A stretch of 50,647 nucleotides of DNA from a virus (Duplodnaviria; Caudoviricetes): positions 1 to 50,647 of IMG/VR virus record IMGVR_UViG_3300050138_000100. One strand, 5' to 3'. How positions within the stretch are numbered: the first letter of the stretch is position 1; every line of letters begins with the position of its first letter. Below are positions 1 through 50,647 of the stretch, piece after piece. Under the pieces are notes generated by a model. The model saw only the letters and a list, made by a program, of their open reading frames with translations, was not told the DNA's origin and did not search any database. A program made the position numbers and the translations under genes.

Positions 1-85
1 GCACCAACCATATTACATAAATTACCAATAGTACAAAAAGCGGCCAAGTTGAGTGTACGCCAGATGGTTTAGGGTAATTGCTCAT
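1..85 (-). CDS. 5' part of a 65-aa putative membrane protein that continues across the circular junction into 50647..50535
   Basis: ATG at 85; the frame stays open when position 1 is joined to 50647: MSNYPKPSGVHSTWPLFVLLVIYVIWLV-HPFQNVKPLYY...QEGKK*. Confidence 0.7.
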   Translation of the reverse strand, partial: MSNYPKPSGVHSTWPLFVLLVIYVIWLV

Positions 86-87
86 AT

Positions 88-246
88 CTATACTTTCCTA
101 AGCCTCAAACATTTATTATGAAAATACATTCTTCGATAATCTTCATCTTCGTTCCAAGTATATTCTTGATTAGTATTACAGGGCTTTCGACAATAAATAC
201 ATTTGGGTCTTGTGCGTGTTAAACTAACTAATTGAAATACACTCAT
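88..246 (-). CDS. small Cys/His-rich hypothetical protein (52 aa)
   Basis: Manual translation MSVFQLVSLTRTRPKCIYCRKPC...FHNKCLRLRKV*; packed between neighbouring genes. Confidence 0.55.
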   Translation of the reverse strand: MSVFQLVSLTRTRPKCIYCRKPCNTNQEYTWNEDEDYRRMYFHNKCLRLRKV

Positions 247-462
247 TTATTTAGATACTCCTGCTCCACTTGGCGGATTCGCCGTGTCCGAGGTGGCTAA
301 AGGTTTCTTCAGCTCCACGTCGTTACGTTTATACTCAGCTTCTATGATTAGCTCAAGTCCACGTCTAAGTGTCTGTCCTTTAGAATGGGCGATAGCTTTC
401 ATCATAGAGTGATATGGGCGGTCTACCACTAGGTTAGCTTGTAGTTTCGGGTCGTAGGGCAT
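247..462 (-). CDS. small DNA-binding protein, ribbon-helix-helix-like
   Basis: Strand-helix-helix pattern NLVVDRPYHSMMKAIAHSKGQTLRRGLELII. Confidence 0.5.
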   Translation of the reverse strand: MPYDPKLQANLVVDRPYHSMMKAIAHSKGQTLRRGLELIIEAEYKRNDVELKKPLATSDTANPPSGAGVSK

Positions 463-489
463 TATTTACCTTTCTTTGGGTAGTAATAA

Positions 490-669
490 TCATAACTTTC
501 CTTTCTTACTTTGGGTGGCTTTAGGAGTATGTAACGGGCAGTCTCCGCTATACCAGAAGTTTACTCCACCGTTGCCGTCTGGAAATCCGTTGCCATAGTG
601 ATTATCTATCACAGGACAGAGGCAGCCTTGGTCTTGGGCTTCTTTGCTGCCGGGATTTGGTTTAGTCAT
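490..669 (-). CDS. small Cys-containing phage protein (59 aa)
   Basis: Manual translation MTKPNPGSKEAQDQGCLCPVIDNHYGNG...FWYSGDCPLH; ATGA overlap with the upstream gene. Confidence 0.6.
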   Translation of the reverse strand: MTKPNPGSKEAQDQGCLCPVIDNHYGNGFPDGNGGVNFWYSGDCPLHTPKATQSKKGKL

Positions 670-1388
670 ACCTTCTCCTTCCTATGGTTAAGGGCTTTAC
701 TGGCGGATTGGTGAACGCCATTCTTAGCTTCTAAGTTGTTACTAACCAAGTCGCTAGCTGGGTCATCAGCTTGGTTCATTTTTTTTAACTCCGCTAGTTT
801 CTTTTCCAGCTTTTTGACTTCTCGGTTTTTTAGGTCTTTAGCATTCAACTCTCTATATTTCTTGAGGATATTATAAAACTCATCATATATAGGCTTGGCG
901 TTCTCTAACCTCCAGTACAGGGTTTTATTAGTTGTATCTGAATAGTCAGGCTTATAACTTTTTAACTCTGCAAAGAAATCTTGAAATAGTTGTTGCTGTC
1001 CATTGTAGTCGTCACCAAAGATATAAGCACCCGTAGAAAAGCTAACCTCAAACAACCATTCGTCTTTAGGCTGTCTGCCGTCATCGCTCCACGAAATATA
1101 TTTACCGCTTCCATTATCCTTATCCTGTTCAGCGTTCTTAAAATGGCTAAATATCGTGTAGTCACCTGCCTTAAAGTAATTGTAGGAATAGGGCCTATAG
1201 GCATGGTCAATTTCTAATCCATATTTTTCGTACCATTCAATTAGTAATAGATGGTCTTTAGCACTTCTTTTCATATCATCAATATCACTAAACCCGTATG
1301 TATCCCTAAAATCAGGATAATTTTCACAGGCATCTAGAATATGTGTGTATGCCTTTTTCCATAACTTTACGTTAGTATCGTAACTCAT
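666..1388 (-). CDS. hypothetical protein (240 aa)
   Basis: Long ORF, ATGA-coupled on both sides. Confidence 0.75.
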   Translation of the reverse strand: MSYDTNVKLWKKAYTHILDACENYPDFRDTYGFSDIDDMKRSAKDHLLLIEWYEKYGLEIDHAYRPYSYNYFKAGDYTIFSHFKNAEQDKDNGSGKYISWSDDGRQPKDEWLFEVSFSTGAYIFGDDYNGQQQLFQDFFAELKSYKPDYSDTTNKTLYWRLENAKPIYDEFYNILKKYRELNAKDLKNREVKKLEKKLAELKKMNQADDPASDLVSNNLEAKNGVHQSASKALNHRKEKV

Positions 1389-1762
1389 TTTAAACTCCCT
1401 ATTACTTCTTTTAATTGCTCTTGAAAGGCTGGGGCGCTGCTATCTACCACAACACCTACTCTGCCCCACTGATATACCATCTTAAACAGCTCAGACACCA
1501 AGATAGGGTCAGCGACTTGGTTGCCACCTACTGAGGCAGTATCACTTGGCTTGTCTAATCCGCCCAGTTTAGCTTCTATGATTTTATTAGTAGTGTAGAC
1601 GCTTATGGCTGCTTTGGCTTTTGTAATTGCTTCATCTGCGCCTGGTAAATCCTCATCACTTCCGTATGTAACACCTTTATAGAGGAAGCGCCTCCTTGTG
1701 CCAAAAAGTATGGATAGCAATATCTTCTCTAGCTCATCTTCTGGCGGATTAGAAACGCTCAT
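1385..1762 (-). CDS. hypothetical protein
   Basis: ORF preceded by the AGCCAGTCTAGGGGG junction motif. Confidence 0.65.
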   Translation of the reverse strand: MSVSNPPEDELEKILLSILFGTRRRFLYKGVTYGSDEDLPGADEAITKAKAAISVYTTNKIIEAKLGGLDKPSDTASVGGNQVADPILVSELFKMVYQWGRVGVVVDSSAPAFQEQLKEVIGSLK

Positions 1763-1767
1763 CTTGC

Positions 1768-2225
1768 CCCCCTAGACTGGCTACTTCCCGGCTAAAAACA
1801 GCTATGGCTTCATACGGATTGAGAGGCACGACATTGACTAACTGCCATATAGGTTCAGCTTCTTTTATCGCCTGTTCCAAGCCAGTTGTAGCAGTACTAA
1901 ACTTGATATGCTTGTATTCAGTCATGCTGGTCTCCTAGATACGCCTGGTGGTTTGGGGTTATTCATCTTTACTCCTTAAACCAGCCTTAATAAACTTTCC
2001 CCTGTATGGTGGAGGTTTTTTGCCCCATCCGCTATAAATAACTCCCCACGGCATTATTGTTTACCCCCTAGACTGGCTCTTATAATTCCGTTTTTATGGA
2101 TAGGACAAGTTTTCCATGAGTTTGCAGCAGAGCTGCAAGTACAAACAATAACTTGCCCTTTGGTATTTTCAGTAGCATTAAATATAACGTGTTTAATCAT
2201 TTCTTCTCCTTTAGACTGGCTTGTA
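1768..2225 (-). repeat. gene-junction motif AGCCAGTCTA plus purine run (copies at 1768-1782, 2064-2078, 2212-2225; fourth copy at 50502-50519)
   Basis: Plus-strand TAGACTGGCT occurs four times, each near the 3' end of one ORF and directly before the next RBS/ATG. Confidence 0.75.
2054..2200 (-). CDS. small Cys-containing hypothetical protein
   Basis: AAGGAG RBS then ATG at 2200; CTC...CPIH. Confidence 0.55.
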   Translation of the reverse strand: MIKHVIFNATENTKGQVIVCTCSSAANSWKTCPIHKNGIIRASLGGKQ

Positions 2226-2532
2226 GTTCGGCTAAACACCTTTTAATATATCTTTTGTTGTCTCGTATAGCAGCCGCTATTAATCCTGTGCTGTCATTTA
2301 TTGAAGCCCAAGCAGTATTTTGGAGCTCCATCATTTCGACCTTAGCCCTCACCCGTTCCTGTTGTAGGAGTGTTTCAAGGTCGCTAATTTTAGCCAGTGA
2401 TATAAACTTTTCACCTTTTAATCTAATGCCGTGGTCAACAAATAGGACTGGGGTATCAATGGGGGCATGAACTGGCGACATCACAAAATGCTCTAATTTA
2501 TATTCCTTACGAGGTTCTATTTTATCTGTCAT
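2197..2532 (-). CDS. hypothetical protein
   Basis: ATGA-coupled ORF. Confidence 0.65.
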   Translation of the reverse strand: MTDKIEPRKEYKLEHFVMSPVHAPIDTPVLFVDHGIRLKGEKFISLAKISDLETLLQQERVRAKVEMMELQNTAWASINDSTGLIAAAIRDNKRYIKRCLAELQASLKEKK

Positions 2533-2897
2533 TTCTGTAGCTCCTTTAGACGGTTTCTAATTCTTGGTACTGAAATATGACGAGTATTTTTCCAGTCGTA
2601 GCCTTTGAGATACTCACCAAACCAATAGTCAATTTCATCAATCCGAACCCCAACCTCAAAAGCCTCTAACCGCTGCCGTACTTCTGACTTAGATAACGGG
2701 TGGTAGAGTTTGTTTATTTGGGCTTTGGCTTCGGCTTCAGATTTCTCAAAAGCAGCAAGCAATTCATCATCAGAATATTTAACTTCATCAGCTTTAATAA
2801 GACTGTTTCTAGCATGATATTTAGAAAATATCTCATCCAACGAATCTATAGGGTGGACTTTAGTTAGGTCTCGGATTAATTGGTCTAGGTTAGTCAT
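2529..2897 (-). CDS. hypothetical protein
   Basis: ATGA-coupled ORF. Confidence 0.65.
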   Translation of the reverse strand: MTNLDQLIRDLTKVHPIDSLDEIFSKYHARNSLIKADEVKYSDDELLAAFEKSEAEAKAQINKLYHPLSKSEVRQRLEAFEVGVRIDEIDYWFGEYLKGYDWKNTRHISVPRIRNRLKELQK

Positions 2898-2900
2898 GGT

Positions 2901-3173
2901 TTACCCGACTACCGCTATTGGTTTCATGTAGTCACTATAATCGGACATAATTGCGACTGCTTCTTCTACAGCCCCGCCAAATTCAATCTGATGAGGTAGG
3001 TCAAAAACGTGGTAGAACTTTCCTTCGTTAACACCATCTTTGATGTTCTGTTGTCTTTCAAAACCTGCTTCATGCAATAACTTCATCATTTCTTCAATCT
3101 TTTCTTTAGCTTCTGGCTTCTCTGGGTCTTCGCTATGTCGAGGCTGTACTAGATTTCCAAACTTTACAATCAT
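2901..3173 (-). CDS. hypothetical protein
   Basis: ORF with AAAGGA RBS in a tightly packed operon. Confidence 0.65.
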   Translation of the reverse strand: MIVKFGNLVQPRHSEDPEKPEAKEKIEEMMKLLHEAGFERQQNIKDGVNEGKFYHVFDLPHQIEFGGAVEEAVAIMSDYSDYMKPIAVVG

Positions 3174-3174
3174 A

Positions 3175-3852
3175 TCAATTTCCTTTCAGCTCCGCTTCCA
3201 CCTTAAAAATCTTCTCTAGCAAATCAGAGTTCCGGTTGAGGGCTTTAGTGTTTTCCTGCAAGTCCGTGGCAGAAGATAAAAAATCAGGAGAGGAAAGAGA
3301 TTGAGGCCCCACCGCACGACGCGAAACATCGTCAATCACGACGACGGAGCGGCCGACAAACGCCCCGCCGTCACCGTCGACGAGGGCGCGCGGAAAGGTC
3401 CCGTCGCTAGGCTCCAAGTCATAGAAACGGGTATAGGTACTGCTCCAATTTAGAGTCTCACCCAATTCCCGTAACACAAACCAATAAACAATGCTTTCCA
3501 ATAATGTAGGGATTTTGGTGTCAAATTTTTGCTTATGGTACTGGGCATAGGTCATTGCCGGTATGTTGGCTTCATGCGGAATATAGATAGACCGGTAAGC
3601 CTTGCCAGTCGGTACGCCGCATAGCTCAGTAGCCTGATATTTATTGATGAAATCTTTATTGAAATATGTGGATATTGGTTGGTATTTGCCAAAAGCGACA
3701 GCCAGTTTTTCCAGCTTATCGACAGTGAAGACCTCATCCGGCACGATAACCAGTGAAGCGCCGGGTACTGCTTGGAAGCCCTCGGTAATATTGGCAGGCT
3801 TGACACCTAGAATCTTACAAATTTGTTTATAGGTTTTGATTGACGGGTTCAT
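3175..3852 (-). CDS. hypothetical protein with a DGR variable-region-like segment
   Basis: Adenine-depleted, NNC-codon-rich patch at 3305-3406 encoding ...RALVDGDGGAFVGRSVVVIDDVSRRAVG. Confidence 0.65.
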   Translation of the reverse strand: MNPSIKTYKQICKILGVKPANITEGFQAVPGASLVIVPDEVFTVDKLEKLAVAFGKYQPISTYFNKDFINKYQATELCGVPTGKAYRSIYIPHEANIPAMTYAQYHKQKFDTKIPTLLESIVYWFVLRELGETLNWSSTYTRFYDLEPSDGTFPRALVDGDGGAFVGRSVVVIDDVSRRAVGPQSLSSPDFLSSATDLQENTKALNRNSDLLEKIFKVEAELKGN

Positions 3853-3888
3853 ACCTTCTCTCCTTCCTATGGTGATTTATAGCGTTCA

Positions 3889-4080
3889 TTAGTAAGTTAA
3901 TACCAATCCTAGAAATATCACTATTCGGGCGACGACTAGCTGCAAATCAGCGTCCTTACTGCCGATATGGGCGGTCAATATACCAACCTCGTGCTTTGCC
4001 GAGTTCAGCCCTCGCCAAATCGCCATAAACAGCTCCTGGTGAGCCCACAGCGTACCGTCCATGTCAATCGCTACCTTCAT
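3889..4080 (-). pseudogene. truncated HAD-superfamily hydrolase
   Basis: HAD motif I (VAIDMDGTL) and a motif II-like ILTA, but only 63 aa; ends in an unrelated hydrophobic tail. Confidence 0.55.
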
Positions 4081-4562
4081 AGCAAACTCGCTTGCAAACT
4101 AGGCTTGCGCACTGGTCGGAAGCCAATCATGTTACCGGCGTCGTCGAAATACTCGAACGTCGTCACTATGGCGTCGCTGCCGCGATAGACTTCGCGCACG
4201 TCGATCGTCTGGCTACTGTGATCGACAATATGATTATTCCTAACTAACACGAACTTCGGTAGCTCGAGCTTTCCTCGCAAAAAAGCCCAGCCGTTACGTG
4301 TTATCAGCCAACGTCCGCGGACCCGGTTGCCGAAATGGTCGCGCCCTGGCGTTACCAGGCCGTGATACCTTAGCTTCTGGAAATTATTAAACACCTTGAA
4401 CTCGCTCTCGTCGGCGATATCGCGGACCATAAAATCGTTCTTCTTGGTCTGCATAACGTGCGACGCGGCTCGCTTGAGCATGGTCAGCTTCATTTTACCC
4501 AAGTGTTCCCTGTGCGCTTCCATGATCGTCTGACCGCAGCTGTGGCAAACGTCCTTAGCCAT
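4077..4562 (-). CDS. hypothetical protein, CxxC plus possible winged-helix domain
   Basis: CHSCG; NNFQKLRYHGLV...GRWLITRNGWAFL pattern. Confidence 0.55.
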   Translation of the reverse strand: MAKDVCHSCGQTIMEAHREHLGKMKLTMLKRAASHVMQTKKNDFMVRDIADESEFKVFNNFQKLRYHGLVTPGRDHFGNRVRGRWLITRNGWAFLRGKLELPKFVLVRNNHIVDHSSQTIDVREVYRGSDAIVTTFEYFDDAGNMIGFRPVRKPSLQASLL

Positions 4563-4711
4563 TTTTGACCTTCTTTCTCGGCGGCTGATTTTCGGCTCTC
4601 AACCTCGCTAATGTTTCGCTCCGTAAGTCGAACGCGTCAGTCCAGCTCTTGACGGCAGCGCGCGACGCATTGATCATCAACTCGGCTTGCTCGGCTTCCT
4701 TTAGGGCTAGA

Positions 4712-4903
4712 TCAATTTTTTCCTGAGCCGTCATTTCTACCCTCTCTTATCGCGTCATAAAACACGTGTATAAGTGCAACTACTACAGCGATTAGCAGAG
4801 CTATCAAGATAACCAGCACGATCGCCGCTAAGCAAACCACTATGGCGTACGATATGTCGTGCAAAATCATTTTTTGGCCTCTGCTTCTTGCTGCTCGAGC
4901 CAT
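4712..4903 (-). CDS. small membrane protein
   Basis: Long hydrophobic stretch. Confidence 0.5.
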   Translation of the reverse strand: MARAARSRGQKMILHDISYAIVVCLAAIVLVILIALLIAVVVALIHVFYDAIREGRNDGSGKN

Positions 4904-5094
4904 TTACCAATAATCAGCATGGCGTTTTCGGTTGTTTGCTTCATAACGACCACCTTGTTTTCGTGGCGGCTCGGGGCCAGCTTCTTCGGATTAACCGGCA
5001 TACCTTCGAAATTGCTCAGACCGGCCATAATCTCAACGGCTAAGGCGTTGCGCAGCCGTAATAATTCTTTGCCTTTAAGTTTTGGGAGTTTCAT
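4867..5094 (-). CDS. hypothetical protein
   Basis: ORF in a packed operon. Confidence 0.55.
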   Translation of the reverse strand: MKLPKLKGKELLRLRNALAVEIMAGLSNFEGMPVNPKKLAPSRHENKVVVMKQTTENAMLIIGKWLEQQEAEAKK

Positions 5095-5473
5095 CGTCGG
5101 CGCTCCTAAATTGATCTTCTTCTACTATATCAAGTGCCAGCTGCTTTTCATCATCACTCAGTGGTCGTTCAGTGAAAATCTCGCCGGTATCGAGCCGCAA
5201 TTCTTCGCGTATACCCTTCTCAAAATCGAAGCGGACCTCTACGGTAACTTCCCGGTACTCTTTGCCGGTGGACACTGTGCTGCTCAGCTCATTTCGCTTT
5301 GCTTCGTGCAGCTTTATCTCACTGGTTAGCTGAGCGTCCAGTGACTTTTTGGCGTCTTTAGCGCGCTCCACCCTTGTCACGGCGCCGGCCAGTTGCTGCG
5401 ATCTGTCGGCCAACTCCTCATTGGTTAGACTGCAAGGTAGGTTTTGAACTTCACGTTCGCGTTTTACTTTCAT
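5075..5473 (-). CDS. hypothetical coiled-coil protein
   Basis: GGAGACAGCG-CA-ATG start; C-terminal RLDTGEIFTERPLSDDEKQLAL. Confidence 0.7.
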   Translation of the reverse strand: MKVKREREVQNLPCSLTNEELADRSQQLAGAVTRVERAKDAKKSLDAQLTSEIKLHEAKRNELSSTVSTGKEYREVTVEVRFDFEKGIREELRLDTGEIFTERPLSDDEKQLALDIVEEDQFRSADDETPKT

Positions 5474-5525
5474 TGCGCTGTCTCCTTTGACTTCAATCTA
5501 ATTGTATCAAAAAAATAAGCATAAG

Positions 5526-5783
5526 TCAATCATTTATACCTCTGTTGAGGCGCTTCATTGCCTGCAAGTCTTTCGACGCCGCCGTGACGTCTCGAATCTC
5601 TTTGCTGGACATCTTAACGGTGACGCTATCCTCGCCGATCGCCATGCTCTGGTTTATGAAGCCCTGGACAACGTTTTCGAGCAGCGTAATGCGCTTGCCT
5701 TCGTCCTTGAGCACTTCGTTGACGTCTTTGGCGTTCGGCGTCAGCACGACGGCCTTGATTTTGACCGACTTCTTGCTAGCCAT
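5526..5783 (-). CDS. hypothetical protein
   Basis: ORF in operon. Confidence 0.55.
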   Translation of the reverse strand: MASKKSVKIKAVVLTPNAKDVNEVLKDEGKRITLLENVVQGFINQSMAIGEDSVTVKMSSKEIRDVTAASKDLQAMKRLNRGIND

Positions 5784-5908
5784 GCCGCTTGCCGGTCTTC
5801 GCCTTTTTCTGATACATCTGCTTGCGCAGTCGGGTGAACACGTACTTGTTAAAATCGTCGCCGGTCAAGCCCTTTTCGCGGGCCTCGGCTTCCAGCTCGT
5901 CTCGGGTT

Positions 5909-6322
5909 TTACGCTTTGCCTTCAAAATCTATCTCCTCTCGACGGTCCTTATAGCAGAACAGGTGCACGTGGTACAGGCCCATTATACTCCGGCGGCGCT
6001 GCATATTGTCGATCATGCCGTCGTAATTTTGCTCGCCGTACGTCTCCAAAATACGCATTAAATCGAAATACTCGACCGGCAGCATTGCGCCGCGCGTGGC
6101 AAAATCCCGTTTCGGTATCAGCAGATCGTGCTTGCTAAAAACGGCGTCGTACGGATAGCGGTTTCTAATCAAAAGCCACTGCTTAAACTCCTCGACTACC
6201 ATCTCTTTGCGTACGTCGGTCAGCTTATCGTCTTTGGCGGCCTTCTGGTAGGCGCGTTCGGCGGCGGCGCTGCGCAGGCTCATCGGTAGGCGTTCAGCCT
6301 TTGATTTTTTTCGGCTTGTCAT
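5909..6322 (-). CDS. HIT-like nucleotide hydrolase/transferase
   Basis: WLLIRNRYPY...HDLLIPKR...SIMGLYHVHL resembles HIT-fold motifs, with an incomplete histidine triad. Confidence 0.6.
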   Translation of the reverse strand: MTSRKKSKAERLPMSLRSAAAERAYQKAAKDDKLTDVRKEMVVEEFKQWLLIRNRYPYDAVFSKHDLLIPKRDFATRGAMLPVEYFDLMRILETYGEQNYDGMIDNMQRRRSIMGLYHVHLFCYKDRREEIDFEGKA

Positions 6323-7055
6323 GCTCCCCCTTCTCGCGCTGTTCGTAGTAAACGTCCACGATATCCATCATCAGGCTCATTACGCCGGCAATATTTCGTA
6401 TATCTTCGTAACGGCTAATCTTGTGCACGGTCGCGACAAAATGCTTGAAGTCGTCGACGTCGGCCACGTACTTTTTAGCTTCCGGCACGAGCCGGTCGAT
6501 CAGCTGCTCGAAGCGCTCACTGCCGGACTTCATAAACATAATGTAGATCGGCTCAAACTCGAACTCCACGTCTAGGTCGTCGACGTTTATGCTCGGAATA
6601 TCCATCGCCACGTCCAGCTCCGTCAGGCCCGACGCCATGCGCTGATTCACGTCTTCAATACTCTCGTACAGCTTCTTGAGCAGCTCCGGGTTACTAAAGC
6701 CACTTAACGCGTTGTGCGCCAGTTGCTTCGCTGTAATTTCGTCATCACTTAGCTCGCGCTCGATGACAATTACGAATATCTCCATAATGCCAGCTACCCT
6801 AGCGCTGCGGGCCCGATGATGACCCGATATAATCAGGAACTCTGGCGGCTTCCTTGATGTTAACAAGACCAGCGGCAAGCTTTCAAGTGCACCCTCGGCC
6901 TTCATGTTCTGCGCCAGCTGATTAAACTTGTCCTCAGACATCACCTGAGCGTTGACGTCGGCTTCGCGCAGAGAATCAAGATGTACGCGCCAGATAGCCA
7001 TACCTGGAGTTAGTTCCAATAAACGCTCTGGTTCAGGTATGTCCGTTTTACTCAT
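6294..7055 (-). CDS. ParB/Sulfiredoxin N-terminal domain protein
   Basis: NAQVMS...LPLV...FLIISGHHRARSARVAG, a ParB-like GxxR motif. Confidence 0.8.
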   Translation of the reverse strand: MSKTDIPEPERLLELTPGMAIWRVHLDSLREADVNAQVMSEDKFNQLAQNMKAEGALESLPLVLLTSRKPPEFLIISGHHRARSARVAGIMEIFVIVIERELSDDEITAKQLAHNALSGFSNPELLKKLYESIEDVNQRMASGLTELDVAMDIPSINVDDLDVEFEFEPIYIMFMKSGSERFEQLIDRLVPEAKKYVADVDDFKHFVATVHKISRYEDIRNIAGVMSLMMDIVDVYYEQREKGEHDKPKKIKG

Positions 7056-7519
7056 GTCGCTAATGCCTTATTTAACTGATACCATGTGCGCATAGCCTCA
7101 CCCCTGCACTCACGACAGTTGCGTCTACCGTTAGGCGTGACATAAGTATTTTTTTTATCGTAGACGTGACCTTGCGGACAGTGAGTTTTTGAACGATGTT
7201 GAGCGCCTGTTTTTTGGCCGGTCTTGCCACGCTTATTATTTTCCCTATGCGTGACTGGCTCCAAATGAGCAGGGTTTACACAGCGTCGGTGCTGGCAGGT
7301 TTTGCCACCTAAACAACTCTTGTCAGCATTGTGGCAGGTATGGTCGAGCTCCAGGCCGGCCGCGATCGGGCCGACGATTAGCTCGTAGGAAATACGGTGG
7401 GCTTGCAAAGTTCTGCCTTCAAACCAAAATCTACCATATCCACGACTTAGCTTAGCTGTCCATAGCCAACAGCTATCTGTTTTTTTGACCTTAGTCCAGA
7501 ATCGTTTATTTATTAACAT
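7052..7519 (-). CDS. HNH homing endonuclease
   Basis: RFWTKVKKTDSCWLWT...AHRISYE...LDHTC...CVNPAHLEPVTHREN plus C-terminal HCPQGH...CREC. Confidence 0.9.
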   Translation of the reverse strand: MLINKRFWTKVKKTDSCWLWTAKLSRGYGRFWFEGRTLQAHRISYELIVGPIAAGLELDHTCHNADKSCLGGKTCQHRRCVNPAHLEPVTHRENNKRGKTGQKTGAQHRSKTHCPQGHVYDKKNTYVTPNGRRNCRECRGEAMRTWYQLNKALAT

Positions 7520-8942
7520 CTGCCACTAACTCCTTCGGCTTAGCAAACTCGACTTCCTCAGCCAAAAAGCGGCGGACCTGATCGGCGAACGTCTCCTGCC
7601 GGAACTCGGCCTGGTACATGATTTTATACATGCCGTCCTTCATACGCTCGCGCTTCTCGACGGTCAAAATACCATTGTTCAGCTTCACCTTACGATACTT
7701 GCTCAGGCACGTCGTCCGCAAGCCCTTCATGTAATAATAGCGATTCACGCGGCTGGCCTGGTCGTGCACCAAGTCGCCAAACTCCTGGCAGGTGATCGCC
7801 AACATCAGCAGTCGGTTGGCCCGCGCATACTTCTCGAGCGACACGTTAAAGCCGTAATTCTCGAACACGTAGTCCTGCTGCAAGCGGAACATGTGGCTCA
7901 GCATAAACGCGCAGGTCGCAAACACCTTGCCATCGAGCAACATCAAAAAGAAATGCTCGCCGCTGGTTTGACCCAGCTTGTGCGCGAATAAGTCCCGGTA
8001 GTATAGCGCTACGTTGGCTGGGACGGTGACAAAGCTAATCCTGGTATCTTCGGTAATCTCGTCGTCGTCACTGAATAGCGGGGCCTTATATGGCTTGAGC
8101 TCGCGCCGGCCGAACGTGGCGATCTTGTTCAACCCCTTCCAGTCCTTGAGCAGCTCCGGCTTCGTGCAGAGCCAGTAATCTATCTTCTGCACGTTGTACT
8201 GCTTGGCATAAATAACCTGCTCGCTATCAAACCCGGCAACGGACCGGCTGCGATACCACACGAACGGTGCCGGGCTTTTGAGCGTCTGCTCGTACATGTC
8301 GCGGTACTCCTTGCCAAAGCTAAACTCCGGTACGTTCGGGTCAAACTCGATGTCGCTACCGAAGTCAAACATCTTCGTATAGCCGTTACTGAAAACAGGC
8401 GGGTTAACCACAACCAAATCCCCATGTGTATAACGGGCAGTCAAAACTTCGCGCATATCTTGTAGCTCGTACTTGACACCAGCAAAATAAGGCTTCATGG
8501 CCTTGACCTTGCCCTTCAAGATTTCCCGGTGCTTCTCTCCGTTAATCAGCAAATCCTCGAGCTGGGCCTTCATGTAATGCACCTTGCGTATCTGGCATAC
8601 CTTCATCAGCCAGAGCAGATACGCTACGCGCTCGACGTCACTCTGGCAGAGCTGATAATCGTCGAACCACGCGTCACCTACCTTAAACTCGATCTCACGC
8701 ACCTTACGGCCGGCGAAGTAATACCCGAGCAACGTGCTGTACAGCGATATGTCGCTCGTGTAAATATTCTCTTTGGCAAACCCGGCTTCGATCGCGCAGC
8801 GGGCCAGCGTGAACTGACCGACCGCGGGCAAAAATATACGACTGTGGCCCAAGTCATAAAACTGCTTGAGTACAGCCGTCAGATACTTACGCTGATCGGC
8901 GGGGGTATGCCCCAAGAATATGCTCTCGTTTTTACTTACCAT
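7506..8942 (-). CDS. putative DNA-modification protein: adenine-methyltransferase-like N-terminal domain plus a second (possibly GNAT-like) C-terminal domain
   Basis: Motif I-like IFLPAVGQF...TSDIS and motif IV variant VVNPPVF; start moved to ATG 8942 after AGGAGACAACG; next to a ParB-like gene. Confidence 0.6.
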   Translation of the reverse strand: MVSKNESIFLGHTPADQRKYLTAVLKQFYDLGHSRIFLPAVGQFTLARCAIEAGFAKENIYTSDISLYSTLLGYYFAGRKVREIEFKVGDAWFDDYQLCQSDVERVAYLLWLMKVCQIRKVHYMKAQLEDLLINGEKHREILKGKVKAMKPYFAGVKYELQDMREVLTARYTHGDLVVVNPPVFSNGYTKMFDFGSDIEFDPNVPEFSFGKEYRDMYEQTLKSPAPFVWYRSRSVAGFDSEQVIYAKQYNVQKIDYWLCTKPELLKDWKGLNKIATFGRRELKPYKAPLFSDDDEITEDTRISFVTVPANVALYYRDLFAHKLGQTSGEHFFLMLLDGKVFATCAFMLSHMFRLQQDYVFENYGFNVSLEKYARANRLLMLAITCQEFGDLVHDQASRVNRYYYMKGLRTTCLSKYRKVKLNNGILTVEKRERMKDGMYKIMYQAEFRQETFADQVRRFLAEEVEFAKPKELVADVNK

Positions 8943-8956
8943 AAACCGTTGTCTCC

Positions 8957-9032
8957 TGGCTGCGGACAAAGGATTCGAACCTAAGCTTTCTCTGGTTAGA
9001 CCAGAGCGTCCTACCAACTAGACGATTCCGCA
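8957..9032 (-). tRNA. tRNA with CUA anticodon (amber suppressor-like, Gln-type identity elements)
   Basis: 76 nt TGCGGAATCGTCTAGTTGGTAGGACGCTCTGGTCTAACCAGAGAAAGCTTAGGTTCGAATCCTTTGTCCGCAGCCA: D arm GTCT/GGAC, anticodon stem CTCTG/CAGAG, loop GT-CTA-AC, T loop TTCGAAT, encoded CCA; mismatches in the T stem and at 7:66. Confidence 0.8.
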
Positions 9033-9060
9033 ATGTGCGGCGAGGGAACACCGCTGTTAT

Positions 9061-9090
9061 ATTATAGCTCATCTTACTGTGACCTGTCAG
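9061..9090 (-). promoter_or_regulatory. sigma70-like promoter for the tRNA/modification operon
   Basis: CTGACA-18-TATAAT about 30 nt upstream of the tRNA. Confidence 0.55.
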
Positions 9091-9263
9091 CGATCAATAA
9101 CCCGATGATGAACGACAAAACTAGGGCTTTTTTCATACGGCTCCTTTCTGGTTACTAAAATCTCTATGCTCTTACCGAGCTCAATCGGTCGGCTGATCGG
9201 GTGGCGCACCAGTATAGCAAAGCCAAAGCACCACTGTAAAAATCTGTTCTCGAAAACGCCCAT

Positions 9264-9827
9264 TCAGTGCGCCCACTTCGGGTTATGCGGTGGCTTCAAC
9301 GGCTCAACGTCTAACAGCGTAGCCTGTTCGGGTCCGACCGGCTTTGGTGGCTTTGGTGGCTTCGTGTGGACCGGCGGCTTCTCGATTCGTTGATCTGGTT
9401 CGGTCTGCACGATCGACGTCCCGTTCCATAAAATATGCGTCATCGTCATGCGGCGCTTCAAAAACTCCGGCGCTAACATCGACTTCCTGTGACAATCGTC
9501 CGGCTTGCCCTCGCTGCACATTAACGCTATCTGCTCGCCGTTTTGTGCACGCTCGAAAAACTCGTCAATCGTTTCGTCAAAATCGACGTTCCGGCCCAGG
9601 CCGCCCACGTTCTTCCCTCGCAGCTCGTAGCGCATGTCTGCCGCGTCGCAAGCTTCCTGAATGGGGTGAGTATTGAACTGCGGGTGCCAGCGGCTTCCCG
9701 GGCTCGTACGCACGTCGATTAACGTATCAATATTGAATTGTTGCAGCAGCTCGATCAACGCTTCGAGCGGCTTATTGCTATGACCGATTGAAAATATGGT
9801 TGTTTCTGGCACTCGCGCTGTCTCCAT
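9264..9827 (-). CDS. DUF488 family protein
   Basis: IFSIGHSN...LIDVRTSPGSR...PQFN...ALMCSEGKPDDCHR signature; alternative start GTG 9812 after GGAGACAGCG. Confidence 0.85.
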   Translation of the reverse strand: METARVPETTIFSIGHSNKPLEALIELLQQFNIDTLIDVRTSPGSRWHPQFNTHPIQEACDAADMRYELRGKNVGGLGRNVDFDETIDEFFERAQNGEQIALMCSEGKPDDCHRKSMLAPEFLKRRMTMTHILWNGTSIVQTEPDQRIEKPPVHTKPPKPPKPVGPEQATLLDVEPLKPPHNPKWAH

Positions 9828-9840
9828 TTAGTGTAGTTAT

Positions 9841-9869
9841 ATTGTAGCAAAAAAATCACTGTTTTGCAA
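9841..9869 (-). promoter_or_regulatory. sigma70-like promoter
   Basis: TTGCAA-17-TACAAT. Confidence 0.65.
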
Positions 9870-9885
9870 GCTTATTACCCCGGTT

Positions 9886-10095
9886 TCAAGCCTCGACTAA
9901 TACGGATTTATGTTTTTGGTTTTTGTCCGGCTGCCGAGACGCTGCTTTGTGAGAGCCCGGCCCTTTGCCATTTGCGCTAGAATTACTTGTGCTACGCGTC
10001 CGATTGCCATTGTCAGGCTCCTTTAGCTTTTTAGGCTGCTTAACTATTTCGCCTCTCAGTATGAACGTCCTGCGTCCAATAATCAATCCTAACAT
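9886..10095 (-). CDS. small basic hypothetical protein
   Basis: GAGGAGACAGC-ATA-ATG start. Confidence 0.5.
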   Translation of the reverse strand: MLGLIIGRRTFILRGEIVKQPKKLKEPDNGNRTRSTSNSSANGKGPGSHKAASRQPDKNQKHKSVLVEA

Positions 10096-10373
10096 TATGC
10101 TGTCTCCTCTACATTATAGTTATCGCTGACCGTTGCCGGTCGGCTTGTTATTGCACTGCCTACTTTTTTAACCTTTGCCGCGACCTTGCTGATGATCGGC
10201 CACAAACAGGTCGTTATTATTAAAAACGCGCCGACGCCGCCGGTCCAATAGAACGCGGTGTACTGCCCGTGCGACAGCATACCGAACGCTGAGTAAATAG
10301 CGTAAATGCCGGCCAGTAGCACGGCCATCACGAAATACTCCCGGCCGCTGTTTTTGCTTTTGATATTTCCCAC
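10095..10373 (-). CDS. two-TM membrane protein
   Basis: Two hydrophobic helices. Confidence 0.6.
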   Translation of the reverse strand: MGNIKSKNSGREYFVMAVLLAGIYAIYSAFGMLSHGQYTAFYWTGGVGAFLIITTCLWPIISKVAAKVKKVGSAITSRPATVSDNYNVEETA

Positions 10374-10777
10374 GTCGTCTCGTCTCCCAGCTGCTCCTCA
10401 GCCACGAACTTTAGTAACTGCTTGCGCATTGAGCAAAGAATACCATAAGCTTCGGATTCGTAGTAGTCGTCACGCTCGCACGACTGGTACTCCAGGCAGT
10501 CGATCGCGCCGGCTATTTCAGCGATCTTATAGCTCTGATGAGCGCTTTCAATAAACCGGAACTGATATCGCTCGTCACCGTTCGCTTCGTTGTAGCGGTT
10601 GTCGACGCTGCGCACGTTCTCGCGGTGCAAGGCATAGGCCACAGCAGCAGCGTTGTCACGCGTCAAATATATATATTCGTCGTTGACTTTGCACCAAAGT
10701 TTCTGGCTATCGAGCCAGCGGACAAAATAACTGACCAGGACGTTCAGGTGGTCGTCGCTTACCAGATAGGCGCTCAT
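10328..10777 (-). CDS. hypothetical phage protein
   Basis: MSAYLVSDDHL...ENVRSVDNRY...DCLEYQSCE pattern. Confidence 0.7.
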   Translation of the reverse strand: MSAYLVSDDHLNVLVSYFVRWLDSQKLWCKVNDEYIYLTRDNAAAVAYALHRENVRSVDNRYNEANGDERYQFRFIESAHQSYKIAEIAGAIDCLEYQSCERDDYYESEAYGILCSMRKQLLKFVAEEQLGDETTWEISKAKTAAGSIS

Positions 10778-10998
10778 GCGTTATTTACCGTGACCTTTAG
10801 CTTTTTAATCAAGCCTACAACGTCGGCCGTGGCTTGATATTCATCGTACAATTTGGCAATTTCGCCATCGTCACGACTGTTCAACCGGCTAATAGCCTGC
10901 ACCTTGCTCCAATTAGAAGCCTTGTTGGTTTCGTAAATTACGTTCGTTAGCTCGACTACTCTTTTAAGTGTCATCTGCGTGTAGGTTGCTTCGTTCAT
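10774..10998 (-). CDS. hypothetical protein
   Basis: GGAGACAACG-AA-ATG start. Confidence 0.65.
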   Translation of the reverse strand: MNEATYTQMTLKRVVELTNVIYETNKASNWSKVQAISRLNSRDDGEIAKLYDEYQATADVVGLIKKLKVTVNNA

Positions 10999-11032
10999 TT
11001 CGTTGTCTCCATTGTTCTTATGTTTATGTAAT

Positions 11033-11088
11033 TATCATAGCAGCTACACAGTTTTGTGTCAAGTAGATTATCAGGGGTCTGTGGACAA
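11033..11088 (-). promoter_or_regulatory. strong sigma70 promoter with upstream GACCCCTGAT motif and DnaA-box-like TTGTCCACA
   Basis: TTGACA-17-TATGAT; TTGTCCACA at 11080-11088. Confidence 0.75.
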
Positions 11089-11089
11089 T

Positions 11090-11719
11090 TCACGTGCCGT
11101 AATACTTAATCCACTCCAGCGTCACGAAAAGCCGTTCGCAGCGGACCCGTAACCAGTCGCGAATCATCATCAGATCGGCAACCCGAATCGGCACTATGAC
11201 CTTCGCGTAGCCCATAATTTTCTTGTAGTCGTGGTCCCAAAACTCAATCAGGTACACAGCCTTGTCGACCCGAATCCCGTGCGCGTACATCTGGTATGCG
11301 TACACCAGGTGCTGCTTACTCGCCCGGTAATGCTTGACGGTAGTCTCGTAGTCAGATATCGACGTTTTGTAGTCCACGATCGTAGCCTCGGGCTTGCTGA
11401 AAACGTCCGGCCGGCTGTGCAGCACCACGCCTTCGAATATTTCGGTCGCAAACTCGCGCTCGATGTACGTTGCCGGCACTTGGTACTCGCAGGGAAACTC
11501 CTTAAACACCTCTGGCGTGACGCCTGTGTTTTCAGCTTCTTCCTGCCACATCTCGTGCCGCATTGTCCCGAAGTTCATGGGGCCGCCGGTCGGCCGGTAG
11601 CGCTCGGTGATACCTAAATATTCGAGCGCTACCTTATCGACTGAGCCAGGCGTACAGCGGGTCAGGTCCGTATATCTGGTGTGAACCTTGCCGTCATTCT
11701 CCTTCTTGTAATCGGCCAT
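11090..11719 (-). CDS. PD-(D/E)xK exonuclease (RecB/Cas4-like)
   Basis: GTMRHE...E...SRPD...IVDYKT...QHLVYAY motifs; adjacent to a recombinase. Confidence 0.8.
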   Translation of the reverse strand: MADYKKENDGKVHTRYTDLTRCTPGSVDKVALEYLGITERYRPTGGPMNFGTMRHEMWQEEAENTGVTPEVFKEFPCEYQVPATYIEREFATEIFEGVVLHSRPDVFSKPEATIVDYKTSISDYETTVKHYRASKQHLVYAYQMYAHGIRVDKAVYLIEFWDHDYKKIMGYAKVIVPIRVADLMMIRDWLRVRCERLFVTLEWIKYYGT

Positions 11720-12488
11720 CGTCGTCTAAACTTTCACGCGTCAGCGCTTCGTTCTTGGCTTCCAGCTTCGTGCCGGCGCGGGCCCGGGCAGCCAGGGCGG
11801 CCTGGATATCGTTCTTGGTGTGCTCGGTAACAGTCTCGCCGTCAATAAACTTGCGGGCGTCCATCTCCTCACGCACGTACACGCCGCTCACTGAAAATGC
11901 CCGACGCAATGCGTGCGCTTCGGCGACTTTGGCGATCATCGTCTTCGGCTTGCTCCACCACAGCGGCTTCTTCGACTTTTCGGTTTCAGGCGGCTGGTAT
12001 TCCTTGAACGCTACCTCTGAGTACACAGCCCTCGGAAACGACTTATTCCAAACCTTCGCCCAGCCGTACGTCTCCCACTCGCCATCTTCGGGGTCTGACT
12101 TTTTAATCGTTCCGCTCTCGATACCACCGAACATGCCTGATCGGTGTGCAACGCCAAGCAACCCGTCGCGTGTCGTGATATACACAACCGTCCGCTTATC
12201 GGGGTCGTCCTTGCTGTACACGACTGGCACGAGCTCGCCCACTACCGGGTCGAGACCAAACTTGCGGGCCCGGTATAAAAATACCGCGAACTCGTCGTCC
12301 GTCAGCCCTTTGGCGATCTGCTTGCGCATGAGCTGTTTCTGCGTCTCGCTGAACTCGGGAGCGTTTAGCCACCCCTTCGTCGTTCTTTTCTCTCGGCGGA
12401 TTAAGGCTTTGCGCTGCTTGTCACTCTGCTCTGGCAGTGTGCCGGCGGCGCTATTGGCCTCGTCCTCTTGTGCTTCGTCTTCTGACAT
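11694..12488 (-). CDS. bet: Bet/RecT-family single-strand annealing recombinase
   Basis: TDDEFAVFL...GLDP...RDG...AHRSG...W..KPKTMIAKVAEAHALRRAF..SGVY..EEM; start ATG 12488 after AAGGAG. Confidence 0.85.
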   Translation of the reverse strand: MSEDEAQEDEANSAAGTLPEQSDKQRKALIRREKRTTKGWLNAPEFSETQKQLMRKQIAKGLTDDEFAVFLYRARKFGLDPVVGELVPVVYSKDDPDKRTVVYITTRDGLLGVAHRSGMFGGIESGTIKKSDPEDGEWETYGWAKVWNKSFPRAVYSEVAFKEYQPPETEKSKKPLWWSKPKTMIAKVAEAHALRRAFSVSGVYVREEMDARKFIDGETVTEHTKNDIQAALAARARAGTKLEAKNEALTRESLDDDGRLQEGE

Positions 12489-12505
12489 AGCACTCCTTTC
12501 GATTA

Positions 12506-12703
12506 TGATCAAAAACTAAACCAGCACACGTCGGAGCGGAAGGGCTCACTTGACGTTCGGCTCACTCGGGGTTTACGAGAATGTGGGGTTCCTTGCGGAA
12601 ACCTTACCAATCCTTAACGCCCATGCCGGCCTAGTCACTGATCGCTTGTTAAAGTACCTGCTGCTAAGCAGGCTACCGGCGAGCATGTTTGCCTACTCGC
12701 CAG
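12506..12703 (-). ncRNA. candidate structured RNA in the bet leader
   Basis: Two hairpins, a boxA-like GTACTTTAACAA, then a 13-bp stem enclosing three hairpins, one with a GCAA tetraloop. Confidence 0.5.
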
Positions 12704-12711
12704 AAGTCTAC

Positions 12712-12966
12712 CTATAACTGCAACTCTCCGCCGTTCCAGCCGTCACCCTCTATGTTGACAGCGCCGCAGCCATCGCACACGTCGGCCGGGCGGACAGAAT
12801 CAAGCCAGTCCATCTCGCCGTTGCGGTCCAGGCCGACGCCGCCAAAATCAATATCCTCGTTGTGCGTGCTGGCGTGGTTGCAGTCGATTAGCGTGCCGTC
12901 TTCGTAGGTCCTGACGATGACGCCTTCGTCGTACGTGAATTGCTGTTTTACTTCGATTGTTTTCAT
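12712..12966 (-). CDS. acidic, possibly Zn-binding hypothetical protein
   Basis: CNH...CDGC; GGAGACAACG start. Confidence 0.65.
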   Translation of the reverse strand: MKTIEVKQQFTYDEGVIVRTYEDGTLIDCNHASTHNEDIDFGGVGLDRNGEMDWLDSVRPADVCDGCGAVNIEGDGWNGGELQL

Positions 12967-12995
12967 AGCGTTGTCTCCATTAATACTATAGTCTT

Positions 12996-13024
12996 ATAGT
13001 ATCAAGCGTACCCCTGTTTGTCAA
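12996..13024 (-). promoter_or_regulatory. sigma70 promoter with CAGGGGTAC in the spacer
   Basis: TTGACA-17-TACTAT. Confidence 0.7.
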
Positions 13025-13254
13025 GGGGATTTTGGTTTATTTGGGCTACCGGCCCGGCTGCTCAATCGCCCGCCTTTTGCACCGGCAATTTTAGCCAACT
13101 CGCGGTTAACTGCGAATCCGTGCGGCCGGCGGTTCTCGCGGGCCTCGGGCGACCATGCTTTTTGCCCTAGCTTCACGTAAAAATCAGCCCCGTAAGTATC
13201 TTTGATTTCCTGCGCGGCCAATAATCCGCCTTCTCTACTTCCTGCCATTGTCAA
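13021..13254 (-). CDS. KGG-repeat stress-induced-like protein
   Basis: MAGSREGG...DFYVKLGQK...GFAVNRELAKIAGAKGGRLSSR. Confidence 0.75.
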   Translation of the reverse strand: MTMAGSREGGLLAAQEIKDTYGADFYVKLGQKAWSPEARENRRPHGFAVNRELAKIAGAKGGRLSSRAGSPNKPKSP

Positions 13255-13553
13255 TCTCCTTCGGTTATTTTAATTTCGCCCTTAGCCTTTTCAATGTCGG
13301 CGGCCGCGCCGACGGGGTCGAACTTGTACTGGTCCTTCTCGGCAATCTTGCCCTCGCTGACCAGTCGGTGGTATTCGCCGATCATAAACTTCAACCCGCC
13401 GCCTAGTTCGGCCGTCGTGCCTATGACGTCTTCCGTCGGCATACCGAGCGTCTTGAAATGCGTCGCGATGATCGCCAGAAAATCCGACATGTAGTACCTA
13501 AGCTCCTCGATATTCTCCGGGCGGCCCGCTGGGTTTGCCTGCTTGTCTGCCAT
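13251..13553 (-). CDS. hypothetical protein
   Basis: AAGGAGAC RBS, ATG 13553. Confidence 0.6.
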   Translation of the reverse strand: MADKQANPAGRPENIEELRYYMSDFLAIIATHFKTLGMPTEDVIGTTAELGGGLKFMIGEYHRLVSEGKIAEKDQYKFDPVGAAADIEKAKGEIKITEGD

Positions 13554-13753
13554 TAAAACAGTCTCCTTTGCCCGCGTATCTGTTCGAGATACACGCACTT
13601 AAACTTTTTACTTCGACGCATAATTTCATACCTAGCAATCACGGCGACACTGTGGTCGCTGAACGTAACCAGGCGGACCTGTTCTTCGTCAAGCAGCACT
13701 TCCGGCAGTATCGAGCCTTCGATTTCTACCTTCGTCCACTTACGCTTGCTCAT
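13553..13753 (-). CDS. hypothetical protein
   Basis: TAATG-coupled ORF. Confidence 0.55.
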   Translation of the reverse strand: MSKRKWTKVEIEGSILPEVLLDEEQVRLVTFSDHSVAVIARYEIMRRSKKFKCVYLEQIRGQRRLF

Positions 13754-14169
13754 TAGCGCCTGGTTACTTTGCGCCAGACCTGATCAAATGCGTCTTCGAC
13801 TACGTCCCAAAACTTGTCGACCCGGGTTTTGCCGGTCAGCCTGCCTTCCGCAACCCTGTCCCTGGCTCCTTCGGCTTCCATATAGCTAGGCCTGGCGGCG
13901 TCGAGCTTGGTGTCGTGAGTATTCACAAACCTAGCGACGTGGTCGTCGAGCTTGGCTATCATCGCCTCGCTGTTAGCTAGGCGTGTGTGTACGGAGCCGC
14001 CGATGGCGTACACTCGGTACTTGTTCGTGATAGGCCCGTACTTTAACTGATTAGGCTTACCTAACCTGTTAAACCAGGTTAGCGTTTTGTGATATGCGTC
14101 TTGCAGCTCTGACGCGACGACCGGGCGGCTGAACCCGCCGTTGCTCATTGCAAACTTGTACTTTGCCAT
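13753..14169 (-). CDS. hypothetical protein
   Basis: Promoter TTGCAT-17-TACAAT and GGAGACAACG-CT-ATG. Confidence 0.7.
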   Translation of the reverse strand: MAKYKFAMSNGGFSRPVVASELQDAYHKTLTWFNRLGKPNQLKYGPITNKYRVYAIGGSVHTRLANSEAMIAKLDDHVARFVNTHDTKLDAARPSYMEAEGARDRVAEGRLTGKTRVDKFWDVVEDAFDQVWRKVTRR

Positions 14170-14239
14170 AGCGTTGTCTCCGTTTACTGTTAGTGCTTAT
14201 ATTGTAGCTTAAACGGTAACGGTATGCAAATTATAAACG

Positions 14240-14302
14240 GCCGATCGTTTCGCCTCTGGAGACAACGACTTAAAAAGAGGTTGAAAGGCAGCCACGATCG
14301 GC
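14240..14302 (-). ncRNA. hairpin RNA candidate displaying the complement of the GGAGACAACG start motif in its loop
   Basis: Outer stem GCCGATCGT/ACGATCGGC, inner stem CCTCT/AGAGG, 18-nt loop (minus strand TTTTAAGTCGTTGTCTCC). Confidence 0.6.
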
Positions 14303-14303
14303 A

Positions 14304-14852
14304 CTATCCTATTTTACCATTAAGCTCCGACTTATTAACCAACCAGAGTAGTATTCTCGTCAGCTCGTCCGACTTATCTTCACGCATATCGGTAATTGTC
14401 CTATACCAGGACCCGCCGAAAACCAGCTCGAACAGCGCCGGCTGCCAGCGGCCTTTATCGGCGTGTACTACCGGCACGTGCACCGCGTCGCATAGGCAAA
14501 TCAGATTCCACTGCTCGTTGCACTCATGCTCGGACAGGTAAATGATATGGTGGGCGTGCCGGCGGATTCCACAGACGTGCGGGACCACGCCTACTAACTG
14601 GCAGACGTAATTTACGCGCTGTTTGCACTCAAGCTTGGCTGCGGTTCGCTCGGCTGGCTCGGCCGGTTTGCGATGAAGTCGCGGATTAGCGGTTCGCGGT
14701 TTCGCATGGGCTGCGTACCTTTTGGTTGCAGCGCCTTTGCGAGCGCAAGCAGGAGAGCAATAGCGATCGGTTGACCGATACGGCCGAAATTCATTCGGGC
14801 ACTCCCTACATTTTTTTAATTTAACTTGCGGTGTCTCCATAAATGTTTTCAC
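14304..14852 (-). CDS. HNH endonuclease with N-terminal Cys cluster (NinG-like architecture)
   Basis: CRECP...YCSPAC; CQL...HAHHIIY...NEQWNLICLCDAVH. Confidence 0.75.
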   Translation of the reverse strand: MKTFMETPQVKLKKCRECPNEFRPYRSTDRYCSPACARKGAATKRYAAHAKPRTANPRLHRKPAEPAERTAAKLECKQRVNYVCQLVGVVPHVCGIRRHAHHIIYLSEHECNEQWNLICLCDAVHVPVVHADKGRWQPALFELVFGGSWYRTITDMREDKSDELTRILLWLVNKSELNGKIG

Positions 14853-14897
14853 CTATCTGAACATTAGCATATTACAAACTCCGGTACAATGTGATTT

Positions 14898-15107
14898 TTA
14901 TTCGGCGGGTTCAATCGGCACAAGCTCAACCATCGTATCGAGCAAACTGTCGATAATCGCCATCGACTTCTCGGCGCCATGCTGGTCGGCGATATCCTTC
15001 GCTGCTATCCAAGTCCAGCGTTCAGCTTCAATCGCGTTAATAATTACTTCGCGGCCGTCGTCAACCTCAACCATTTTGTATGCTCTCCGGCAGCTCCACG
15101 CCTTCAC
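14898..15107 (-). CDS. hypothetical protein
   Basis: ORF in operon; start uncertain. Confidence 0.5.
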   Translation of the reverse strand: MKAWSCRRAYKMVEVDDGREVIINAIEAERWTWIAAKDIADQHGAEKSMAIIDSLLDTMVELVPIEPAE

Positions 15108-15258
15108 CGACGTGATAAGCCGGAGTGCTCCACTCGCTGCTGACTATCGTGCAACCGAACTCGCCGAGCTTCTGCACGTGTTCCGGCTCCGCCTGGCGGC
15201 GCATGGCTTCTTCGGCTTCCTGCTCCTTTAACTCTTTAGCACGATTGTAGGGTTTCAT
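15067..15258 (-). CDS. hypothetical protein
   Basis: ORF in operon. Confidence 0.5.
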   Translation of the reverse strand: MKPYNRAKELKEQEAEEAMRRQAEPEHVQKLGEFGCTIVSSEWSTPAYHVGEGVELPESIQNG

Positions 15259-15530
15259 ACAACCATTTTATCACGGCGGCACAATCCCGCCTTTCCCCTG
15301 CTAGGCTTTGGTGAAGTTGAAAACTATTATCTGTAGCGTTTGAGCGACTTAACCCGATTTAGCTTCCCCAACCATACGGCCGTCTCGTGGTGTCGTTGCG
15401 TGTGCTCTGCAGATGGCCCGGGTGACGTAGCAGGCGGTCGTAGTATCAGAGCCGGGACTAAAGCACAGCACGCGATCATTACGTCTTTGTTGTCAGGAGA
15501 TCGTACAACTCCTTTTTGCTACCGATATAT

Positions 15531-15619
15531 TTGCAAAAGTAAACAAGCCGTGATAAACTGAAAGCTCAGTCACGTTTCGTAATTTAAGAACTTCGCGTCA
15601 ACGAGGTTCTTTTTCTTTT
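15531..15619 (+). ncRNA. candidate ~55-nt antisense RNA (interval includes its promoter and terminator)
   Basis: Plus-strand TTGCAA-17-TAAACT (15531-15559); terminator stem AAGAACTTCG/CGAGGTTCTT followed by T-rich run. Confidence 0.55.
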
Positions 15620-15691
15620 ACGCCTGTTATAAAACAGTCACGTTCCATAATCAGGTCATTCAATATTAGCACAAGCTGCCCCAGCGGCAAG

Positions 15692-16171
15692 TTAGATTAC
15701 GTTGTTCTGGTTATACTTCGCGTACTGGGCCTGCGTGTCGAGCTGCTTTTCGATCAGCGTGGCCTGCTTACGGACGCTGGTAAACATGTCGTCAAAATAT
15801 CCCCATATCACCTTCGCGGCTTCGTGATCTGCCCTGGCTTGAATTAACGCCATCTCTGCCTCGATAACTTCCTTCTGTTCGAGCACCCAGGCTTTGCGGT
15901 CGGCGTCGCTTGATAACTCCAACACTTCTTTTTTAGCGACCGCGATCATCTGCTGCTTCGCCATTACCCGTTTCAGATCGAACTCGGCCTGCTGCAACTT
16001 GCTACGGCTGCTATGCACGAGTTTTGACGCCTCTACTTTCTGTCGAGGTAATCTCGTTAGTTGAAACGTGATTTGCGCCTGAGACAGGCCCTGCGTAGCT
16101 TTAACGACCTGTTTGATCGTGCTTATACTGCTCTGAATATCCAGCGGCTTGTTGCGCTTCTTGTCTGCCAT
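15692..16171 (-). CDS. coiled-coil hypothetical protein
   Basis: GGAGACAACG-CA-ATG start; helical heptads. Confidence 0.7.
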   Translation of the reverse strand: MADKKRNKPLDIQSSISTIKQVVKATQGLSQAQITFQLTRLPRQKVEASKLVHSSRSKLQQAEFDLKRVMAKQQMIAVAKKEVLELSSDADRKAWVLEQKEVIEAEMALIQARADHEAAKVIWGYFDDMFTSVRKQATLIEKQLDTQAQYAKYNQNNVI

Positions 16172-16192
16172 TGCGTTGTCTCCTTGAGCTGG

Positions 16193-16498
16193 CTAGGCTT
16201 TTTGCTGCTGCACTATAGCAGCGACTTCGGCGTCAGTCTTCAACACGTCCATCGGGTAGGACCGGTTGCTGCCATCGTAGCCGATAACAGTCGCTTCTGC
16301 GCTGTCGGCTGAAACAGCAATGACTTCCGAGCGCCGGTAGCCGCTTTCGCTCTCCGCGTGCTTATAACTCGCGTAGTCGCCAACCTTGAACTTGGCGCTG
16401 CCAGCCTGATTGCTCGGTTCGTCGTTCTTGCCTTCGTCCGAGTAATTTGCGCCAGTACCTGGCTTCGGGTCTTTGTTGTCTTGGCTATCGTCGCGCAT
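16193..16498 (-). CDS. hypothetical protein, possible SH3-like beta domain
   Basis: GGAGACGAC RBS; KFKVGDYASY...EVIAV. Confidence 0.6.
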   Translation of the reverse strand: MRDDSQDNKDPKPGTGANYSDEGKNDEPSNQAGSAKFKVGDYASYKHAESESGYRRSEVIAVSADSAEATVIGYDGSNRSYPMDVLKTDAEVAAIVQQQKA

Positions 16499-16533
16499 AA
16501 TGTCGTCTCCTTGCTTAATCAATAACTCTTAGC

Positions 16534-17127
16534 TTACACTACTCGCTTCTTCTGAACAATCCGCGTGCCAGGCACGGCAATGCCGGGCTTCTTGTTATCG
16601 CCGGACTTGATACCGAGCACGTCGGTCCGCAGCTTGCCGTGGTCGATCGTCCAATACTTGCGCGGGATTTTGGTTTCGTCGGCTACCACAACGTCGGTAA
16701 ACGTCGTAATCGACACGCCCGGCTCGCTGGTCGTCAACGTATCGAGCTTCTCCATCATCTCCAGCGCTTTGTCCGGCGTGATCTCGGCGTTCTCCAGCTT
16801 TTGCTGAATCTCCTCGATCTTTGCCGCGTTCTTGCCTTCGTACTGATTCACGAACTCTGTCAGCTGCTTCTGGATAGTGCTTTTGGCTGAGCCTAGCTCC
16901 TGTTCCAGCGGCTTAAACATGCCCGTGAAGGTTTTGAGGGCTTCGTTCATAGGCTTGGTTACGGCCTCTTTCTTGGCCTTGACCTGCTTCTCGAAATGCT
17001 TGGCGTGCGCGAAGATTTTCAGCCCTTCGTGAAACGCGGCCGGCGTCCCGATTTTTTTCGGGACCACAATCTCTTTCGACTGCGTCTCGAGCTCGACCAA
17101 TTCTTGCTTAACTTTGTCTCCTGCCAT
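16534..17127 (-). CDS. Gp157/Gam-like coiled-coil phage protein
   Basis: C-terminal VVVADETKIPRKYWTID...VPGTRIV; GGAGACAACG-CT-ATG at 17127. Confidence 0.55.
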   Translation of the reverse strand: MAGDKVKQELVELETQSKEIVVPKKIGTPAAFHEGLKIFAHAKHFEKQVKAKKEAVTKPMNEALKTFTGMFKPLEQELGSAKSTIQKQLTEFVNQYEGKNAAKIEEIQQKLENAEITPDKALEMMEKLDTLTTSEPGVSITTFTDVVVADETKIPRKYWTIDHGKLRTDVLGIKSGDNKKPGIAVPGTRIVQKKRVV

Positions 17128-17184
17128 AGCGTTGTCTCCTTGTTTAACTTCTTTCATTATAGCACACGCGTCCCTGTTAATCAA

Positions 17185-17370
17185 TTACTGATATTTGTCG
17201 ACCAGCTCCCTAACAATTTTTGCGAGCGCTTCGATCTTGGCTTCTAAAATACCGTGTAACTCGCCTAGCGTTTTGCCGTCAAACTCTTTGCCGTCAAACT
17301 CTTTTGCGTCAGTTTTACAGTCCTCTATTATCAGATCTAGCACCCTGAGCGTATCAGTTTTACTCGCCAT
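17185..17370 (-). CDS. hypothetical protein
   Basis: ORF with GAGG RBS. Confidence 0.55.
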   Translation of the reverse strand: MASKTDTLRVLDLIIEDCKTDAKEFDGKEFDGKTLGELHGILEAKIEALAKIVRELVDKYQ

Positions 17371-17502
17371 CTTTAACCTCTACCAATTCCCAGCCCGGTC
17401 CGTAACCTGACGTATTGCCTTGCTCGATCAAGTCAGCGATTCGTCGCAAACAGTCAGGCCAGTCTACGATCGGGCCTTCGTCTAAAATGCTAATGCTGTA
17501 GC

Positions 17503-17838
17503 TCATGCGTAAACCACCTCTCCGAACAGCGCCAGCTGCACGATACAGTCAGCGTCAGCAGCGTCCATATCGTCGAAATTACTACGATCGTAAAGCTCCA
17601 CGCCTTTCAAAAACTTCTTGAGCGTCAGCGTCAGCCATTTTTCATCTTCGGTATCGTATATTTTTATCTTGCTACCGCGCGTTAAGCACTCACTGATAGC
17701 CGTAGCGCCCTCTGGCATTTTTGACGGCACAATATCAACGGTGCTGGCCCAATAGCTAATGCCACTATACAGCGCAGCGTCGAGCACATTGTCAACCTGC
17801 TCTGACGTAATCGTCTTCGTAAAACTATGCTTTTTCAT
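17503..17838 (-). CDS. hypothetical phage protein
   Basis: GISYWA...DAADADCIVQLALFGEVVY pattern. Confidence 0.7.
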   Translation of the reverse strand: MKKHSFTKTITSEQVDNVLDAALYSGISYWASTVDIVPSKMPEGATAISECLTRGSKIKIYDTEDEKWLTLTLKKFLKGVELYDRSNFDDMDAADADCIVQLALFGEVVYA

Positions 17839-17992
17839 ACCAGCTCGCTTTCATGATTAACACCCTGCCTGTATAATTCGTCCACCAACCAGCCAGCAGA
17901 AGCGCGATCAGCGCCGCTACCTACCAGTTCGTCTTCACTGTTAAAGACTAGCCACTCACCTCTGTCCTCTTGTAGTCTGTAGCCTTTGTAAT

Positions 17993-18175
17993 TCATGCTA
18001 TCGCCTCTCTGACTTCTTGAACTATGTTCATAGCGACGGCGTCGACCACACCGCTGTAATCTGAAAAGGTTAATTCTCCCAGATCGCCTGCCCGGTCTTG
18101 GGCGATAAGCTCATGAATTTGCTCGGCCACTTTGTTGACCAATAAAGCTGATTCTACTACCTGTGTTGCTGTCAT
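17993..18175 (-). CDS. hypothetical protein
   Basis: GGAGACAACG-AC-ATG. Confidence 0.65.
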   Translation of the reverse strand: MTATQVVESALLVNKVAEQIHELIAQDRAGDLGELTFSDYSGVVDAVAMNIVQEVREAIA

Positions 18176-18214
18176 GTCGTTGTCTCCTTTGATACTGCTT
18201 ATGTTTATACTTAT

Positions 18215-18243
18215 ATCATATCAAGCAGTACCCCTGTTGTCAA
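18215..18243 (-). promoter_or_regulatory. sigma70 promoter with CAGGGGTAC in the spacer
   Basis: TTGACA-17-TATGAT. Confidence 0.75.
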
Positions 18244-18248
18244 GGGTT

Positions 18249-18965
18249 TTATACCTGTGAATCGAACTTTACGGCAACGGCCCGGCTGTGCCAGCCGACG
18301 TCTTTCGGACCGTCCTTTTGAGCCCACGCGCTGAACGCGTACATAGCCTCGAAGTCGATCTGCCCGAACTTGCCGATTTTCTTGAGCCACCAGAGCATAC
18401 TGTTGTGGTTCAAATGCCCGTGATCGCCGTCGGTATCATGCGCCTGGTCCGGCGATGTGCTGCCATTTGCAATAAAGAAGCCGTAACGGGCGTGCTGGGC
18501 CATGAAATGCAACACCCGGTCGACGTCTTCATTCATAATGTGCTCCAGGAATTCACACGCTGTCACCAGGTCGACTTTAGCCGGCGTTTGGTATTTCCAT
18601 GTGTCTCCGTCCAAAGCGTCGCCTATAGACACTCTACGTGCGTCGGCTGGTGTGATTCGGCTCAGCCGGTCCTTTGCCTTCAAAATTGCGTATTCGCTGA
18701 CGTCGAAGCCGGTGGCGTCGATATCGTTATCCAAAAACTCGCTGACGCTGAACCCGTACGCGCAGGCCACGTCAACCGCGCTGCCGATCGGCCCGTGCTT
18801 CTCGCGCACCGTCCTGATGATTGCCTTGTAAAGCATGCGGACGATCTGCTCAGTCGTCGAGTAATCGGCGTAGCCGCTGATAGTGCCGGCTTCAAAATAG
18901 TCCCGGCCATAAACTTTCGGATCGTACTTCCGGGCGTAATTATGTTCGTGCTTGTCTGCCATCAC
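18249..18965 (-). CDS. class I SAM-dependent methyltransferase
   Basis: Motif I AVDVACAYG, GFDVSEYA, DLVTACEFLEHI. Confidence 0.85.
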   Translation of the reverse strand: MMADKHEHNYARKYDPKVYGRDYFEAGTISGYADYSTTEQIVRMLYKAIIRTVREKHGPIGSAVDVACAYGFSVSEFLDNDIDATGFDVSEYAILKAKDRLSRITPADARRVSIGDALDGDTWKYQTPAKVDLVTACEFLEHIMNEDVDRVLHFMAQHARYGFFIANGSTSPDQAHDTDGDHGHLNHNSMLWWLKKIGKFGQIDFEAMYAFSAWAQKDGPKDVGWHSRAVAVKFDSQV

Positions 18966-19497
18966 CTATCGCCTTTCTTATTTCTACATCGTCTAGCATA
19001 TCAGATATCTTAGACTGCCGGTGCGCGCTTTTTAGTTCTTCTTCGCTAGGCTCGCGCATGTCTTTGGCGTCGTATTCGCTGTGCGGTAAATACAGATTGT
19101 GCTTCATCGCAAACGCACCAGGTAAATCTTTCAATATTCGAGCTTTCTCCTTGCGGTACGCTACCTGGTAAACTGCAAAAGCGTTCGCTGTCTCGATATA
19201 GCGCGCGGCAGTGCACGTAAAATAAATCCATAGTCGGTTTCTCGAGTAGCCCAAAATTATATGTTCGCGCGTCACTGCATACTTCGCTATCACATGAGCT
19301 AGAACATTAGCTTCACCTTTGTCGATCGCGTTCAAGCGGTACTCCTTCACTGCAACGCTGTTCATAACGTCGTCGTAATCAAGATTCTTCTCGGCACACA
19401 TTTTCTTGACCAGCCTGATAGCCGTCTCGCGCTCGCCGCCAACGCCTTGCTTCGCCAGCTCGATAATTTTCAGTGTCCGGTCGTCAATATCTTCCAT
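18940..19497 (-). CDS. hypothetical protein, DUF2786-like N-terminus
   Basis: LKIIELAKQGVGGERETAIRLVKKMC. Confidence 0.55.
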   Translation of the reverse strand: MEDIDDRTLKIIELAKQGVGGERETAIRLVKKMCAEKNLDYDDVMNSVAVKEYRLNAIDKGEANVLAHVIAKYAVTREHIILGYSRNRLWIYFTCTAARYIETANAFAVYQVAYRKEKARILKDLPGAFAMKHNLYLPHSEYDAKDMREPSEEELKSAHRQSKISDMLDDVEIRKAIGDGRQART

Positions 19498-19506
19498 AAT
19501 TCCAGC

Positions 19507-19737
19507 TTACCTTCCTTCGTATTTCTTGGCTACCGCTTCGTGGTTAACCTGGCTCAATGCCTGCACCGCAAAGCCAAAGTACGCGGCGTCGGCCACTGTA
19601 TGCTGCCTCGGTTTATCAGCCAACTCGTTGCCGAGCTCCTGCATAAGCGCGTGCGCGATCTCAACCTGTTCCTTGAACGGTAGGCCGCGTAGCAGCGACT
19701 TGCAGGTGTGCTCGATGACTGTTTTGTCTTTCGCCAT
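19507..19737 (-). CDS. hypothetical protein
   Basis: Probable start MAKDKT at 19737, just after the upstream stop. Confidence 0.55.
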   Translation of the reverse strand: MAKDKTVIEHTCKSLLRGLPFKEQVEIAHALMQELGNELADKPRQHTVADAAYFGFAVQALSQVNHEAVAKKYEGR

Positions 19738-19738
19738 A

Positions 19739-19852
19739 TCAGTACCCCGCGTCCTCGAGCAGGTGCTCGATCTCGTCTTCTGGAAAATCCATTGCTTCCA
19801 GCTCGGCTCGGATAGCCTCGGCCGTTTCGGTTTCGATATCTTGCTCACTCAT
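19739..19852 (-). CDS. acidic mini-protein (37 aa)
   Basis: Manual translation MSEQDIETETAEAIRAELEAMDFPEDEIEHLLEDAGY*. Confidence 0.55.
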   Translation of the reverse strand: MSEQDIETETAEAIRAELEAMDFPEDEIEHLLEDAGY

Positions 19853-19982
19853 CGCAGTCAGCCCCTAACATGTTGTCGATGTCGGCTTCGCTCAAGCCCT
19901 GGGCCCGTAGCTCGCTCTCGATCAGTTCGGCGGTCGATGGCTCAGCTTCTGCTGTCAACCCGCCTTCAAATAAATATTCCAT
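19845..19982 (-). CDS. acidic mini-protein (45 aa)
   Basis: TGCTATAAT promoter plus GGAGACAACG-CA-ATG; MEYLFEGGLTAEAEPSTAELIESELRAQGLSEADIDNMLGADCDE*. Confidence 0.65.
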   Translation of the reverse strand: MEYLFEGGLTAEAEPSTAELIESELRAQGLSEADIDNMLGADCDE

Positions 19983-20027
19983 TGCGTTGTCTCCTTGACT
20001 TCTTTAATTATAGCACTTTACTATCTG

Positions 20028-20369
20028 TTAGTCACTAGTTACGCGACCACCATAGACGGCCGACAGCAGCGGTATTAGCGCCGAAGCCGGAGCCTTGAGC
20101 TTGCCTATGTTACGCAGCACTCGGTAAACGCTTACTGTGCCGTCAGTCTCCCATATAGTCAGGCGCGTACCCCGGAAGCTGTCGATCTTAATAGCAGCTA
20201 TCTCAACGTTGCTGATGAGCCTTTTGCGGTTCATTATACTGGTCGGGGCTTTCAGATGGACGTCACCATTTTCGTAAAAATAGATCACGCAGTCACCTCT
20301 CGCTATAGACCCGAACTTCTTGCCATTGCTGTATTCGCACCTGGCGCGGTTTACATAAATTGTTTTCAT
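20028..20369 (-). CDS. hypothetical beta-rich protein
   Basis: GGAGACAGCG-ATG. Confidence 0.65.
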   Translation of the reverse strand: MKTIYVNRARCEYSNGKKFGSIARGDCVIYFYENGDVHLKAPTSIMNRKRLISNVEIAAIKIDSFRGTRLTIWETDGTVSVYRVLRNIGKLKAPASALIPLLSAVYGGRVTSD

Positions 20370-20491
20370 CGCTGTCTCCTTATTGGGCCAGCAATAGCCA
20401 CATGAACACGTAACTTACTGCTGCACCGATTGTTACTTTTCCCCACTCTTTTGCTGTCAATCCTAAAATCATTTTGTTCTCCATTTTTATG

Positions 20492-20707
20492 TTAGCGTAG
20501 CTCTTTGAACGTCAGCGGTCGGTACTTTTTATTGTACTTCTTGGCGATCAACTCGCCGCGCCGGTTCATTTCGTTAATTAAAACCATCGCCTTAGCCTTG
20601 TAAATCTCGTACGGTAGGCCCACGCTGCTGCGTCTGAGTGTCTCAAACATCTCGCGTAGCTCGCCGCCGGATAACTCGGTTAAATTGATGGTTTTGGTCT
20701 GTTCCAT
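20492..20707 (-). CDS. hypothetical protein
   Basis: GGAGACAACG-CACT-ATG. Confidence 0.65.
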   Translation of the reverse strand: MEQTKTINLTELSGGELREMFETLRRSSVGLPYEIYKAKAMVLINEMNRRGELIAKKYNKKYRPLTFKELR

Positions 20708-20744
20708 AGTGCGTTGTCTCCTTATCTTTTATGTTTATATATAA

Positions 20745-20808
20745 ATCATAGCAGACATGCACATTGTGTCAAGGGTAATATCAGGGGTCAGAATACTTCT
20801 GTGGACAA
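20745..20808 (-). promoter_or_regulatory. first early promoter, with GACCCCTGAT and DnaA-box-like TTGTCCACA
   Basis: TTGACA-16-TATGAT; TTGTCCACA at 20800-20808. Confidence 0.7.
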
Positions 20809-20811
20809 ATG

Positions 20812-20843
20812 AAAAACGAGCCAACCCCTCGAGGTCAGCTCAT
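20812..20843 (-). terminator. intrinsic terminator ending the late/lysis operon
   Basis: GAGCTGACC...GGTTGGCTC followed by GTTTTT. Confidence 0.7.
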
Positions 20844-20884
20844 TTCCCTACCAAAACCCGAGAGCAGGGTCGATTCTGCTCACA
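20812..20884 (-). ncRNA. candidate ~70-nt sRNA
   Basis: Promoter TTGACT-17-TAGAAT (20918-20890), hairpin GAGCAG/CTGCTC, then terminator; no ORF. Confidence 0.45.
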
Positions 20885-20919
20885 AGGCCATTCTAGGTAG
20901 ATTTCATGTGAAAGTCAAC

Positions 20920-21201
20920 CTACACTTTAGGCGGTAGCTGCGCACCTGGACTGGCGGCTGGCGTAACGGCAGCGACAGCCGGCTTTTTGTCGTGCGTAAA
21001 GTACGCAGCGGCAAAATGCACCAGGCTAACCAGGGCGACACCGCCGGCTAGTATCTGCGTGATATTATCCTGAAAATTAACCGGCAACTGTACGCCGAGA
21101 GCGCTAGCTACTACTACTACGGCGGTCAGGATTAAACCTGTGACGCCGACGGCCTGGACTTTTGGCACAGGCGCTTTTGATGGCTGTTGATATGGTTGCA
21201 T
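20920..21201 (-). CDS. holin
   Basis: Two TM helices, directly downstream of the endolysin. Confidence 0.75.
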   Translation of the reverse strand: MQPYQQPSKAPVPKVQAVGVTGLILTAVVVVASALGVQLPVNFQDNITQILAGGVALVSLVHFAAAYFTHDKKPAVAAVTPAASPGAQLPPKV

Positions 21202-21211
21202 ATTTAACTCC

Positions 21212-21913
21212 TTATTTAGGTGGCGTATTCGCCTTAATCCATGCGATTACTTCGTCTTGTGTGATCTGATTAGCCTCGAGACTGGCGATTTGGGCTTCTA
21301 AGCCGGCAAAGGCTTCGGCCCGTAAATGCAGGTTGCGCGTCTCGCTGTAGTTGTCGAGGTTATCCAAGACGGTCCCCAGCGGGTTATTCAGGTTGTTTTC
21401 GAAGTTTGTATTGCCGGTAGCCTGCTCGCCGGTGGCGTGCCAGACTAATTGATCTAACGTGTGCTGGTCATCTACTATTTCGTTGCGTATTGGCATAGGT
21501 GCTCCTTGTGCTGCTCCTTGTAGGGTTTGGCCTACACTTACTTTACTATTATCTGACATGTGAAGATAGACCCAACTGGCCCCGTCTCCTTCTACCCGGA
21601 CATATTTACCGTTAGTCGGGTCTTCGTTAATCTCCGTGACTACTGCTGAAATGAACGTAAATCCATTGCCTACGCCGGGGTCTGTAGCCGCGCCGTTTAC
21701 CCACCTACCAACGTGGACGTGCGGACCTGTCACGTTACCGGTAGCTCCCGATATGCCTATAGTCACCCCGTTTACTATAATCGGCGTTCCGACCGGGCAA
21801 CCGTAGTCGATTCCGTTATGAAAGCCTTGTCCGGGCGGGCAGAGGCCGGTATTAAGCGGGTAGCCGTCCTGGCAGCCAAACAATTCTGTTACTGGAAAGT
21901 CTTGGACGTTCAT
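21212..21913 (-). CDS. endolysin, M23-family peptidase with permuted segment order
   Basis: HNGID and TGPHVH zinc motifs. Confidence 0.8.
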   Translation of the reverse strand: MNVQDFPVTELFGCQDGYPLNTGLCPPGQGFHNGIDYGCPVGTPIIVNGVTIGISGATGNVTGPHVHVGRWVNGAATDPGVGNGFTFISAVVTEINEDPTNGKYVRVEGDGASWVYLHMSDNSKVSVGQTLQGAAQGAPMPIRNEIVDDQHTLDQLVWHATGEQATGNTNFENNLNNPLGTVLDNLDNYSETRNLHLRAEAFAGLEAQIASLEANQITQDEVIAWIKANTPPK

Positions 21914-21930
21914 TGAACCTTCATTATACG

Positions 21931-22554
21931 CTACTTTTTAATGATATATAATATCCCTACTAACGTGCTAACGAAACCGAAGAATATAGCGATACCTATG
22001 CTGATATATAGAGCAACGTTGTTGGACCTGGCAGTGGCCCCACCGGCTTCGGCGCGGCTTTCAACGACTTGTGCTTTGCCACCAACGCCCTCGTACTGGA
22101 AGCGCCGCAGTTCAGCGATGTCTTTGATGATCGGCTCCAGCGCGGCCGTCAAGGCGATTGTCGCGGCAGTCGCGGCCGCTTGCACCTGCGTTCGCAGCGT
22201 TTCGGCCGAGGTCGCCACGGTAGCCGCCAGCGTGGAAGCTCTAGTCTCCGCGTCTTTTGCAGCCTGTTGCGAGGCAGCTACGTCCACGGTCCTTATAGCG
22301 TCAATTCGAGCCGATTCCGCTTTACGGAGTTTTTCCTCATACGCCATCCTAACTTCACTAACTTCCTTGAGGTGCCTGGCAACTATAACGCTAATATCGT
22401 CTTGGCGTTTATCTGACGCCAAACGAAGGTCATCGAGCCTTTTGACTGACGCTTCCACTAGGTCTAGCACGTTCTGGGTTGGGTCAATTACTTCCTCACC
22501 GTGCTTGTCTGTAGCGGGGCCATCGGAGCCGGGATTGCCATTACTATTAGTCAT
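21931..22554 (-). CDS. coiled-coil protein with C-terminal TM helix (lysis accessory?)
   Basis: Ala-rich coiled coil, terminal hydrophobic helix, next to the endolysin. Confidence 0.6.
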   Translation of the reverse strand: MTNSNGNPGSDGPATDKHGEEVIDPTQNVLDLVEASVKRLDDLRLASDKRQDDISVIVARHLKEVSEVRMAYEEKLRKAESARIDAIRTVDVAASQQAAKDAETRASTLAATVATSAETLRTQVQAAATAATIALTAALEPIIKDIAELRRFQYEGVGGKAQVVESRAEAGGATARSNNVALYISIGIAIFFGFVSTLVGILYIIKK

Positions 22555-22566
22555 GCTGCTCTCCGA

Positions 22567-23016
22567 TCAGCTTATAGTCAGCGTCCAGACAATACTCAGC
22601 GTGTCGCCGGCCGCCTTGTTTATTACGGAAAACGACGTGTACGTCCACATATTGCCGGCGCTCGAAGCGTCAAAGATACCAGCCTCGGTAATCGCGCCCG
22701 TGCCGCTGCCGGCCGCCCAATCGCCCTGCATAGTCACGACGTTCGTGCTGCGGGTCTTGCTGGTCAAAGCGTTACGGGATAGCTCGGTCGTCAAAGTCGT
22801 CGTACCGCCAGTGCCAGTACCAATCGCCATGTACGTCGGCTTGCCGAGTGACGGCGCAGCTAGAATCTGGTCTGCGATAGCGTTCTTGCCGGCCGCTTCA
22901 ACCGTATTGTGCGAGCGTTCGATCTGCTTAATGCGGCCCTTGCTATCGCGCAATATCGCGACGGCGTTCCATTTACGGTGCGGGCTGTTTACGTCAATGC
23001 TGTCTGTAACTTTCAT
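22567..23016 (-). CDS. minor tail/structural protein
   Basis: HNTVEAAGKNAIAD...YMAIGTG...ELSR...ITEAGIF...INKAAGDTLSIVWTLT pattern typical of tail proteins. Confidence 0.7.
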   Translation of the reverse strand: MKVTDSIDVNSPHRKWNAVAILRDSKGRIKQIERSHNTVEAAGKNAIADQILAAPSLGKPTYMAIGTGTGGTTTLTTELSRNALTSKTRSTNVVTMQGDWAAGSGTGAITEAGIFDASSAGNMWTYTSFSVINKAAGDTLSIVWTLTIS

Positions 23017-23237
23017 GCTTTTGCCTCTATATCCCCTAATTCAATAAAACGGCCAGCGGTGTCAGCGTCCAGCTCGACAGTCTCGCCCTTAGCGATCAAC
23101 TTGCCTTCCTGGAACAGCCCGGCTTCGGTCAAAACGGTATACGCCAGACGCGCCGGATTTTGCGGTGCTTGATCGGTAGTTACGGCTGTCTGTTCGCCGT
23201 CTTCGTTGACTGTAAGTTCGTGGTGGGCCATGCGCAC
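23013..23237 (-). CDS. small structural protein
   Basis: GAGGAG RBS; KGETVELDADTAGRFIELG. Confidence 0.6.
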   Translation of the reverse strand: MRMAHHELTVNEDGEQTAVTTDQAPQNPARLAYTVLTEAGLFQEGKLIAKGETVELDADTAGRFIELGDIEAKA

Positions 23238-23285
23238 TCCTCTCGTTATTAAATATACATTTTTTGCTGCCTTATGGCAACTTCC

Positions 23286-24167
23286 CTATTTCAAGTGGCC
23301 GGTAAGATAAGTCTGAGTGGGAGTATTATCAGCGCTTACCGCAGTCGCCTGCCCCGTAAACAGCTCGACGTAGTCACCTGCCGCTAGTTTAATATCAGCA
23401 GCTACGACACTGGACATATGCTGATTTCCACCGGTGTTATTAACGATTGGGCCCGTACCGTACGCAACAATACCACCGTTTTTATATAGAGCGCATTGAG
23501 TTTGAGTACCGTTACCCATGAATGAAGTTAACAGCCCCTTAAAAGGATAATCCCCGGGTACGGGTGCTATAAATCGGTGGTTAACAAGATCGAAATTACC
23601 GCCATCATCATAAGTTAAACCGTCCAGATTTATTTTAGTACCGCCCGCTGGTGCTTGCGCACTGGATAGATAAACTGCAAAAGCCGGGTCGGCGTTATTA
23701 AGCAGTCTCGGGTATAGCCTATACGAGTGCGCGCTAGACCACCGGCCGTCTTGATTAACCGCAGTAATAGCCGTGGCGTTGCTGATATTGACACCTAAAC
23801 ATACGCTGTTAGCCGGCAATGCTTCCGGCGCCGCGCCGTTACTGACCGCGTTATGCGTGATAGCGCCGGTATTGTCGACGTACGTGTACGTGTCCTGATT
23901 AGCGGCGAAAACATGCGCCGACACCGGGTCAACCTGCACGTACTTGCCGCCTATAATGACCACGCCGCCACTCATATTAGCCGTTAAGTCGCCGGCCGGC
24001 CCGTCCCAAACGCAGCCTTGCTGAACATAATCGCCAAGCGAGGCCCGCAGTATAACCAGGCTGTTGTTGTCTGCGTCATAGTCACCAGTAGACAGCCCGG
24101 TTAGCGCGTCGTCCCACTCGCCGGCATGGATTATATCGCCAGGGTTCTTATTGTTCGGAAATCCCAT
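23286..24167 (-). CDS. tail fibre/receptor-binding protein with C1q-like C-terminal domain
   Basis: AFAVY...YDDGGNFD...RFIAPVPGDY...LYKNG...LAAGDYVELF...YLTGHL. Confidence 0.75.
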   Translation of the reverse strand: MGFPNNKNPGDIIHAGEWDDALTGLSTGDYDADNNSLVILRASLGDYVQQGCVWDGPAGDLTANMSGGVVIIGGKYVQVDPVSAHVFAANQDTYTYVDNTGAITHNAVSNGAAPEALPANSVCLGVNISNATAITAVNQDGRWSSAHSYRLYPRLLNNADPAFAVYLSSAQAPAGGTKINLDGLTYDDGGNFDLVNHRFIAPVPGDYPFKGLLTSFMGNGTQTQCALYKNGGIVAYGTGPIVNNTGGNQHMSSVVAADIKLAAGDYVELFTGQATAVSADNTPTQTYLTGHLK

Positions 24168-24192
24168 ATAAAGCTCCTATCCGCATTATACA

Positions 24193-26325
24193 TTAAGTTG
24201 GCGCTCCCGGCGTGCCAGACAGCTCCAGCGTTTTCAGGTTGCGCTTGACGTCCTCGATACGTTTAGTCACGTCAGGCCTTTCAGTAGACAGCACAAACGC
24301 GATATAGTCAGGCTTATAATCGAACGCTATTACCTGCAGCACCAGACTGCTCAGATCTGCCAAATTGTAGTCAAAACTACCTTCGTCGAACTCTGCAGTG
24401 CCAAATAACGAGCCAGTAATACCGCTACTTATGCCGGTTGGCAGCAGGTTGGCGATTTTAGCAATCTTACCTAGTACCACACTTTCGATGTCGTAACCGA
24501 GATCGGCGTTTTGCGTGTTGTCGATAATTTCAACTGTTAGCTGTACAATAGGCGTCCCGCTGAACGCTGAATTAGCCAGTATCGAAGCCGTGGCGTCAGT
24601 AATTACTCGGCCATCGCTCAGCACCATAGCGTGCTCGCCGTAAGCCGTAACGCTGCTGTCTTGAGTGTACTTTTTCAGCAGCTTCACACCGCCGCCAATG
24701 TCGCCGCCGACAAAGTAAATTACGTTGACGATTTTTTCGGCCGTCTTGAGTATTGACAGGCTCTTGACTTCCTTCCCCATCGTGAACACATAGTCCGGCA
24801 GGCTGCCTTTTTGGTGCAAGTGAAACACGTTCGTGGCCTGGTCGATGTAGTAATACCAGTCTGTCGGGCAAAGTTCCAACACCTTATCCACGCACTCCTG
24901 ACCGTTGTTGACGTTAAACTGGTACGAAACGAGCGTGCCGGTATCGTCGATTGAATCAGCCGTATATGTGATCGGGCAGCCGTGCGAATGCAGGTCGTCT
25001 ATCACGCTGCGCAACATATCCGACGGGTCAACACTGCTGTAAGTCGGCTGCGTGTTGCCAGTACCAGAGTAGCTATTGAAATAAATGTCGCCGGTTATCG
25101 TGGTCCAGGCAGAAGTCGACGGGTCGTAATACTCGGTCAAGCCATTGGCGTAAACATTCGTATTTTCGTACGACAAATTGATTACTCCCGGCGGCACTGC
25201 GAAGCCAAGCGGCGAAACCCTGACCCAATACGTAGTCAGCGGCGTAATTGTCAAAATGCTCGGAAGCGTAAGCTTATACACCGTGTCAACAAGCGTATTA
25301 ACACTAATAGTCTGTGATGATAGCGGGCTGGTTTGCGCTTTAGCGTTAGCTTCGCTCGCGTACACCACCGCTTCTACTGACACCGGTGAGTACAGTGCGC
25401 TTACCAGGGCCATCTTTAATTCAATAGACGATAACGAGGTAACTCCCGCGCCGCTCTTGAATGAAAACACAGCGTCAGACGCGCCAGAACCCTTACCGGT
25501 GTTACCAATGCCTAGATAAGCGTTGCTGATATTTTGGCTCTGATCGACTAACTCGCCACTCTGCAAAACGTAGTCTTTCATCGTATAGCCGAAGCCCATC
25601 ACGTTTACGTCCACCTGGTCCTTCGTGTAGTCAGGGTTATAGTTCGAGATAAAGCCTTTGGCGTACAAAAAGCCACTCGGGCTGTCCCAATCGACAATAA
25701 ACATATGGACCTCATTGAGATAATCGACGTCGTAACCTTCGCCAAACACGTCGGCCGGCCGCGATAGCGTGATACTGACTGTCGAACCGGCACTGTTTAT
25801 TTTCTGCGCCAGCCCGAGGTCGCTGGTAACATCGTCGTCCCATGTCGTCAGGTAATTACCCATGCGATCGTAGACCTTGTAAAATACCTTCTTCGTCTGC
25901 CACAGCCCTACTACTGCCGGCGCGCTTGTGCCATCTGTCACCGTGACACTATCGGTGACGGCTTTCACAGCTCGCTTTGCTACGCTATCGGTTACGGTAA
26001 CGGAATCTGTCAGGTGCTTGACGTCAGCCTTCGTACCTACGCCGTCCGTGGCAGTAACGGAATCAGCCAGGGGTTTGACGACCTTTTTACCTACGGAATC
26101 CGTGACAGTGACGGAATCGGCTTTAGGACTTATGCCACTCTTAGCTGTGGAATCCGTGACCGTTACCGAATCAGCGACGCCTTTTACAACAGTCTTGCCG
26201 CTTACGCTGTCGCTGACTGTTACCGAATCAGTCGATAATACGGTACTCTCGTCGCGCAACAGGAAGCTTGTGCCGTCTTCTTGTAGTAACTTACTTGTGC
26301 CGTCTTCTTGTAGTAAAAAACTCAT
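24193..26325 (-). CDS. tail hub/minor tail protein with N-terminal DSVTVTD repeats
   Basis: Downstream of Dit; YKVYD...G.YL.TW and IVNVIYFVGG...SVTAYG patterns. Confidence 0.7.
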   Translation of the reverse strand: MSFLLQEDGTSKLLQEDGTSFLLRDESTVLSTDSVTVSDSVSGKTVVKGVADSVTVTDSTAKSGISPKADSVTVTDSVGKKVVKPLADSVTATDGVGTKADVKHLTDSVTVTDSVAKRAVKAVTDSVTVTDGTSAPAVVGLWQTKKVFYKVYDRMGNYLTTWDDDVTSDLGLAQKINSAGSTVSITLSRPADVFGEGYDVDYLNEVHMFIVDWDSPSGFLYAKGFISNYNPDYTKDQVDVNVMGFGYTMKDYVLQSGELVDQSQNISNAYLGIGNTGKGSGASDAVFSFKSGAGVTSLSSIELKMALVSALYSPVSVEAVVYASEANAKAQTSPLSSQTISVNTLVDTVYKLTLPSILTITPLTTYWVRVSPLGFAVPPGVINLSYENTNVYANGLTEYYDPSTSAWTTITGDIYFNSYSGTGNTQPTYSSVDPSDMLRSVIDDLHSHGCPITYTADSIDDTGTLVSYQFNVNNGQECVDKVLELCPTDWYYYIDQATNVFHLHQKGSLPDYVFTMGKEVKSLSILKTAEKIVNVIYFVGGDIGGGVKLLKKYTQDSSVTAYGEHAMVLSDGRVITDATASILANSAFSGTPIVQLTVEIIDNTQNADLGYDIESVVLGKIAKIANLLPTGISSGITGSLFGTAEFDEGSFDYNLADLSSLVLQVIAFDYKPDYIAFVLSTERPDVTKRIEDVKRNLKTLELSGTPGAPT

Positions 26326-26354
26326 GGGTTATCCCTTGCAATGGGGCAACCCAT

Positions 26355-26720
26355 TTACGCTGCTTCGTAGTCTTTAAGGCGTTCGGCTACACGCTGGGCG
26401 GCCTCTAGCTCAGTTTTACCATGTTCGCCCATCGTAGACGGATAACTAGGGCGTTCCTTCGTTGGCTGGAAATGAAAATACCACAATGTATCGTGCTCGA
26501 TAGTCTGCCCGATTGCAGCTTGAGGAAAATAAACCTGAGCGGCCGAGAGCGTAATCATTTTAGATTGATCGAAGCCATCAGGAACAATTGGCTGGTCGTT
26601 TTTGACTTCATGGTCTTTAACGACTTCCTGAGTAATTTCAGGTTGCGGTGACGCCTGCTCAATCCGAACACTATTATCTTCCGGGTTTGCTGCAATTTTT
26701 AATAATTCTTCTGCTGTCAT
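26355..26720 (-). CDS. hypothetical protein (tail region)
   Basis: AAGGAG RBS. Confidence 0.65.
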   Translation of the reverse strand: MTAEELLKIAANPEDNSVRIEQASPQPEITQEVVKDHEVKNDQPIVPDGFDQSKMITLSAAQVYFPQAAIGQTIEHDTLWYFHFQPTKERPSYPSTMGEHGKTELEAAQRVAERLKDYEAA

Positions 26721-26729
26721 AATATCTCC

Positions 26730-27254
26730 TTATGCTATTTCGTAAAAGCCTTCTACTAGAATCTTATGTCCGTTACCCCAGGTGAAGGGTGTAGTAGACG
26801 TAACCGCTCCTTCGTCAACGTTAATGTCCCAGGTCATCAACCTGGCTGTAGTTGTAGTAAGCCATTTAACAAACAGCGCCCTGGCACCCGAGCCACTGTT
26901 GGCCTGACCTTGAGCGATCGGAAGGTCGGCAGCCGGGGTTGCAGTCGAAGTGATCGGTAAGGAAAAGTTTGGATTGGTGCTCATCGACGAGGTACTCCCT
27001 AGCGTTGTGACAACCCTAAAAAATACGGTTTTACCGATTTGCATATATTTAGCGTCGTTTGTGCCGTTGCCAAGCGTGAAGTTAGCCCAGGTTGGCGTCC
27101 AGGCTTGCCAGGCCCCACCGAGACCTAGAGCAAGCTGCGCTAGAGTTACTTTACGGTTAGTCGGCGTCCCCAGCGGGTCATCGACCGTTGCGACCAAGTC
27201 GTCGGAAGTAGGCGTAGGGTCAGCTGTCAGGCCAGTTATTTTGCTATCAGGCAT
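26730..27254 (-). CDS. short fibre/adhesin protein, C-terminal domain paralogous to 40720..41784
   Basis: MPDSKITGL...TNRKVTL; WTPTW...KYMQIGKTVF...FSLP. Confidence 0.7.
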   Translation of the reverse strand: MPDSKITGLTADPTPTSDDLVATVDDPLGTPTNRKVTLAQLALGLGGAWQAWTPTWANFTLGNGTNDAKYMQIGKTVFFRVVTTLGSTSSMSTNPNFSLPITSTATPAADLPIAQGQANSGSGARALFVKWLTTTTARLMTWDINVDEGAVTSTTPFTWGNGHKILVEGFYEIA

Positions 27255-27285
27255 ATGTTCTCCTTACGAAAATTATACCACTTCA

Positions 27286-28062
27286 TTACAGGAACTCCCG
27301 GTAATACTGAGCGTTAATATCAACATTTCGGGCCGTGAAGCTATCTGAATAAGCCGGCGAATCGACATTTGGCCGGAAGACCGGAAACACGCCGTTATAA
27401 TCAACGGCCACGTCATTAACGCGCGCGATCTTGCGCTTGCAGTCAAGCATAACGATGTCGCCGGGCGCCCAATCAGTTTTCGTAATAGTCAAACTCTGGC
27501 CGTTCAGCGAGTTAAAAAACGTCATCGTCCGCTCGCCGCTGCCGGTGAAGCTATTCAGCGTTATGCGTATCAACGGCTTGCTCGGCGCGCTGCCGCCAAA
27601 CATCGTAGCCAGTATGTGGCCCGTAGTCGTAACCGCGGTCTCGCTATAATTCGATTGCGTCGTTTCAATGCCAAACGGATAGCCGGCCGTGAATACTAGG
27701 CTGACTGCCGCCTTGCCAGCCTCGATATGGCTGTGGACGATGTTATTCAGGCTGCAGATGTATTGCCTGGTCTGCCCGCTTTGAGCAAGTACCAGGCTGG
27801 CGTTTATAGCGGTTGTCAGCGTTTTCAACGTGTCCAGGGTTATCTCGTACGTCGCGCGGTCCGTGGCTACGATATAGCCTTCCAGAATCAGCCCTTTCGC
27901 GCCAAACCTCTTGCCGGTAACTGCTTGGCCGTCTTGCCGGGCCATGTCGTAAGCCAGCAATGTGATCGTCGGCAATTCGTTCGGGTAGCGCCGGCTCAGC
28001 ACAAAGTTCGGTATTGTCGATAGATCGTTGCCGTCAAATACTGCCGAAAAGTCGTTTTCCAT
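27286..28062 (-). CDS. distal tail protein (Dit)
   Basis: Follows the tape measure gene; FDG...G.SAPSKPLIRIT...GDIVMLDC pattern. Confidence 0.75.
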   Translation of the reverse strand: MENDFSAVFDGNDLSTIPNFVLSRRYPNELPTITLLAYDMARQDGQAVTGKRFGAKGLILEGYIVATDRATYEITLDTLKTLTTAINASLVLAQSGQTRQYICSLNNIVHSHIEAGKAAVSLVFTAGYPFGIETTQSNYSETAVTTTGHILATMFGGSAPSKPLIRITLNSFTGSGERTMTFFNSLNGQSLTITKTDWAPGDIVMLDCKRKIARVNDVAVDYNGVFPVFRPNVDSPAYSDSFTARNVDINAQYYREFL

Positions 28063-30953
28063 CAGATCAACCCCCCCGCCAACGTCGACGTAATACCCTT
28101 ATCGGCCAGCTCCTGATTGCGCGCGATGATACCAAGTATGCGACCGTCGTCAGTGCTGTTATTGCCAACCGTCACGGGACCATGAAAATTAGTCACTGAA
28201 CCGCCGCCGGCAGCGCTGCCGCCAGGAGCAATGCCGCCTCTCGTGCCTATAGCCACCGGCCCGGCCACCATGCCGGCGAGCCCGGCCGAAGCCGTCGCGA
28301 CCAGCCCGGCATTCTTCGTGATACCAAGCGCCAGCCCTTGCACTGTGTTCAGGCCGTAGCCTTCCATCAACGTCGACGGCGAGTGAATACCCAAGACTTT
28401 CAGTATCGGGCCCGGCACGTTGTCCTTAATGAAGCCCGTGACATCGCTAGCCAGCTTACCGCCCATGCCTTTAATGCCGTTGATAAAGCCTGTTATCAAG
28501 TCCTTGCCGGCGTCGACCAGCCAGCCTATAGCGCCAGACACAGCGCTTTTAACTGTTTTTTCAATACCGCCAACTACGCCAAGCATTTTACCGATCGCGC
28601 CGCTGACTGCGTTGTAAATGGCGTCCCAAATCCCGGCCACAAAGCCATAGACGGCGTTGAACACACCTGTCACCACATTCCAAATCGCTGACACCACCAT
28701 GCTGACGTTGGCATATAAATTATTCCAGCGCTCAATCATAAAGTCGACGATGGCGTGAATGATGGCCCACAAGAAATTATGAATCGCCGTATGCACGGCA
28801 ACAATGAAGTTCCAAATTGCCGTAAAGACGCTGACCACGACGCCCCAAATAGCCTGCACCGGCCCGGCGACGGCGTTATAAATGGCGTTCCACGTCACAA
28901 TCATAATCGCTAGGGCCAGCCCAATCACGTAGCCCACGACGTGATACACCAGATCTAAGTACGCGCTGACCACTGTATAAATGGCGTTCCAGACGGCCGT
29001 GACTATAGCAGCCGTCAGCTGCAACGCCGTCTTCACCATGATATAGGCTCCCATAAAGAACGCGCCTATGACTAAGACGATCGTCTTCACGATGTCGAAC
29101 ATGGCCTTGAACGCCACAATAACTACTTTTATTAACAGCGCCGCCACGTCGATATTGATTTTGTAAAAATCTGCCAGCAGCCTGATGACATCGCCAATGA
29201 ACGGAGCGATAACTTCTAAGACTTTACTGAACACTACCAGCGCCGCCACGGCTAGAGCCAACGGCGTTAGCAGCGCCACGCCTATAACGATAGCGATATC
29301 CTTCAAGTACGGCCTGATCGGCTCCAGCGCGTGCATTAGCGTCATAAACGCACTGCCTAGCGTGTCCAGGGCGGGCCTGAGAGCCTTCCCTATGCTGTCT
29401 GCCGCTTCTTTGAGCGCCGTCAGTAGATTATTGGCAATATACTCGACAATCGGCTTCATGATACTGTAGGCTGTCTGAAACGCCGGCCCGATATCCTTAA
29501 CGGCGTGCTGAATGTCCAGGCTCACGGTCTGCACTACAGCCATGTCCTGCGAAAACTGACGCCATTTCGGGCTGATGTTCACCGTCGGGTCATCGCCCAA
29601 CAAAGCTGCCATCAGGATTTTGCCGGCCTCAACTATATCCTTGAAAGCGTGCTGAATGTCCAGCGCTACCGTCTGGACTGGCGCTAAGTCTCTAGCAAAC
29701 TGTCTCCATTTCGGCGATATATTGACGGTCGGGTCATCGCCGAGCAGGGCAGCGAACAAAATCTTGAAAGCTGTGATTACGTCATTTACCGGGCCCTTGA
29801 TATCCTTCATAACCTTGCCCCAGCCGCCAAACTTCTGCACCAGCACTTCAACGATCGCGCCGATCGCCATAGCGCCTAAAATGAACGGCGCCAGCGCCAG
29901 CGCGCTTTCAATGAACGTGACAACCAGCGGCGCCATAGCCGCGACCAGCGCGCCCACCCCGAGCACCGCCAGCCCTATGAACGCGCCCTCGACAGCCGTC
30001 AGCAACAACTTATGCGTAATAATGAACGCACCGACGGTCTCCAGCACATGACCGACGTCAATCATAGCGTTCTGAAACATCTTGACAGCGCCCATCGACA
30101 GCTCGATCATCGTCTTCTCGATTACGGCCAGCTTGCCCTGATACGTCTGCGTGGCAGCGGCAGCCTTGCCGTTGATCACGTCGGCCAGATCGGACAGATA
30201 GAGCTTCTGTGCCGCCGCCACGCCGCTGACCTTTTCCATCTGCTTGATTTGCTCCGTTTGTGCCGCGCTAAACGCGATACCGAGGCGCGTCAGTGACGTA
30301 ACGCCTTTGGCCGGGTCTTCCAGCGCCTTACCGAGCATTTTCGAAGCCAGCGACGTATCTTGCAGGCTCGGTATGGCCCGGCCTTTAACGTTCGCCATAG
30401 CCGTCGCTACGTTGTCGATCTGCTTGGCAGCCATCGGGAATACGTCCTTGCCAATAGCCGTGTAATTCATCAGCGTATTCTCAGCTGCCAAGTTCTGCGC
30501 CGCCGTGACGGTCGTGCCTTTAGCTGTCGATTCCGCCATCGCTTCCAACTGCGTAATGTTCAACCCTAGCGCTTGGTTATTACCCTTAATCGTGTTCGTG
30601 ATCTGCGCCGCCGCGTTGTTATACAGGTTCGTGTCTTTGACAGCTCCACCTATAATCGTCTTGATACCTTCGTAGCCAATGAACAGCGCGGCCAGCGGAG
30701 CCAGTGTTTTCAGCATACTGCCGCCGAGCAGGTCGAAACCGCCAGCACCTTCGGCAGCCGCCGCGCCACCAGCCCGGGCTTCACCCCCGCCAGCCGCTAC
30801 TTGCGCGCCACCGGCTTCAACCTTGTTGCCAGTTACACCGGCCGTAACCCCGAGATCGGCCATACCAGCCCGGGCAGCAGCAATGCTAGCAGTAAACTCG
30901 GTCGTATTCAGAACAAGGTTAGAGTAAACTGAGCCAAGAAACACATCAGCCAT
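28062..30953 (-). CDS. tape measure protein
   Basis: 963 aa, Ala/Ile/Val-rich helices, Trp-periodic repeats, LGKALEDP..G...L.RLG and LGIHSPS motifs. Confidence 0.9.
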   Translation of the reverse strand: MADVFLGSVYSNLVLNTTEFTASIAAARAGMADLGVTAGVTGNKVEAGGAQVAAGGGEARAGGAAAAEGAGGFDLLGGSMLKTLAPLAALFIGYEGIKTIIGGAVKDTNLYNNAAAQITNTIKGNNQALGLNITQLEAMAESTAKGTTVTAAQNLAAENTLMNYTAIGKDVFPMAAKQIDNVATAMANVKGRAIPSLQDTSLASKMLGKALEDPAKGVTSLTRLGIAFSAAQTEQIKQMEKVSGVAAAQKLYLSDLADVINGKAAAATQTYQGKLAVIEKTMIELSMGAVKMFQNAMIDVGHVLETVGAFIITHKLLLTAVEGAFIGLAVLGVGALVAAMAPLVVTFIESALALAPFILGAMAIGAIVEVLVQKFGGWGKVMKDIKGPVNDVITAFKILFAALLGDDPTVNISPKWRQFARDLAPVQTVALDIQHAFKDIVEAGKILMAALLGDDPTVNISPKWRQFSQDMAVVQTVSLDIQHAVKDIGPAFQTAYSIMKPIVEYIANNLLTALKEAADSIGKALRPALDTLGSAFMTLMHALEPIRPYLKDIAIVIGVALLTPLALAVAALVVFSKVLEVIAPFIGDVIRLLADFYKINIDVAALLIKVVIVAFKAMFDIVKTIVLVIGAFFMGAYIMVKTALQLTAAIVTAVWNAIYTVVSAYLDLVYHVVGYVIGLALAIMIVTWNAIYNAVAGPVQAIWGVVVSVFTAIWNFIVAVHTAIHNFLWAIIHAIVDFMIERWNNLYANVSMVVSAIWNVVTGVFNAVYGFVAGIWDAIYNAVSGAIGKMLGVVGGIEKTVKSAVSGAIGWLVDAGKDLITGFINGIKGMGGKLASDVTGFIKDNVPGPILKVLGIHSPSTLMEGYGLNTVQGLALGITKNAGLVATASAGLAGMVAGPVAIGTRGGIAPGGSAAGGGSVTNFHGPVTVGNNSTDDGRILGIIARNQELADKGITSTLAGGLI

Positions 30954-31305
30954 TTATAATTACTCCACTCCCGCCGAGCGCTCGCAGCACTTCGGCTAAT
31001 TCCGGTTGCTTTGGCGCCTGGCCTTCATCTGCGAAGTCTTCCGGTCGCTTATAAAGCGGAATCGGCAGTGGCGGTTCATCAATATTTCTAGCACCGTTCG
31101 ATCTCATAATTCCTACCATATACCTTTTGATCTCGTGCAACATATCGGCGTCGTGCTCCTTGTCGCCTAAATAGCCTCTATAGGCTATTCCCAAGTCCAG
31201 CCGTAACGCGTCATATTCGCTTAGGTCAAAGAAATCGCTCGGACGTCGGCCTGGATAGCGCCGACACAGGACGTCAAGCAGGAATGCCTGATTGCTGACT
31301 ACGAA
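30946..31305 (-). CDS. tail assembly chaperone frameshift extension (GT-like)
   Basis: Open +1 frame overlapping the chaperone end and abutting the tape measure gene. Confidence 0.6.
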   Translation of the reverse strand, partial: FVVSNQAFLLDVLCRRYPGRRPSDFFDLSEYDALRLDLGIAYRGYLGDKEHDADMLHEIKRYMVGIMRSNGARNIDEPPLPIPLYKRPEDFADEGQAPKQPELAEVLRALGGSGVIING

Positions 31306-31765
31306 ATTTGGCGTTTTCATCTGCGCCACCCTGTACGTATTCAACAATCGCGCGGACATCGGCGTCGTCCAGATCGTCAAAAGCGATCTCGCCATTCGCG
31401 TAATCGGGCGTTGCACCGTCAGCAACTACCTTCGGGTTTACCAGCGCGGTCCTGGCTACGATCGTCGAGAACTCCACGACCTTCGCTAACTCTTGCGTAG
31501 ATAACTTTGTACTTATTTTGCCACCAGCTGCCGCAGCTTGAGCGTCAGCACTCTGGATAGCCGAGGCTACATCGCTCGGGATTTGACCGGTTGTCATCAT
31601 CTTACGAACGCTGGGCTTTCTTACTAAAACAGACAAACCGCTAGGCAGCGTTATAACTTCGCCTGTCTCGCGTGCTTGCCTTGATTTTTCGAACTCTGCT
31701 GCCGAACTAACCTGGGGCTGTTCGGCTGGGGTCGTATTTTCGGGCTTGTCTTCCGTACTCATCAC
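31274..31765 (-). CDS. tail assembly chaperone
   Basis: Between the major tail and tape measure genes; ITLPSG...LVNPK...DDLDDAD. Confidence 0.75.
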   Translation of the reverse strand: MMSTEDKPENTTPAEQPQVSSAAEFEKSRQARETGEVITLPSGLSVLVRKPSVRKMMTTGQIPSDVASAIQSADAQAAAAGGKISTKLSTQELAKVVEFSTIVARTALVNPKVVADGATPDYANGEIAFDDLDDADVRAIVEYVQGGADENAKFRSQQSGIPA

Positions 31766-31780
31766 GATCTCCTTCCGTAT

Positions 31781-32308
31781 TTAGTTAATGTTCAGTGTCG
31801 CTACCCGCGTACTCGCTAACGCAACACCCAAAATATCTTTGGTTGTCTGGTACGCCGTACCGTCGAACTCGACCGACAATTCCTTGCCGTTACTGCTCGT
31901 GACAGTAGTCATTCTCAACTGTACCTTGTGCCAGGTCTTAGTCACAACCCGCGCACTGTTCGTGTCGCCATCAACAGCGGTAATCTGACCACTGACTTCA
32001 ACAAATGGCGGGCTCATTTCGCTGGTTGTACCAAGCGCAACCTGCGAGCCACCATTTGAGCTCGAGAGCGCGTTGCCGGTGATCGCTTGAATCGCGTCCA
32101 TATCAACAGCGTTGGCGATGATTTTCATGTCTTCTACTCGATTACTCGAAAAGACAGCCTTTACTGTGTCGTCACCGTCGACAGTCACATCGTTCTGTTT
32201 CGGCGTGCCGGCCATCTCTATGATGGCTTCGATATCGTGAACAACACCGTCGTTCGTCCGAATCGAGCCATTAATTAAGCCAGCGCCGTATGCTTTGTTA
32301 AAAGCCAT
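31781..32308 (-). CDS. major tail (tube) protein
   Basis: Position, size and beta-rich sequence with VDGDD. Confidence 0.7.
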   Translation of the reverse strand: MAFNKAYGAGLINGSIRTNDGVVHDIEAIIEMAGTPKQNDVTVDGDDTVKAVFSSNRVEDMKIIANAVDMDAIQAITGNALSSSNGGSQVALGTTSEMSPPFVEVSGQITAVDGDTNSARVVTKTWHKVQLRMTTVTSSNGKELSVEFDGTAYQTTKDILGVALASTRVATLNIN

Positions 32309-32342
32309 ATGCTACTCCCCTGCTTTACCTGCGCCTGGTGTT

Positions 32343-32804
32343 CTATGCCAGTCGCAGCATTTCAAACTGTGCTTCCCGATACGGTAAATTGAACGCCTGA
32401 TCGGTTAGCTCGGCGGAACTACCCAGGTAGACCGTCTGGACGCTTACGGAGCTATCCAGCGTAAACGACTGCCTATGCAGCAGGTCGATTACCCGTGACA
32501 GGATTTCGTCGATTGAGACATACGTCTTGTCACTGGCATTATAGCACCTTATGAACAAACTTTGTGCAAACAAGCGACTGACGCTTTTATTCAAGCCGGC
32601 GTTAACATCAGCGCTTAGCTGGAACGTCAATGCCGGCAATATAATATTTTTCGGGTTGAACTGGTTAACTGGCACTATGCTGTTGCTCGAAAGCTTGCGA
32701 CCCTTGAGCGACTGCCAGTTGCTGTTTGCCGGCAGTAGAGCCATCAGCTGCTCATCGGCTATCAAATGGTCGAAAAAGACCTGGCGTATTTCGTTCGTAT
32801 TCAT
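32343..32804 (-). CDS. tail terminator/completion protein
   Basis: Position; LIADEQLMALL...PALTF...RVIDLLH. Confidence 0.65.
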   Translation of the reverse strand: MNTNEIRQVFFDHLIADEQLMALLPANSNWQSLKGRKLSSNSIVPVNQFNPKNIILPALTFQLSADVNAGLNKSVSRLFAQSLFIRCYNASDKTYVSIDEILSRVIDLLHRQSFTLDSSVSVQTVYLGSSAELTDQAFNLPYREAQFEMLRLA

Positions 32805-33139
32805 AGTGTTAACACCCTTTGCAAGTCACGAAGCAGCTGATATTTCGCCTGGTCGACGGTCGGCTGGATAACCCGGAATCGGCCGCCAAACGACAGCTCC
32901 AAATACACGCCGTAGTCGACGCCAATGCCAATGCTCACCGTTATAATGCCACCGTTATCGCTAAACTCGTAGTGAATCGAGCGCCGGGCGTTGCCGGTCT
33001 GGTCCTGCCAGGGCGCGTCGCCGTGCGCTTGCGTTTCCATGCGGCCGCCCGTAGCTTCCATAATCACGGCGGCATTAACGGCAACCCGCTCGGCCAGGGC
33101 CACCATTTTGTCCATAACTTCGGCATTCTTAAAATCCAT
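32801..33139 (-). CDS. HK97 gp10-like neck protein
   Basis: APWQDQTGNARRSI...GVDYGVYLEL; start moved to ATG 33139. Confidence 0.8.
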   Translation of the reverse strand: MDFKNAEVMDKMVALAERVAVNAAVIMEATGGRMETQAHGDAPWQDQTGNARRSIHYEFSDNGGIITVSIGIGVDYGVYLELSFGGRFRVIQPTVDQAKYQLLRDLQRVLTL

Positions 33140-33498
33140 CAGTCTGCATTGTCCTTTAACTGCACTTGCGTCATTTTGCCTTCTTTGACGATGTAAGACA
33201 CCATCATTCGCTTCATACCGTAACGCGGGTCCAGAAAGTACCAAAAATCACGTAGCTTCACGTCCGCGTTATCGGTCAGGCCGACAAAATCCGGCGAGTT
33301 GCGCTTATAAATATCTATCCGGGCGTACAAGCTGTGCGAGTATTCCAGCCCTGCTACTTCGTTATCGAAGCCCGGGTTGGCGTTGACCTGCGTGCCGCGC
33401 ATGACAGTCACACGCACCGCGTTCTGATCGTTGGCAATATCCATCAGTTCGAGCTCTCGCTGCTGATCGTCACCGACGTACGAGATTACATCAACCAT
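33139..33498 (-). CDS. head closure protein (putative)
   Basis: Position between the adaptor and the gp10-like gene. Confidence 0.55.
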   Translation of the reverse strand: MVDVISYVGDDQQRELELMDIANDQNAVRVTVMRGTQVNANPGFDNEVAGLEYSHSLYARIDIYKRNSPDFVGLTDNADVKLRDFWYFLDPRYGMKRMMVSYIVKEGKMTQVQLKDNAD

Positions 33499-33500
33499 CG

Positions 33501-34085
33501 CTAGTAGCCTCGGCGCGACGGGAACCTGGTTATATCACGGCGCTGGTAGCGGCGGTTCAGGTAGCCGGTATTCTTACGACTGCGTATGCGCACCTGGCCG
33601 CCCGGGAATGGGCCGTCCGGCTCGTCGCCCATTGCCTCGTACTGCTTTACTAGGGCTTGCAGGTTAGCGAACACCTGTGACTTCTTGACCTGCGTCTGGC
33701 CTTGCACGTAATCATAAAACCTAGCCGACCCGGCCAGCAACTCGTACAAACACTCCAGCACAGCCGGAATAAAGCCGCCGGCGTCGATCAGCGCGCTTAT
33801 TTCGTCGTCAGTATAGGCGCTGTACTGATAGCTTATTTTCAGTAAGTCGTCGCTCGTTATGGAAACGGAATCATCAATAATAATTATGCCGGACGGCGCG
33901 TTGACGGTGTAATCGGTGTTAAGCGTCAGCTGAGTGCCATTCTTATCGACCTCTATTGCTGTGATATTGCTGTACTTCAAATCATATAGGCTGTTGGCGC
34001 TGTCGCCCTGGACCTGCTCGACGTTCGGGCGAAGCGCGTCGCCAATGCGTCGCCGTAGCTTGTCGATCTCTGCCTGTATTGCCAT
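33501..34085 (-). CDS. head-tail adaptor with inserted beta domain
   Basis: IDKLRRRIGD...YTDDEISALID; insert NGTQLTLNTDYTVNAPSGIII. Confidence 0.65.
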   Translation of the reverse strand: MAIQAEIDKLRRRIGDALRPNVEQVQGDSANSLYDLKYSNITAIEVDKNGTQLTLNTDYTVNAPSGIIIIDDSVSITSDDLLKISYQYSAYTDDEISALIDAGGFIPAVLECLYELLAGSARFYDYVQGQTQVKKSQVFANLQALVKQYEAMGDEPDGPFPGGQVRIRSRKNTGYLNRRYQRRDITRFPSRRGY

Positions 34086-34214
34086 CTAATTGCTCCCTGC
34101 GACAACGGCCGCGATAACAGCGGCAGCAGCCTTAGCGTTCGGCTTTTTAACCACTGGCACGGACGGGCGGGCCGGCGTGATCGTCGCAACGCGTGATTGC
34201 TGTCGTACGTTCAT
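34086..34214 (-). CDS. 42-aa ORF whose TAG is followed directly by the next ATG, in frame
   Basis: GAGG RBS; MNVRQQSRVATITPARPSVPVVKKPNAKAAAVIAAVVAGSN*. Confidence 0.5.
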   Translation of the reverse strand: MNVRQQSRVATITPARPSVPVVKKPNAKAAAAVIAAVVAGSN

Positions 34215-34226
34215 GCCCTCATTGTA

Positions 34227-35330
34227 TCACTGCGGGTAGTGCTTTGCGATAGCATTTGCGAACTGCTCGGCTACGTGCTGGTAACTGAACGCCTTATGCG
34301 CCCACCGGCTGCGCTCTTTAGCCAATGATCGCCGGTACTCGCGATGGTCATAGGCGAAACGCATGCAGCGCTTCAAATCTTCGTAATCGCTCTCAACCCA
34401 GTTACCGACAGGCCCCCATTTAGGCGGGTACTTCAAGGCTTTCGACTTGCCGGCCGACTTGACGGTCAGGCTAAACCTGTGTCTCGGGTCCATCAGCTCG
34501 CGCATGCCCGTATTGTCGGCCATTATGCAGTCCATACCAGTCGCCATCGCTTCGAGCGGCGGCATACCAAAGCCTTCGCCCCGGCTCGGGAACACGAAAC
34601 AATCGCTGTTAGCCATCAGCTCGTACATCTGTGCCTCGCTGTACGGCGCGTCGATAATCCTAATGTCGCCCAACTCCTTAGCAAATTCTAAATTGCCATG
34701 CGTACCGGACTGCGTTTTGACGATCAGCGTCACGTCGTCCTGGCCCTTAAACTCGTCCATGAAAGCCGATATCACGGCGCCGCTATTTTTGCGCAGCGTC
34801 AGCGTCCCCATAATCATAAACGTGAACTTCTTACGCTCCTTGCGCTCGATGTACGGGAAAGCCTTCGGGTGGACGCCGTTGTGCATGACTTCGATCGGCA
34901 CTGTCACGCCGTTTTCGCGGAACATCTCGACGCAGAATTGGCTCGGCGTCAACAGCAGATCGAGCTGGCTGTTTATTGACTTGGCAGCCGTCGGGTACTT
35001 GCCGGTCCAGTCGCTATAGCCTTTAGGCATGGTGTCGGTCTCAAACATCGTAAAGCCGACGCGATATGGATAACTCTGAATCAAGTGAAAGTCGCCCGGG
35101 AAGGCATGGCAGACGCCTATGTCTGCGTGTCCCTGCGGCTTGCTGAGCAGCGCCTGGCCCTCTTTACTGACGTTACCTAGCGGAATGTACTGCTGGACGT
35201 TAAACGGCACTACGTACAGCTCAAACTCGGGCAGGCGGTCGATCGCCAGTGCCGTCTGTTCGCTGCTGCCGCTGTAACCCTGGCCGCCGCTGAATGTTCC
35301 GTGCCATGCGATCTCTATAGGCTGTTTCAC
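34227..35330 (-). CDS. GT-B (GT4-like) glycosyltransferase
   Basis: SDCFVFPSRGEGFGMPPLEAMATG (EX7E), RKN, HNGV; GTG start after GGAGACAAC. Confidence 0.9.
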   Translation of the reverse strand: MKQPIEIAWHGTFSGGQGYSGSSEQTALAIDRLPEFELYVVPFNVQQYIPLGNVSKEGQALLSKPQGHADIGVCHAFPGDFHLIQSYPYRVGFTMFETDTMPKGYSDWTGKYPTAAKSINSQLDLLLTPSQFCVEMFRENGVTVPIEVMHNGVHPKAFPYIERKERKKFTFMIMGTLTLRKNSGAVISAFMDEFKGQDDVTLIVKTQSGTHGNLEFAKELGDIRIIDAPYSEAQMYELMANSDCFVFPSRGEGFGMPPLEAMATGMDCIMADNTGMRELMDPRHRFSLTVKSAGKSKALKYPPKWGPVGNWVESDYEDLKRCMRFAYDHREYRRSLAKERSRWAHKAFSYQHVAEQFANAIAKHYPQ

Positions 35331-35483
35331 GTTGTCTCCGTTCATTTCCTTGATTATATCATAAGTTGCTGCTGGCTAGGCAGCTGGGGGTCGGTTCCCC
35401 GTGACAGCGACATCAGCTGTTGGCTGTCATACACCGTGCCTATGTCACTATAGCAAATGCTCTATGTAACTTCTATGTCAACT

Positions 35484-35512
35484 AAAAACCGGCCGCCGAA
35501 TTGCGACCGGTT
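35484..35512 (-). terminator. intrinsic terminator after the major capsid gene
   Basis: AACCGGTCGC-AATTCG-GCGGCCGGTT followed by TTT. Confidence 0.8.
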
Positions 35513-35532
35513 ATACCTGCGACTGCGAGGTA

Positions 35533-36600
35533 CTAGGCTGAGACCGTGAACTTCACGGCGCCGAACTGACCACCGAGAGCGGCCAACAGTGCGCGTCGAG
35601 CACGAGCAACCAGCTGCGTAACGATCAGTCGGCTAAGGTCGCCGTCTCCACCGTCAACACGAACGTCGTGCTTGATGTACTCTTTGAAGTTGCCCTGGCC
35701 GGCAGCGACGAGGTAAAACTCGCCTTGCGGCACGCCTGGGTAGTAGTACAGCTTTCCACCTACGAAGCAACGGGCTCCGTCGTAGAAAATGAAGTCGTCG
35801 ACACTGAACTGGCTCTTAGCGATACCAGGCGTGAAGTCGGCCAGCATGTCGGCTGCCAGAGCAGTTTCAATGCTAATCCGATCAAGGCTGGACGCCAGAA
35901 TCTTACTACCGGACGGCAGAATCGCCATTGCAGCTTCCAGAGCTTTCAGCCAAGTAGTGCCGGTAACAGCTTGCGCCGTACCGAAGTCACCAGTTGCTGG
36001 ATTACCCCACTGCGCGATTTTAGCCGGCAGGAAATTACCAGTCGCGTTCGAGCCCGAATCGGTCGTACCATCATACGTACCGGTAAAGATCGCGCTCAAG
36101 TGCAGGTGGTTCAAAAGCCAGTTATAGCTTTGACCAAATGACGCGCTAATGTCGTCAACCCGCCAGGTCTGGTTGTATTCAACGATATCCTCGTTGTACT
36201 CCATACCTGTAGCCCACGTGTGGAAGCGGACCGTCCGCTCGACGCCTGGCCCCATGCTGCCAAACTTAATTTCTCCACCTTCGAACTTTTCCAGGAACAC
36301 CGTCTGTACCTGGCCGAACTGGTTCTCGATCATTATCAGCGGAAAGTTCGGGTCCACAACGGTCGTGTAGATATCGGTGTACAAAAGCGGCACGGCTGCG
36401 CGAGCAGCGGCCAAGTCGTACGTAATTTTCTCGACGAACTGAATAGCACCATCGGACGTGCCGATCATTTCAGCGATAGTAGCCTTGCCTTCGTTAAAGT
36501 CAGGACTCCATTGCGGAACTTCAAGTGCCCCACTAGCCATTTCACTAATGACTTTGCGCTGGGCGTCGATACCAGCTTGTGTTAAATTAAAGCCTTTCAT
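35533..36600 (-). CDS. major capsid protein
   Basis: 355 aa, after the protease and decoration genes, followed by a terminator; EGGEIKFG motif. Confidence 0.8.
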   Translation of the reverse strand: MKGFNLTQAGIDAQRKVISEMASGALEVPQWSPDFNEGKATIAEMIGTSDGAIQFVEKITYDLAAARAAVPLLYTDIYTTVVDPNFPLIMIENQFGQVQTVFLEKFEGGEIKFGSMGPGVERTVRFHTWATGMEYNEDIVEYNQTWRVDDISASFGQSYNWLLNHLHLSAIFTGTYDGTTDSGSNATGNFLPAKIAQWGNPATGDFGTAQAVTGTTWLKALEAAMAILPSGSKILASSLDRISIETALAADMLADFTPGIAKSQFSVDDFIFYDGARCFVGGKLYYYPGVPQGEFYLVAAGQGNFKEYIKHDVRVDGGDGDLSRLIVTQLVARARRALLAALGGQFGAVKFTVSA

Positions 36601-36620
36601 AGCTTATTCCTTCCTGACGC

Positions 36621-37037
36621 CTAAGCAGTCAAATTAGGTAGCACTTTGGCCCAAACAATGTTGTTCGCGTCTTTGGCTAACGTTATTTTTAATACGGCCC
36701 GTTTGCTGGTGTCGCTACTGATAGCGCCTGGGGGGGTCGTCGGGTCCAAGTACAGGACATTGCCCTTAGCAGCCGAAAGGCTGCCAACGTCGAACTCGTA
36801 CTCATCTTCGTCGATCTCCAGAGCTATAGTAGTGCCTGGTGCGCCGGCGGTCATCGCCACACCATGCCAACCGTCAATATAGACGAGCTGACCTTTCAAC
36901 ACATTAACTCCGCTAGGTACTACTACGTCGACAGCTTCAGCGTCACTACGGTGGTTTTCAACACCTTGAACCGGAGCAAGCGCAAATACTGTGCTAATTA
37001 GACTACCAGAGGGCGGATTGATTGCAGTTTCACTCAT
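36621..37037 (-). CDS. head decoration/cement protein (DUF2190-like)
   Basis: KGQLVYIDGWHGVAMT...G.VLYLD...AKDANN. Confidence 0.7.
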   Translation of the reverse strand: MSETAINPPSGSLISTVFALAPVQGVENHRSDAEAVDVVVPSGVNVLKGQLVYIDGWHGVAMTAGAPGTTIALEIDEDEYEFDVGSLSAAKGNVLYLDPTTPPGAISSDTSKRAVLKITLAKDANNIVWAKVLPNLTA

Positions 37038-37039
37038 AA

Positions 37040-38128
37040 CTATTTCTTACCTTTCTTGCCGGCTCCATCGCCTGGCTTACTCGTCCAACTTCGCTTCCTG
37101 GTCCGGCCTTCCGGCTGGGTGATCGACGGAACCAATGCAGGCTCGCGGTCGGTCATTTCACGAATCAGGGCTTTACCTTCTTCGCTATCCAAAACTTTGT
37201 CCACAGTCGCGCTAACGTCAGCGTCGTCGGTCATCTCTGACACGACTATCCGGCGAAGCACCTTACGAACGGCGGGGTTGCGCACCTTTGCGTCCAGCTC
37301 CTTGTCGATCTTGCCGTCACGGATATCGGTCTGCATTTCTGCAATTCGTTCCAGCGGCTTATCACCGAGCTTTTCGGTGATGGCGGTCATTTCCGAAACT
37401 ACTTCATCGTGCTCCGCTTTCGGCACGGCTCCATCGGTCATTTCCGAGACTAGCTCAGGATTGACTTCACGTAGTTCGTCGGCTGTTGCCGACTTCAAAA
37501 CTTCTTCACGCTTCATGCTATCTCCTCCGTTACTATCGGACATTTCGGCCGTTACTGAGAACAACCCTAGCGTCTTGACGCCTTCGGAACCCGGTCGGGC
37601 CCAATCCACACTCTCGAGCACAAAATCGGAAATTCGACGAGCGTCTATAGCTCTATCGTACACTGCTCGGCCAGCGCCGTAAACACTGACTGCAATTTTC
37701 TTTCCGGCTTTCTGCGCTCGACGGAGATAGCTGCGACGCTTCGTAGCTTCGGGTAGAACATAACCTTTGGCAAACAGGCGTACCTTGCCAGCGGTCTCCA
37801 AAACTTTAGCGCCGAGCCAGATCGTCTCACACTCGGGGGTCTTATATGCACGTTCGTCCTGGGACAGATGACCCGCATACCCGTCAGGGTGATTTGCGTT
37901 GATCTGCTCAGCGATAGACAACAGAGTTGCCTTATCGTAAAAGCGCTTGTTTTTGCTCACGCTTTCATTCAGAACTTCAATAGTAACGAACATCGGATTG
38001 GGATCGTCGTCAACCATATCCTTAACGAGCTTCGGGTCCAATGCAATCAAGTCACTAACTCCGTCAGCAGACATCTCTGCGATGGTGGCTTCTACTGGTG
38101 CGTAGCCCGTGACCTTTACGTCTTTCAA
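37040..38128 (-). CDS. prohead protease/scaffold
   Basis: SKNKRFY...GYAGH...VSVYG...LESVDWA; repeated (I/V)xEM motifs also present in capsid and portal. Confidence 0.75.
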   Translation of the reverse strand: MKDVKVTGYAPVEATIAEMSADGVSDLIALDPKLVKDMVDDDPNPMFVTIEVLNESVSKNKRFYDKATLLSIAEQINANHPDGYAGHLSQDERAYKTPECETIWLGAKVLETAGKVRLFAKGYVLPEATKRRSYLRRAQKAGKKIAVSVYGAGRAVYDRAIDARRISDFVLESVDWARPGSEGVKTLGLFSVTAEMSDSNGGDSMKREEVLKSATADELREVNPELVSEMTDGAVPKAEHDEVVSEMTAITEKLGDKPLERIAEMQTDIRDGKIDKELDAKVRNPAVRKVLRRIVVSEMTDDADVSATVDKVLDSEEGKALIREMTDREPALVPSITQPEGRTRKRSWTSKPGDGAGKKGKK

Positions 38129-38224
38129 GACCCTATCTCCGTTAATGTTTTTGGTCGGCTAGACTGCCATAGTCGCGCTCTACGGCGCTTGTTAACATCA
38201 TCATACTGCTAATTGCTGGCAACA

Positions 38225-38626
38225 TCAAGTCTTTGTCGTGTATTGCTTTTTGCCGCCCGGCGGCGTCACGGTAGTCGTGACAACAGTGCTGTCGTCATCG
38301 TCATCATCACCGTGCTCATTTTTATCGTCGGCTTCCTCGAGAGCTTCTCCTTCACCGTCTTTCGGCGGGTCGACCGGGTCCGGCGGATTTTCGTCATCGT
38401 CGGGCGCATTATCGTCCTTGAACGTCACGTCGGCCACCACCAGCTCGCCGTTCTCGACTAGCAGGCTTGTCTTCGTATTACAGCGCGGGCACGTACCGAG
38501 CAGGTCAAAATCGTTGCCGCGTACCACTATCTGTTGCTTACCATGCACTATGTCGATCGTCTTCGCACCAAGCAGGTGTCCAAAAACAGCCTGACAATTC
38601 GGGTTAGAACACTTAATTCGTTTGAT
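38225..38626 (-). CDS. zinc-ribbon protein with acidic tail; probable ATC start
   Basis: AAGGAG-8nt-ATC; IKRIKCSNPNC...CPRC needs the extended start to have four Cys. Confidence 0.55.
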   Translation of the reverse strand: MKRIKCSNPNCQAVFGHLLGAKTIDIVHGKQQIVVRGNDFDLLGTCPRCNTKTSLLVENGELVVADVTFKDDNAPDDDENPPDPVDPPKDGEGEALEEADDKNEHGDDDDDDSTVVTTTVTPPGGKKQYTTKT

Positions 38627-38674
38627 AGCGTCATCTCCTTTCGCCCAGCCACAGGGCGTATTACTGCAAACAGT

Positions 38675-39601
38675 TTACGACAAATCGCCGCCATCTACAA
38701 GCGCCGCGATATCGTCAATGCTCATTACTCTTACGACCCAGTCGCACAGGCAGAAATTATGGCTGTCCGGCTGGGCGTCGTCCGGCCCGTACGGATTAGC
38801 GGCTCCGTTGTCGTCGCAGACGTCCTCGATCTCGTGCGTGGCGCTGAGCACCCAATCAAAGCCTTCGGCCCAGGGCTTGTCGGCATAAAACTCGTCAGTC
38901 GCCTGACGGTACATATCGCCGCTGATCGTTCGCTCCAGATCGTAGACGTTCGTCTGAAAGCTGCCGGCCATCACGTCTGCCGGTATGGCGTTGTCGACAT
39001 ATTGAAAACGCTGCCTGATCGCGCTCCAGGGCCGCTGTGCCTGCTGCGTCGGCGTCGGGTTGATGTATCTAGCCAAGTTGAGCGAAATATCGCTAGCGGA
39101 CTGTCCTTTGTCCTGGCCGTACTGTATCAATGCCTGCGACACCTTTACGGCGCTAAGCGCCAACGCTGCGGTCCGGTCGTCATAGCTCAAATTATACGGA
39201 CCGGTCTGCATGGCGTGATAACGGCTAACGGCTTGCTGTGGATAATTATTTATCTGCGCCGAGAAGCTGTTCGCCTCATTGTTTGCTCCGGCAACCCGCA
39301 GGACTGGCAACACTTGCTCGACCGCCTGGTTAACCCGGACCGTAATAACTGCCTTCACGCCGGCGTCCGTGACTTCATTCATAGCCGCAAAATAAATAGC
39401 CAGCAGTGCCTTGATGTCTGACACTAACTGACTTTCATTGTTGACGGTCCCGCCACTGCTACTGCGCATAACAGCGTCGTGAATGTCGCTACTCGTTTCA
39501 TCGAGCAGCTTTTGCACTGCGGCCAGCGTCGCCAGAACTTTTAGCACGTACGGCTTCTGCTGCGCCGTGCTCTGCTTGGCGTCTGCCCGCGTTAAGGCCA
39601 T
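38675..39601 (-). CDS. head morphogenesis/minor capsid protein (MuF-like)
   Basis: ERT...WVLSATH...DVCD...PDSHNFCLC. Confidence 0.75.
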   Translation of the reverse strand: MALTRADAKQSTAQQKPYVLKVLATLAAVQKLLDETSSDIHDAVMRSSSGGTVNNESQLVSDIKALLAIYFAAMNEVTDAGVKAVITVRVNQAVEQVLPVLRVAGANNEANSFSAQINNYPQQAVSRYHAMQTGPYNLSYDDRTAALALSAVKVSQALIQYGQDKGQSASDISLNLARYINPTPTQQAQRPWSAIRQRFQYVDNAIPADVMAGSFQTNVYDLERTISGDMYRQATDEFYADKPWAEGFDWVLSATHEIEDVCDDNGAANPYGPDDAQPDSHNFCLCDWVVRVMSIDDIAALVDGGDLS

Positions 39602-39608
39602 TGCTTAC

Positions 39609-39995
39609 CTAAGCTGGCGGTGCTTGAGTATCAGTTGCACCTGCACCGGCGGCTGGGTCAGTGACAGTGTAGCCCTCGGCTTCGAGAGCGGTCTTGAGCT
39701 GATCGGCCCCAAAGACCTTAACCAAACCGGCACTTTGCACGACCGGCACGGCGGCTGCGAGCACCTGGTCGCCGACTGAATCGGTTGGCCCGGCGCTGAC
39801 GGCTGTCTCCAGGTCAGCTAATGCCGTAGCGTCAGCCTCGTTATTAGCCTTTAATGTTGCGAGTTGATCTGTTATGTCAGACATATCTTTCCCTTCTACT
39901 TTATTACGATCTCGTACTACTATTTTACGCACTTTACGTGCTTCCCGTCCAGCCCATTTTTCGGCTTCTTCGGCGGCTTCACCTAAAGTCTCCAT
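39609..39995 (-). CDS. hypothetical protein (start at 39995 or 39884)
   Basis: AAGGAGACGCGC-ATG at 39995; Ala-rich. Confidence 0.6.
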   Translation of the reverse strand: METLGEAAEEAEKWAGREARKVRKIVVRDRNKVEGKDMSDITDQLATLKANNEADATALADLETAVSAGPTDSVGDQVLAAAVPVVQSAGLVKVFGADQLKTALEAEGYTVTDPAAGAGATDTQAPPA

Positions 39996-40021
39996 GCGCG
40001 TCTCCTTTCGTTCGTCACCAG

Positions 40022-40040
40022 TATAGCGCGGTTTGCGTAA
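40022..40040 (-). promoter_or_regulatory. putative late promoter element TTACGCAAACCGCGCTATA (copy 1)
   Basis: 19-bp exact repeat of 45997-46015, running into -10 TATACT. Confidence 0.6.
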
Positions 40041-40058
40041 TTTTGGTAGTCGCATGGT

Positions 40059-40697
40059 CTAAGTCCACGGTCCTAGACTAGCGGAGACGTCAGCCCCGAA
40101 TGGCGTCAGCTTGATGTACGAGTTGGCAAGCACTTTCGCTACACCAGTCGTAGCCGCGCTAGGCTTAATCTGCGGTATCAGCGTGCCGGCGGCATTGACG
40201 CGGATAATTCCCCTGGCTGTAATAATAACGTTTTCAGTCGCGCTAACCGAAGCCGGCGTGACGACCAGAGCCGTTGCCGCTGTCGCGTAAATAGCGCTAA
40301 GCGCTGCCAGGGCGTTGCTCGTAGCAGTTTCGGCTAACGCATGATAGCCGATTGACGTCAGCGTGGCCGTGCCGCCGAACAATATCGCCCAGGTGTGCGA
40401 GGTCGTGCCGGTGTTGGTAAGTATGTAATGCAGCTCCATCAGGTAAGACATCGAGGGCGGTAACGTAACCAAGCCGTTAGTCGAACCGTTCAGGGCTTTC
40501 TCGGCGGCGCCAGTGTTCGCCAGCGTATAGTCGGCGGTGTTGGTCAGAATAAGCTGCTCGGCTACCGGCCAGATGTTGCCGGCGCTATCCAACCTGAGCA
40601 GACGGGACGGCGTCGAGTTACCCATATACAGGGAATCTTTACCGGCCGCTGGTGCTGTCGGAGTTGCTACTTCGCTGAGTTTAAGCTCGCCTGCCAT
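40059..40697 (-). CDS. virion fibre/structural protein
   Basis: TPTAPAAG...; Thr/Ala-rich beta domain ending ANSYIKL. Confidence 0.65.
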   Translation of the reverse strand: MAGELKLSEVATPTAPAAGKDSLYMGNSTPSRLLRLDSAGNIWPVAEQLILTNTADYTLANTGAAEKALNGSTNGLVTLPPSMSYLMELHYILTNTGTTSHTWAILFGGTATLTSIGYHALAETATSNALAALSAIYATAATALVVTPASVSATENVIITARGIIRVNAAGTLIPQIKPSAATTGVAKVLANSYIKLTPFGADVSASLGPWT

Positions 40698-40719
40698 ATA
40701 TCAATTATTCTACCATACA

Positions 40720-41784
40720 TTAAGCTGCCTCGTAGAAGCCCTCTACAAGAATCAACATATTAGCTCCCCAAGTATATGGGTAAGTCGGTGTTACTGACCC
40801 TTCATCAACGTTAATATCCCACGTCATCAATAGGCCGGTCGTAGTCGATAACCATTTAACCCATAATGCCCTTCCGCCAGCTCCAGAATTAGCTTGCCCT
40901 TGAGCGATTGGCAGATTTACGTTTGGCGGAGTAATTGACGTTACGGGCAACGTAAAGGTCGGTGCTGTACCCATTGATGAAGTCGTACCAAGCGTAGTCA
41001 CAACCCTAAAAAATACGGTTTTACCGATTTGCATATATTTAGCGTCGTTTGTGCCGTTGTTGATGGTAAAGTTTGCCCAGGTTGGTGTCCACGACTGCCA
41101 GGCAGAGGCCCATAGTTTAGGCGCGAAGCCATGCGCTGACGAAGACACGTCGTTGGTCGTGATGTCACTAAGAGCCAGTGCTAACTCGCTCAGCGTCCCG
41201 CCGCCGGGGTTATTCTGGTGATTGTGCACGGCGTTTAGGAAGTTGGCAATGGCCGGTAAGTTGAGCGTCTTATTAGCCAGTATCTCAGCACCGCTGAACG
41301 TCGGATAAGTCACTACTTCCAGCGAACTTGTGGCTGGTACTTCCAAGACCTTCGAGACGCCAATATCCAGCAAACCTTCGGCCATGAAATCCGTGCTAGG
41401 CGGTAGTATGACGTCTTGCGTCAGCCTGGACTGCGAAGCAAAGACGTTAGCCGCGTCCGGCGCAATCCCTAGAGCCGTGCTCAGGTACGCTAGGTCGGCG
41501 TACGGCGCTATCTCCAGCGTCGAGGTGCTCGGCACTTCCAACGTGAAAGCCGCGCCTATTTCCAGCTTGTTGTCGTACACAAAATCAGTCGAGGCTGTCA
41601 GCAGCAGGTTCTGGACCGTAGCATTTAGCGAGTTGAAGACGTTGCCTTCTAAAGCTGTCGCGCCGCCGGTGATCGAGGTATCGACGTAGTTCTTGGTGGC
41701 AGCCTCTTGCGGGTTCGTCGGGTCCAGGACATTGATAATCTTCTGGCTGTTCATGTCCTGAACAACTAGGATTTTCCTTGCCAT
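40720..41784 (-). CDS. fibre/adhesin protein
   Basis: DMNSQKIINVLDPTNPQEAATKNYVD fibre motif; internal LEVP repeat; C-terminal domain shared with 26730..27254. Confidence 0.7.
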   Translation of the reverse strand: MARKILVVQDMNSQKIINVLDPTNPQEAATKNYVDTSITGGATALEGNVFNSLNATVQNLLLTASTDFVYDNKLEIGAAFTLEVPSTSTLEIAPYADLAYLSTALGIAPDAANVFASQSRLTQDVILPPSTDFMAEGLLDIGVSKVLEVPATSSLEVVTYPTFSGAEILANKTLNLPAIANFLNAVHNHQNNPGGGTLSELALALSDITTNDVSSSAHGFAPKLWASAWQSWTPTWANFTINNGTNDAKYMQIGKTVFFRVVTTLGTTSSMGTAPTFTLPVTSITPPNVNLPIAQGQANSGAGGRALWVKWLSTTTGLLMTWDINVDEGSVTPTYPYTWGANMLILVEGFYEAA

Positions 41785-41787
41785 GAC

Positions 41788-43245
41788 TTAACCTATAATC
41801 ACGACTTTGTAGGCGTTCGTGGCCGGAGCTACAGCGAACGTGAATGTCGTAACGGTCGTGCTGGTCTGGACGATATCACAATCGACTACCGCGTCAGTCG
41901 CGGCGTCCCTAATCTGACAGATGACATCTTTCGTACCCAGGCCATGCGTCACAGCGATGGCTGTCGTGCTGCCGTCGCCAATCGTCGCCGTAAACTTGGC
42001 GCTGCTAAACCCACCGGCGCCGTTACCTTTCAGAATAGACGTGCCGGACGTGGCGGCCGCGTAGTCGGTCCCAGCAACGGCAACCGAGAAGTTCGACGTG
42101 CCGTTACCCTTAACTATACCGGAGATCGTCGCAACGCCCGTACCACCGTGCGTCGGCAGCAGGACACCAGAGTTTTCAATGCTCAGCGAGTTACCGGACT
42201 TCGACAGGCCAGTCCCGGCGCTAATCTCGCCAGCGCCAGAGAATTGCGTGAAGGCGATGTTATTCGTGCCGTATGTGAACGCGCCGGCCGCGCTTGGCGT
42301 GCTGACTACGTAGCCAGCGGCGGCGTTAACCGTGCCAGCTTCAACGAATACGAAAGCGCCTTGCGGGGCGTTAGTGCCGGACAAATCAGTTACACGCGAT
42401 ACAGATAAGTTGGTCGTAGCGTTCGTAACGGTGTAGATACCGTTACCTGGCTGCGTCGAGTTTGGCGAACCGACACCAGAAGCCGAGGGAGCGTCTTTAA
42501 TCAAAATCCGGTCGCCGATAGCCGGTGAAATACCATCGAGCGTCGTGCCGGCAATAACCGTTACCGAGCCAGACGCGACCGTGAACGTTTCAGTACCAAC
42601 AGTCGCTACGCGGGCCGCTGCCTTGACTAGCAGACCTTGCGAGGTAGCGTCAACATAATTCTTGGTGGCGGCGTCCTGGGCGGCACTCGGATCGACTACG
42701 TTAGTCAGCTTGTGCGTGTTCATGCTGAAATCAGCCGTCGGCGCACCGTTATCGTTCAGCGTGGCGTTCGCGAAGCCACCGGAACCATTGCCTTTAAGCG
42801 AACTGCTGCCGGTTGTCGCCGGCGCGTAATCGGTACTCGATACGGCGTTAGCGAATCCACCAGCACCATTACCCTTCAAAATCGCGCTACCGGCGGTCGC
42901 TACGGCGTAATCCGTACCGGCAACAGCGGCACTGGCAACACCAGAGCCGTCAGACTTGACTATTCCAGCAGTCGCGTAATCAACGATCGTCTTGTTCGAA
43001 CCGGACGAAACTTTCAGCCGGCCGGCGCCGCCCGAGTTGCTGGTCTGTAGAACGTTGCCGGCAGCCCCGGCAGTTGCTAACGTTTGCCAGGTCGCGCCGT
43101 CGTAATACAAATAGGCGGTCGCGGTCGTATCAAAATAAATCTGGCCTTTGGTCGGCGTGCCTGGCGCGCTCGCTAAGTTTTGGACTACAGCGTTTTGCAG
43201 TTCGTTTTTCGCTAGGTCGATCGCTGTCAAAAACTTCTTTGCCAT
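41788..43245 (-). CDS. long fibre/head-decoration protein
   Basis: DAATKNYVD, GDRILIKD, FTQFSGAG, repeated GTDYA/LKGNG motifs. Confidence 0.75.
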   Translation of the reverse strand: MAKKFLTAIDLAKNELQNAVVQNLASAPGTPTKGQIYFDTTATAYLYYDGATWQTLATAGAAGNVLQTSNSGGAGRLKVSSGSNKTIVDYATAGIVKSDGSGVASAAVAGTDYAVATAGSAILKGNGAGGFANAVSSTDYAPATTGSSSLKGNGSGGFANATLNDNGAPTADFSMNTHKLTNVVDPSAAQDAATKNYVDATSQGLLVKAAARVATVGTETFTVASGSVTVIAGTTLDGISPAIGDRILIKDAPSASGVGSPNSTQPGNGIYTVTNATTNLSVSRVTDLSGTNAPQGAFVFVEAGTVNAAAGYVVSTPSAAGAFTYGTNNIAFTQFSGAGEISAGTGLSKSGNSLSIENSGVLLPTHGGTGVATISGIVKGNGTSNFSVAVAGTDYAAATSGTSILKGNGAGGFSSAKFTATIGDGSTTAIAVTHGLGTKDVICQIRDAATDAVVDCDIVQTSTTVTTFTFAVAPATNAYKVVIIG

Positions 43246-43265
43246 GCTGCGCGTCCTTTATTTAC

Positions 43266-43784
43266 TTAATTGCATATTACCATGCCGGCAAAACTTGCGC
43301 TAGCCGTAATGCGAATATTGTTCGTGTCCAAATACTCTAACCCGACGTCGACTTCATCATTGGCGCTGTCGATAACAGTAACGACCGGATATTTACCAAG
43401 CCCGTGATTGACCAACAGCACGTTAGCGATTATCGAGCCGAATGCCTGCGTGAACGTCTTGTCGCCCGTCCCGCTTGGCCCGACATCGCCAGTGTCGCCC
43501 TTATCGCCTTTGACGCCTTGCGCCCCGGCAATACCCAGGACGATCGTTTCCAGCACCCGGTCGGTTTCGAACAGCGTTAGCGTCTGTATGTGCTCGATCA
43601 TCAGCGTTTCGATGGCGGCCGGCTCGTTGACCACTAACGCCTGCTGATTGTCGACGACGACAGTCTCAATCGTTCGCTCGGTTTCGAACACCACCAATTT
43701 CTGCGGATTGTCTAAAACAACGGTTTCAACAGCGGCTGGCTCGTTCGCAAAAATAACTATCGTGTTTCCTGGCGCGCTCATCAC
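43266..43784 (-). CDS. structural protein with short collagen-like segment
   Basis: GAQGVKGDKGDTGDVGPSG; VNHGLGKYPVVTVID. Confidence 0.7.
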   Translation of the reverse strand: MMSAPGNTIVIFANEPAAVETVVLDNPQKLVVFETERTIETVVVDNQQALVVNEPAAIETLMIEHIQTLTLFETDRVLETIVLGIAGAQGVKGDKGDTGDVGPSGTGDKTFTQAFGSIIANVLLVNHGLGKYPVVTVIDSANDEVDVGLEYLDTNNIRITASASFAGMVICN

Positions 43785-44152
43785 GCATACTCACCCGGCG
43801 CGGCCGTGCGCGGATTAACGTAAGCTGTCCCTCTCAAAAGCGGCGAAATATCGCCTGTCGAGCCGCTGACAGCTACTCCGAGATCGTAAACGCAAGTGCC
43901 TTCGCTGAGCTGATCAGTTTGGGCTGGCGTCAGCACAACGGTAATCGTCGGGTCGGTATCGCTCAGCGTCACGCCGCTGCCAACTTTAGCCGTGATCAGC
44001 GCCGACGTGCTCTTGTAATTGTCTTTGATCTGAAACACGACTAGCGTAGCGTCAGTAAACGCTACATTCGCGTTGTTGCTGTCCTTCCAGCTAAAAGCCA
44101 GCCGGAATGTGCGGCCTTGAGCGATCATTATATCGTAATCTGCTGGCTCCAT
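43781..44152 (-). CDS. BppU-N-like adaptor protein
   Basis: YDIMIAQGRTF...ITVVLTPAQT...VYDL...LLRG. Confidence 0.6.
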   Translation of the reverse strand: MEPADYDIMIAQGRTFRLAFSWKDSNNANVAFTDATLVVFQIKDNYKSTSALITAKVGSGVTLSDTDPTITVVLTPAQTDQLSEGTCVYDLGVAVSGSTGDISPLLRGTAYVNPRTAAPGEYA

Positions 44153-45972
44153 TATTCGCTCCCGCTATCAATATTATTGCCTGGCACACCGCCGCCCTGG
44201 CCTGTGTCGGCGGCTGCGTTCGGGTCTGGCGTCGGCACGTCACCTGGTGCTGGCGCTGGCTTCGGTCCTAAAATCTGGCTAATCAAACGGTCTTGGTTCG
44301 TGGCGGCGTTGGCGGACGTATCGGCAGCAGCCTCTTTAGCGGCAGCTTTGACTTCTTCGTCGATGTCTTTTACTCTGCCGTTGGCGATCATCTCAAGCGC
44401 GGTCTTCTTCGTCATAATGCCCGACTGCAAAGCGAACGTAACGACAGCTAGCGTCAGCGTCAGGTCTTCATCGTCGATCGCCGGGAAATTAACGGCAATG
44501 CGGATATTCTCGATATCCATGTTCAGGTACGCCACGTTCGACAGCAGCGTTTGCTTCTCCATGTACACCCGTATCAGCTTCCTGAGCACTTTCGTAGCCT
44601 GCATTTGCTTGCGCTCGATCTTCTTTATCAGGACCGGCATTTGGCTGTCAGTGCTAGCCTTACTGCTGGCAACACCCGTACCGAGCGAAAACTCCGGCGT
44701 CTCACTGCCTTGCACCATCAGGAAGAAATAATACTCGAGCAACAAAACCGCGTCAGCCACCACGCCAGTCGCCTGCAAAAACTTGGCGTCGGCGTTCTGG
44801 CCGTCAATATACAGCACCTTCTGGTTCGACCAATCCAAGCCTGGCATAGTCGTGCCGCTGCCCGGGCTGTTGGCGTAGGCTTCCTGATCGCTGGCGTCCA
44901 TGCTATCGTTGGCGTCAGCCTCGAACGCGTCGGTGTCCGTAACGCCTTTAATGACTGGAATCGGCGTCGAGTTGTAAATTACGTTCTTCGTACCGCCCGA
45001 CAATATGCTGGCGTAATTCTGGAACAGTGCCAGGACGTTCTGATACTCGCTTGTGCCGTAGACGGCTTTCGGGTCGGGCTCGTTTGCAAAGTGCAGCACC
45101 GGCAGCGCCTGCTCGACTATATCGGCCGGATTAAACACCGTGTCATCTTCGTAAGCGTTCTCGTCGGCGTCACCGTTCGGGTCCGTGCCGCTAACGTTGT
45201 CTTCTTCGGTACTCGAGCCTACTGGCTGCCCGGTGCTATCAACGCCGGCCAAGTTCACGGCGCCGTTAACCGTGTACACCTTCTGGTATAGCACTGTGCC
45301 GCCCTGATCGTTGCCTAGCGCGCTCATATTTTCATACTGGATAATCTGTATGCTATCGGTTCGGTAACGTCTCAGGTAGTAGTACACGCGTTCTACGCGG
45401 TTTGTCTTAGCGTTCGGGTCGTAACCCGGAATCAGCACGCGCACGCGGTCGATGACGTCGTAGCCTTTCAGCCGGCCGCTGACCGGGTCCAGTATCACTT
45501 CCACGCCCTCAGCGTCCAGCAGCGTCACGTTGCAGAGCTCGTCCAGGTGCACATAACTGTCGCCGTCGCGGTAGCCGAAGCGCAGGAAATCGTACAGGTC
45601 AGAGCCGTTCTCGTCTACCCAGGCGTTTATATCTTCTTCGGCTGATGTAATATTGGCGTCATTATTCGGGTTATCGAGCTCGATCTTAAAGCCCCGGCCG
45701 GCCACGAAGCCAGCTATGACGTTAACGATCGGCTTGCCAAGCGCGGCCGCCAGCAGGTACTCGGCGCCTTCGCCGTTGACTATGCTGTTGTGATAAATCG
45801 CACGCGTCAGGTTATAATTCGGGCGCTCGTAGTTAGTCTCGGCGATGTGAATCTGCGACCAGACGTTATTGCCTAAACCGTAGCGGGCGAAGCCGAACAA
45901 CATACGTCGTAACGGGCTGTCGTCCACGCTTATCATCTCGGCTATGCGCTGGCGTAACGGTTTTCGTGGCAT
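44152..45972 (-). CDS. portal protein
   Basis: 606 aa, after the terminase; RDGDSY, VLHFANE...YGTSE. Confidence 0.85.
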   Translation of the reverse strand: MPRKPLRQRIAEMISVDDSPLRRMLFGFARYGLGNNVWSQIHIAETNYERPNYNLTRAIYHNSIVNGEGAEYLLAAALGKPIVNVIAGFVAGRGFKIELDNPNNDANITSAEEDINAWVDENGSDLYDFLRFGYRDGDSYVHLDELCNVTLLDAEGVEVILDPVSGRLKGYDVIDRVRVLIPGYDPNAKTNRVERVYYYLRRYRTDSIQIIQYENMSALGNDQGGTVLYQKVYTVNGAVNLAGVDSTGQPVGSSTEEDNVSGTDPNGDADENAYEDDTVFNPADIVEQALPVLHFANEPDPKAVYGTSEYQNVLALFQNYASILSGGTKNVIYNSTPIPVIKGVTDTDAFEADANDSMDASDQEAYANSPGSGTTMPGLDWSNQKVLYIDGQNADAKFLQATGVVADAVLLLEYYFFLMVQGSETPEFSLGTGVASSKASTDSQMPVLIKKIERKQMQATKVLRKLIRVYMEKQTLLSNVAYLNMDIENIRIAVNFPAIDDEDLTLTLAVVTFALQSGIMTKKTALEMIANGRVKDIDEEVKAAAKEAAADTSANAATNQDRLISQILGPKPAPAPGDVPTPDPNAAADTGQGGGVPGNNIDSGSE

Positions 45973-45996
45973 TTATTCGTCGCTTTCATTGCTTAT

Positions 45997-46015
45997 TATA
46001 GCGCGGTTTGCGTAA
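45997..46015 (-). promoter_or_regulatory. putative late promoter element (copy 2) upstream of the portal gene
   Basis: TTACGCAAACCGCGC-TATAAT. Confidence 0.6.
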
Positions 46016-46022
46016 AACTGTA

Positions 46023-46589
46023 CTACCATCTCGGCGGCTTCTTCCCGTCGTCAGTAATGCCCTGGTGTAGCACGCATAAATCACCGGCGTTTCGGCACAT
46101 ATTGCAGTCCCAGGGATCGTTGAAAGCAGCTCGCTGGTTATTCATAACGGTCTCAACTTCTTCGGCTTCGTCTATACGCTGTTGCGGAATCGGCTTAACA
46201 GGGTTCTCGATCACCTGGGGCCTATTTTGAGCGTGCCGCCGCTTCTGAGCTTCGCTTATGCTCTTGGCTCGTACCTTTTCCCGGCACTCAGGACAATATT
46301 TACCAACTCCGCTTTTAGCCGTGTATTCATCGCCACACCTAATGCAGACAAGCTTAGCCTGGCCTTTACGCTCATAGTGCTTTTTGGCGGTATAAACTCC
46401 CGTTCGTTCGCCGCCATGTCGGACGCACGGAGCACCGCGCTTTTTGCAATAAACACAACCTTCAATCGGCGCAGCCGGCTTAGTCGCTACCACGCTCTTA
46501 AAGTCACCGACTGCTGACACGGTAGCAACGCGCTCGTCATCAACATCGACAGTTGTCTTCCCATTCTCGACTGTAATTACTACTCTCAT
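46023..46589 (-). CDS. multi-zinc-finger protein
   Basis: CVYC..CVRH, CIRC..YCPEC, CNMC..CVLH. Confidence 0.7.
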   Translation of the reverse strand: MRVVITVENGKTTVDVDDERVATVSAVGDFKSVVATKPAAPIEGCVYCKKRGAPCVRHGGERTGVYTAKKHYERKGQAKLVCIRCGDEYTAKSGVGKYCPECREKVRAKSISEAQKRRHAQNRPQVIENPVKPIPQQRIDEAEEVETVMNNQRAAFNDPWDCNMCRNAGDLCVLHQGITDDGKKPPRW

Positions 46590-48103
46590 CTTGGCTGGTT
46601 CCTCATATTCATAGTACCAAAGCGGGCCCGGCCGCGTGTCGGCTTGTTCAGCAGCGAGCGCAGGCCAGTATTCGCGAACCAGAGCGCCATCAAAATGTCG
46701 GCCGTATGCCCGTTCGGAAAGTCGAGCATGGCCTGAATTAGCGTGTCGACTATATCCATCGTCTCCGGGCTCTCCTTATCGTACGGCAAAATCCACTTGC
46801 CGTTCTCGAACTCGACGGCCAAACTGTTCAGCCCGACTTCTTCGTCAAACTTCTCGCCGCCGGTCGTATAGCCCCTGATCGGCAAATCACTGTACTCGGC
46901 CATGTCACGTTGCAGCGCGGCCTGATAACCGTTGTCTTCAACCATGAAAATGCTCGGGTGAAACTTCTGGTTCAGGCCAAACAAAAAATCCTCGGTCTGG
47001 CCCATGCTAAAGCCCTGGTGCTCGCTCAAATGCAGCGGCAGCTTCATGCCGTCGCGCGTCTGCCCAACCACCGCGAACGCTGTCGTGTCGGCGTCTTTGC
47101 GCTTGCTGATAGCAAGGTCAATACCACAGGCTATCACTAACCGACCCAAGTCCCAATTCTCGTATTTCAGCCTGGCGATCAACCGGCGGCCGGCGCCTTT
47201 GCGCTTGGCTTCGTTGGTCCATTCACGCTTCCAAACGGCTGTCTCAGCACTCTGCACCAGATTGCGGTACGACTTATTGAACGACATCGTGCCGTTTTCC
47301 TTCTTCAACGCCATGAGCTTCTGCCAGTCGAAACGGGCCGGCCACAATGCGATCTGCTTCCGTTCGTCGACTACGGCGTCATAGCGCAGCCGGATATCGT
47401 AGGCGTCATTCTCGAACAGCTCGTGGTACAGGTCGTCCAGGTTCCAGGCTGTACCGACAACGATCACCAAGCCGTCGGGCTCCAGCACCGGCATGAGCAC
47501 TTCAAAAAACCATTCGCGCAGCTGGTCGCGCTGGTACTTCGTACGGGTGTTCTCCTTGTTCAAAATATCGTCGCAGATGATTATATCAGCGCGCTTCGAC
47601 AAAATCGTTCCACCGGCTCCTACGGCCGCCACAGTCGGGTCTTTCAGCGTCAGGTCGGTGCGGTTAACGATGACTTCTTCGCGCGTCCACGAATCCGGCA
47701 CTTGCGGCACGAGGTTGCCGAACATCTCGCGGTAGTCGTTATTGCGCTCTAGGTTCATTGTCACCTGTCGCAAAAACGATCGTGCTGCGCTGCCCGACTT
47801 CGAAACAAGCAGGATTCGTATGTTCGGGTTCTTGGCAATGCGCCACAACGGATAAATCACCGACCAAAACGTCGACTTGGCGTGGTTGCGCGGCGCCATT
47901 ATCATAATGCGGTGCACTTCACGTTTGATGGCCCAATCGTAACGCAGCTTGCCATCGCTGTCCTGCCAGGCCCGGCCGTCGGCTATCATGCTCCAATCGA
48001 CGTGATGATCACCTAGTTCGAAGTCGAACTGCTTCCTCATAAAGTAGCCGCTGCTATCGAGCTGTAAGGCCCGTTCTAAATCAGTCTCGCTCGGGTTTGA
48101 CAT
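46586..48103 (-). CDS. terL: terminase large subunit
   Basis: Walker A APRNHAKS, Walker B IIICDD, VGTAW, RNase H-like GIDLA...D...DILMA. Confidence 0.95.
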   Translation of the reverse strand: MSNPSETDLERALQLDSSGYFMRKQFDFELGDHHVDWSMIADGRAWQDSDGKLRYDWAIKREVHRIMIMAPRNHAKSTFWSVIYPLWRIAKNPNIRILLVSKSGSAARSFLRQVTMNLERNNDYREMFGNLVPQVPDSWTREEVIVNRTDLTLKDPTVAAVGAGGTILSKRADIIICDDILNKENTRTKYQRDQLREWFFEVLMPVLEPDGLVIVVGTAWNLDDLYHELFENDAYDIRLRYDAVVDERKQIALWPARFDWQKLMALKKENGTMSFNKSYRNLVQSAETAVWKREWTNEAKRKGAGRRLIARLKYENWDLGRLVIACGIDLAISKRKDADTTAFAVVGQTRDGMKLPLHLSEHQGFSMGQTEDFLFGLNQKFHPSIFMVEDNGYQAALQRDMAEYSDLPIRGYTTGGEKFDEEVGLNSLAVEFENGKWILPYDKESPETMDIVDTLIQAMLDFPNGHTADILMALWFANTGLRSLLNKPTRGRARFGTMNMRNQPR

Positions 48104-48731
48104 TTATGCCTTCCCCTTTTTGCTCGCCGACCCGCGTCCTGAACGTCTCGTACGATTCGATCAACGCGGCGCCGTCGGCAACGCTCTTTTGGAAATCTTC
48201 GGGCGTATCGGTTGCAGCGCCAACGCCTGCGTTCTTCGTGCTGGCGTTCCAGGCGTTCGTCCCGTCAGCGTGTACACTGCGGCTCAGGCCCATGCGCACT
48301 TCCATCGCGTTCACTTTGTCGGCGGCAGCCAACATTAACGTGAACAGCCGGGCCTGCGTCGTCAGCGACACGTTCGACTTCACGGCAAACTGGTATCTTT
48401 GCTCTGCTGTGATCGCGTATGCGATGAGTTTTTTGACGCTATCGTATTGTCGTAACAGATTAAAATAATCGGGCGCGTACGGCTCTACTACGACCACTGC
48501 CTGCAAGTGATTCTTGACGTATGAGCCTAAACTACGCTGGCTCGGCACGTCGCCATTCGGAAACTTCATTACCAACGCGCGCCGGCATTGCGCCACGTTC
48601 TTGCCATCACGCCACAGCTTGATGAACGCTTGCTTCATGTCTGGCTGAGCGTCGAGCAACGACTTCACACCAGACGTTTGCAGGCGGTGCGCCTTGCTCA
48701 AGTTCGCTTTCATGCTGACTTTGTTTGACAT
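48081..48731 (-). CDS. terminase small subunit (putative)
   Basis: Directly upstream of and overlapping terL; helical N-terminus. Confidence 0.6.
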   Translation of the reverse strand: MSNKVSMKANLSKAHRLQTSGVKSLLDAQPDMKQAFIKLWRDGKNVAQCRRALVMKFPNGDVPSQRSLGSYVKNHLQAVVVVEPYAPDYFNLLRQYDSVKKLIAYAITAEQRYQFAVKSNVSLTTQARLFTLMLAAADKVNAMEVRMGLSRSVHADGTNAWNASTKNAGVGAATDTPEDFQKSVADGAALIESYETFRTRVGEQKGEGINVKPERD

Positions 48732-48881
48732 CTGGCTTGTAAGTCCTTCGTTCGCTCTGCGGCGATTTGCGGGTTCTGCGACCCTTCAACCTAGCCCTAA
48801 TTATAGTGTACACGGTGCTGAAATGAAAACCCGTCTGCTGCTGTTCCGGCGCGTGTACACGGTCTCTACTTTTTTTGAAGG

Positions 48882-49115
48882 TTAGTTTTGCTGCTGATCG
48901 GGGCTACAGCCCGCTCCTATGTGACACATAACTTCCATTCTGAGATCGTCGTCCAAGCGCCAGGTCGATGACAGTACCACCACGCTGCCTGTTTTATCGA
49001 CGATACGCTGCACCTTTGCCATCAGCTTCGGGTCAATACCGATGTATGGACAGGCCGTCTCCTTCGTAGTTGCGCAATTAGCGACACCGTCTATATCTAA
49101 AAATAAGACTTTCAT
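48882..49115 (-). pseudogene. truncated HAD-domain protein (RNA-repair-associated HAD type)
   Basis: MKVLFLDIDGV...VVLSSTWR, then stops at 77 aa without the C-terminal DD motif. Confidence 0.6.
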
Positions 49116-49429
49116 GCTACCGCCTTGTCTGCAACCATATCTGCGCCGTAAAACAATCCGTCAAGCCACCGGCCCAGCTTCTTTTTGTCGCGTGGCAGCT
49201 TGCCTCTCTCGTCAGTACGTTCATAACTCCTCTCGCCAGCAATTTCGGAATAATTGGTTTCCTCGACGAAATACTTGCCGGTAGTCCAGATACTGATACA
49301 GGTGAAGCCACTGTCGCGAATCTTCATGTGGTACGCGCCGTATGCGTAAAAATCTAGCTTGCGGCTTAGGCAGTAGCGTTGTAATAGCTCGCGTAGTTCC
49401 GGCCAGTGCTGCTTTTTGTGGCGGCTCAT
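49112..49429 (-). CDS. hypothetical protein
   Basis: ATGA-coupled ORF. Confidence 0.6.
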   Translation of the reverse strand: MSRHKKQHWPELRELLQRYCLSRKLDFYAYGAYHMKIRDSGFTCISIWTTGKYFVEETNYSEIAGERSYERTDERGKLPRDKKKLGRWLDGLFYGADMVADKAVA

Positions 49430-49644
49430 AAAAGCGTCGCCTGTCGTCGGTGTGCTTCCATTCGTTCGGACGCTCTGATAATTTTTTTTAAGTTACGACG
49501 CCATTCAGATCGGCGCGTTCCGTATGGCAAACACTTATCAATGCCGCGCCAAGATATTCGTCGTTCGTGCTCAAACACCTTAATATCGTGCTTTTCGATC
49601 TCGTCTTTTAGTTCTGCAGCTGCTCTACCTAGTGCGTTACTCAC
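49426..49644 (-). CDS. hypothetical protein
   Basis: GTGA/ATGA-coupled ORF. Confidence 0.55.
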   Translation of the reverse strand: MSNALGRAAAELKDEIEKHDIKVFEHERRISWRGIDKCLPYGTRRSEWRRNLKKIIRASERMEAHRRQATLL

Positions 49645-49829
49645 GACAGCCCCCTCTCTAAAATGTTTGGCTTAGGGCGTTTCCTTGAGTGGCGGATAGC
49701 AGGCTCGTCTCCTGCGGGTCTTCGGTGGCAGTTGCAACCGCCAGTCATGTAAATATCCATCAGCTGTTGCTCCTGTGCAAGCGTCAGCTCAGTAGGGAAT
49801 AGCTTCTTAAGCAATATGACTTCGCTCAT
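49641..49829 (-). CDS. hypothetical protein
   Basis: GGGGGAG RBS. Confidence 0.55.
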   Translation of the reverse strand: MSEVILLKKLFPTELTLAQEQQLMDIYMTGGCNCHRRPAGDEPAIRHSRKRPKPNILERGLS

Positions 49830-49929
49830 TGCTCCCCCTTCTTGATCTCGTCGATAAGTTTCATAGCGCCCAGGATTTTATAACCGGCCTGGCGGACTAG
49901 TGCTTCAACTCGGGCTACTTGCTTGGCGG

Positions 49930-50148
49930 TCATCGGGCTGCCTCGCTGTAACTAGCATGGCTGATATGCCCGCAATCCTCTGTTCCGCACCAACCTGAGC
50001 CACGCGGCCGGTCGCGGTCCTGCTTTATGCCTTTCGGGGCGGCGGCCTGAGCTTCGGCTGCAATTCGAGCCTTCGATTCGGCTATCAAACGCTTGACGTC
50101 GGTTTTGCTCATCGGGGCAGCCATCTTGACCTTCATGTATTCTCCCAA
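49930..50148 (-). CDS. hypothetical protein
   Basis: ORF; C-terminal CGTEDCGH. Confidence 0.5.
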   Translation of the reverse strand: MGEYMKVKMAAPMSKTDVKRLIAESKARIAAEAQAAAPKGIKQDRDRPRGSGWCGTEDCGHISHASYSEAAR

Positions 50149-50230
50149 AACTTTAATTTCTCTAGGTAGTAGTAAAACCGCCTTTTGGGGTGGCCTTTCA
50201 GTAATTGCTTCTTAGCAGTTTTCCAGTCCA

Positions 50231-50494
50231 TTATAGCTCCTCTGTACGTTCTCTGCCGTCGGCACTGTTATGAACTATGATCGGCGTCGTAATCGCGTGC
50301 TGGTGGCCGTTTACGCAGGTTGCAGTGGCTGTCATGCTTTCAGTCTTCGGCATGCACCAGCACTCGTCGCCTAAATTGTGCTCCTGGCTATCGTCGAGCG
50401 GCGTGATCTCGATCATGCAGTAATTCGAGTGCTTGGTTCGGTGCACCCTTGTTGACCAACGGCCGGTCTTCGGGACGTGGGCATGTAGGCTCAT
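50231..50494 (-). CDS. small His/Cys-rich phage protein
   Basis: PLDDSQEH...CWCMP...IIVHNSADGRE. Confidence 0.65.
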   Translation of the reverse strand: MSLHAHVPKTGRWSTRVHRTKHSNYCMIEITPLDDSQEHNLGDECWCMPKTESMTATATCVNGHQHAITTPIIVHNSADGRERTEEL

Positions 50495-50534
50495 GTTTGC
50501 TCCCCTAGACTGGCTTGTAAGAATTGGAGAATAG

Positions 50535-50647
50535 TCATTTTTTACCTTCTTGATTTATCTCTATAATGTATGTCTTTTTATCAACCTTTATAAATAGCGC
50601 ATTGCCTTGCTGAATGTAGTATAGCGGTTTCACATTTTGAAACGGAT
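50535..50647 (-). CDS. 3' part of the junction-spanning ORF (continues from 85..1)
   Basis: Open frame ending in TGA at 50535, ATGA-coupled to a 15-codon mini ORF. Confidence 0.7.
   Translation of the reverse strand, partial: PFQNVKPLYYIQQGNALFIKVDKKTYIIEINQEGKK

Follow-up and report, generated by a model that had tools for sequence, protein, structure and literature searches.

What reads a 10-nt sequence that stands at the starts of so many genes of one phage? The window analysed here, a 50,647-nt stretch of DNA from an uncultured peat phage, carries 10 exact copies of GGAGACAACG (the tag) at gene starts on the gene strand, which is the minus strand of the window. Read on the plus strand as CGTTGTCTCC, the copies begin at positions 8947, 11001, 12969, 14172, 16174, 17130, 18178, 19985, 20712, and 35330. 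These ten positions had been given in an earlier note together with five variant sites, and all of them were recovered. When both strands are counted, there are 11 exact matches compared to 0.09 expected, a number reached in none of 100 shuffles. Of all 10-mers in the genome, the tag recurs most often, with 10 copies; the next unrelated 10-mers have 4. The sites, and the tRNA gene that one of them abuts, are the following.

5476 to 5485, minus strand: variant GGAGACAGCG, 2 nt from the ATG of a 132-aa ORF; promoter at 5529–5501
8947 to 8956, minus strand: exact tag abutting the CCA end of a tRNA, 4 nt from the ATG of a 478-aa DNA-modification-type protein (7506–8942; Pfam DAM-like-phage1 and GNAT-phage-like)
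8957 to 9032, minus strand: tRNA with anticodon CUA (amber suppressor type) and its own promoter; its 3′ end abuts the preceding tag
9816 to 9825, minus strand: variant GGAGACAGCG, 3 nt from the GTG of a 182-aa DUF488 protein; promoter at 9869–9841
10098 to 10107, minus strand: variant GGAGACAGCA, 2 nt from the ATG of a 69-aa ORF
11001 to 11010, minus strand: exact tag, 2 nt from the ATG of a 74-aa ORF (10774–10998); promoter at 11062–11034
12969 to 12978, minus strand: exact tag, 2 nt from the ATG of an 84-aa ORF (12712–12966); promoter at 13024–12996
14172 to 14181, minus strand: exact tag, 2 nt from the ATG of a 138-aa ORF (13753–14169); promoter at 14230–14201
16174 to 16183, minus strand: exact tag preceded by an in-frame TAG stop, 2 nt from the ATG of a 159-aa ORF (15692–16171); no promoter called
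16501 to 16510, minus strand: variant GGAGACGACA, with A to G at position 7 (G-U) and the last position mismatched, 2 nt from the ATG of a 101-aa ORF
17130 to 17139, minus strand: exact tag, 2 nt from the ATG of a 197-aa ORF (16534–17127) with a weak exonuclease-like PHROG match; promoter at 17184–17156
18178 to 18187, minus strand: exact tag, 2 nt from the ATG of a 60-aa ORF (17993–18175); promoter at 18243–18215
19985 to 19994, minus strand: exact tag, 2 nt from the ATG of a 45-aa ORF (19845–19982); promoter at 20035–20007
20370 to 20379, minus strand: variant GGAGACAGCG, with A to G at position 8 (G-U kept), 0 nt from the ATG of a 113-aa ORF
20712 to 20721, minus strand: exact tag, 4 nt from the ATG of a 71-aa ORF (20492–20707); promoter at 20772–20745
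35330 to 35339, minus strand: exact tag at the GTG of the glycosyltransferase gene (34227–35330), the only late-region copy; TATAAT found by eye

The distance between the end of the tag and the start codon is 2 nt at 10 of the 15 sites, 4 nt at two, and 3, 0, and −1 nt at one each. The range of 0 to 4 nt proposed earlier holds, with the site at 35330, where the GTG start shares the last G of the tag, overlapping by one base. Fourteen of the 15 sites lie within the early region. On our own rough list of 91 ORFs, a tag or variant precedes 14 of 37 early-block ORFs and 1 of 54 others (Fisher p = 6e-6); the single tagged ORF outside the early block encodes the glycosyltransferase, as had been claimed.

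A sigma70-like promoter ends 12 to 27 nt upstream of seven of nine exact sites and two of five variants in the scanned range 4000–23900, outside which the tag at 35330 falls; the earlier statement that most tags sit on the first gene behind such a promoter is thus borne out. The sequence between the −10 box and the tag differs among sites, while the tag is exact. Since the gap to the −10 box varies (12 to 27 nt) and that to the start codon is fixed (0 to 4 nt), the tag is to be assigned to translation and not to the promoter.

The eleventh exact match, absent from the earlier note, is reversed, the sole such copy in the genome. It lies in a 134-nt intergenic gap, inside a hairpin just 3′ of an HNH gene, and the following features surround it.

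14228 to 14304, minus strand: candidate small RNA of ~75 to 80 nt, predicted fold −27.1 kcal/mol (z −4.4), both ends inferred
14258 to 14267, minus strand: anti-tag, CGUUGUCUCC in the gene-strand RNA, the exact complement of the start tag
14304 to 14840, minus strand: HNH/zinc-ribbon gene (weak NinG and HNH matches), directly 5′ of the candidate small RNA
14311 to 14338, minus strand: promoter-like site of the candidate small RNA, with TTAATA, 16 nt, and TAAAAT preceded by TG

In 200 nt, any particular 10-mer would be expected ~2e-4 times. The −10 box ends 8 nt before a predicted closing helix of 9 pairs (14240–14302), which has the anti-tag inside and is followed by a U-rich stretch. In this phage, the GUUG part of the anti-tag is paired in the minimum-energy fold. 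Across the five hairpins folded for this comparison, the mean unpaired probability is 0.58 to 0.76 for the anti-tag versus 0.34 to 0.45 for the rest of the hairpin.

Tag positions, complementarity, co-variation, synteny, predicted folds, and promoter- and terminator-like signals were computed. From sequence comparison, we consider it reasonably likely that the phage makes a small RNA which base-pairs with the tag and so masks the ribosome site of first cistrons. The tag consists of a 4-nt Shine-Dalgarno core and six further conserved bases, and it marks the first cistron in most early transcripts of the sigma70 type. Just 3′ of the HNH gene, a single RNA of ~75 to 80 nt would be transcribed from an extended −10 promoter of its own and would display the anti-tag on the largely unpaired 3′ side of a large loop that a long helix closes. 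Pairing over 10 to 12 bp (the complementarity reaches 12 nt at the tag at 18178–18187) would hide the ribosome-binding site along with the spacer that leads to the start codon, keep the 30S subunit off, and turn the tagged cistrons down together. Many downstream genes in tagged operons overlap their upstream neighbor by 1 to 4 nt, so their translation would probably fall too. We infer that the small RNA is made and pairs in the cell, and that its effect would be repression, serving as an early-to-late shut-off. No RNA run containing this DNA was found. If so, a single phage RNA would switch translation of the whole early tagged gene set.

Phage antisense RNAs that cover a ribosome-binding site include P1/P7 c4 RNA, P22 sar, and lambda OOP, which act on one or two targets. 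Like these, the candidate is a short structured RNA with an exposed segment complementary to the Shine-Dalgarno region, and a block of 30S binding is to be expected. Unlike them, it would address 10 to 16 genes via a built-in tag, and tag and RNA evolve together.

The evolution of the pair was followed in complete related genomes that carry the start tag (G001, G003, G004, and G005; TerL 50 to 58% identical) and in fragments from a metagenome scan. The relatives' start tag is GGAGGCGAA; all four genomes and three of the four fragments combine it with one hairpin that lies 3′ of the HNH homolog and has its complement. The gene-strand copies of GGAGGCGA number 16 in G001, 12 in G003, 16 in G004, and 10 in G005; almost all of them immediately precede start codons, and most follow TTGACA/TATAAT promoters. 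Each of these genomes has one tag complement, directly 3′ of the homolog of gene 14304–14840 (38 to 47% identity); in all five genomes, this gene immediately precedes the candidate small RNA on its 5′ side. The hairpin is present in all four fragments (L177, L178, L179, and L180), the 2.7-kb L179 having the same one as L177, and the tag is present in the three fragments checked for it (L177, L178, and L180).

Between this phage and its relatives, tag and anti-tag differ at positions 5, 7, 9, and 10, on both sides each time. The two change in step at four positions, and pairing is thus kept. The anti-tag of L180 has U where the others have C, and the partner base in its tags varies (t, g, t, g, and a at five sites). 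The relatives are few, and the comparison comprises one clear co-variation event between two lineages and the L180 case. A closing helix is predicted in all seven hairpins folded and its sequence is different in six; in the seventh, L178, it differs from that of G004 in the 3′ strand, where pairing is more complete. The anti-tag always sits immediately 5′ of the 3′ strand of the closing helix, and in all cases a −10 box with TG precedes the helix by 5 to 8 nt (the relatives' layout was read by eye). RNAalifold returned no consensus pairs on a MAFFT alignment of the hairpins, so the helix comparison rests on single-sequence folds. The small RNA that the earlier note had named as a possible reader of the motif is supported computationally by this concrete candidate, a conserved, syntenic predicted hairpin with an exposed, co-varying complement of the tag.

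Selection could act on DNA instead, if the 10-mer were bound on double-stranded DNA by a regulator such as a roadblock repressor of early operons, or served as a recombination handle, the reversed copy being one more site. Binding by a DNA-binding protein would likewise cause every site to change in concert, the reversed copy among them. As for the handle for gene exchange that the earlier note had raised, the tagged genes mostly lack homologs in the relatives, which fits portable cassettes. We regard a DNA-level site as very improbable: 10 of the 11 exact copies have one orientation, with a fixed gap to the start codon and a variable one to the promoter; the motif is not palindromic; and the reversed copy is part of a stem-loop of RNA type that has promoter-like and terminator-like signals. 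The variants tolerated are, moreover, those that keep G-U pairs. Each of the five internal substitutions at variant sites replaces A with G where the small RNA has a U, and the two that disrupt pairing are both at the last tag position; one substitution recurs at four of the five variant sites, and these may descend from a single event. Selection at the RNA level is indicated both by the close association with start codons and by variants that tolerate G-U pairing.

We also considered a plain strong ribosome site, that is, a preferred Shine-Dalgarno sequence with its spacer, spread by duplicated promoter-leader modules and homogenized by recombination, with the reversed copy a relic or a chance match. 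The phage encodes a RecT-family protein, and long promoter-leader repeats exist, such as two nearly identical 70-nt units in G004. The relatives' tag is near-complementary to the 16S tail, with duplex energies of −15 to −16 kcal/mol against the 16S tails read, so pairing with the ribosome could account for some of its conservation in them. In this phage, by contrast, only GGAG matches those tails, in agreement with the earlier claim that conservation extends beyond the needs of Shine-Dalgarno pairing: the computed duplex energy of its tag is −15.9 to −20.5 kcal/mol with its own RNA, compared to −6.6 with the relatives' seed and about −8 with 16S tails. The tag was also not enriched in 41 genomes of the sole candidate host order, an assignment that is weakly supported (41 matches versus 68 for the backwards control). 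The proposal that the motif is simply the host's ordinary Shine-Dalgarno, equally common in host genes, was checked in that order only, and the reading of the tag as something more was not refuted. Judged by these sequences and with the host order weakly supported, the tag is not an extended Shine-Dalgarno. As the tag stays exact between differing flanks and a complement that is syntenic, structured, and co-varying is not accounted for by chance, we find the ribosome-site account improbable.

In every genome, one tagged gene follows shortly after the hairpin, which is 76 to 150 nt upstream of a promoter-plus-tag unit in the five genomes; in this phage, the gene immediately downstream of the candidate small RNA is the 138-aa ORF 13753–14169. 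A purely local role is thus possible, in which the anti-tag, in read-through transcripts of the HNH gene, folds onto the ribosome site of the next tagged gene while the other tags are conserved for other reasons. No canonical terminator was called after the hairpin in this phage (scan of 4000–23900), which favors such a role; in three of the five genomes (G001, G003, and G004), however, terminators were called between the hairpin and the next gene, and in every genome the hairpin is preceded by a −10 box of its own. An exclusively local action also leaves unexplained the 10 to 16 other genes that keep the same bases and change with the hairpin, and we consider it quite unlikely.

A protein could take the place of the small RNA. 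In phage T4, RegB/S1 cuts GGAG plus a conserved A-rich stretch in early mRNAs (RegB consensus GGAGRAYARAA), and RegA is a translational repressor acting on about 30 initiation regions (PMC3014915). The likeness lies in one factor serving many early initiation regions through GGAG and bases 3′ of it and in a logic of early shut-off after transcription; the T4 readers are proteins, in contrast to the candidate RNA here. A phage or host RNA-binding protein that binds or cuts the tag, with the reversed copy unrelated, would follow this precedent of proteins reading long motifs 3′ of GGAG, and most early ORFs belong to no known family, leaving room for a novel reader. Yet no RegA or RegB match was found with Pfam (E ≤ 0.001, 78 ORFs) or PHROGs (E ≤ 1e-5, 91 ORFs), the tag does not fit the RegB consensus, and a protein gives no reason for a co-varying complement within a conserved hairpin. 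A protein reader is therefore unlikely in our view.

The likeness to the start-associated sequences (SAS) of Cluster K mycobacteriophages that the earlier note had drawn is apt as a description. SAS have a 13-nt consensus (Pope et al. 2011, PMC3203893), and their role is still called unknown in passages of PMC11373665 (2024) and PMC12699233 (2025). Both systems have a short asymmetric repeat in 10 to 19 copies, a few bases from start codons, restricted to the non-structural part of the genome and placed on unrelated genes; both combine a Shine-Dalgarno core with conserved bases that lack a 16S partner; and about half of the copies stand behind promoter-bearing upstream elements. Sequence (10 nt versus 13 nt), host, and phage lineage are different. 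A single reversed copy away from gene starts is a further shared trait: in Anaya, it is found in the loop of a hairpin, in an unannotated gap of 385 nt. Here the parallel is only partial: the hairpin loop matches the SAS in four of seven Cluster K phages sampled and is different in three others; Pixie lacks a reversed copy even with 2 mismatches allowed, and the sole reversed copy of ZoeJ is the ordinary SAS of a leftward gene. Start tags can thus persist without a perfect antisense partner. Unlike in Cluster K, the reversed copy described here is syntenic and structured and co-varies with the tag across relatives.

A motif search with the tag, the ten-base motif at the ribosome-binding sites of early genes, which reads GGAGACAACG on the gene strand, recovered all ten exact copies reported in the earlier note, and the five variants lie where that note had placed them. 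On both strands together, the exact motif matched 11 times compared to 0.09 matches expected, and none of 100 shuffles yielded at least 11. The tag is also the most repeated 10-mer of the genome (10 copies versus 4 for the next unrelated words). A scan of viral contigs with the pattern GGAGACAACGNNATGG returned 117 single unrelated matches, no contig occurring twice among the 80 matches listed. We conclude that the tag is real and specific.

According to a rough, self-made list of 91 ORFs, all genes of this complete 50,647-base phage record are encoded on the minus strand, in the order small genes, large terminase, portal, head and tail genes (including a 963-aa tape measure), early block, and a lower-GC end. 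The early block, which extends from about 21000 down to 5000 and comprises small early and DNA-metabolism genes, encodes RecT, HNH nucleases, a ParB-like protein, and a DAM-like/GNAT-like protein. The proposed bias toward the early region is borne out, since tags were found at 14 of the 37 early-block ORFs compared to 1 of the 54 others (Fisher p = 6e-6, on the rough ORF list). The sole tagged ORF outside the block encodes a glycosyltransferase.

At each of the 15 sites, the tag ends −1 to +4 nt from a start codon, as close as had been claimed, and the start codon opens an ORF of at least 40 codons. Scoring of sigma70-like promoters over positions 4000 to 23900 gave 32 calls compared to 15.9 expected. 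Nine calls end 12 to 27 nt upstream of a tag, at 7 of the 9 exact copies in range and at 2 of the 5 variants, in agreement with the view that most tags follow a promoter. No promoter was called for the tag at 16183, and the tag at 8956 comes immediately after the 3′ CCA of a tRNA whose anticodon is CUA. The spacing between tag and start codon is fixed, whereas that between tag and promoter is variable; the tag therefore belongs to the translation start, and this spacing speaks against the rival explanation that it is a DNA site.

The pairing of the tag with the 16S 3′ tail was evaluated using tails from the candidate host order, which may not be those of the actual host. Only GGAG and a flanking A pair, and the predicted duplex (about −8 kcal/mol) is confined to the GGAG region with either of the two tail types. 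The earlier proposal that conservation extends beyond SD pairing is thus upheld for these two types, with no complementarity past GGAG. Full-length complementarity to the 16S 3′ tail, characteristic of an ordinary extended SD, was not found for the tag of this phage. A rival explanation regards the tag as a plain strong ribosome-site cassette; the tag of related phages described below, GGAGGCGAA, is largely complementary to the 16S 3′ tail (−15 to −16 kcal/mol). The tag of this phage is not a plain SD.

The candidate order comes from a TerL that is 53% identical to that of the phage and is encoded at L321 (G011 contig 3, 112056–133474), on a Candidatus Saccharimonadales MAG contig of 370 kb, which also includes a partial 16S. 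Besides TerL, none of the 91 phage ORFs has a match at L321, the HNH gene considered below is absent from it, and alignment of the HNH protein against genome contigs gave no match. Since no other ORF of the phage matches that locus, the host link to Candidatus Saccharimonadales is weak. Ten 16S ends from the order were inspected: seven tails read GGATTACCTCCTTT (L327–L333, seven Saccharimonadales genomes), two read GGATCACCTCCT.. (L326 and L339, from one mixed genome with eight 16S matches), and one tail was not recognizable. In 41 genomes of the order, used in place of an identified host, the 10-mer had 41 matches, with a maximum of 3 per genome, compared to 68 for the motif read backwards (the backwards control); a genome flagged as unpublished, G044, contributed no matches and 2 control matches. 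The word AGGAGGCGAA of the related phages had 53 matches versus 38 for its control (50 versus 37 without G044), at most 8 in one genome of about 1 Mb compared to 7 to 14 in about 50 kb of the related phages. In this weakly linked order, the motif is therefore not an ordinary host SD that is equally common there, the outcome that the earlier note had named as fatal to its reading.

The eleventh match, missed in the earlier note, is reversed, and RNA of the gene strand at this position is the exact complement of the tag. The match (hereafter the anti-tag) lies in a 134-nt gap and is enclosed by a hairpin with a closing helix of 9 pairs. The locus contains the following features:

14304–14840, minus strand: HNH gene, directly 5′ of the candidate small RNA
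14338–14311, minus strand: promoter called by the scan for the candidate small RNA
14228–14304, minus strand: candidate small RNA with the hairpin
14258–14267, reversed tag copy: anti-tag
13753–14169, minus strand: next gene after the gap

Homologues of TerL led to 20 IMG/VR loci, from which ten whole records (G001–G010) were taken. The exact 10-mer is absent from the five relatives searched (G001–G005), and one-mismatch copies number zero in G001 and few in G002–G005, no more than for the backwards control. Four relatives, G001, G003, G004, and G005, have TerL proteins 50 to 58% identical to that of this phage and share 19 to 24 of its 91 ORFs. The top 10-mer on their gene strand is AAGGAGGCGA or AGGAGGCGAA. 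The word GGAGGCGA occurs 16, 12, 16, and 10 times, respectively, on the gene strand and 2, 1, 3, and 1 times on the other strand; nearly all copies are located just before an ATG, and most are preceded by a TTGACA/TATAAT promoter and an A-rich leader. The tags of this phage and of the relatives both match GGAG[G/A]C[G/A]AA. In the more distant TerL relatives (G002 and G006–G010), no dominant start tag, HNH homologue, or anti-tag was found; G002, G006, and G008 are 56 to 65% complete, and G007, G009, and G010 have 2 to 3 ORFs in common with this phage. A weaker start word, AAGGAATCAGC, precedes 5 to 6 genes of G002 (L150–L152; 57% complete), and no reversed copy is present in the available part of that genome.

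Each of the four closer relatives has one intergenic complement of its own tag within a hairpin. The position is orthologous, directly 3′ of the HNH-gene homologue in all five genomes (E 1e-31 to 1e-36, identity 38 to 47%). Of the remaining reversed 8-mers of the relatives, two are within ORFs of G004, one of these in TerL, and another falls in a tRNA-like stretch of G001 that contains a T-arm-like sequence and received no ARAGORN or Rfam call. A metagenome scan with the HNH protein added four fragments, of which L177 and L179 resemble G003, L178 resembles G004, and L180 is a new variant; a pattern scan for the relatives' anti-tag gave GC-rich noise among the matches listed. A one-mismatch tag, GGAGACACCG, at 14829–14840 of the window overlaps the start codon (ATG) of the HNH gene 5′ of the small RNA. 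The idea that a tag regularly marks the HNH-gene start was dropped, since tag-like bases precede or overlap the start in G005 and L180 and do not in G001, G003, and G004.

Single-sequence folds of seven hairpins, with energies of −16.3 to −27.1 kcal/mol and z of −1.6 to −4.7, share one architecture. One or two small hairpins are surrounded by a closing helix of about 7 to 11 pairs, which differs in sequence in six of the seven, and the anti-tag is located just 5′ of the 3′ strand of this helix. The L178 helix differs from that of G004 in its 3′ strand and pairs more fully. In the five hairpins folded for accessibility, the mean unpaired probability of the anti-tag is 0.58 to 0.76 (0.60 in this phage) compared to 0.34 to 0.45 for the rest of the RNA. 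By eye, a −10 box with TG stands 5 to 8 nt before the helix in every genome; the scan calls the small-RNA promoter in this phage and in G004. Terminators were called right after the hairpin in three of the five genomes (G001, G003, and G004), and the G005 hairpin is followed by five U's, a structure excluded by the loop limit of the scan. In this phage, no terminator was called after the hairpin, which is followed by a U-rich stretch only. No Rfam family reached the gathering score at the hairpin loci. RNAalifold returned 0 pairs on a MAFFT alignment of the seven hairpins, since their variable loops misalign. Overall, the tag is accompanied by a conserved, predicted complementary RNA element.

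The tag of this phage differs from that of the relatives at positions 5 (A/G), 7 (A/G), 9 (C/A), and 10 (G/U). When the phage was compared with the four relatives, the hairpin segment was found to be altered at the four partner positions, with all pairs kept. In L180, the last base of the anti-tag is U, not C, and its partner, the first position of the tag, is unfixed (t, g, t, g, and a at 5 sites). Within this phage, the seed and its targets are complementary over 10 to 12 contiguous pairs at 10 sites and, with G-U counted, over 9 to 10 pairs at another 5. Seven substitutions occur in the five variant sites: two are at the last position, and the other five, all internal, replace A with G where the RNA has a U, so that a G-U pair remains; since one substitution is common to four of the five sites, they represent few independent events. 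The predicted duplexes between the tags and the phage's own RNA range from −15.9 (10 bp) to −20.5 kcal/mol (12 bp at 18187). The own pair of G001 is predicted at −22.9 kcal/mol, and the tag of this phage with the G001 seed at −6.6 kcal/mol. Neither the duplex scan at −13 kcal/mol nor the one with unlimited G-U pairs was informative, as the G/U-rich seed matched hundreds of places and the backwards controls did likewise.

A possible source of the joint change at position 5 lies at the level of DNA: avoidance of GGAGG/CCTCC, perhaps driven by restriction or defence, may have forced tag and anti-tag to change together. GGAGG occurs 3 times on the gene strand of this genome versus 28 expected and once on the other strand versus 4 expected. 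This depletion is not seen in the four relatives, and G follows GGAG near start codons in 1 of 70 cases here versus 23 to 36 of 54 to 86 in the relatives. The most avoided words of the whole window, GATGC, GACTC, ATCGAT, GATCC, CTGAAG, and TGGCCA, include asymmetric and palindromic ones, and from its word composition such avoidance looks like evasion of restriction or defence sites.

In the most economical reading, a trans-acting antisense RNA would pair with the tag and so cover the ribosome site of the cistron that comes first in early transcripts. Since many downstream ORFs in the rough list overlap their upstream neighbour by 1 to 4 nt, silencing of the first cistron would probably lower expression of the whole operon. 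The early promoters are near-consensus, whereas that of the small RNA combines an extended −10 with a poor −35; it is therefore plausible that the RNA builds up more slowly and that shut-off is delayed. By sequence comparison, such an antisense switch is well supported as the putative role of the candidate small RNA. The hairpin might instead act locally, clamping only the next gene, which begins across the same gap; its complementarity extends to the tags of the whole early set. The tag could also be read by a protein of the T4 RegA/RegB type, which would likewise act at ribosome sites. However, no RegB or RegA homologue was matched in Pfam or PHROG, and the tag departs from the T4 RegB consensus, given as GGAGRAYARAA in a passage of PMC3014915.

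Beyond the antisense switch, the anti-tag of the relatives, GGAUUCGCCUCC (AUGGAUUUCGCCUCCUU in G003), resembles the 16S tail except that two or three bases stand in place of one. The likeness is only a lead, since any RNA complementary to an SD-containing tag must resemble the 16S tail to some extent. We regard it as possible, if rather doubtful, that one phage-encoded RNA, with an exposed segment resembling the 16S 3′ tail, is a master switch of the whole early set, addressing private ribosome-site tags in a lock-and-key co-evolution that differs between related phages.

The tag resembles the start-associated sequence (SAS) of Cluster K mycobacteriophages in several respects. Both are short asymmetric repeats with at least 10 copies per genome, far above chance, located a few bases upstream of start codons and confined to the non-structural part (here, 14 of 15 sites are in the early block). 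Both combine an SD core with conserved positions that do not pair with 16S, as assessed here with candidate-order tails. In contrast, the tag lies outside 2 mismatches of the published 13-nt SAS consensus. Because of this difference, we consider the tag an SAS analogue and not a member by sequence or descent. Since 2011, SAS have been recorded in hundreds of mycobacteriophages; to our knowledge, no reader of SAS has been identified.

A single reversed SAS copy, not at a gene start, is mentioned for the four K1 phages in a passage of PMC3203893. In Anaya, the reversed SAS (L343, 34871–34883) lies in the 10-nt loop of a GCGCGG/CCGCGC hairpin (fold z −4.0) within a 385-nt unannotated gap (L343, 34683–35067; about 59682–60066 of the record). 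Conservation of the gap extends to 182 Mycobacterium phage records, and the hairpin is kept in all seven phages sampled. Its loop is complementary to the SAS in Anaya, QuincyRose, Niklas, and LilPharaoh and is different and C/U-rich in Amgine, Phrank, and Unicorn. In ZoeJ, the reversed copy is an ordinary SAS that belongs to a leftward gene; no reversed SAS was found in Pixie within 2 mismatches. For K1 only, these sequences are suggestive of a parallel to the tag/hairpin pair; Cluster K phages also show that start tags are not always accompanied by a perfect antisense partner.

The role of SAS is still called unknown in passages of papers from 2024 and 2025 (PMC11373665 and PMC12699233), and in the literature searched on SAS, the tag motif, and phage small RNAs at early-gene SD sites, we found no such tag/RNA pair described. 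The start tag considered here comes with a concrete, co-varying candidate RNA partner, which turns the descriptive SAS puzzle into a simple experiment. If the pairing operates as proposed, one RNA, and not a protein like T4 RegA or RegB, would time a whole class of phage genes. The natural pairs would also be orthogonal, ready-made translation switches, since the pairs of this phage and G001 are predicted not to cross-react (−15.9 versus −6.6 kcal/mol). Should the master-switch proposal hold, SAS, unexplained since 2011, would be addresses for antisense RNAs, and Anaya-type mycobacteriophages, with their reversed SAS in a hairpin loop, would use the same device.

DNA near-identical to this phage was found in peat metagenome runs only, and there were no RNA runs among the sequencing runs matching it. 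In the annotated phage collection, megablast detected no close relatives, the best TerL match by tblastn was 28% identical, and a search for related loci with the 478-aa protein alone gave no match. Reads of four peat runs represented one near-identical strain and short fragments and contained no informative variants in the tag or the small RNA. Strain X2, from another peat run, is near-identical to the window (10 single-letter differences in 16 kb) and lacks 1470 bases at 6674–8145. The missing stretch covers an HNH gene (7052–7519) and the adjoining ends of both neighbours, and 15 letters at the deletion joint are compatible with either side.

The last 4 kb in gene order (window 1–4000) has a GC content of 41 to 43% compared to 49 to 56% elsewhere; its ORFs are all without a family match, and none carries a tag. 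The CUA anticodon of the tRNA at 8957–9032 (minus strand), labeled Pyl by ARAGORN, is of the amber-suppressor type. Among the 91 ORFs, 16 end with TAG, and at three TAG junctions (about 40059/39995, 23286/23231, and 16193/16171) the next ORF is in the same frame, so that read-through would fuse 212 + 128, 293 + 72, and 101 + 159 aa, respectively. The third of these junctions passes through the tag copy at 16174–16183.

What the first reader, a model, noticed from the sequence alone, without database searches (positions are those of the whole stretch)
14240..14302. Hairpin RNA displaying the complement of a shared ribosome-binding motif: candidate trans-acting translational regulator of a phage regulon
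Seen: GGAGACAACG precedes many genes, always in gene orientation. The one opposite-orientation copy I found (plus 14258-14269, GGAGACAACGAC) lies in the 18-nt loop of a hairpin with a perfect 9-bp outer stem (GCCGATCGT/ACGATCGGC) and an inner CCTCT/AGAGG stem. The hairpin starts 1 nt after the HNH gene's stop codon. A minus-strand transcript would expose GUCGUUGUCUCC, able to pair 10-12 nt over the SD region of at least 10 phage mRNAs. Inference: a 3'UTR-derived or processed sRNA that silences or times early-gene translation as a set. It would resemble P1 C4 or P4 CI antisense RNAs but with many targets. Alternatively, a plus-strand transcript (weak TTAAAC-17-TATAAA upstream) could act as a decoy for a motif-binding protein.
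Basis: partly seen in the sequence, partly recalled or inferred. Interest (0 to 1): 0.88.

Follow-up and report, generated by a model that had tools for sequence, protein, structure and literature searches.

The report
Phage small RNA masking its ribosome-binding motif
A peat-soil phage and five related phage lineages each carry, just after the same nuclease gene, a small structured RNA gene whose exposed segment is the exact complement of that phage's own unusually long ribosome-binding motif, which suggests an RNA that switches off many phage genes together.

Summary
GGAGACAACG occurs 10 times in gene orientation and once inverted. The inverted copy lies inside a stable hairpin at 14240-14302, 1 nt after the HNH gene's stop (minus-strand RNA -28 kcal/mol, z -4.7).

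All six lineages that carry this HNH subfamily have, right after the HNH stop:
- a -10 box, extended by TG in 5 of 6;
- 3-9 nt later, an 8-14 bp stem whose sequence differs in every lineage (48 of 48 cells paired);
- a loop segment complementary to that phage's own extended Shine-Dalgarno (SD) motif;
- a U-tract or a separate terminator.

Five lineages pair UUCGCCUC(C/U) with GGAGGCGAA. The window pairs CGUUGUCUCC with GGAGACAACG. In each of five whole genomes the only inverted motif copy is the one in this loop.

No Rfam family matches. Three literature searches found no description.

Best reading: a small RNA with its own promoter, acting in trans, that occludes the SD of about 10 mostly early phage mRNAs. 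Pairing is under selection. Transcription and repression are inferred, because no RNA data exist. The closest known systems are P1 C4 RNA and C-rich-loop sRNAs; T4 RegB/RegA are functional analogues. I rate it a new variant of a known kind.

The parts
14311..14338 (-). Predicted promoter of the small RNA. The -35 box is TTAATA (14338-14333), the spacer is 16 nt, and the -10 box is TAAAAT (14316-14311), preceded by TG (14319-14318). It lies inside the last codons of the HNH gene.
   Evidence: The scan called it (TTAATA-16-TAAAAT, TG yes). A TGnTAnnnT box ends 3-9 nt before the stem in 5 of 6 lineages, and the sixth has TATAAT at 7 nt. The genome-wide frequency of TGnTAnnnT is 0.0009-0.0019 per nt. 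The two-hexamer scan itself called this promoter in only 2 of 6 lineages (against 91-94).
14240..14302 (-). Body of the predicted small RNA. A 9-bp outer stem (14302-14294 with 14248-14240) encloses a 45-nt interior.
   Evidence: Minus-strand fold -28.0 kcal/mol, z -4.72. The same architecture is present in G002, G005, G006/L125, G007/L124 and L127, with different stem sequences. 48 of 48 cells pair in the 8 innermost pairs, against 10-23 of 36-48 when the partner is slid.
14258..14269 (-). Anti-motif GUCGUUGUCUCC on the minus-strand RNA. It is the complement of GGAGACAACG(AC).
   Evidence: It is the only inverted motif copy in the genome. In an unbiased scan it is the top 9-mer and top 10-mer whose reverse complement is most repeated on the gene strand (10 targets).
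14228..14239 (-). U-rich tail CGUUUAUAAUUU after the stem. It is a possible weak intrinsic terminator.
   Evidence: Read from the sequence. The terminator scan did not call it because the loop exceeds 8 nt. In G002 and L127 a U-tract follows the stem directly. In L118, L119 and L121 a separate called terminator follows.
14304..14840 (-). HNH endonuclease gene with an N-terminal zinc ribbon like that of NinG. In every lineage the RNA element begins right after it.
   Evidence: phrog_144 HNH E 2.8e-7. NinG 21.6 bits, below the 25.4 cut-off. Fourteen of 18 subfamily members hit PF01844. Nearest solved chains are the HNH domains of McrA and of Cas8f-HNH fusions.
14201..14229 (-). Promoter of the next gene, TTGCAT-17-TACAAT.
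   Evidence: The scan called it in a neighbouring register (TTTGCA-18-TACAAT, 14230-14201). The register given here is my reading.
14172..14181 (-). SD motif copy of the downstream gene 13753-14169. It is the nearest predicted target.
8947..8956 (-). SD motif copy for gene 7506-8942. It directly follows the 3' end of tRNA(CUA).
11001..11010 (-). SD motif copy for gene 10774-10998, with 12 nt of contiguous complementarity to the RNA.
12969..12978 (-). SD motif copy for gene 12712-12966.
16174..16183 (-). SD motif copy for gene 15692-16171.
17130..17139 (-). SD motif copy for gene 16534-17127.
18178..18187 (-). SD motif copy for gene 17993-18175, with 12 nt of contiguous complementarity to the RNA.
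19985..19994 (-). SD motif copy for the small gene 19845-19982.
20712..20721 (-). SD motif copy for gene 20492-20707.
35330..35339 (-). Motif copy at the start of a glycosyltransferase-like gene. It overlaps a GTG and follows an in-frame ATG, so its role as an SD is ambiguous.

Best explanation
The hairpin is the body of a small RNA gene on the minus (gene-sense) strand.

Transcription would start from an extended -10 promoter buried in the last codons of the HNH gene, 1-3 nt before the stem. It would end at the stem plus its U-rich tail, giving about 65-75 nt here. In relatives I estimate about 45-130 nt from the coordinates; L127 would reach about 160 nt if it reads to its second terminator.

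The RNA displays 10-12 nt (GUCGUUGUCUCC) complementary to the phage's private extended Shine-Dalgarno motif, GGAGACAACG. This motif heads about 10 mostly small genes, most of them first in a unit driven by a host-type promoter. Pairing would cover the SD and spacer of these mRNAs and exclude the 30S subunit. The set would therefore be turned down together as the RNA accumulates. This would be an RNA counterpart of the T4 RegA/RegB early shut-off.

Shown: the anatomy, the conservation and the loop-motif co-variation. Inferred: transcription, pairing in vivo, and that the effect is repression.
For: 1. Six of six lineages with this HNH subfamily carry the element directly after the HNH stop: G000, G002, G005/L118, G006/L119 with L125, G007/L121 with L124/L126, and L127.

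2. The stems differ in sequence in every lineage but always pair. In the 8 innermost pairs, 48 of 48 cells pair, with 2-4 pair types at positions 4-8. Slid controls give 10-23 of 36-48.

3. The loop and the motif change together between the two motif types. UUCGCCUC(C/U) goes with (A)AGGAGGCGAA(TCC) in five lineages, and CGUUGUCUCC goes with GGAGACAACG in the window.

4. In each of five whole genomes the motif is strongly one-stranded, and its single inverted copy is the one in this loop.
- G000: 10 copies in gene orientation and 1 inverted.
- G002: 7 and 1.
- G005: 15 and 1.
- G006: 14 and 1.
- G007: 7 and 1.
- Backwards-read controls: 0-1.

5. An unbiased k-mer scan puts the loop first in G000 (k = 9 and 10) and in G002 (k = 9).

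6. TGnTAnnnT ends 3-9 nt before the stem in 5 of 6 lineages, and the sixth has TATAAT. Sense-strand terminators were called after the element in L118, L119, L121 and L127. U-tracts follow the stem in G002 and L127.

7. The duplex energy is -14 to -15.9 kcal/mol and the opening cost is 0.4-5.3. A generic anti-SD core gives -6.4 to -9.7 with the same motifs.

8. Nine of 78 heuristic translation-initiation regions have 10 nt or more of contiguous complementarity, against 2 of 3302 background windows. I did not locate those two windows; they may belong to the uncalled small gene at 19985.

9. The motif keeps a fixed distance to the start codon (2-4 nt) but not to the -10 box (12-27 nt). It therefore acts at the RNA level.
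Against: - There is no expression data. No run on record as RNA holds the stretch, so the transcript, its ends and its effect are unproven.
- In the window the anti-motif is partly paired in the minimum-energy fold (GUUG with CAAC). Its tail is only a weak U-tract, which the terminator scan did not call.
- The two-hexamer promoter scan called the RNA's promoter in only 2 of 6 lineages. The -35 boxes are poor.
- Only one lineage (the window) has the second motif type, so the co-variation between types rests on a single evolutionary switch.
- The lineages share partial synteny, so the link to HNH may be simple inheritance.
- G001 and G003 are relatives by large terminase (about 50% identity). 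They lack both the HNH gene and the element, yet G001 has its own extended SD motif. An extended SD therefore does not by itself need such an RNA.
- The stems were found by searching for a stem in each sequence, which favours pairing.
Confidence: 0.6

Rival explanations
1. The same RNA pairs with the same motif, but the outcome is not timed self-repression. It might protect or activate the mRNAs, for example by shielding the SD region from an RNase. Or it might mainly exclude superinfecting relatives that share the motif, as the C4 RNAs set P1/P7 heteroimmunity.
For: All the anatomy and co-variation evidence is equally compatible, because nothing here shows the sign of the effect. The review passages on c4 RNA describe loop-displayed sequences that block translation and underlie heteroimmunity (passages only).
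Against: Pairing directly over the SD and spacer is, by established sRNA biology, nearly always inhibitory to initiation. I found no integrase or repressor among the 31 G000 proteins sent to PHROGs (8 of them also to Pfam), and no relative of the HNH gene in 185,579 bacterial and archaeal genomes. A lysogenic immunity role therefore has no support. That sampling was not exhaustive.
Confidence: 0.15
2. The element acts in cis. One version: the anti-motif folds back on the SD of the next gene in read-through transcripts, so that gene is translated only from its own promoter. Another version: it pairs with the start region of the HNH mRNA and limits the nuclease.
For: In all six lineages the next gene downstream carries the motif or a near copy. 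In the window, GGAGACACCG overlaps the HNH start codon.
Against: A terminator or U-tract and a promoter lie between the element and the next SD. In the 161-nt fold the local hairpin wins and the next SD stays unpaired with it. The HNH leaders do not share the motif: G005 has none, and G006, G007 and L127 have ordinary SDs. The loop matches the consensus better than it matches any HNH leader.
Confidence: 0.12
3. The RNA is a cofactor or guide of the adjacent small HNH nuclease. It would direct cleavage of nucleic acid bearing the motif.
For: The HNH gene and the RNA are linked in 6 of 6 lineages, while the gene immediately downstream differs. The RNA begins at the 3' end of the nuclease gene.
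Against: The protein is a 160-180 aa zinc ribbon plus HNH, with no recognisable RNA-binding module. Its PDB hits are generic HNH cores. A guide that matches 7-15 sites in the phage's own genome would be self-destructive at the DNA level. The linkage may be inherited synteny.
Confidence: 0.06
4. It is only the transcription terminator of the HNH gene, and the loop sequence is chance or a relic.
For: It sits right after a stop codon and is followed by U-rich sequence.
Against: A terminator loop is not expected to stay identical over 9-12 nt while its stem and the neighbouring protein diverge to 35-47% identity. Nor would it switch in step with the genome's SD motif. Three lineages have a separate terminator further on. 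The loops are 14-45 nt, far above the usual size.
Confidence: 0.04
5. A plus-strand transcript displays the motif itself as a decoy for a factor that binds the motif.
For: TTAAAC-17-TATAAA is present on the plus strand. The plus strand also folds well (z -2.64).
Against: The -10 box ends 1 nt before the stem, so a usual start would cut into the 5' arm (my reading). The minus strand folds better. In relatives the promoter box, the U-tracts and the terminators are all on the gene-sense strand.
Confidence: 0.03

Closest known systems
C4 antisense RNA of phages P1 and P7 (Rfam C4 family); P4 CI RNA is similar
   Same: It is a phage-encoded small structured RNA. Loop-displayed sequences pair around a ribosome-binding site and block translation, and specificity co-evolves with the target (review passages; further details recalled).
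   Different: C4 is cut out of the same operon transcript it controls. It acts on one operon (icd/ant) and serves immunity of a temperate phage (recalled). The element here has its own promoter box and about 7-15 dispersed targets per genome, with no sign of lysogeny. No Rfam family, C4 included, matched, even at E up to 10.
sRNAs with C-rich loops that pair with SD regions of many mRNAs (M. tuberculosis 6C; S. aureus RNAIII and Rsa RNAs)
   Same: A loop-exposed CUCC-type sequence pairs with G-rich SD regions of multiple mRNAs, possibly without a chaperone (6C: abstract only; RNAIII: recalled).
   Different: Those are cellular RNAs with short generic seeds. Here the seed is 9-12 nt, matches a private extension of the SD, is phage-encoded and is aimed at the phage's own genes.
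T4 RegB endoribonuclease and RegA translational repressor
   Same: They shut off many early phage genes after transcription, through their initiation regions. Strong RegB sites share an extended SD consensus, GGAGRAYARAA (review passages).
   Different: Those are proteins. No RegA or RegB relative was noticed among the 31 proteins scanned here. The recogniser proposed here is an RNA.
3'UTR sRNAs with a promoter inside the upstream gene (DapZ, MicL type)
   Same: The promoter lies in the last codons of the upstream ORF, and the RNA shares that gene's 3' end region (recalled).
   Different: Those are cellular, Hfq-dependent RNAs with single-stranded seeds. Nothing is known here about chaperones or the host.
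RNAs associated with HNH or RuvC nucleases (IscB omega RNA / HEARO, TnpB right-end RNA)
   Same: A structured RNA is encoded next to, or overlapping the end of, a small nuclease gene (recalled).
   Different: Those RNAs are much larger scaffolds with a variable guide. The protein here lacks their domains, and the PDB hit to IscB is only the generic HNH core (E 0.0046).

Membership tests
Rfam C4 antisense RNA, or any other Rfam family | A match to the family's covariance model. | tested here: not met
   cmscan of 13900-14600 at E up to 10 gave only a chance snoR14 hit (17.3 bits against a gathering score of 40). A gathering-threshold scan of the window and of L118-L121 gave only tRNA.
Trans-acting base-pairing sRNA | Its own promoter, or a defined processing site. 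| tested here: met
   An extended -10 box is present at a fixed distance in 5 of 6 lineages, and TATAAT in the sixth. The full two-hexamer scan called it in 2 of 6. This is prediction only.
Trans-acting base-pairing sRNA | A terminator or other defined 3' end. | tested here: inconclusive
   Called terminators or U-tracts are present in the five relatives. In the window there is only a weak U-rich tail, which the scan did not call.
Trans-acting base-pairing sRNA | A conserved seed complementary to its targets, with co-variation. | tested here: met
   Two seed/motif types occur, and the single inverted motif copy in each genome lies in the loop.
Trans-acting base-pairing sRNA | The RNA is made and changes target expression. 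| not testable with these tools
   No run on record as RNA holds the stretch. This is a metagenomic phage with an unknown host.
Intrinsic (Rho-independent) terminator | A GC-rich stem, a short loop (3-8 nt), and an immediate U-run. | tested here: not met
   The scan did not call it in the window. The loop is 45 nt here and 14-39 nt in relatives. Only G002 and L127 have a clear U-run directly after the stem.
tRNA or tRNA-like element | A cloverleaf recognised by ARAGORN or by the Rfam tRNA model. | tested here: not met
   ARAGORN found 0 genes in L118, L119, L120, L121 and L127, and only tRNA(CUA) at 8957-9032 in the window. Rfam tRNA hits lie elsewhere.
HNH endonuclease (the neighbouring gene) | A match to HNH profiles, with conserved His and Asn residues. 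| tested here: met
   phrog_144 E 2.8e-7. PF01844 hits 14 of 18 subfamily members. H97, H98, N112 and H126 are invariant. The window's own protein reaches only NinG, at 21.6 bits, below the cut-off.

The most novel reading that the evidence does not exclude
The small HNH nuclease and the RNA encoded at its 3' end work as one unit. The RNA's 10-12 nt anti-motif would guide the nuclease to SD-motif-bearing phage transcripts, or to R-loops at those sites. This would be a minimal RNA-guided HNH system that a phage uses to destroy its own early messages, or those of co-infecting relatives with the same motif. It would be an RNA-programmed analogue of T4 RegB.
Probability: 0.06. Interest if true: 0.95.

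Novelty: new variant of a known kind. Interest (0 to 1): 0.78.

Why it matters
Phage-encoded regulatory RNAs are known mostly from temperate phages and usually have one target.

This case would be an RNA from phages with no sign of lysogeny that addresses a whole set of the phage's own genes. It would do so through a private extension of the ribosome-binding site. The RNA and the motif appear to have changed together during evolution.

If confirmed, three things would follow:
- It would explain why some phages keep long, identical Shine-Dalgarno-plus-spacer motifs.
- It would give an RNA-based equivalent of the protein-based early shut-off of T4.
- It would provide a compact orthogonal pair (a 10-12 nt leader tag plus a roughly 60-nt RNA) for switching sets of genes together.

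It also shows that a loop-versus-SD-motif comparison is a workable way to find regulatory RNAs in uncultivated phage genomes.

Tried and rejected
1. Close relatives by DNA. Megablast and blastn of 13000-17000 against the phage collection found nothing. tblastn with the 710-aa protein also found nothing.

2. Single-protein scans of viral contigs with the downstream 138-aa protein and with the HNH protein found no relative.

3. The pattern GGAGACAACGCTATG in viral contigs gave 89 stretches. Every one of those loci (L009-L097) holds one motif copy, except L096 with two. They are chance hits, not relatives.

4. The pattern GGATTCGCCTCCGCC gave 78 loci. Only 2 have 3 or more gene-sense motif copies, and they are the already known G005 and G006.

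5. The pattern TCGTTGTCTCCAGAGG gave 9 loci, none with the motif in gene orientation more than once. The window's type is so far a singleton.

6. Bacterial and archaeal genomes hold no relative of the HNH gene. I found no host and no prophage copy.

7. More distant HNH or NinG-like homologues have no such element after the gene: L114-L117, L122, and L128-L132 and L134-L137. L133 ends before the stop codon, so nothing could be read there. L138-L141 (4 of the 19 metagenome loci) were not examined.

8. Sequencing runs. No RNA holder is listed. Contigs of four peat-metagenome DNA runs laid on 13700-14900 showed the same sequence where they covered it. There was one C>T at 14531 in one low-depth contig, and no variation in the hairpin. 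This says nothing about expression.

9. RNAduplex with the whole 45-nt interior against 42-nt leaders did not discriminate: 69 of 78 leaders and 1910 of 2410 background windows scored at or below -14. I replaced it with contiguous complementarity.

10. MAFFT alignments of the elements (A5, A6, A7) did not put the stems in register. I therefore built no covariance model and did not use the count of structure pairs. Pair counts come from my own script, anchored on the anti-motif.

11. tRNA-likeness of the three-hairpin interiors of G005 and G006 was rejected. ARAGORN found nothing.

12. I recalled that the PAK_P3 sRNAs target ribosome-binding sites. The passages show otherwise, so I dropped the idea.

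13. G001 has one inverted copy of its own motif, at 38935, but it lies inside an ORF with no hairpin or promoter. It is not an analogue.

Supplementary files of papers were not opened.

15. Three literature searches listed no paper describing a phage RNA complementary to a genome-wide SD motif. The library lacks most subscription journals.
Full report
WHAT THE WINDOW IS

The window is a whole IMG/VR virus record of 50,647 bp. It is a tailed phage, with a large terminase, a portal and a head-decoration-like protein. Nearly all genes lie on the minus strand. DNA runs that hold it are peat metagenomes. It has no close relative among deposited phages.

THE OBSERVATION

- GGAGACAACG occurs 10 times exactly on the gene strand and once on the other strand.
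- With one mismatch allowed the split is 17 to 1, against 3.55 +/- 1.83 matches expected.
- Nine of the ten gene-strand copies end 2-4 nt before an ATG. The tenth (35330) overlaps a GTG.
- Seven of the ten follow a called sigma-70-like promoter. The region 8-22 kb holds 24 promoter-like sites against 11.4 +/- 3.0 expected.
- The distance from the -10 box to the motif varies from 12 to 27 nt, while the distance to the start codon is fixed. The motif is therefore a translation signal: GGAG plus a conserved spacer.
- Motif-bearing genes are mostly small proteins of unknown function in the early region 7.5-20.7 kb. The exception is one glycosyltransferase-like gene.

The inverted copy (14258-14269) lies inside a hairpin with a perfect 9-bp outer stem, 1 nt after the stop of an HNH gene. 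As minus-strand RNA it folds at -28.0 kcal/mol (z -4.72). As plus-strand RNA it folds at -23.4 (z -2.64). In the minimum-energy fold UCUCC and UC are free, while GUUG pairs with CAAC.

RELATIVES

A large-terminase search found three genomes at about 50% identity (G001-G003) and a distant one (G004).

G002 has an HNH homologue at 38% identity. Right after its stop lies a 10-11 bp stem with a 14-nt loop and a run of five U. The loop holds the only inverted copy of G002's own SD motif, GGAGGCGA (10 forward, 1 reverse).

An exhaustive profile search defined the HNH subfamily: 11 representatives below E 1e-30. Scans of viral and metagenome contigs with subfamily alignments then added:
- G005/L118, G006/L119 and G007/L121;
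- L125, L124/L126 and L127.

Every locus whose HNH protein aligns over most of its length (35-47% identity to the window's) has the element. That is six independent lineages out of six. More distant HNH or NinG-like genes do not have it.

G001 and G003 lack both the HNH gene and any hairpin carrying an anti-motif.

SHARED ANATOMY

1. A -10-like hexamer overlaps the end of the HNH gene or its stop codon. It is TAAAAT, TATAAT, TATGAT, TATTAT, TATAAT or TATGAT. TG precedes it one base upstream in 5 of 6 lineages.
2. The hexamer ends 3-9 nt before the stem. TGnTAnnnT occurs at 0.0009-0.0019 per nt in these genomes.
3. The outer stem is 8-14 bp.
4. The interior is 14-45 nt, with 0-2 small hairpins.
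5. The anti-motif lies at the 3' side of the interior, 0-2 nt from the 3' arm (9 nt in the window).
6. The 3' end is either a U-tract (G002, L127; weak in the window) or a separate called terminator 20-60 nt further on (L118, L119, L121; also a second one in L127).
7. A sigma-70-like promoter and the next gene follow.

The general two-hexamer scan called the upstream promoter in only 2 of 6 lineages, because the -35 boxes are poor. I give weight to the conserved extended -10 box, not to that scan.

CO-VARIATION

Within the RNA, the stem sequences are different in all six lineages. Even so, 48 of 48 cells in the eight innermost pairs form standard pairs, with 2-4 pair types at positions 4-8. 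Sliding the partner gives 10-23 paired of 36-48. The stems were located by a stem search, which biases towards pairing. The search was, however, anchored on the anti-motif.

Between RNA and targets:
- Five lineages have UUCGCCUCC (UUCGCCUCU in L127). Their genes use (A)AGGAGGCGAA, often continued as TCC, which gives up to 12 nt of complementarity to GGAUUCGCCUCC.
- The window has CGUUGUCUCC and GGAGACAACG.

In each of five whole genomes the motif is strongly one-stranded, and the single inverted copy is in this loop:

| Genome | Gene-orientation copies | Inverted copies |
|---|---|---|
| G000 | 10 | 1 |
| G002 | 7 | 1 |
| G005 | 15 | 1 |
| G006 | 14 | 1 |
| G007 | 7 | 1 |

An unbiased scan looked for gene-strand k-mers whose reverse complement is most repeated on the gene strand. 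It ranks the loop first in G000 (k = 9 and 10) and in G002 (k = 9).

The weak point is that only one lineage represents the second motif type.

ENERGETICS AND TARGETS

The duplex between anti-motif and motif is -14.0 to -15.9 kcal/mol. Opening the anti-motif costs 5.3 kcal/mol in the window and 0.4-3.0 in relatives. A generic anti-SD core gives -6.4 and -9.7 with the two motifs.

In the window, 9 of 78 heuristic initiation regions have 10 nt or more of contiguous complementarity, against 2 of 3302 other windows. I did not locate those two windows. They may belong to a small gene at 19985 that my gene caller missed.

WHAT IT IS NOT

- No Rfam family matches.
- It is not a tRNA.
- A plain terminator does not explain an invariant 9-12 nt loop next to a freely varying stem.
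- A DNA operator does not explain the fixed distance to start codons.
- The plus-strand decoy is disfavoured by the orientation of promoters and terminators in all relatives.
- A cis role on the next gene cannot be excluded. It is made less likely by the intervening terminator and promoter, and by the fold of the 161-nt read-through RNA, in which the local hairpin persists.

MECHANISM

I conclude that this is a gene for a small RNA whose exposed segment is under selection to pair with the phage's extended SD. The likeliest effect is occlusion of the SD and spacer, and hence joint repression of the motif-bearing (mostly early) genes as the RNA accumulates.

This is inference from established sRNA biology and from analogy with three systems:
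- P1 C4 RNA (review passages);
- C-rich-loop sRNAs such as 6C (abstract);
- the T4 RegB/RegA shut-off, whose strong sites also share an extended SD consensus (review passages).

The sign of the effect is open. So are a possible role in excluding related phages and any functional link with the HNH nuclease.

NOVELTY

Three full-text searches and a 2025 review of phage sRNAs (passages only) showed no description of such an RNA. The principle of an anti-SD loop RNA is known. What appears new is a phage RNA aimed at a genome-wide private SD motif, with RNA and motif co-evolving, conserved next to an HNH gene.

I rate it a new variant of a known kind, with interest 0.78. The score is limited by the lack of any expression data.

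Noticed in passing
window 8957-9032 (-): There is a tRNA with anticodon CUA, which would read the amber codon (ARAGORN calls it tRNA-Pyl; Rfam tRNA 37.6 bits). Its 3' end is followed directly by a motif copy and the 478-aa gene 7506-8942. TAG is the stop codon of 14 of 78 heuristic genes, including the HNH gene, so there is no sign of genome-wide recoding.
   Followed up: partly
window 14249-14257 (-): The interior of the RNA ends, next to the 3' arm, with AGAGGCGAA. This is the exact reverse complement of L127's 9-nt loop segment, that is, the sense form of the relatives' SD motif, at the place where relatives carry the anti-motif. The 9-mer also occurs once more on the gene strand (10056), so chance is not excluded.
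   Followed up: partly
window 8000-22000 (-): The early region is a dense array of short units. Each has a strong host-type promoter (TTGACA, 16-17 nt, TGnTATGAT) and the motif. There are 24 promoter-like sites against 11.4 expected. Some -35 boxes sit in small hairpins, for example CCCCTTGACAAACAGGGG at about 13011-13028.
   Followed up: partly
window 6294-7519 and 11090-12512 (-): There is a second HNH endonuclease (7052-7519, phrog_826) next to a protein with a ParB-like nuclease domain (6294-7055). There is also a RecT plus PD-(D/E)XK recombination pair (11694-12512 and 11090-11719).
   Followed up: no
G001 (L102-L104), e.g. 23632, 26943, 28190: This terminase relative has neither the HNH gene nor the RNA, yet it has its own long start motif, AAAGGAATCAGCC(A)ATG. 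GGAATCAGC occurs 5 times on the gene strand. No anti-motif hairpin was found. The one inverted copy, at 38935, is inside an ORF.
   Followed up: partly
G004 (L111-L112), e.g. 87-99, 6447, 13993, 18518: The palindromic 12-mer CTAATCGATTAG is repeated 5 times in a distant, GC-rich relative.
   Followed up: no
L118 2889-2943; L119 5542-5596: In G005 and G006 the interior folds into three small hairpins closed by the outer stem, giving a cloverleaf-like outline. The anti-motif segment GGAUUCGCCUCC can itself form a 3-bp mini-hairpin. ARAGORN does not call a tRNA there.
   Followed up: partly
G003 (L108-L110) 2603-15872 (+): TGTCGGAG occurs 7 times on the strand opposite to the genes, within the structural-gene region. 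It is probably a repeated coding feature.
   Followed up: no
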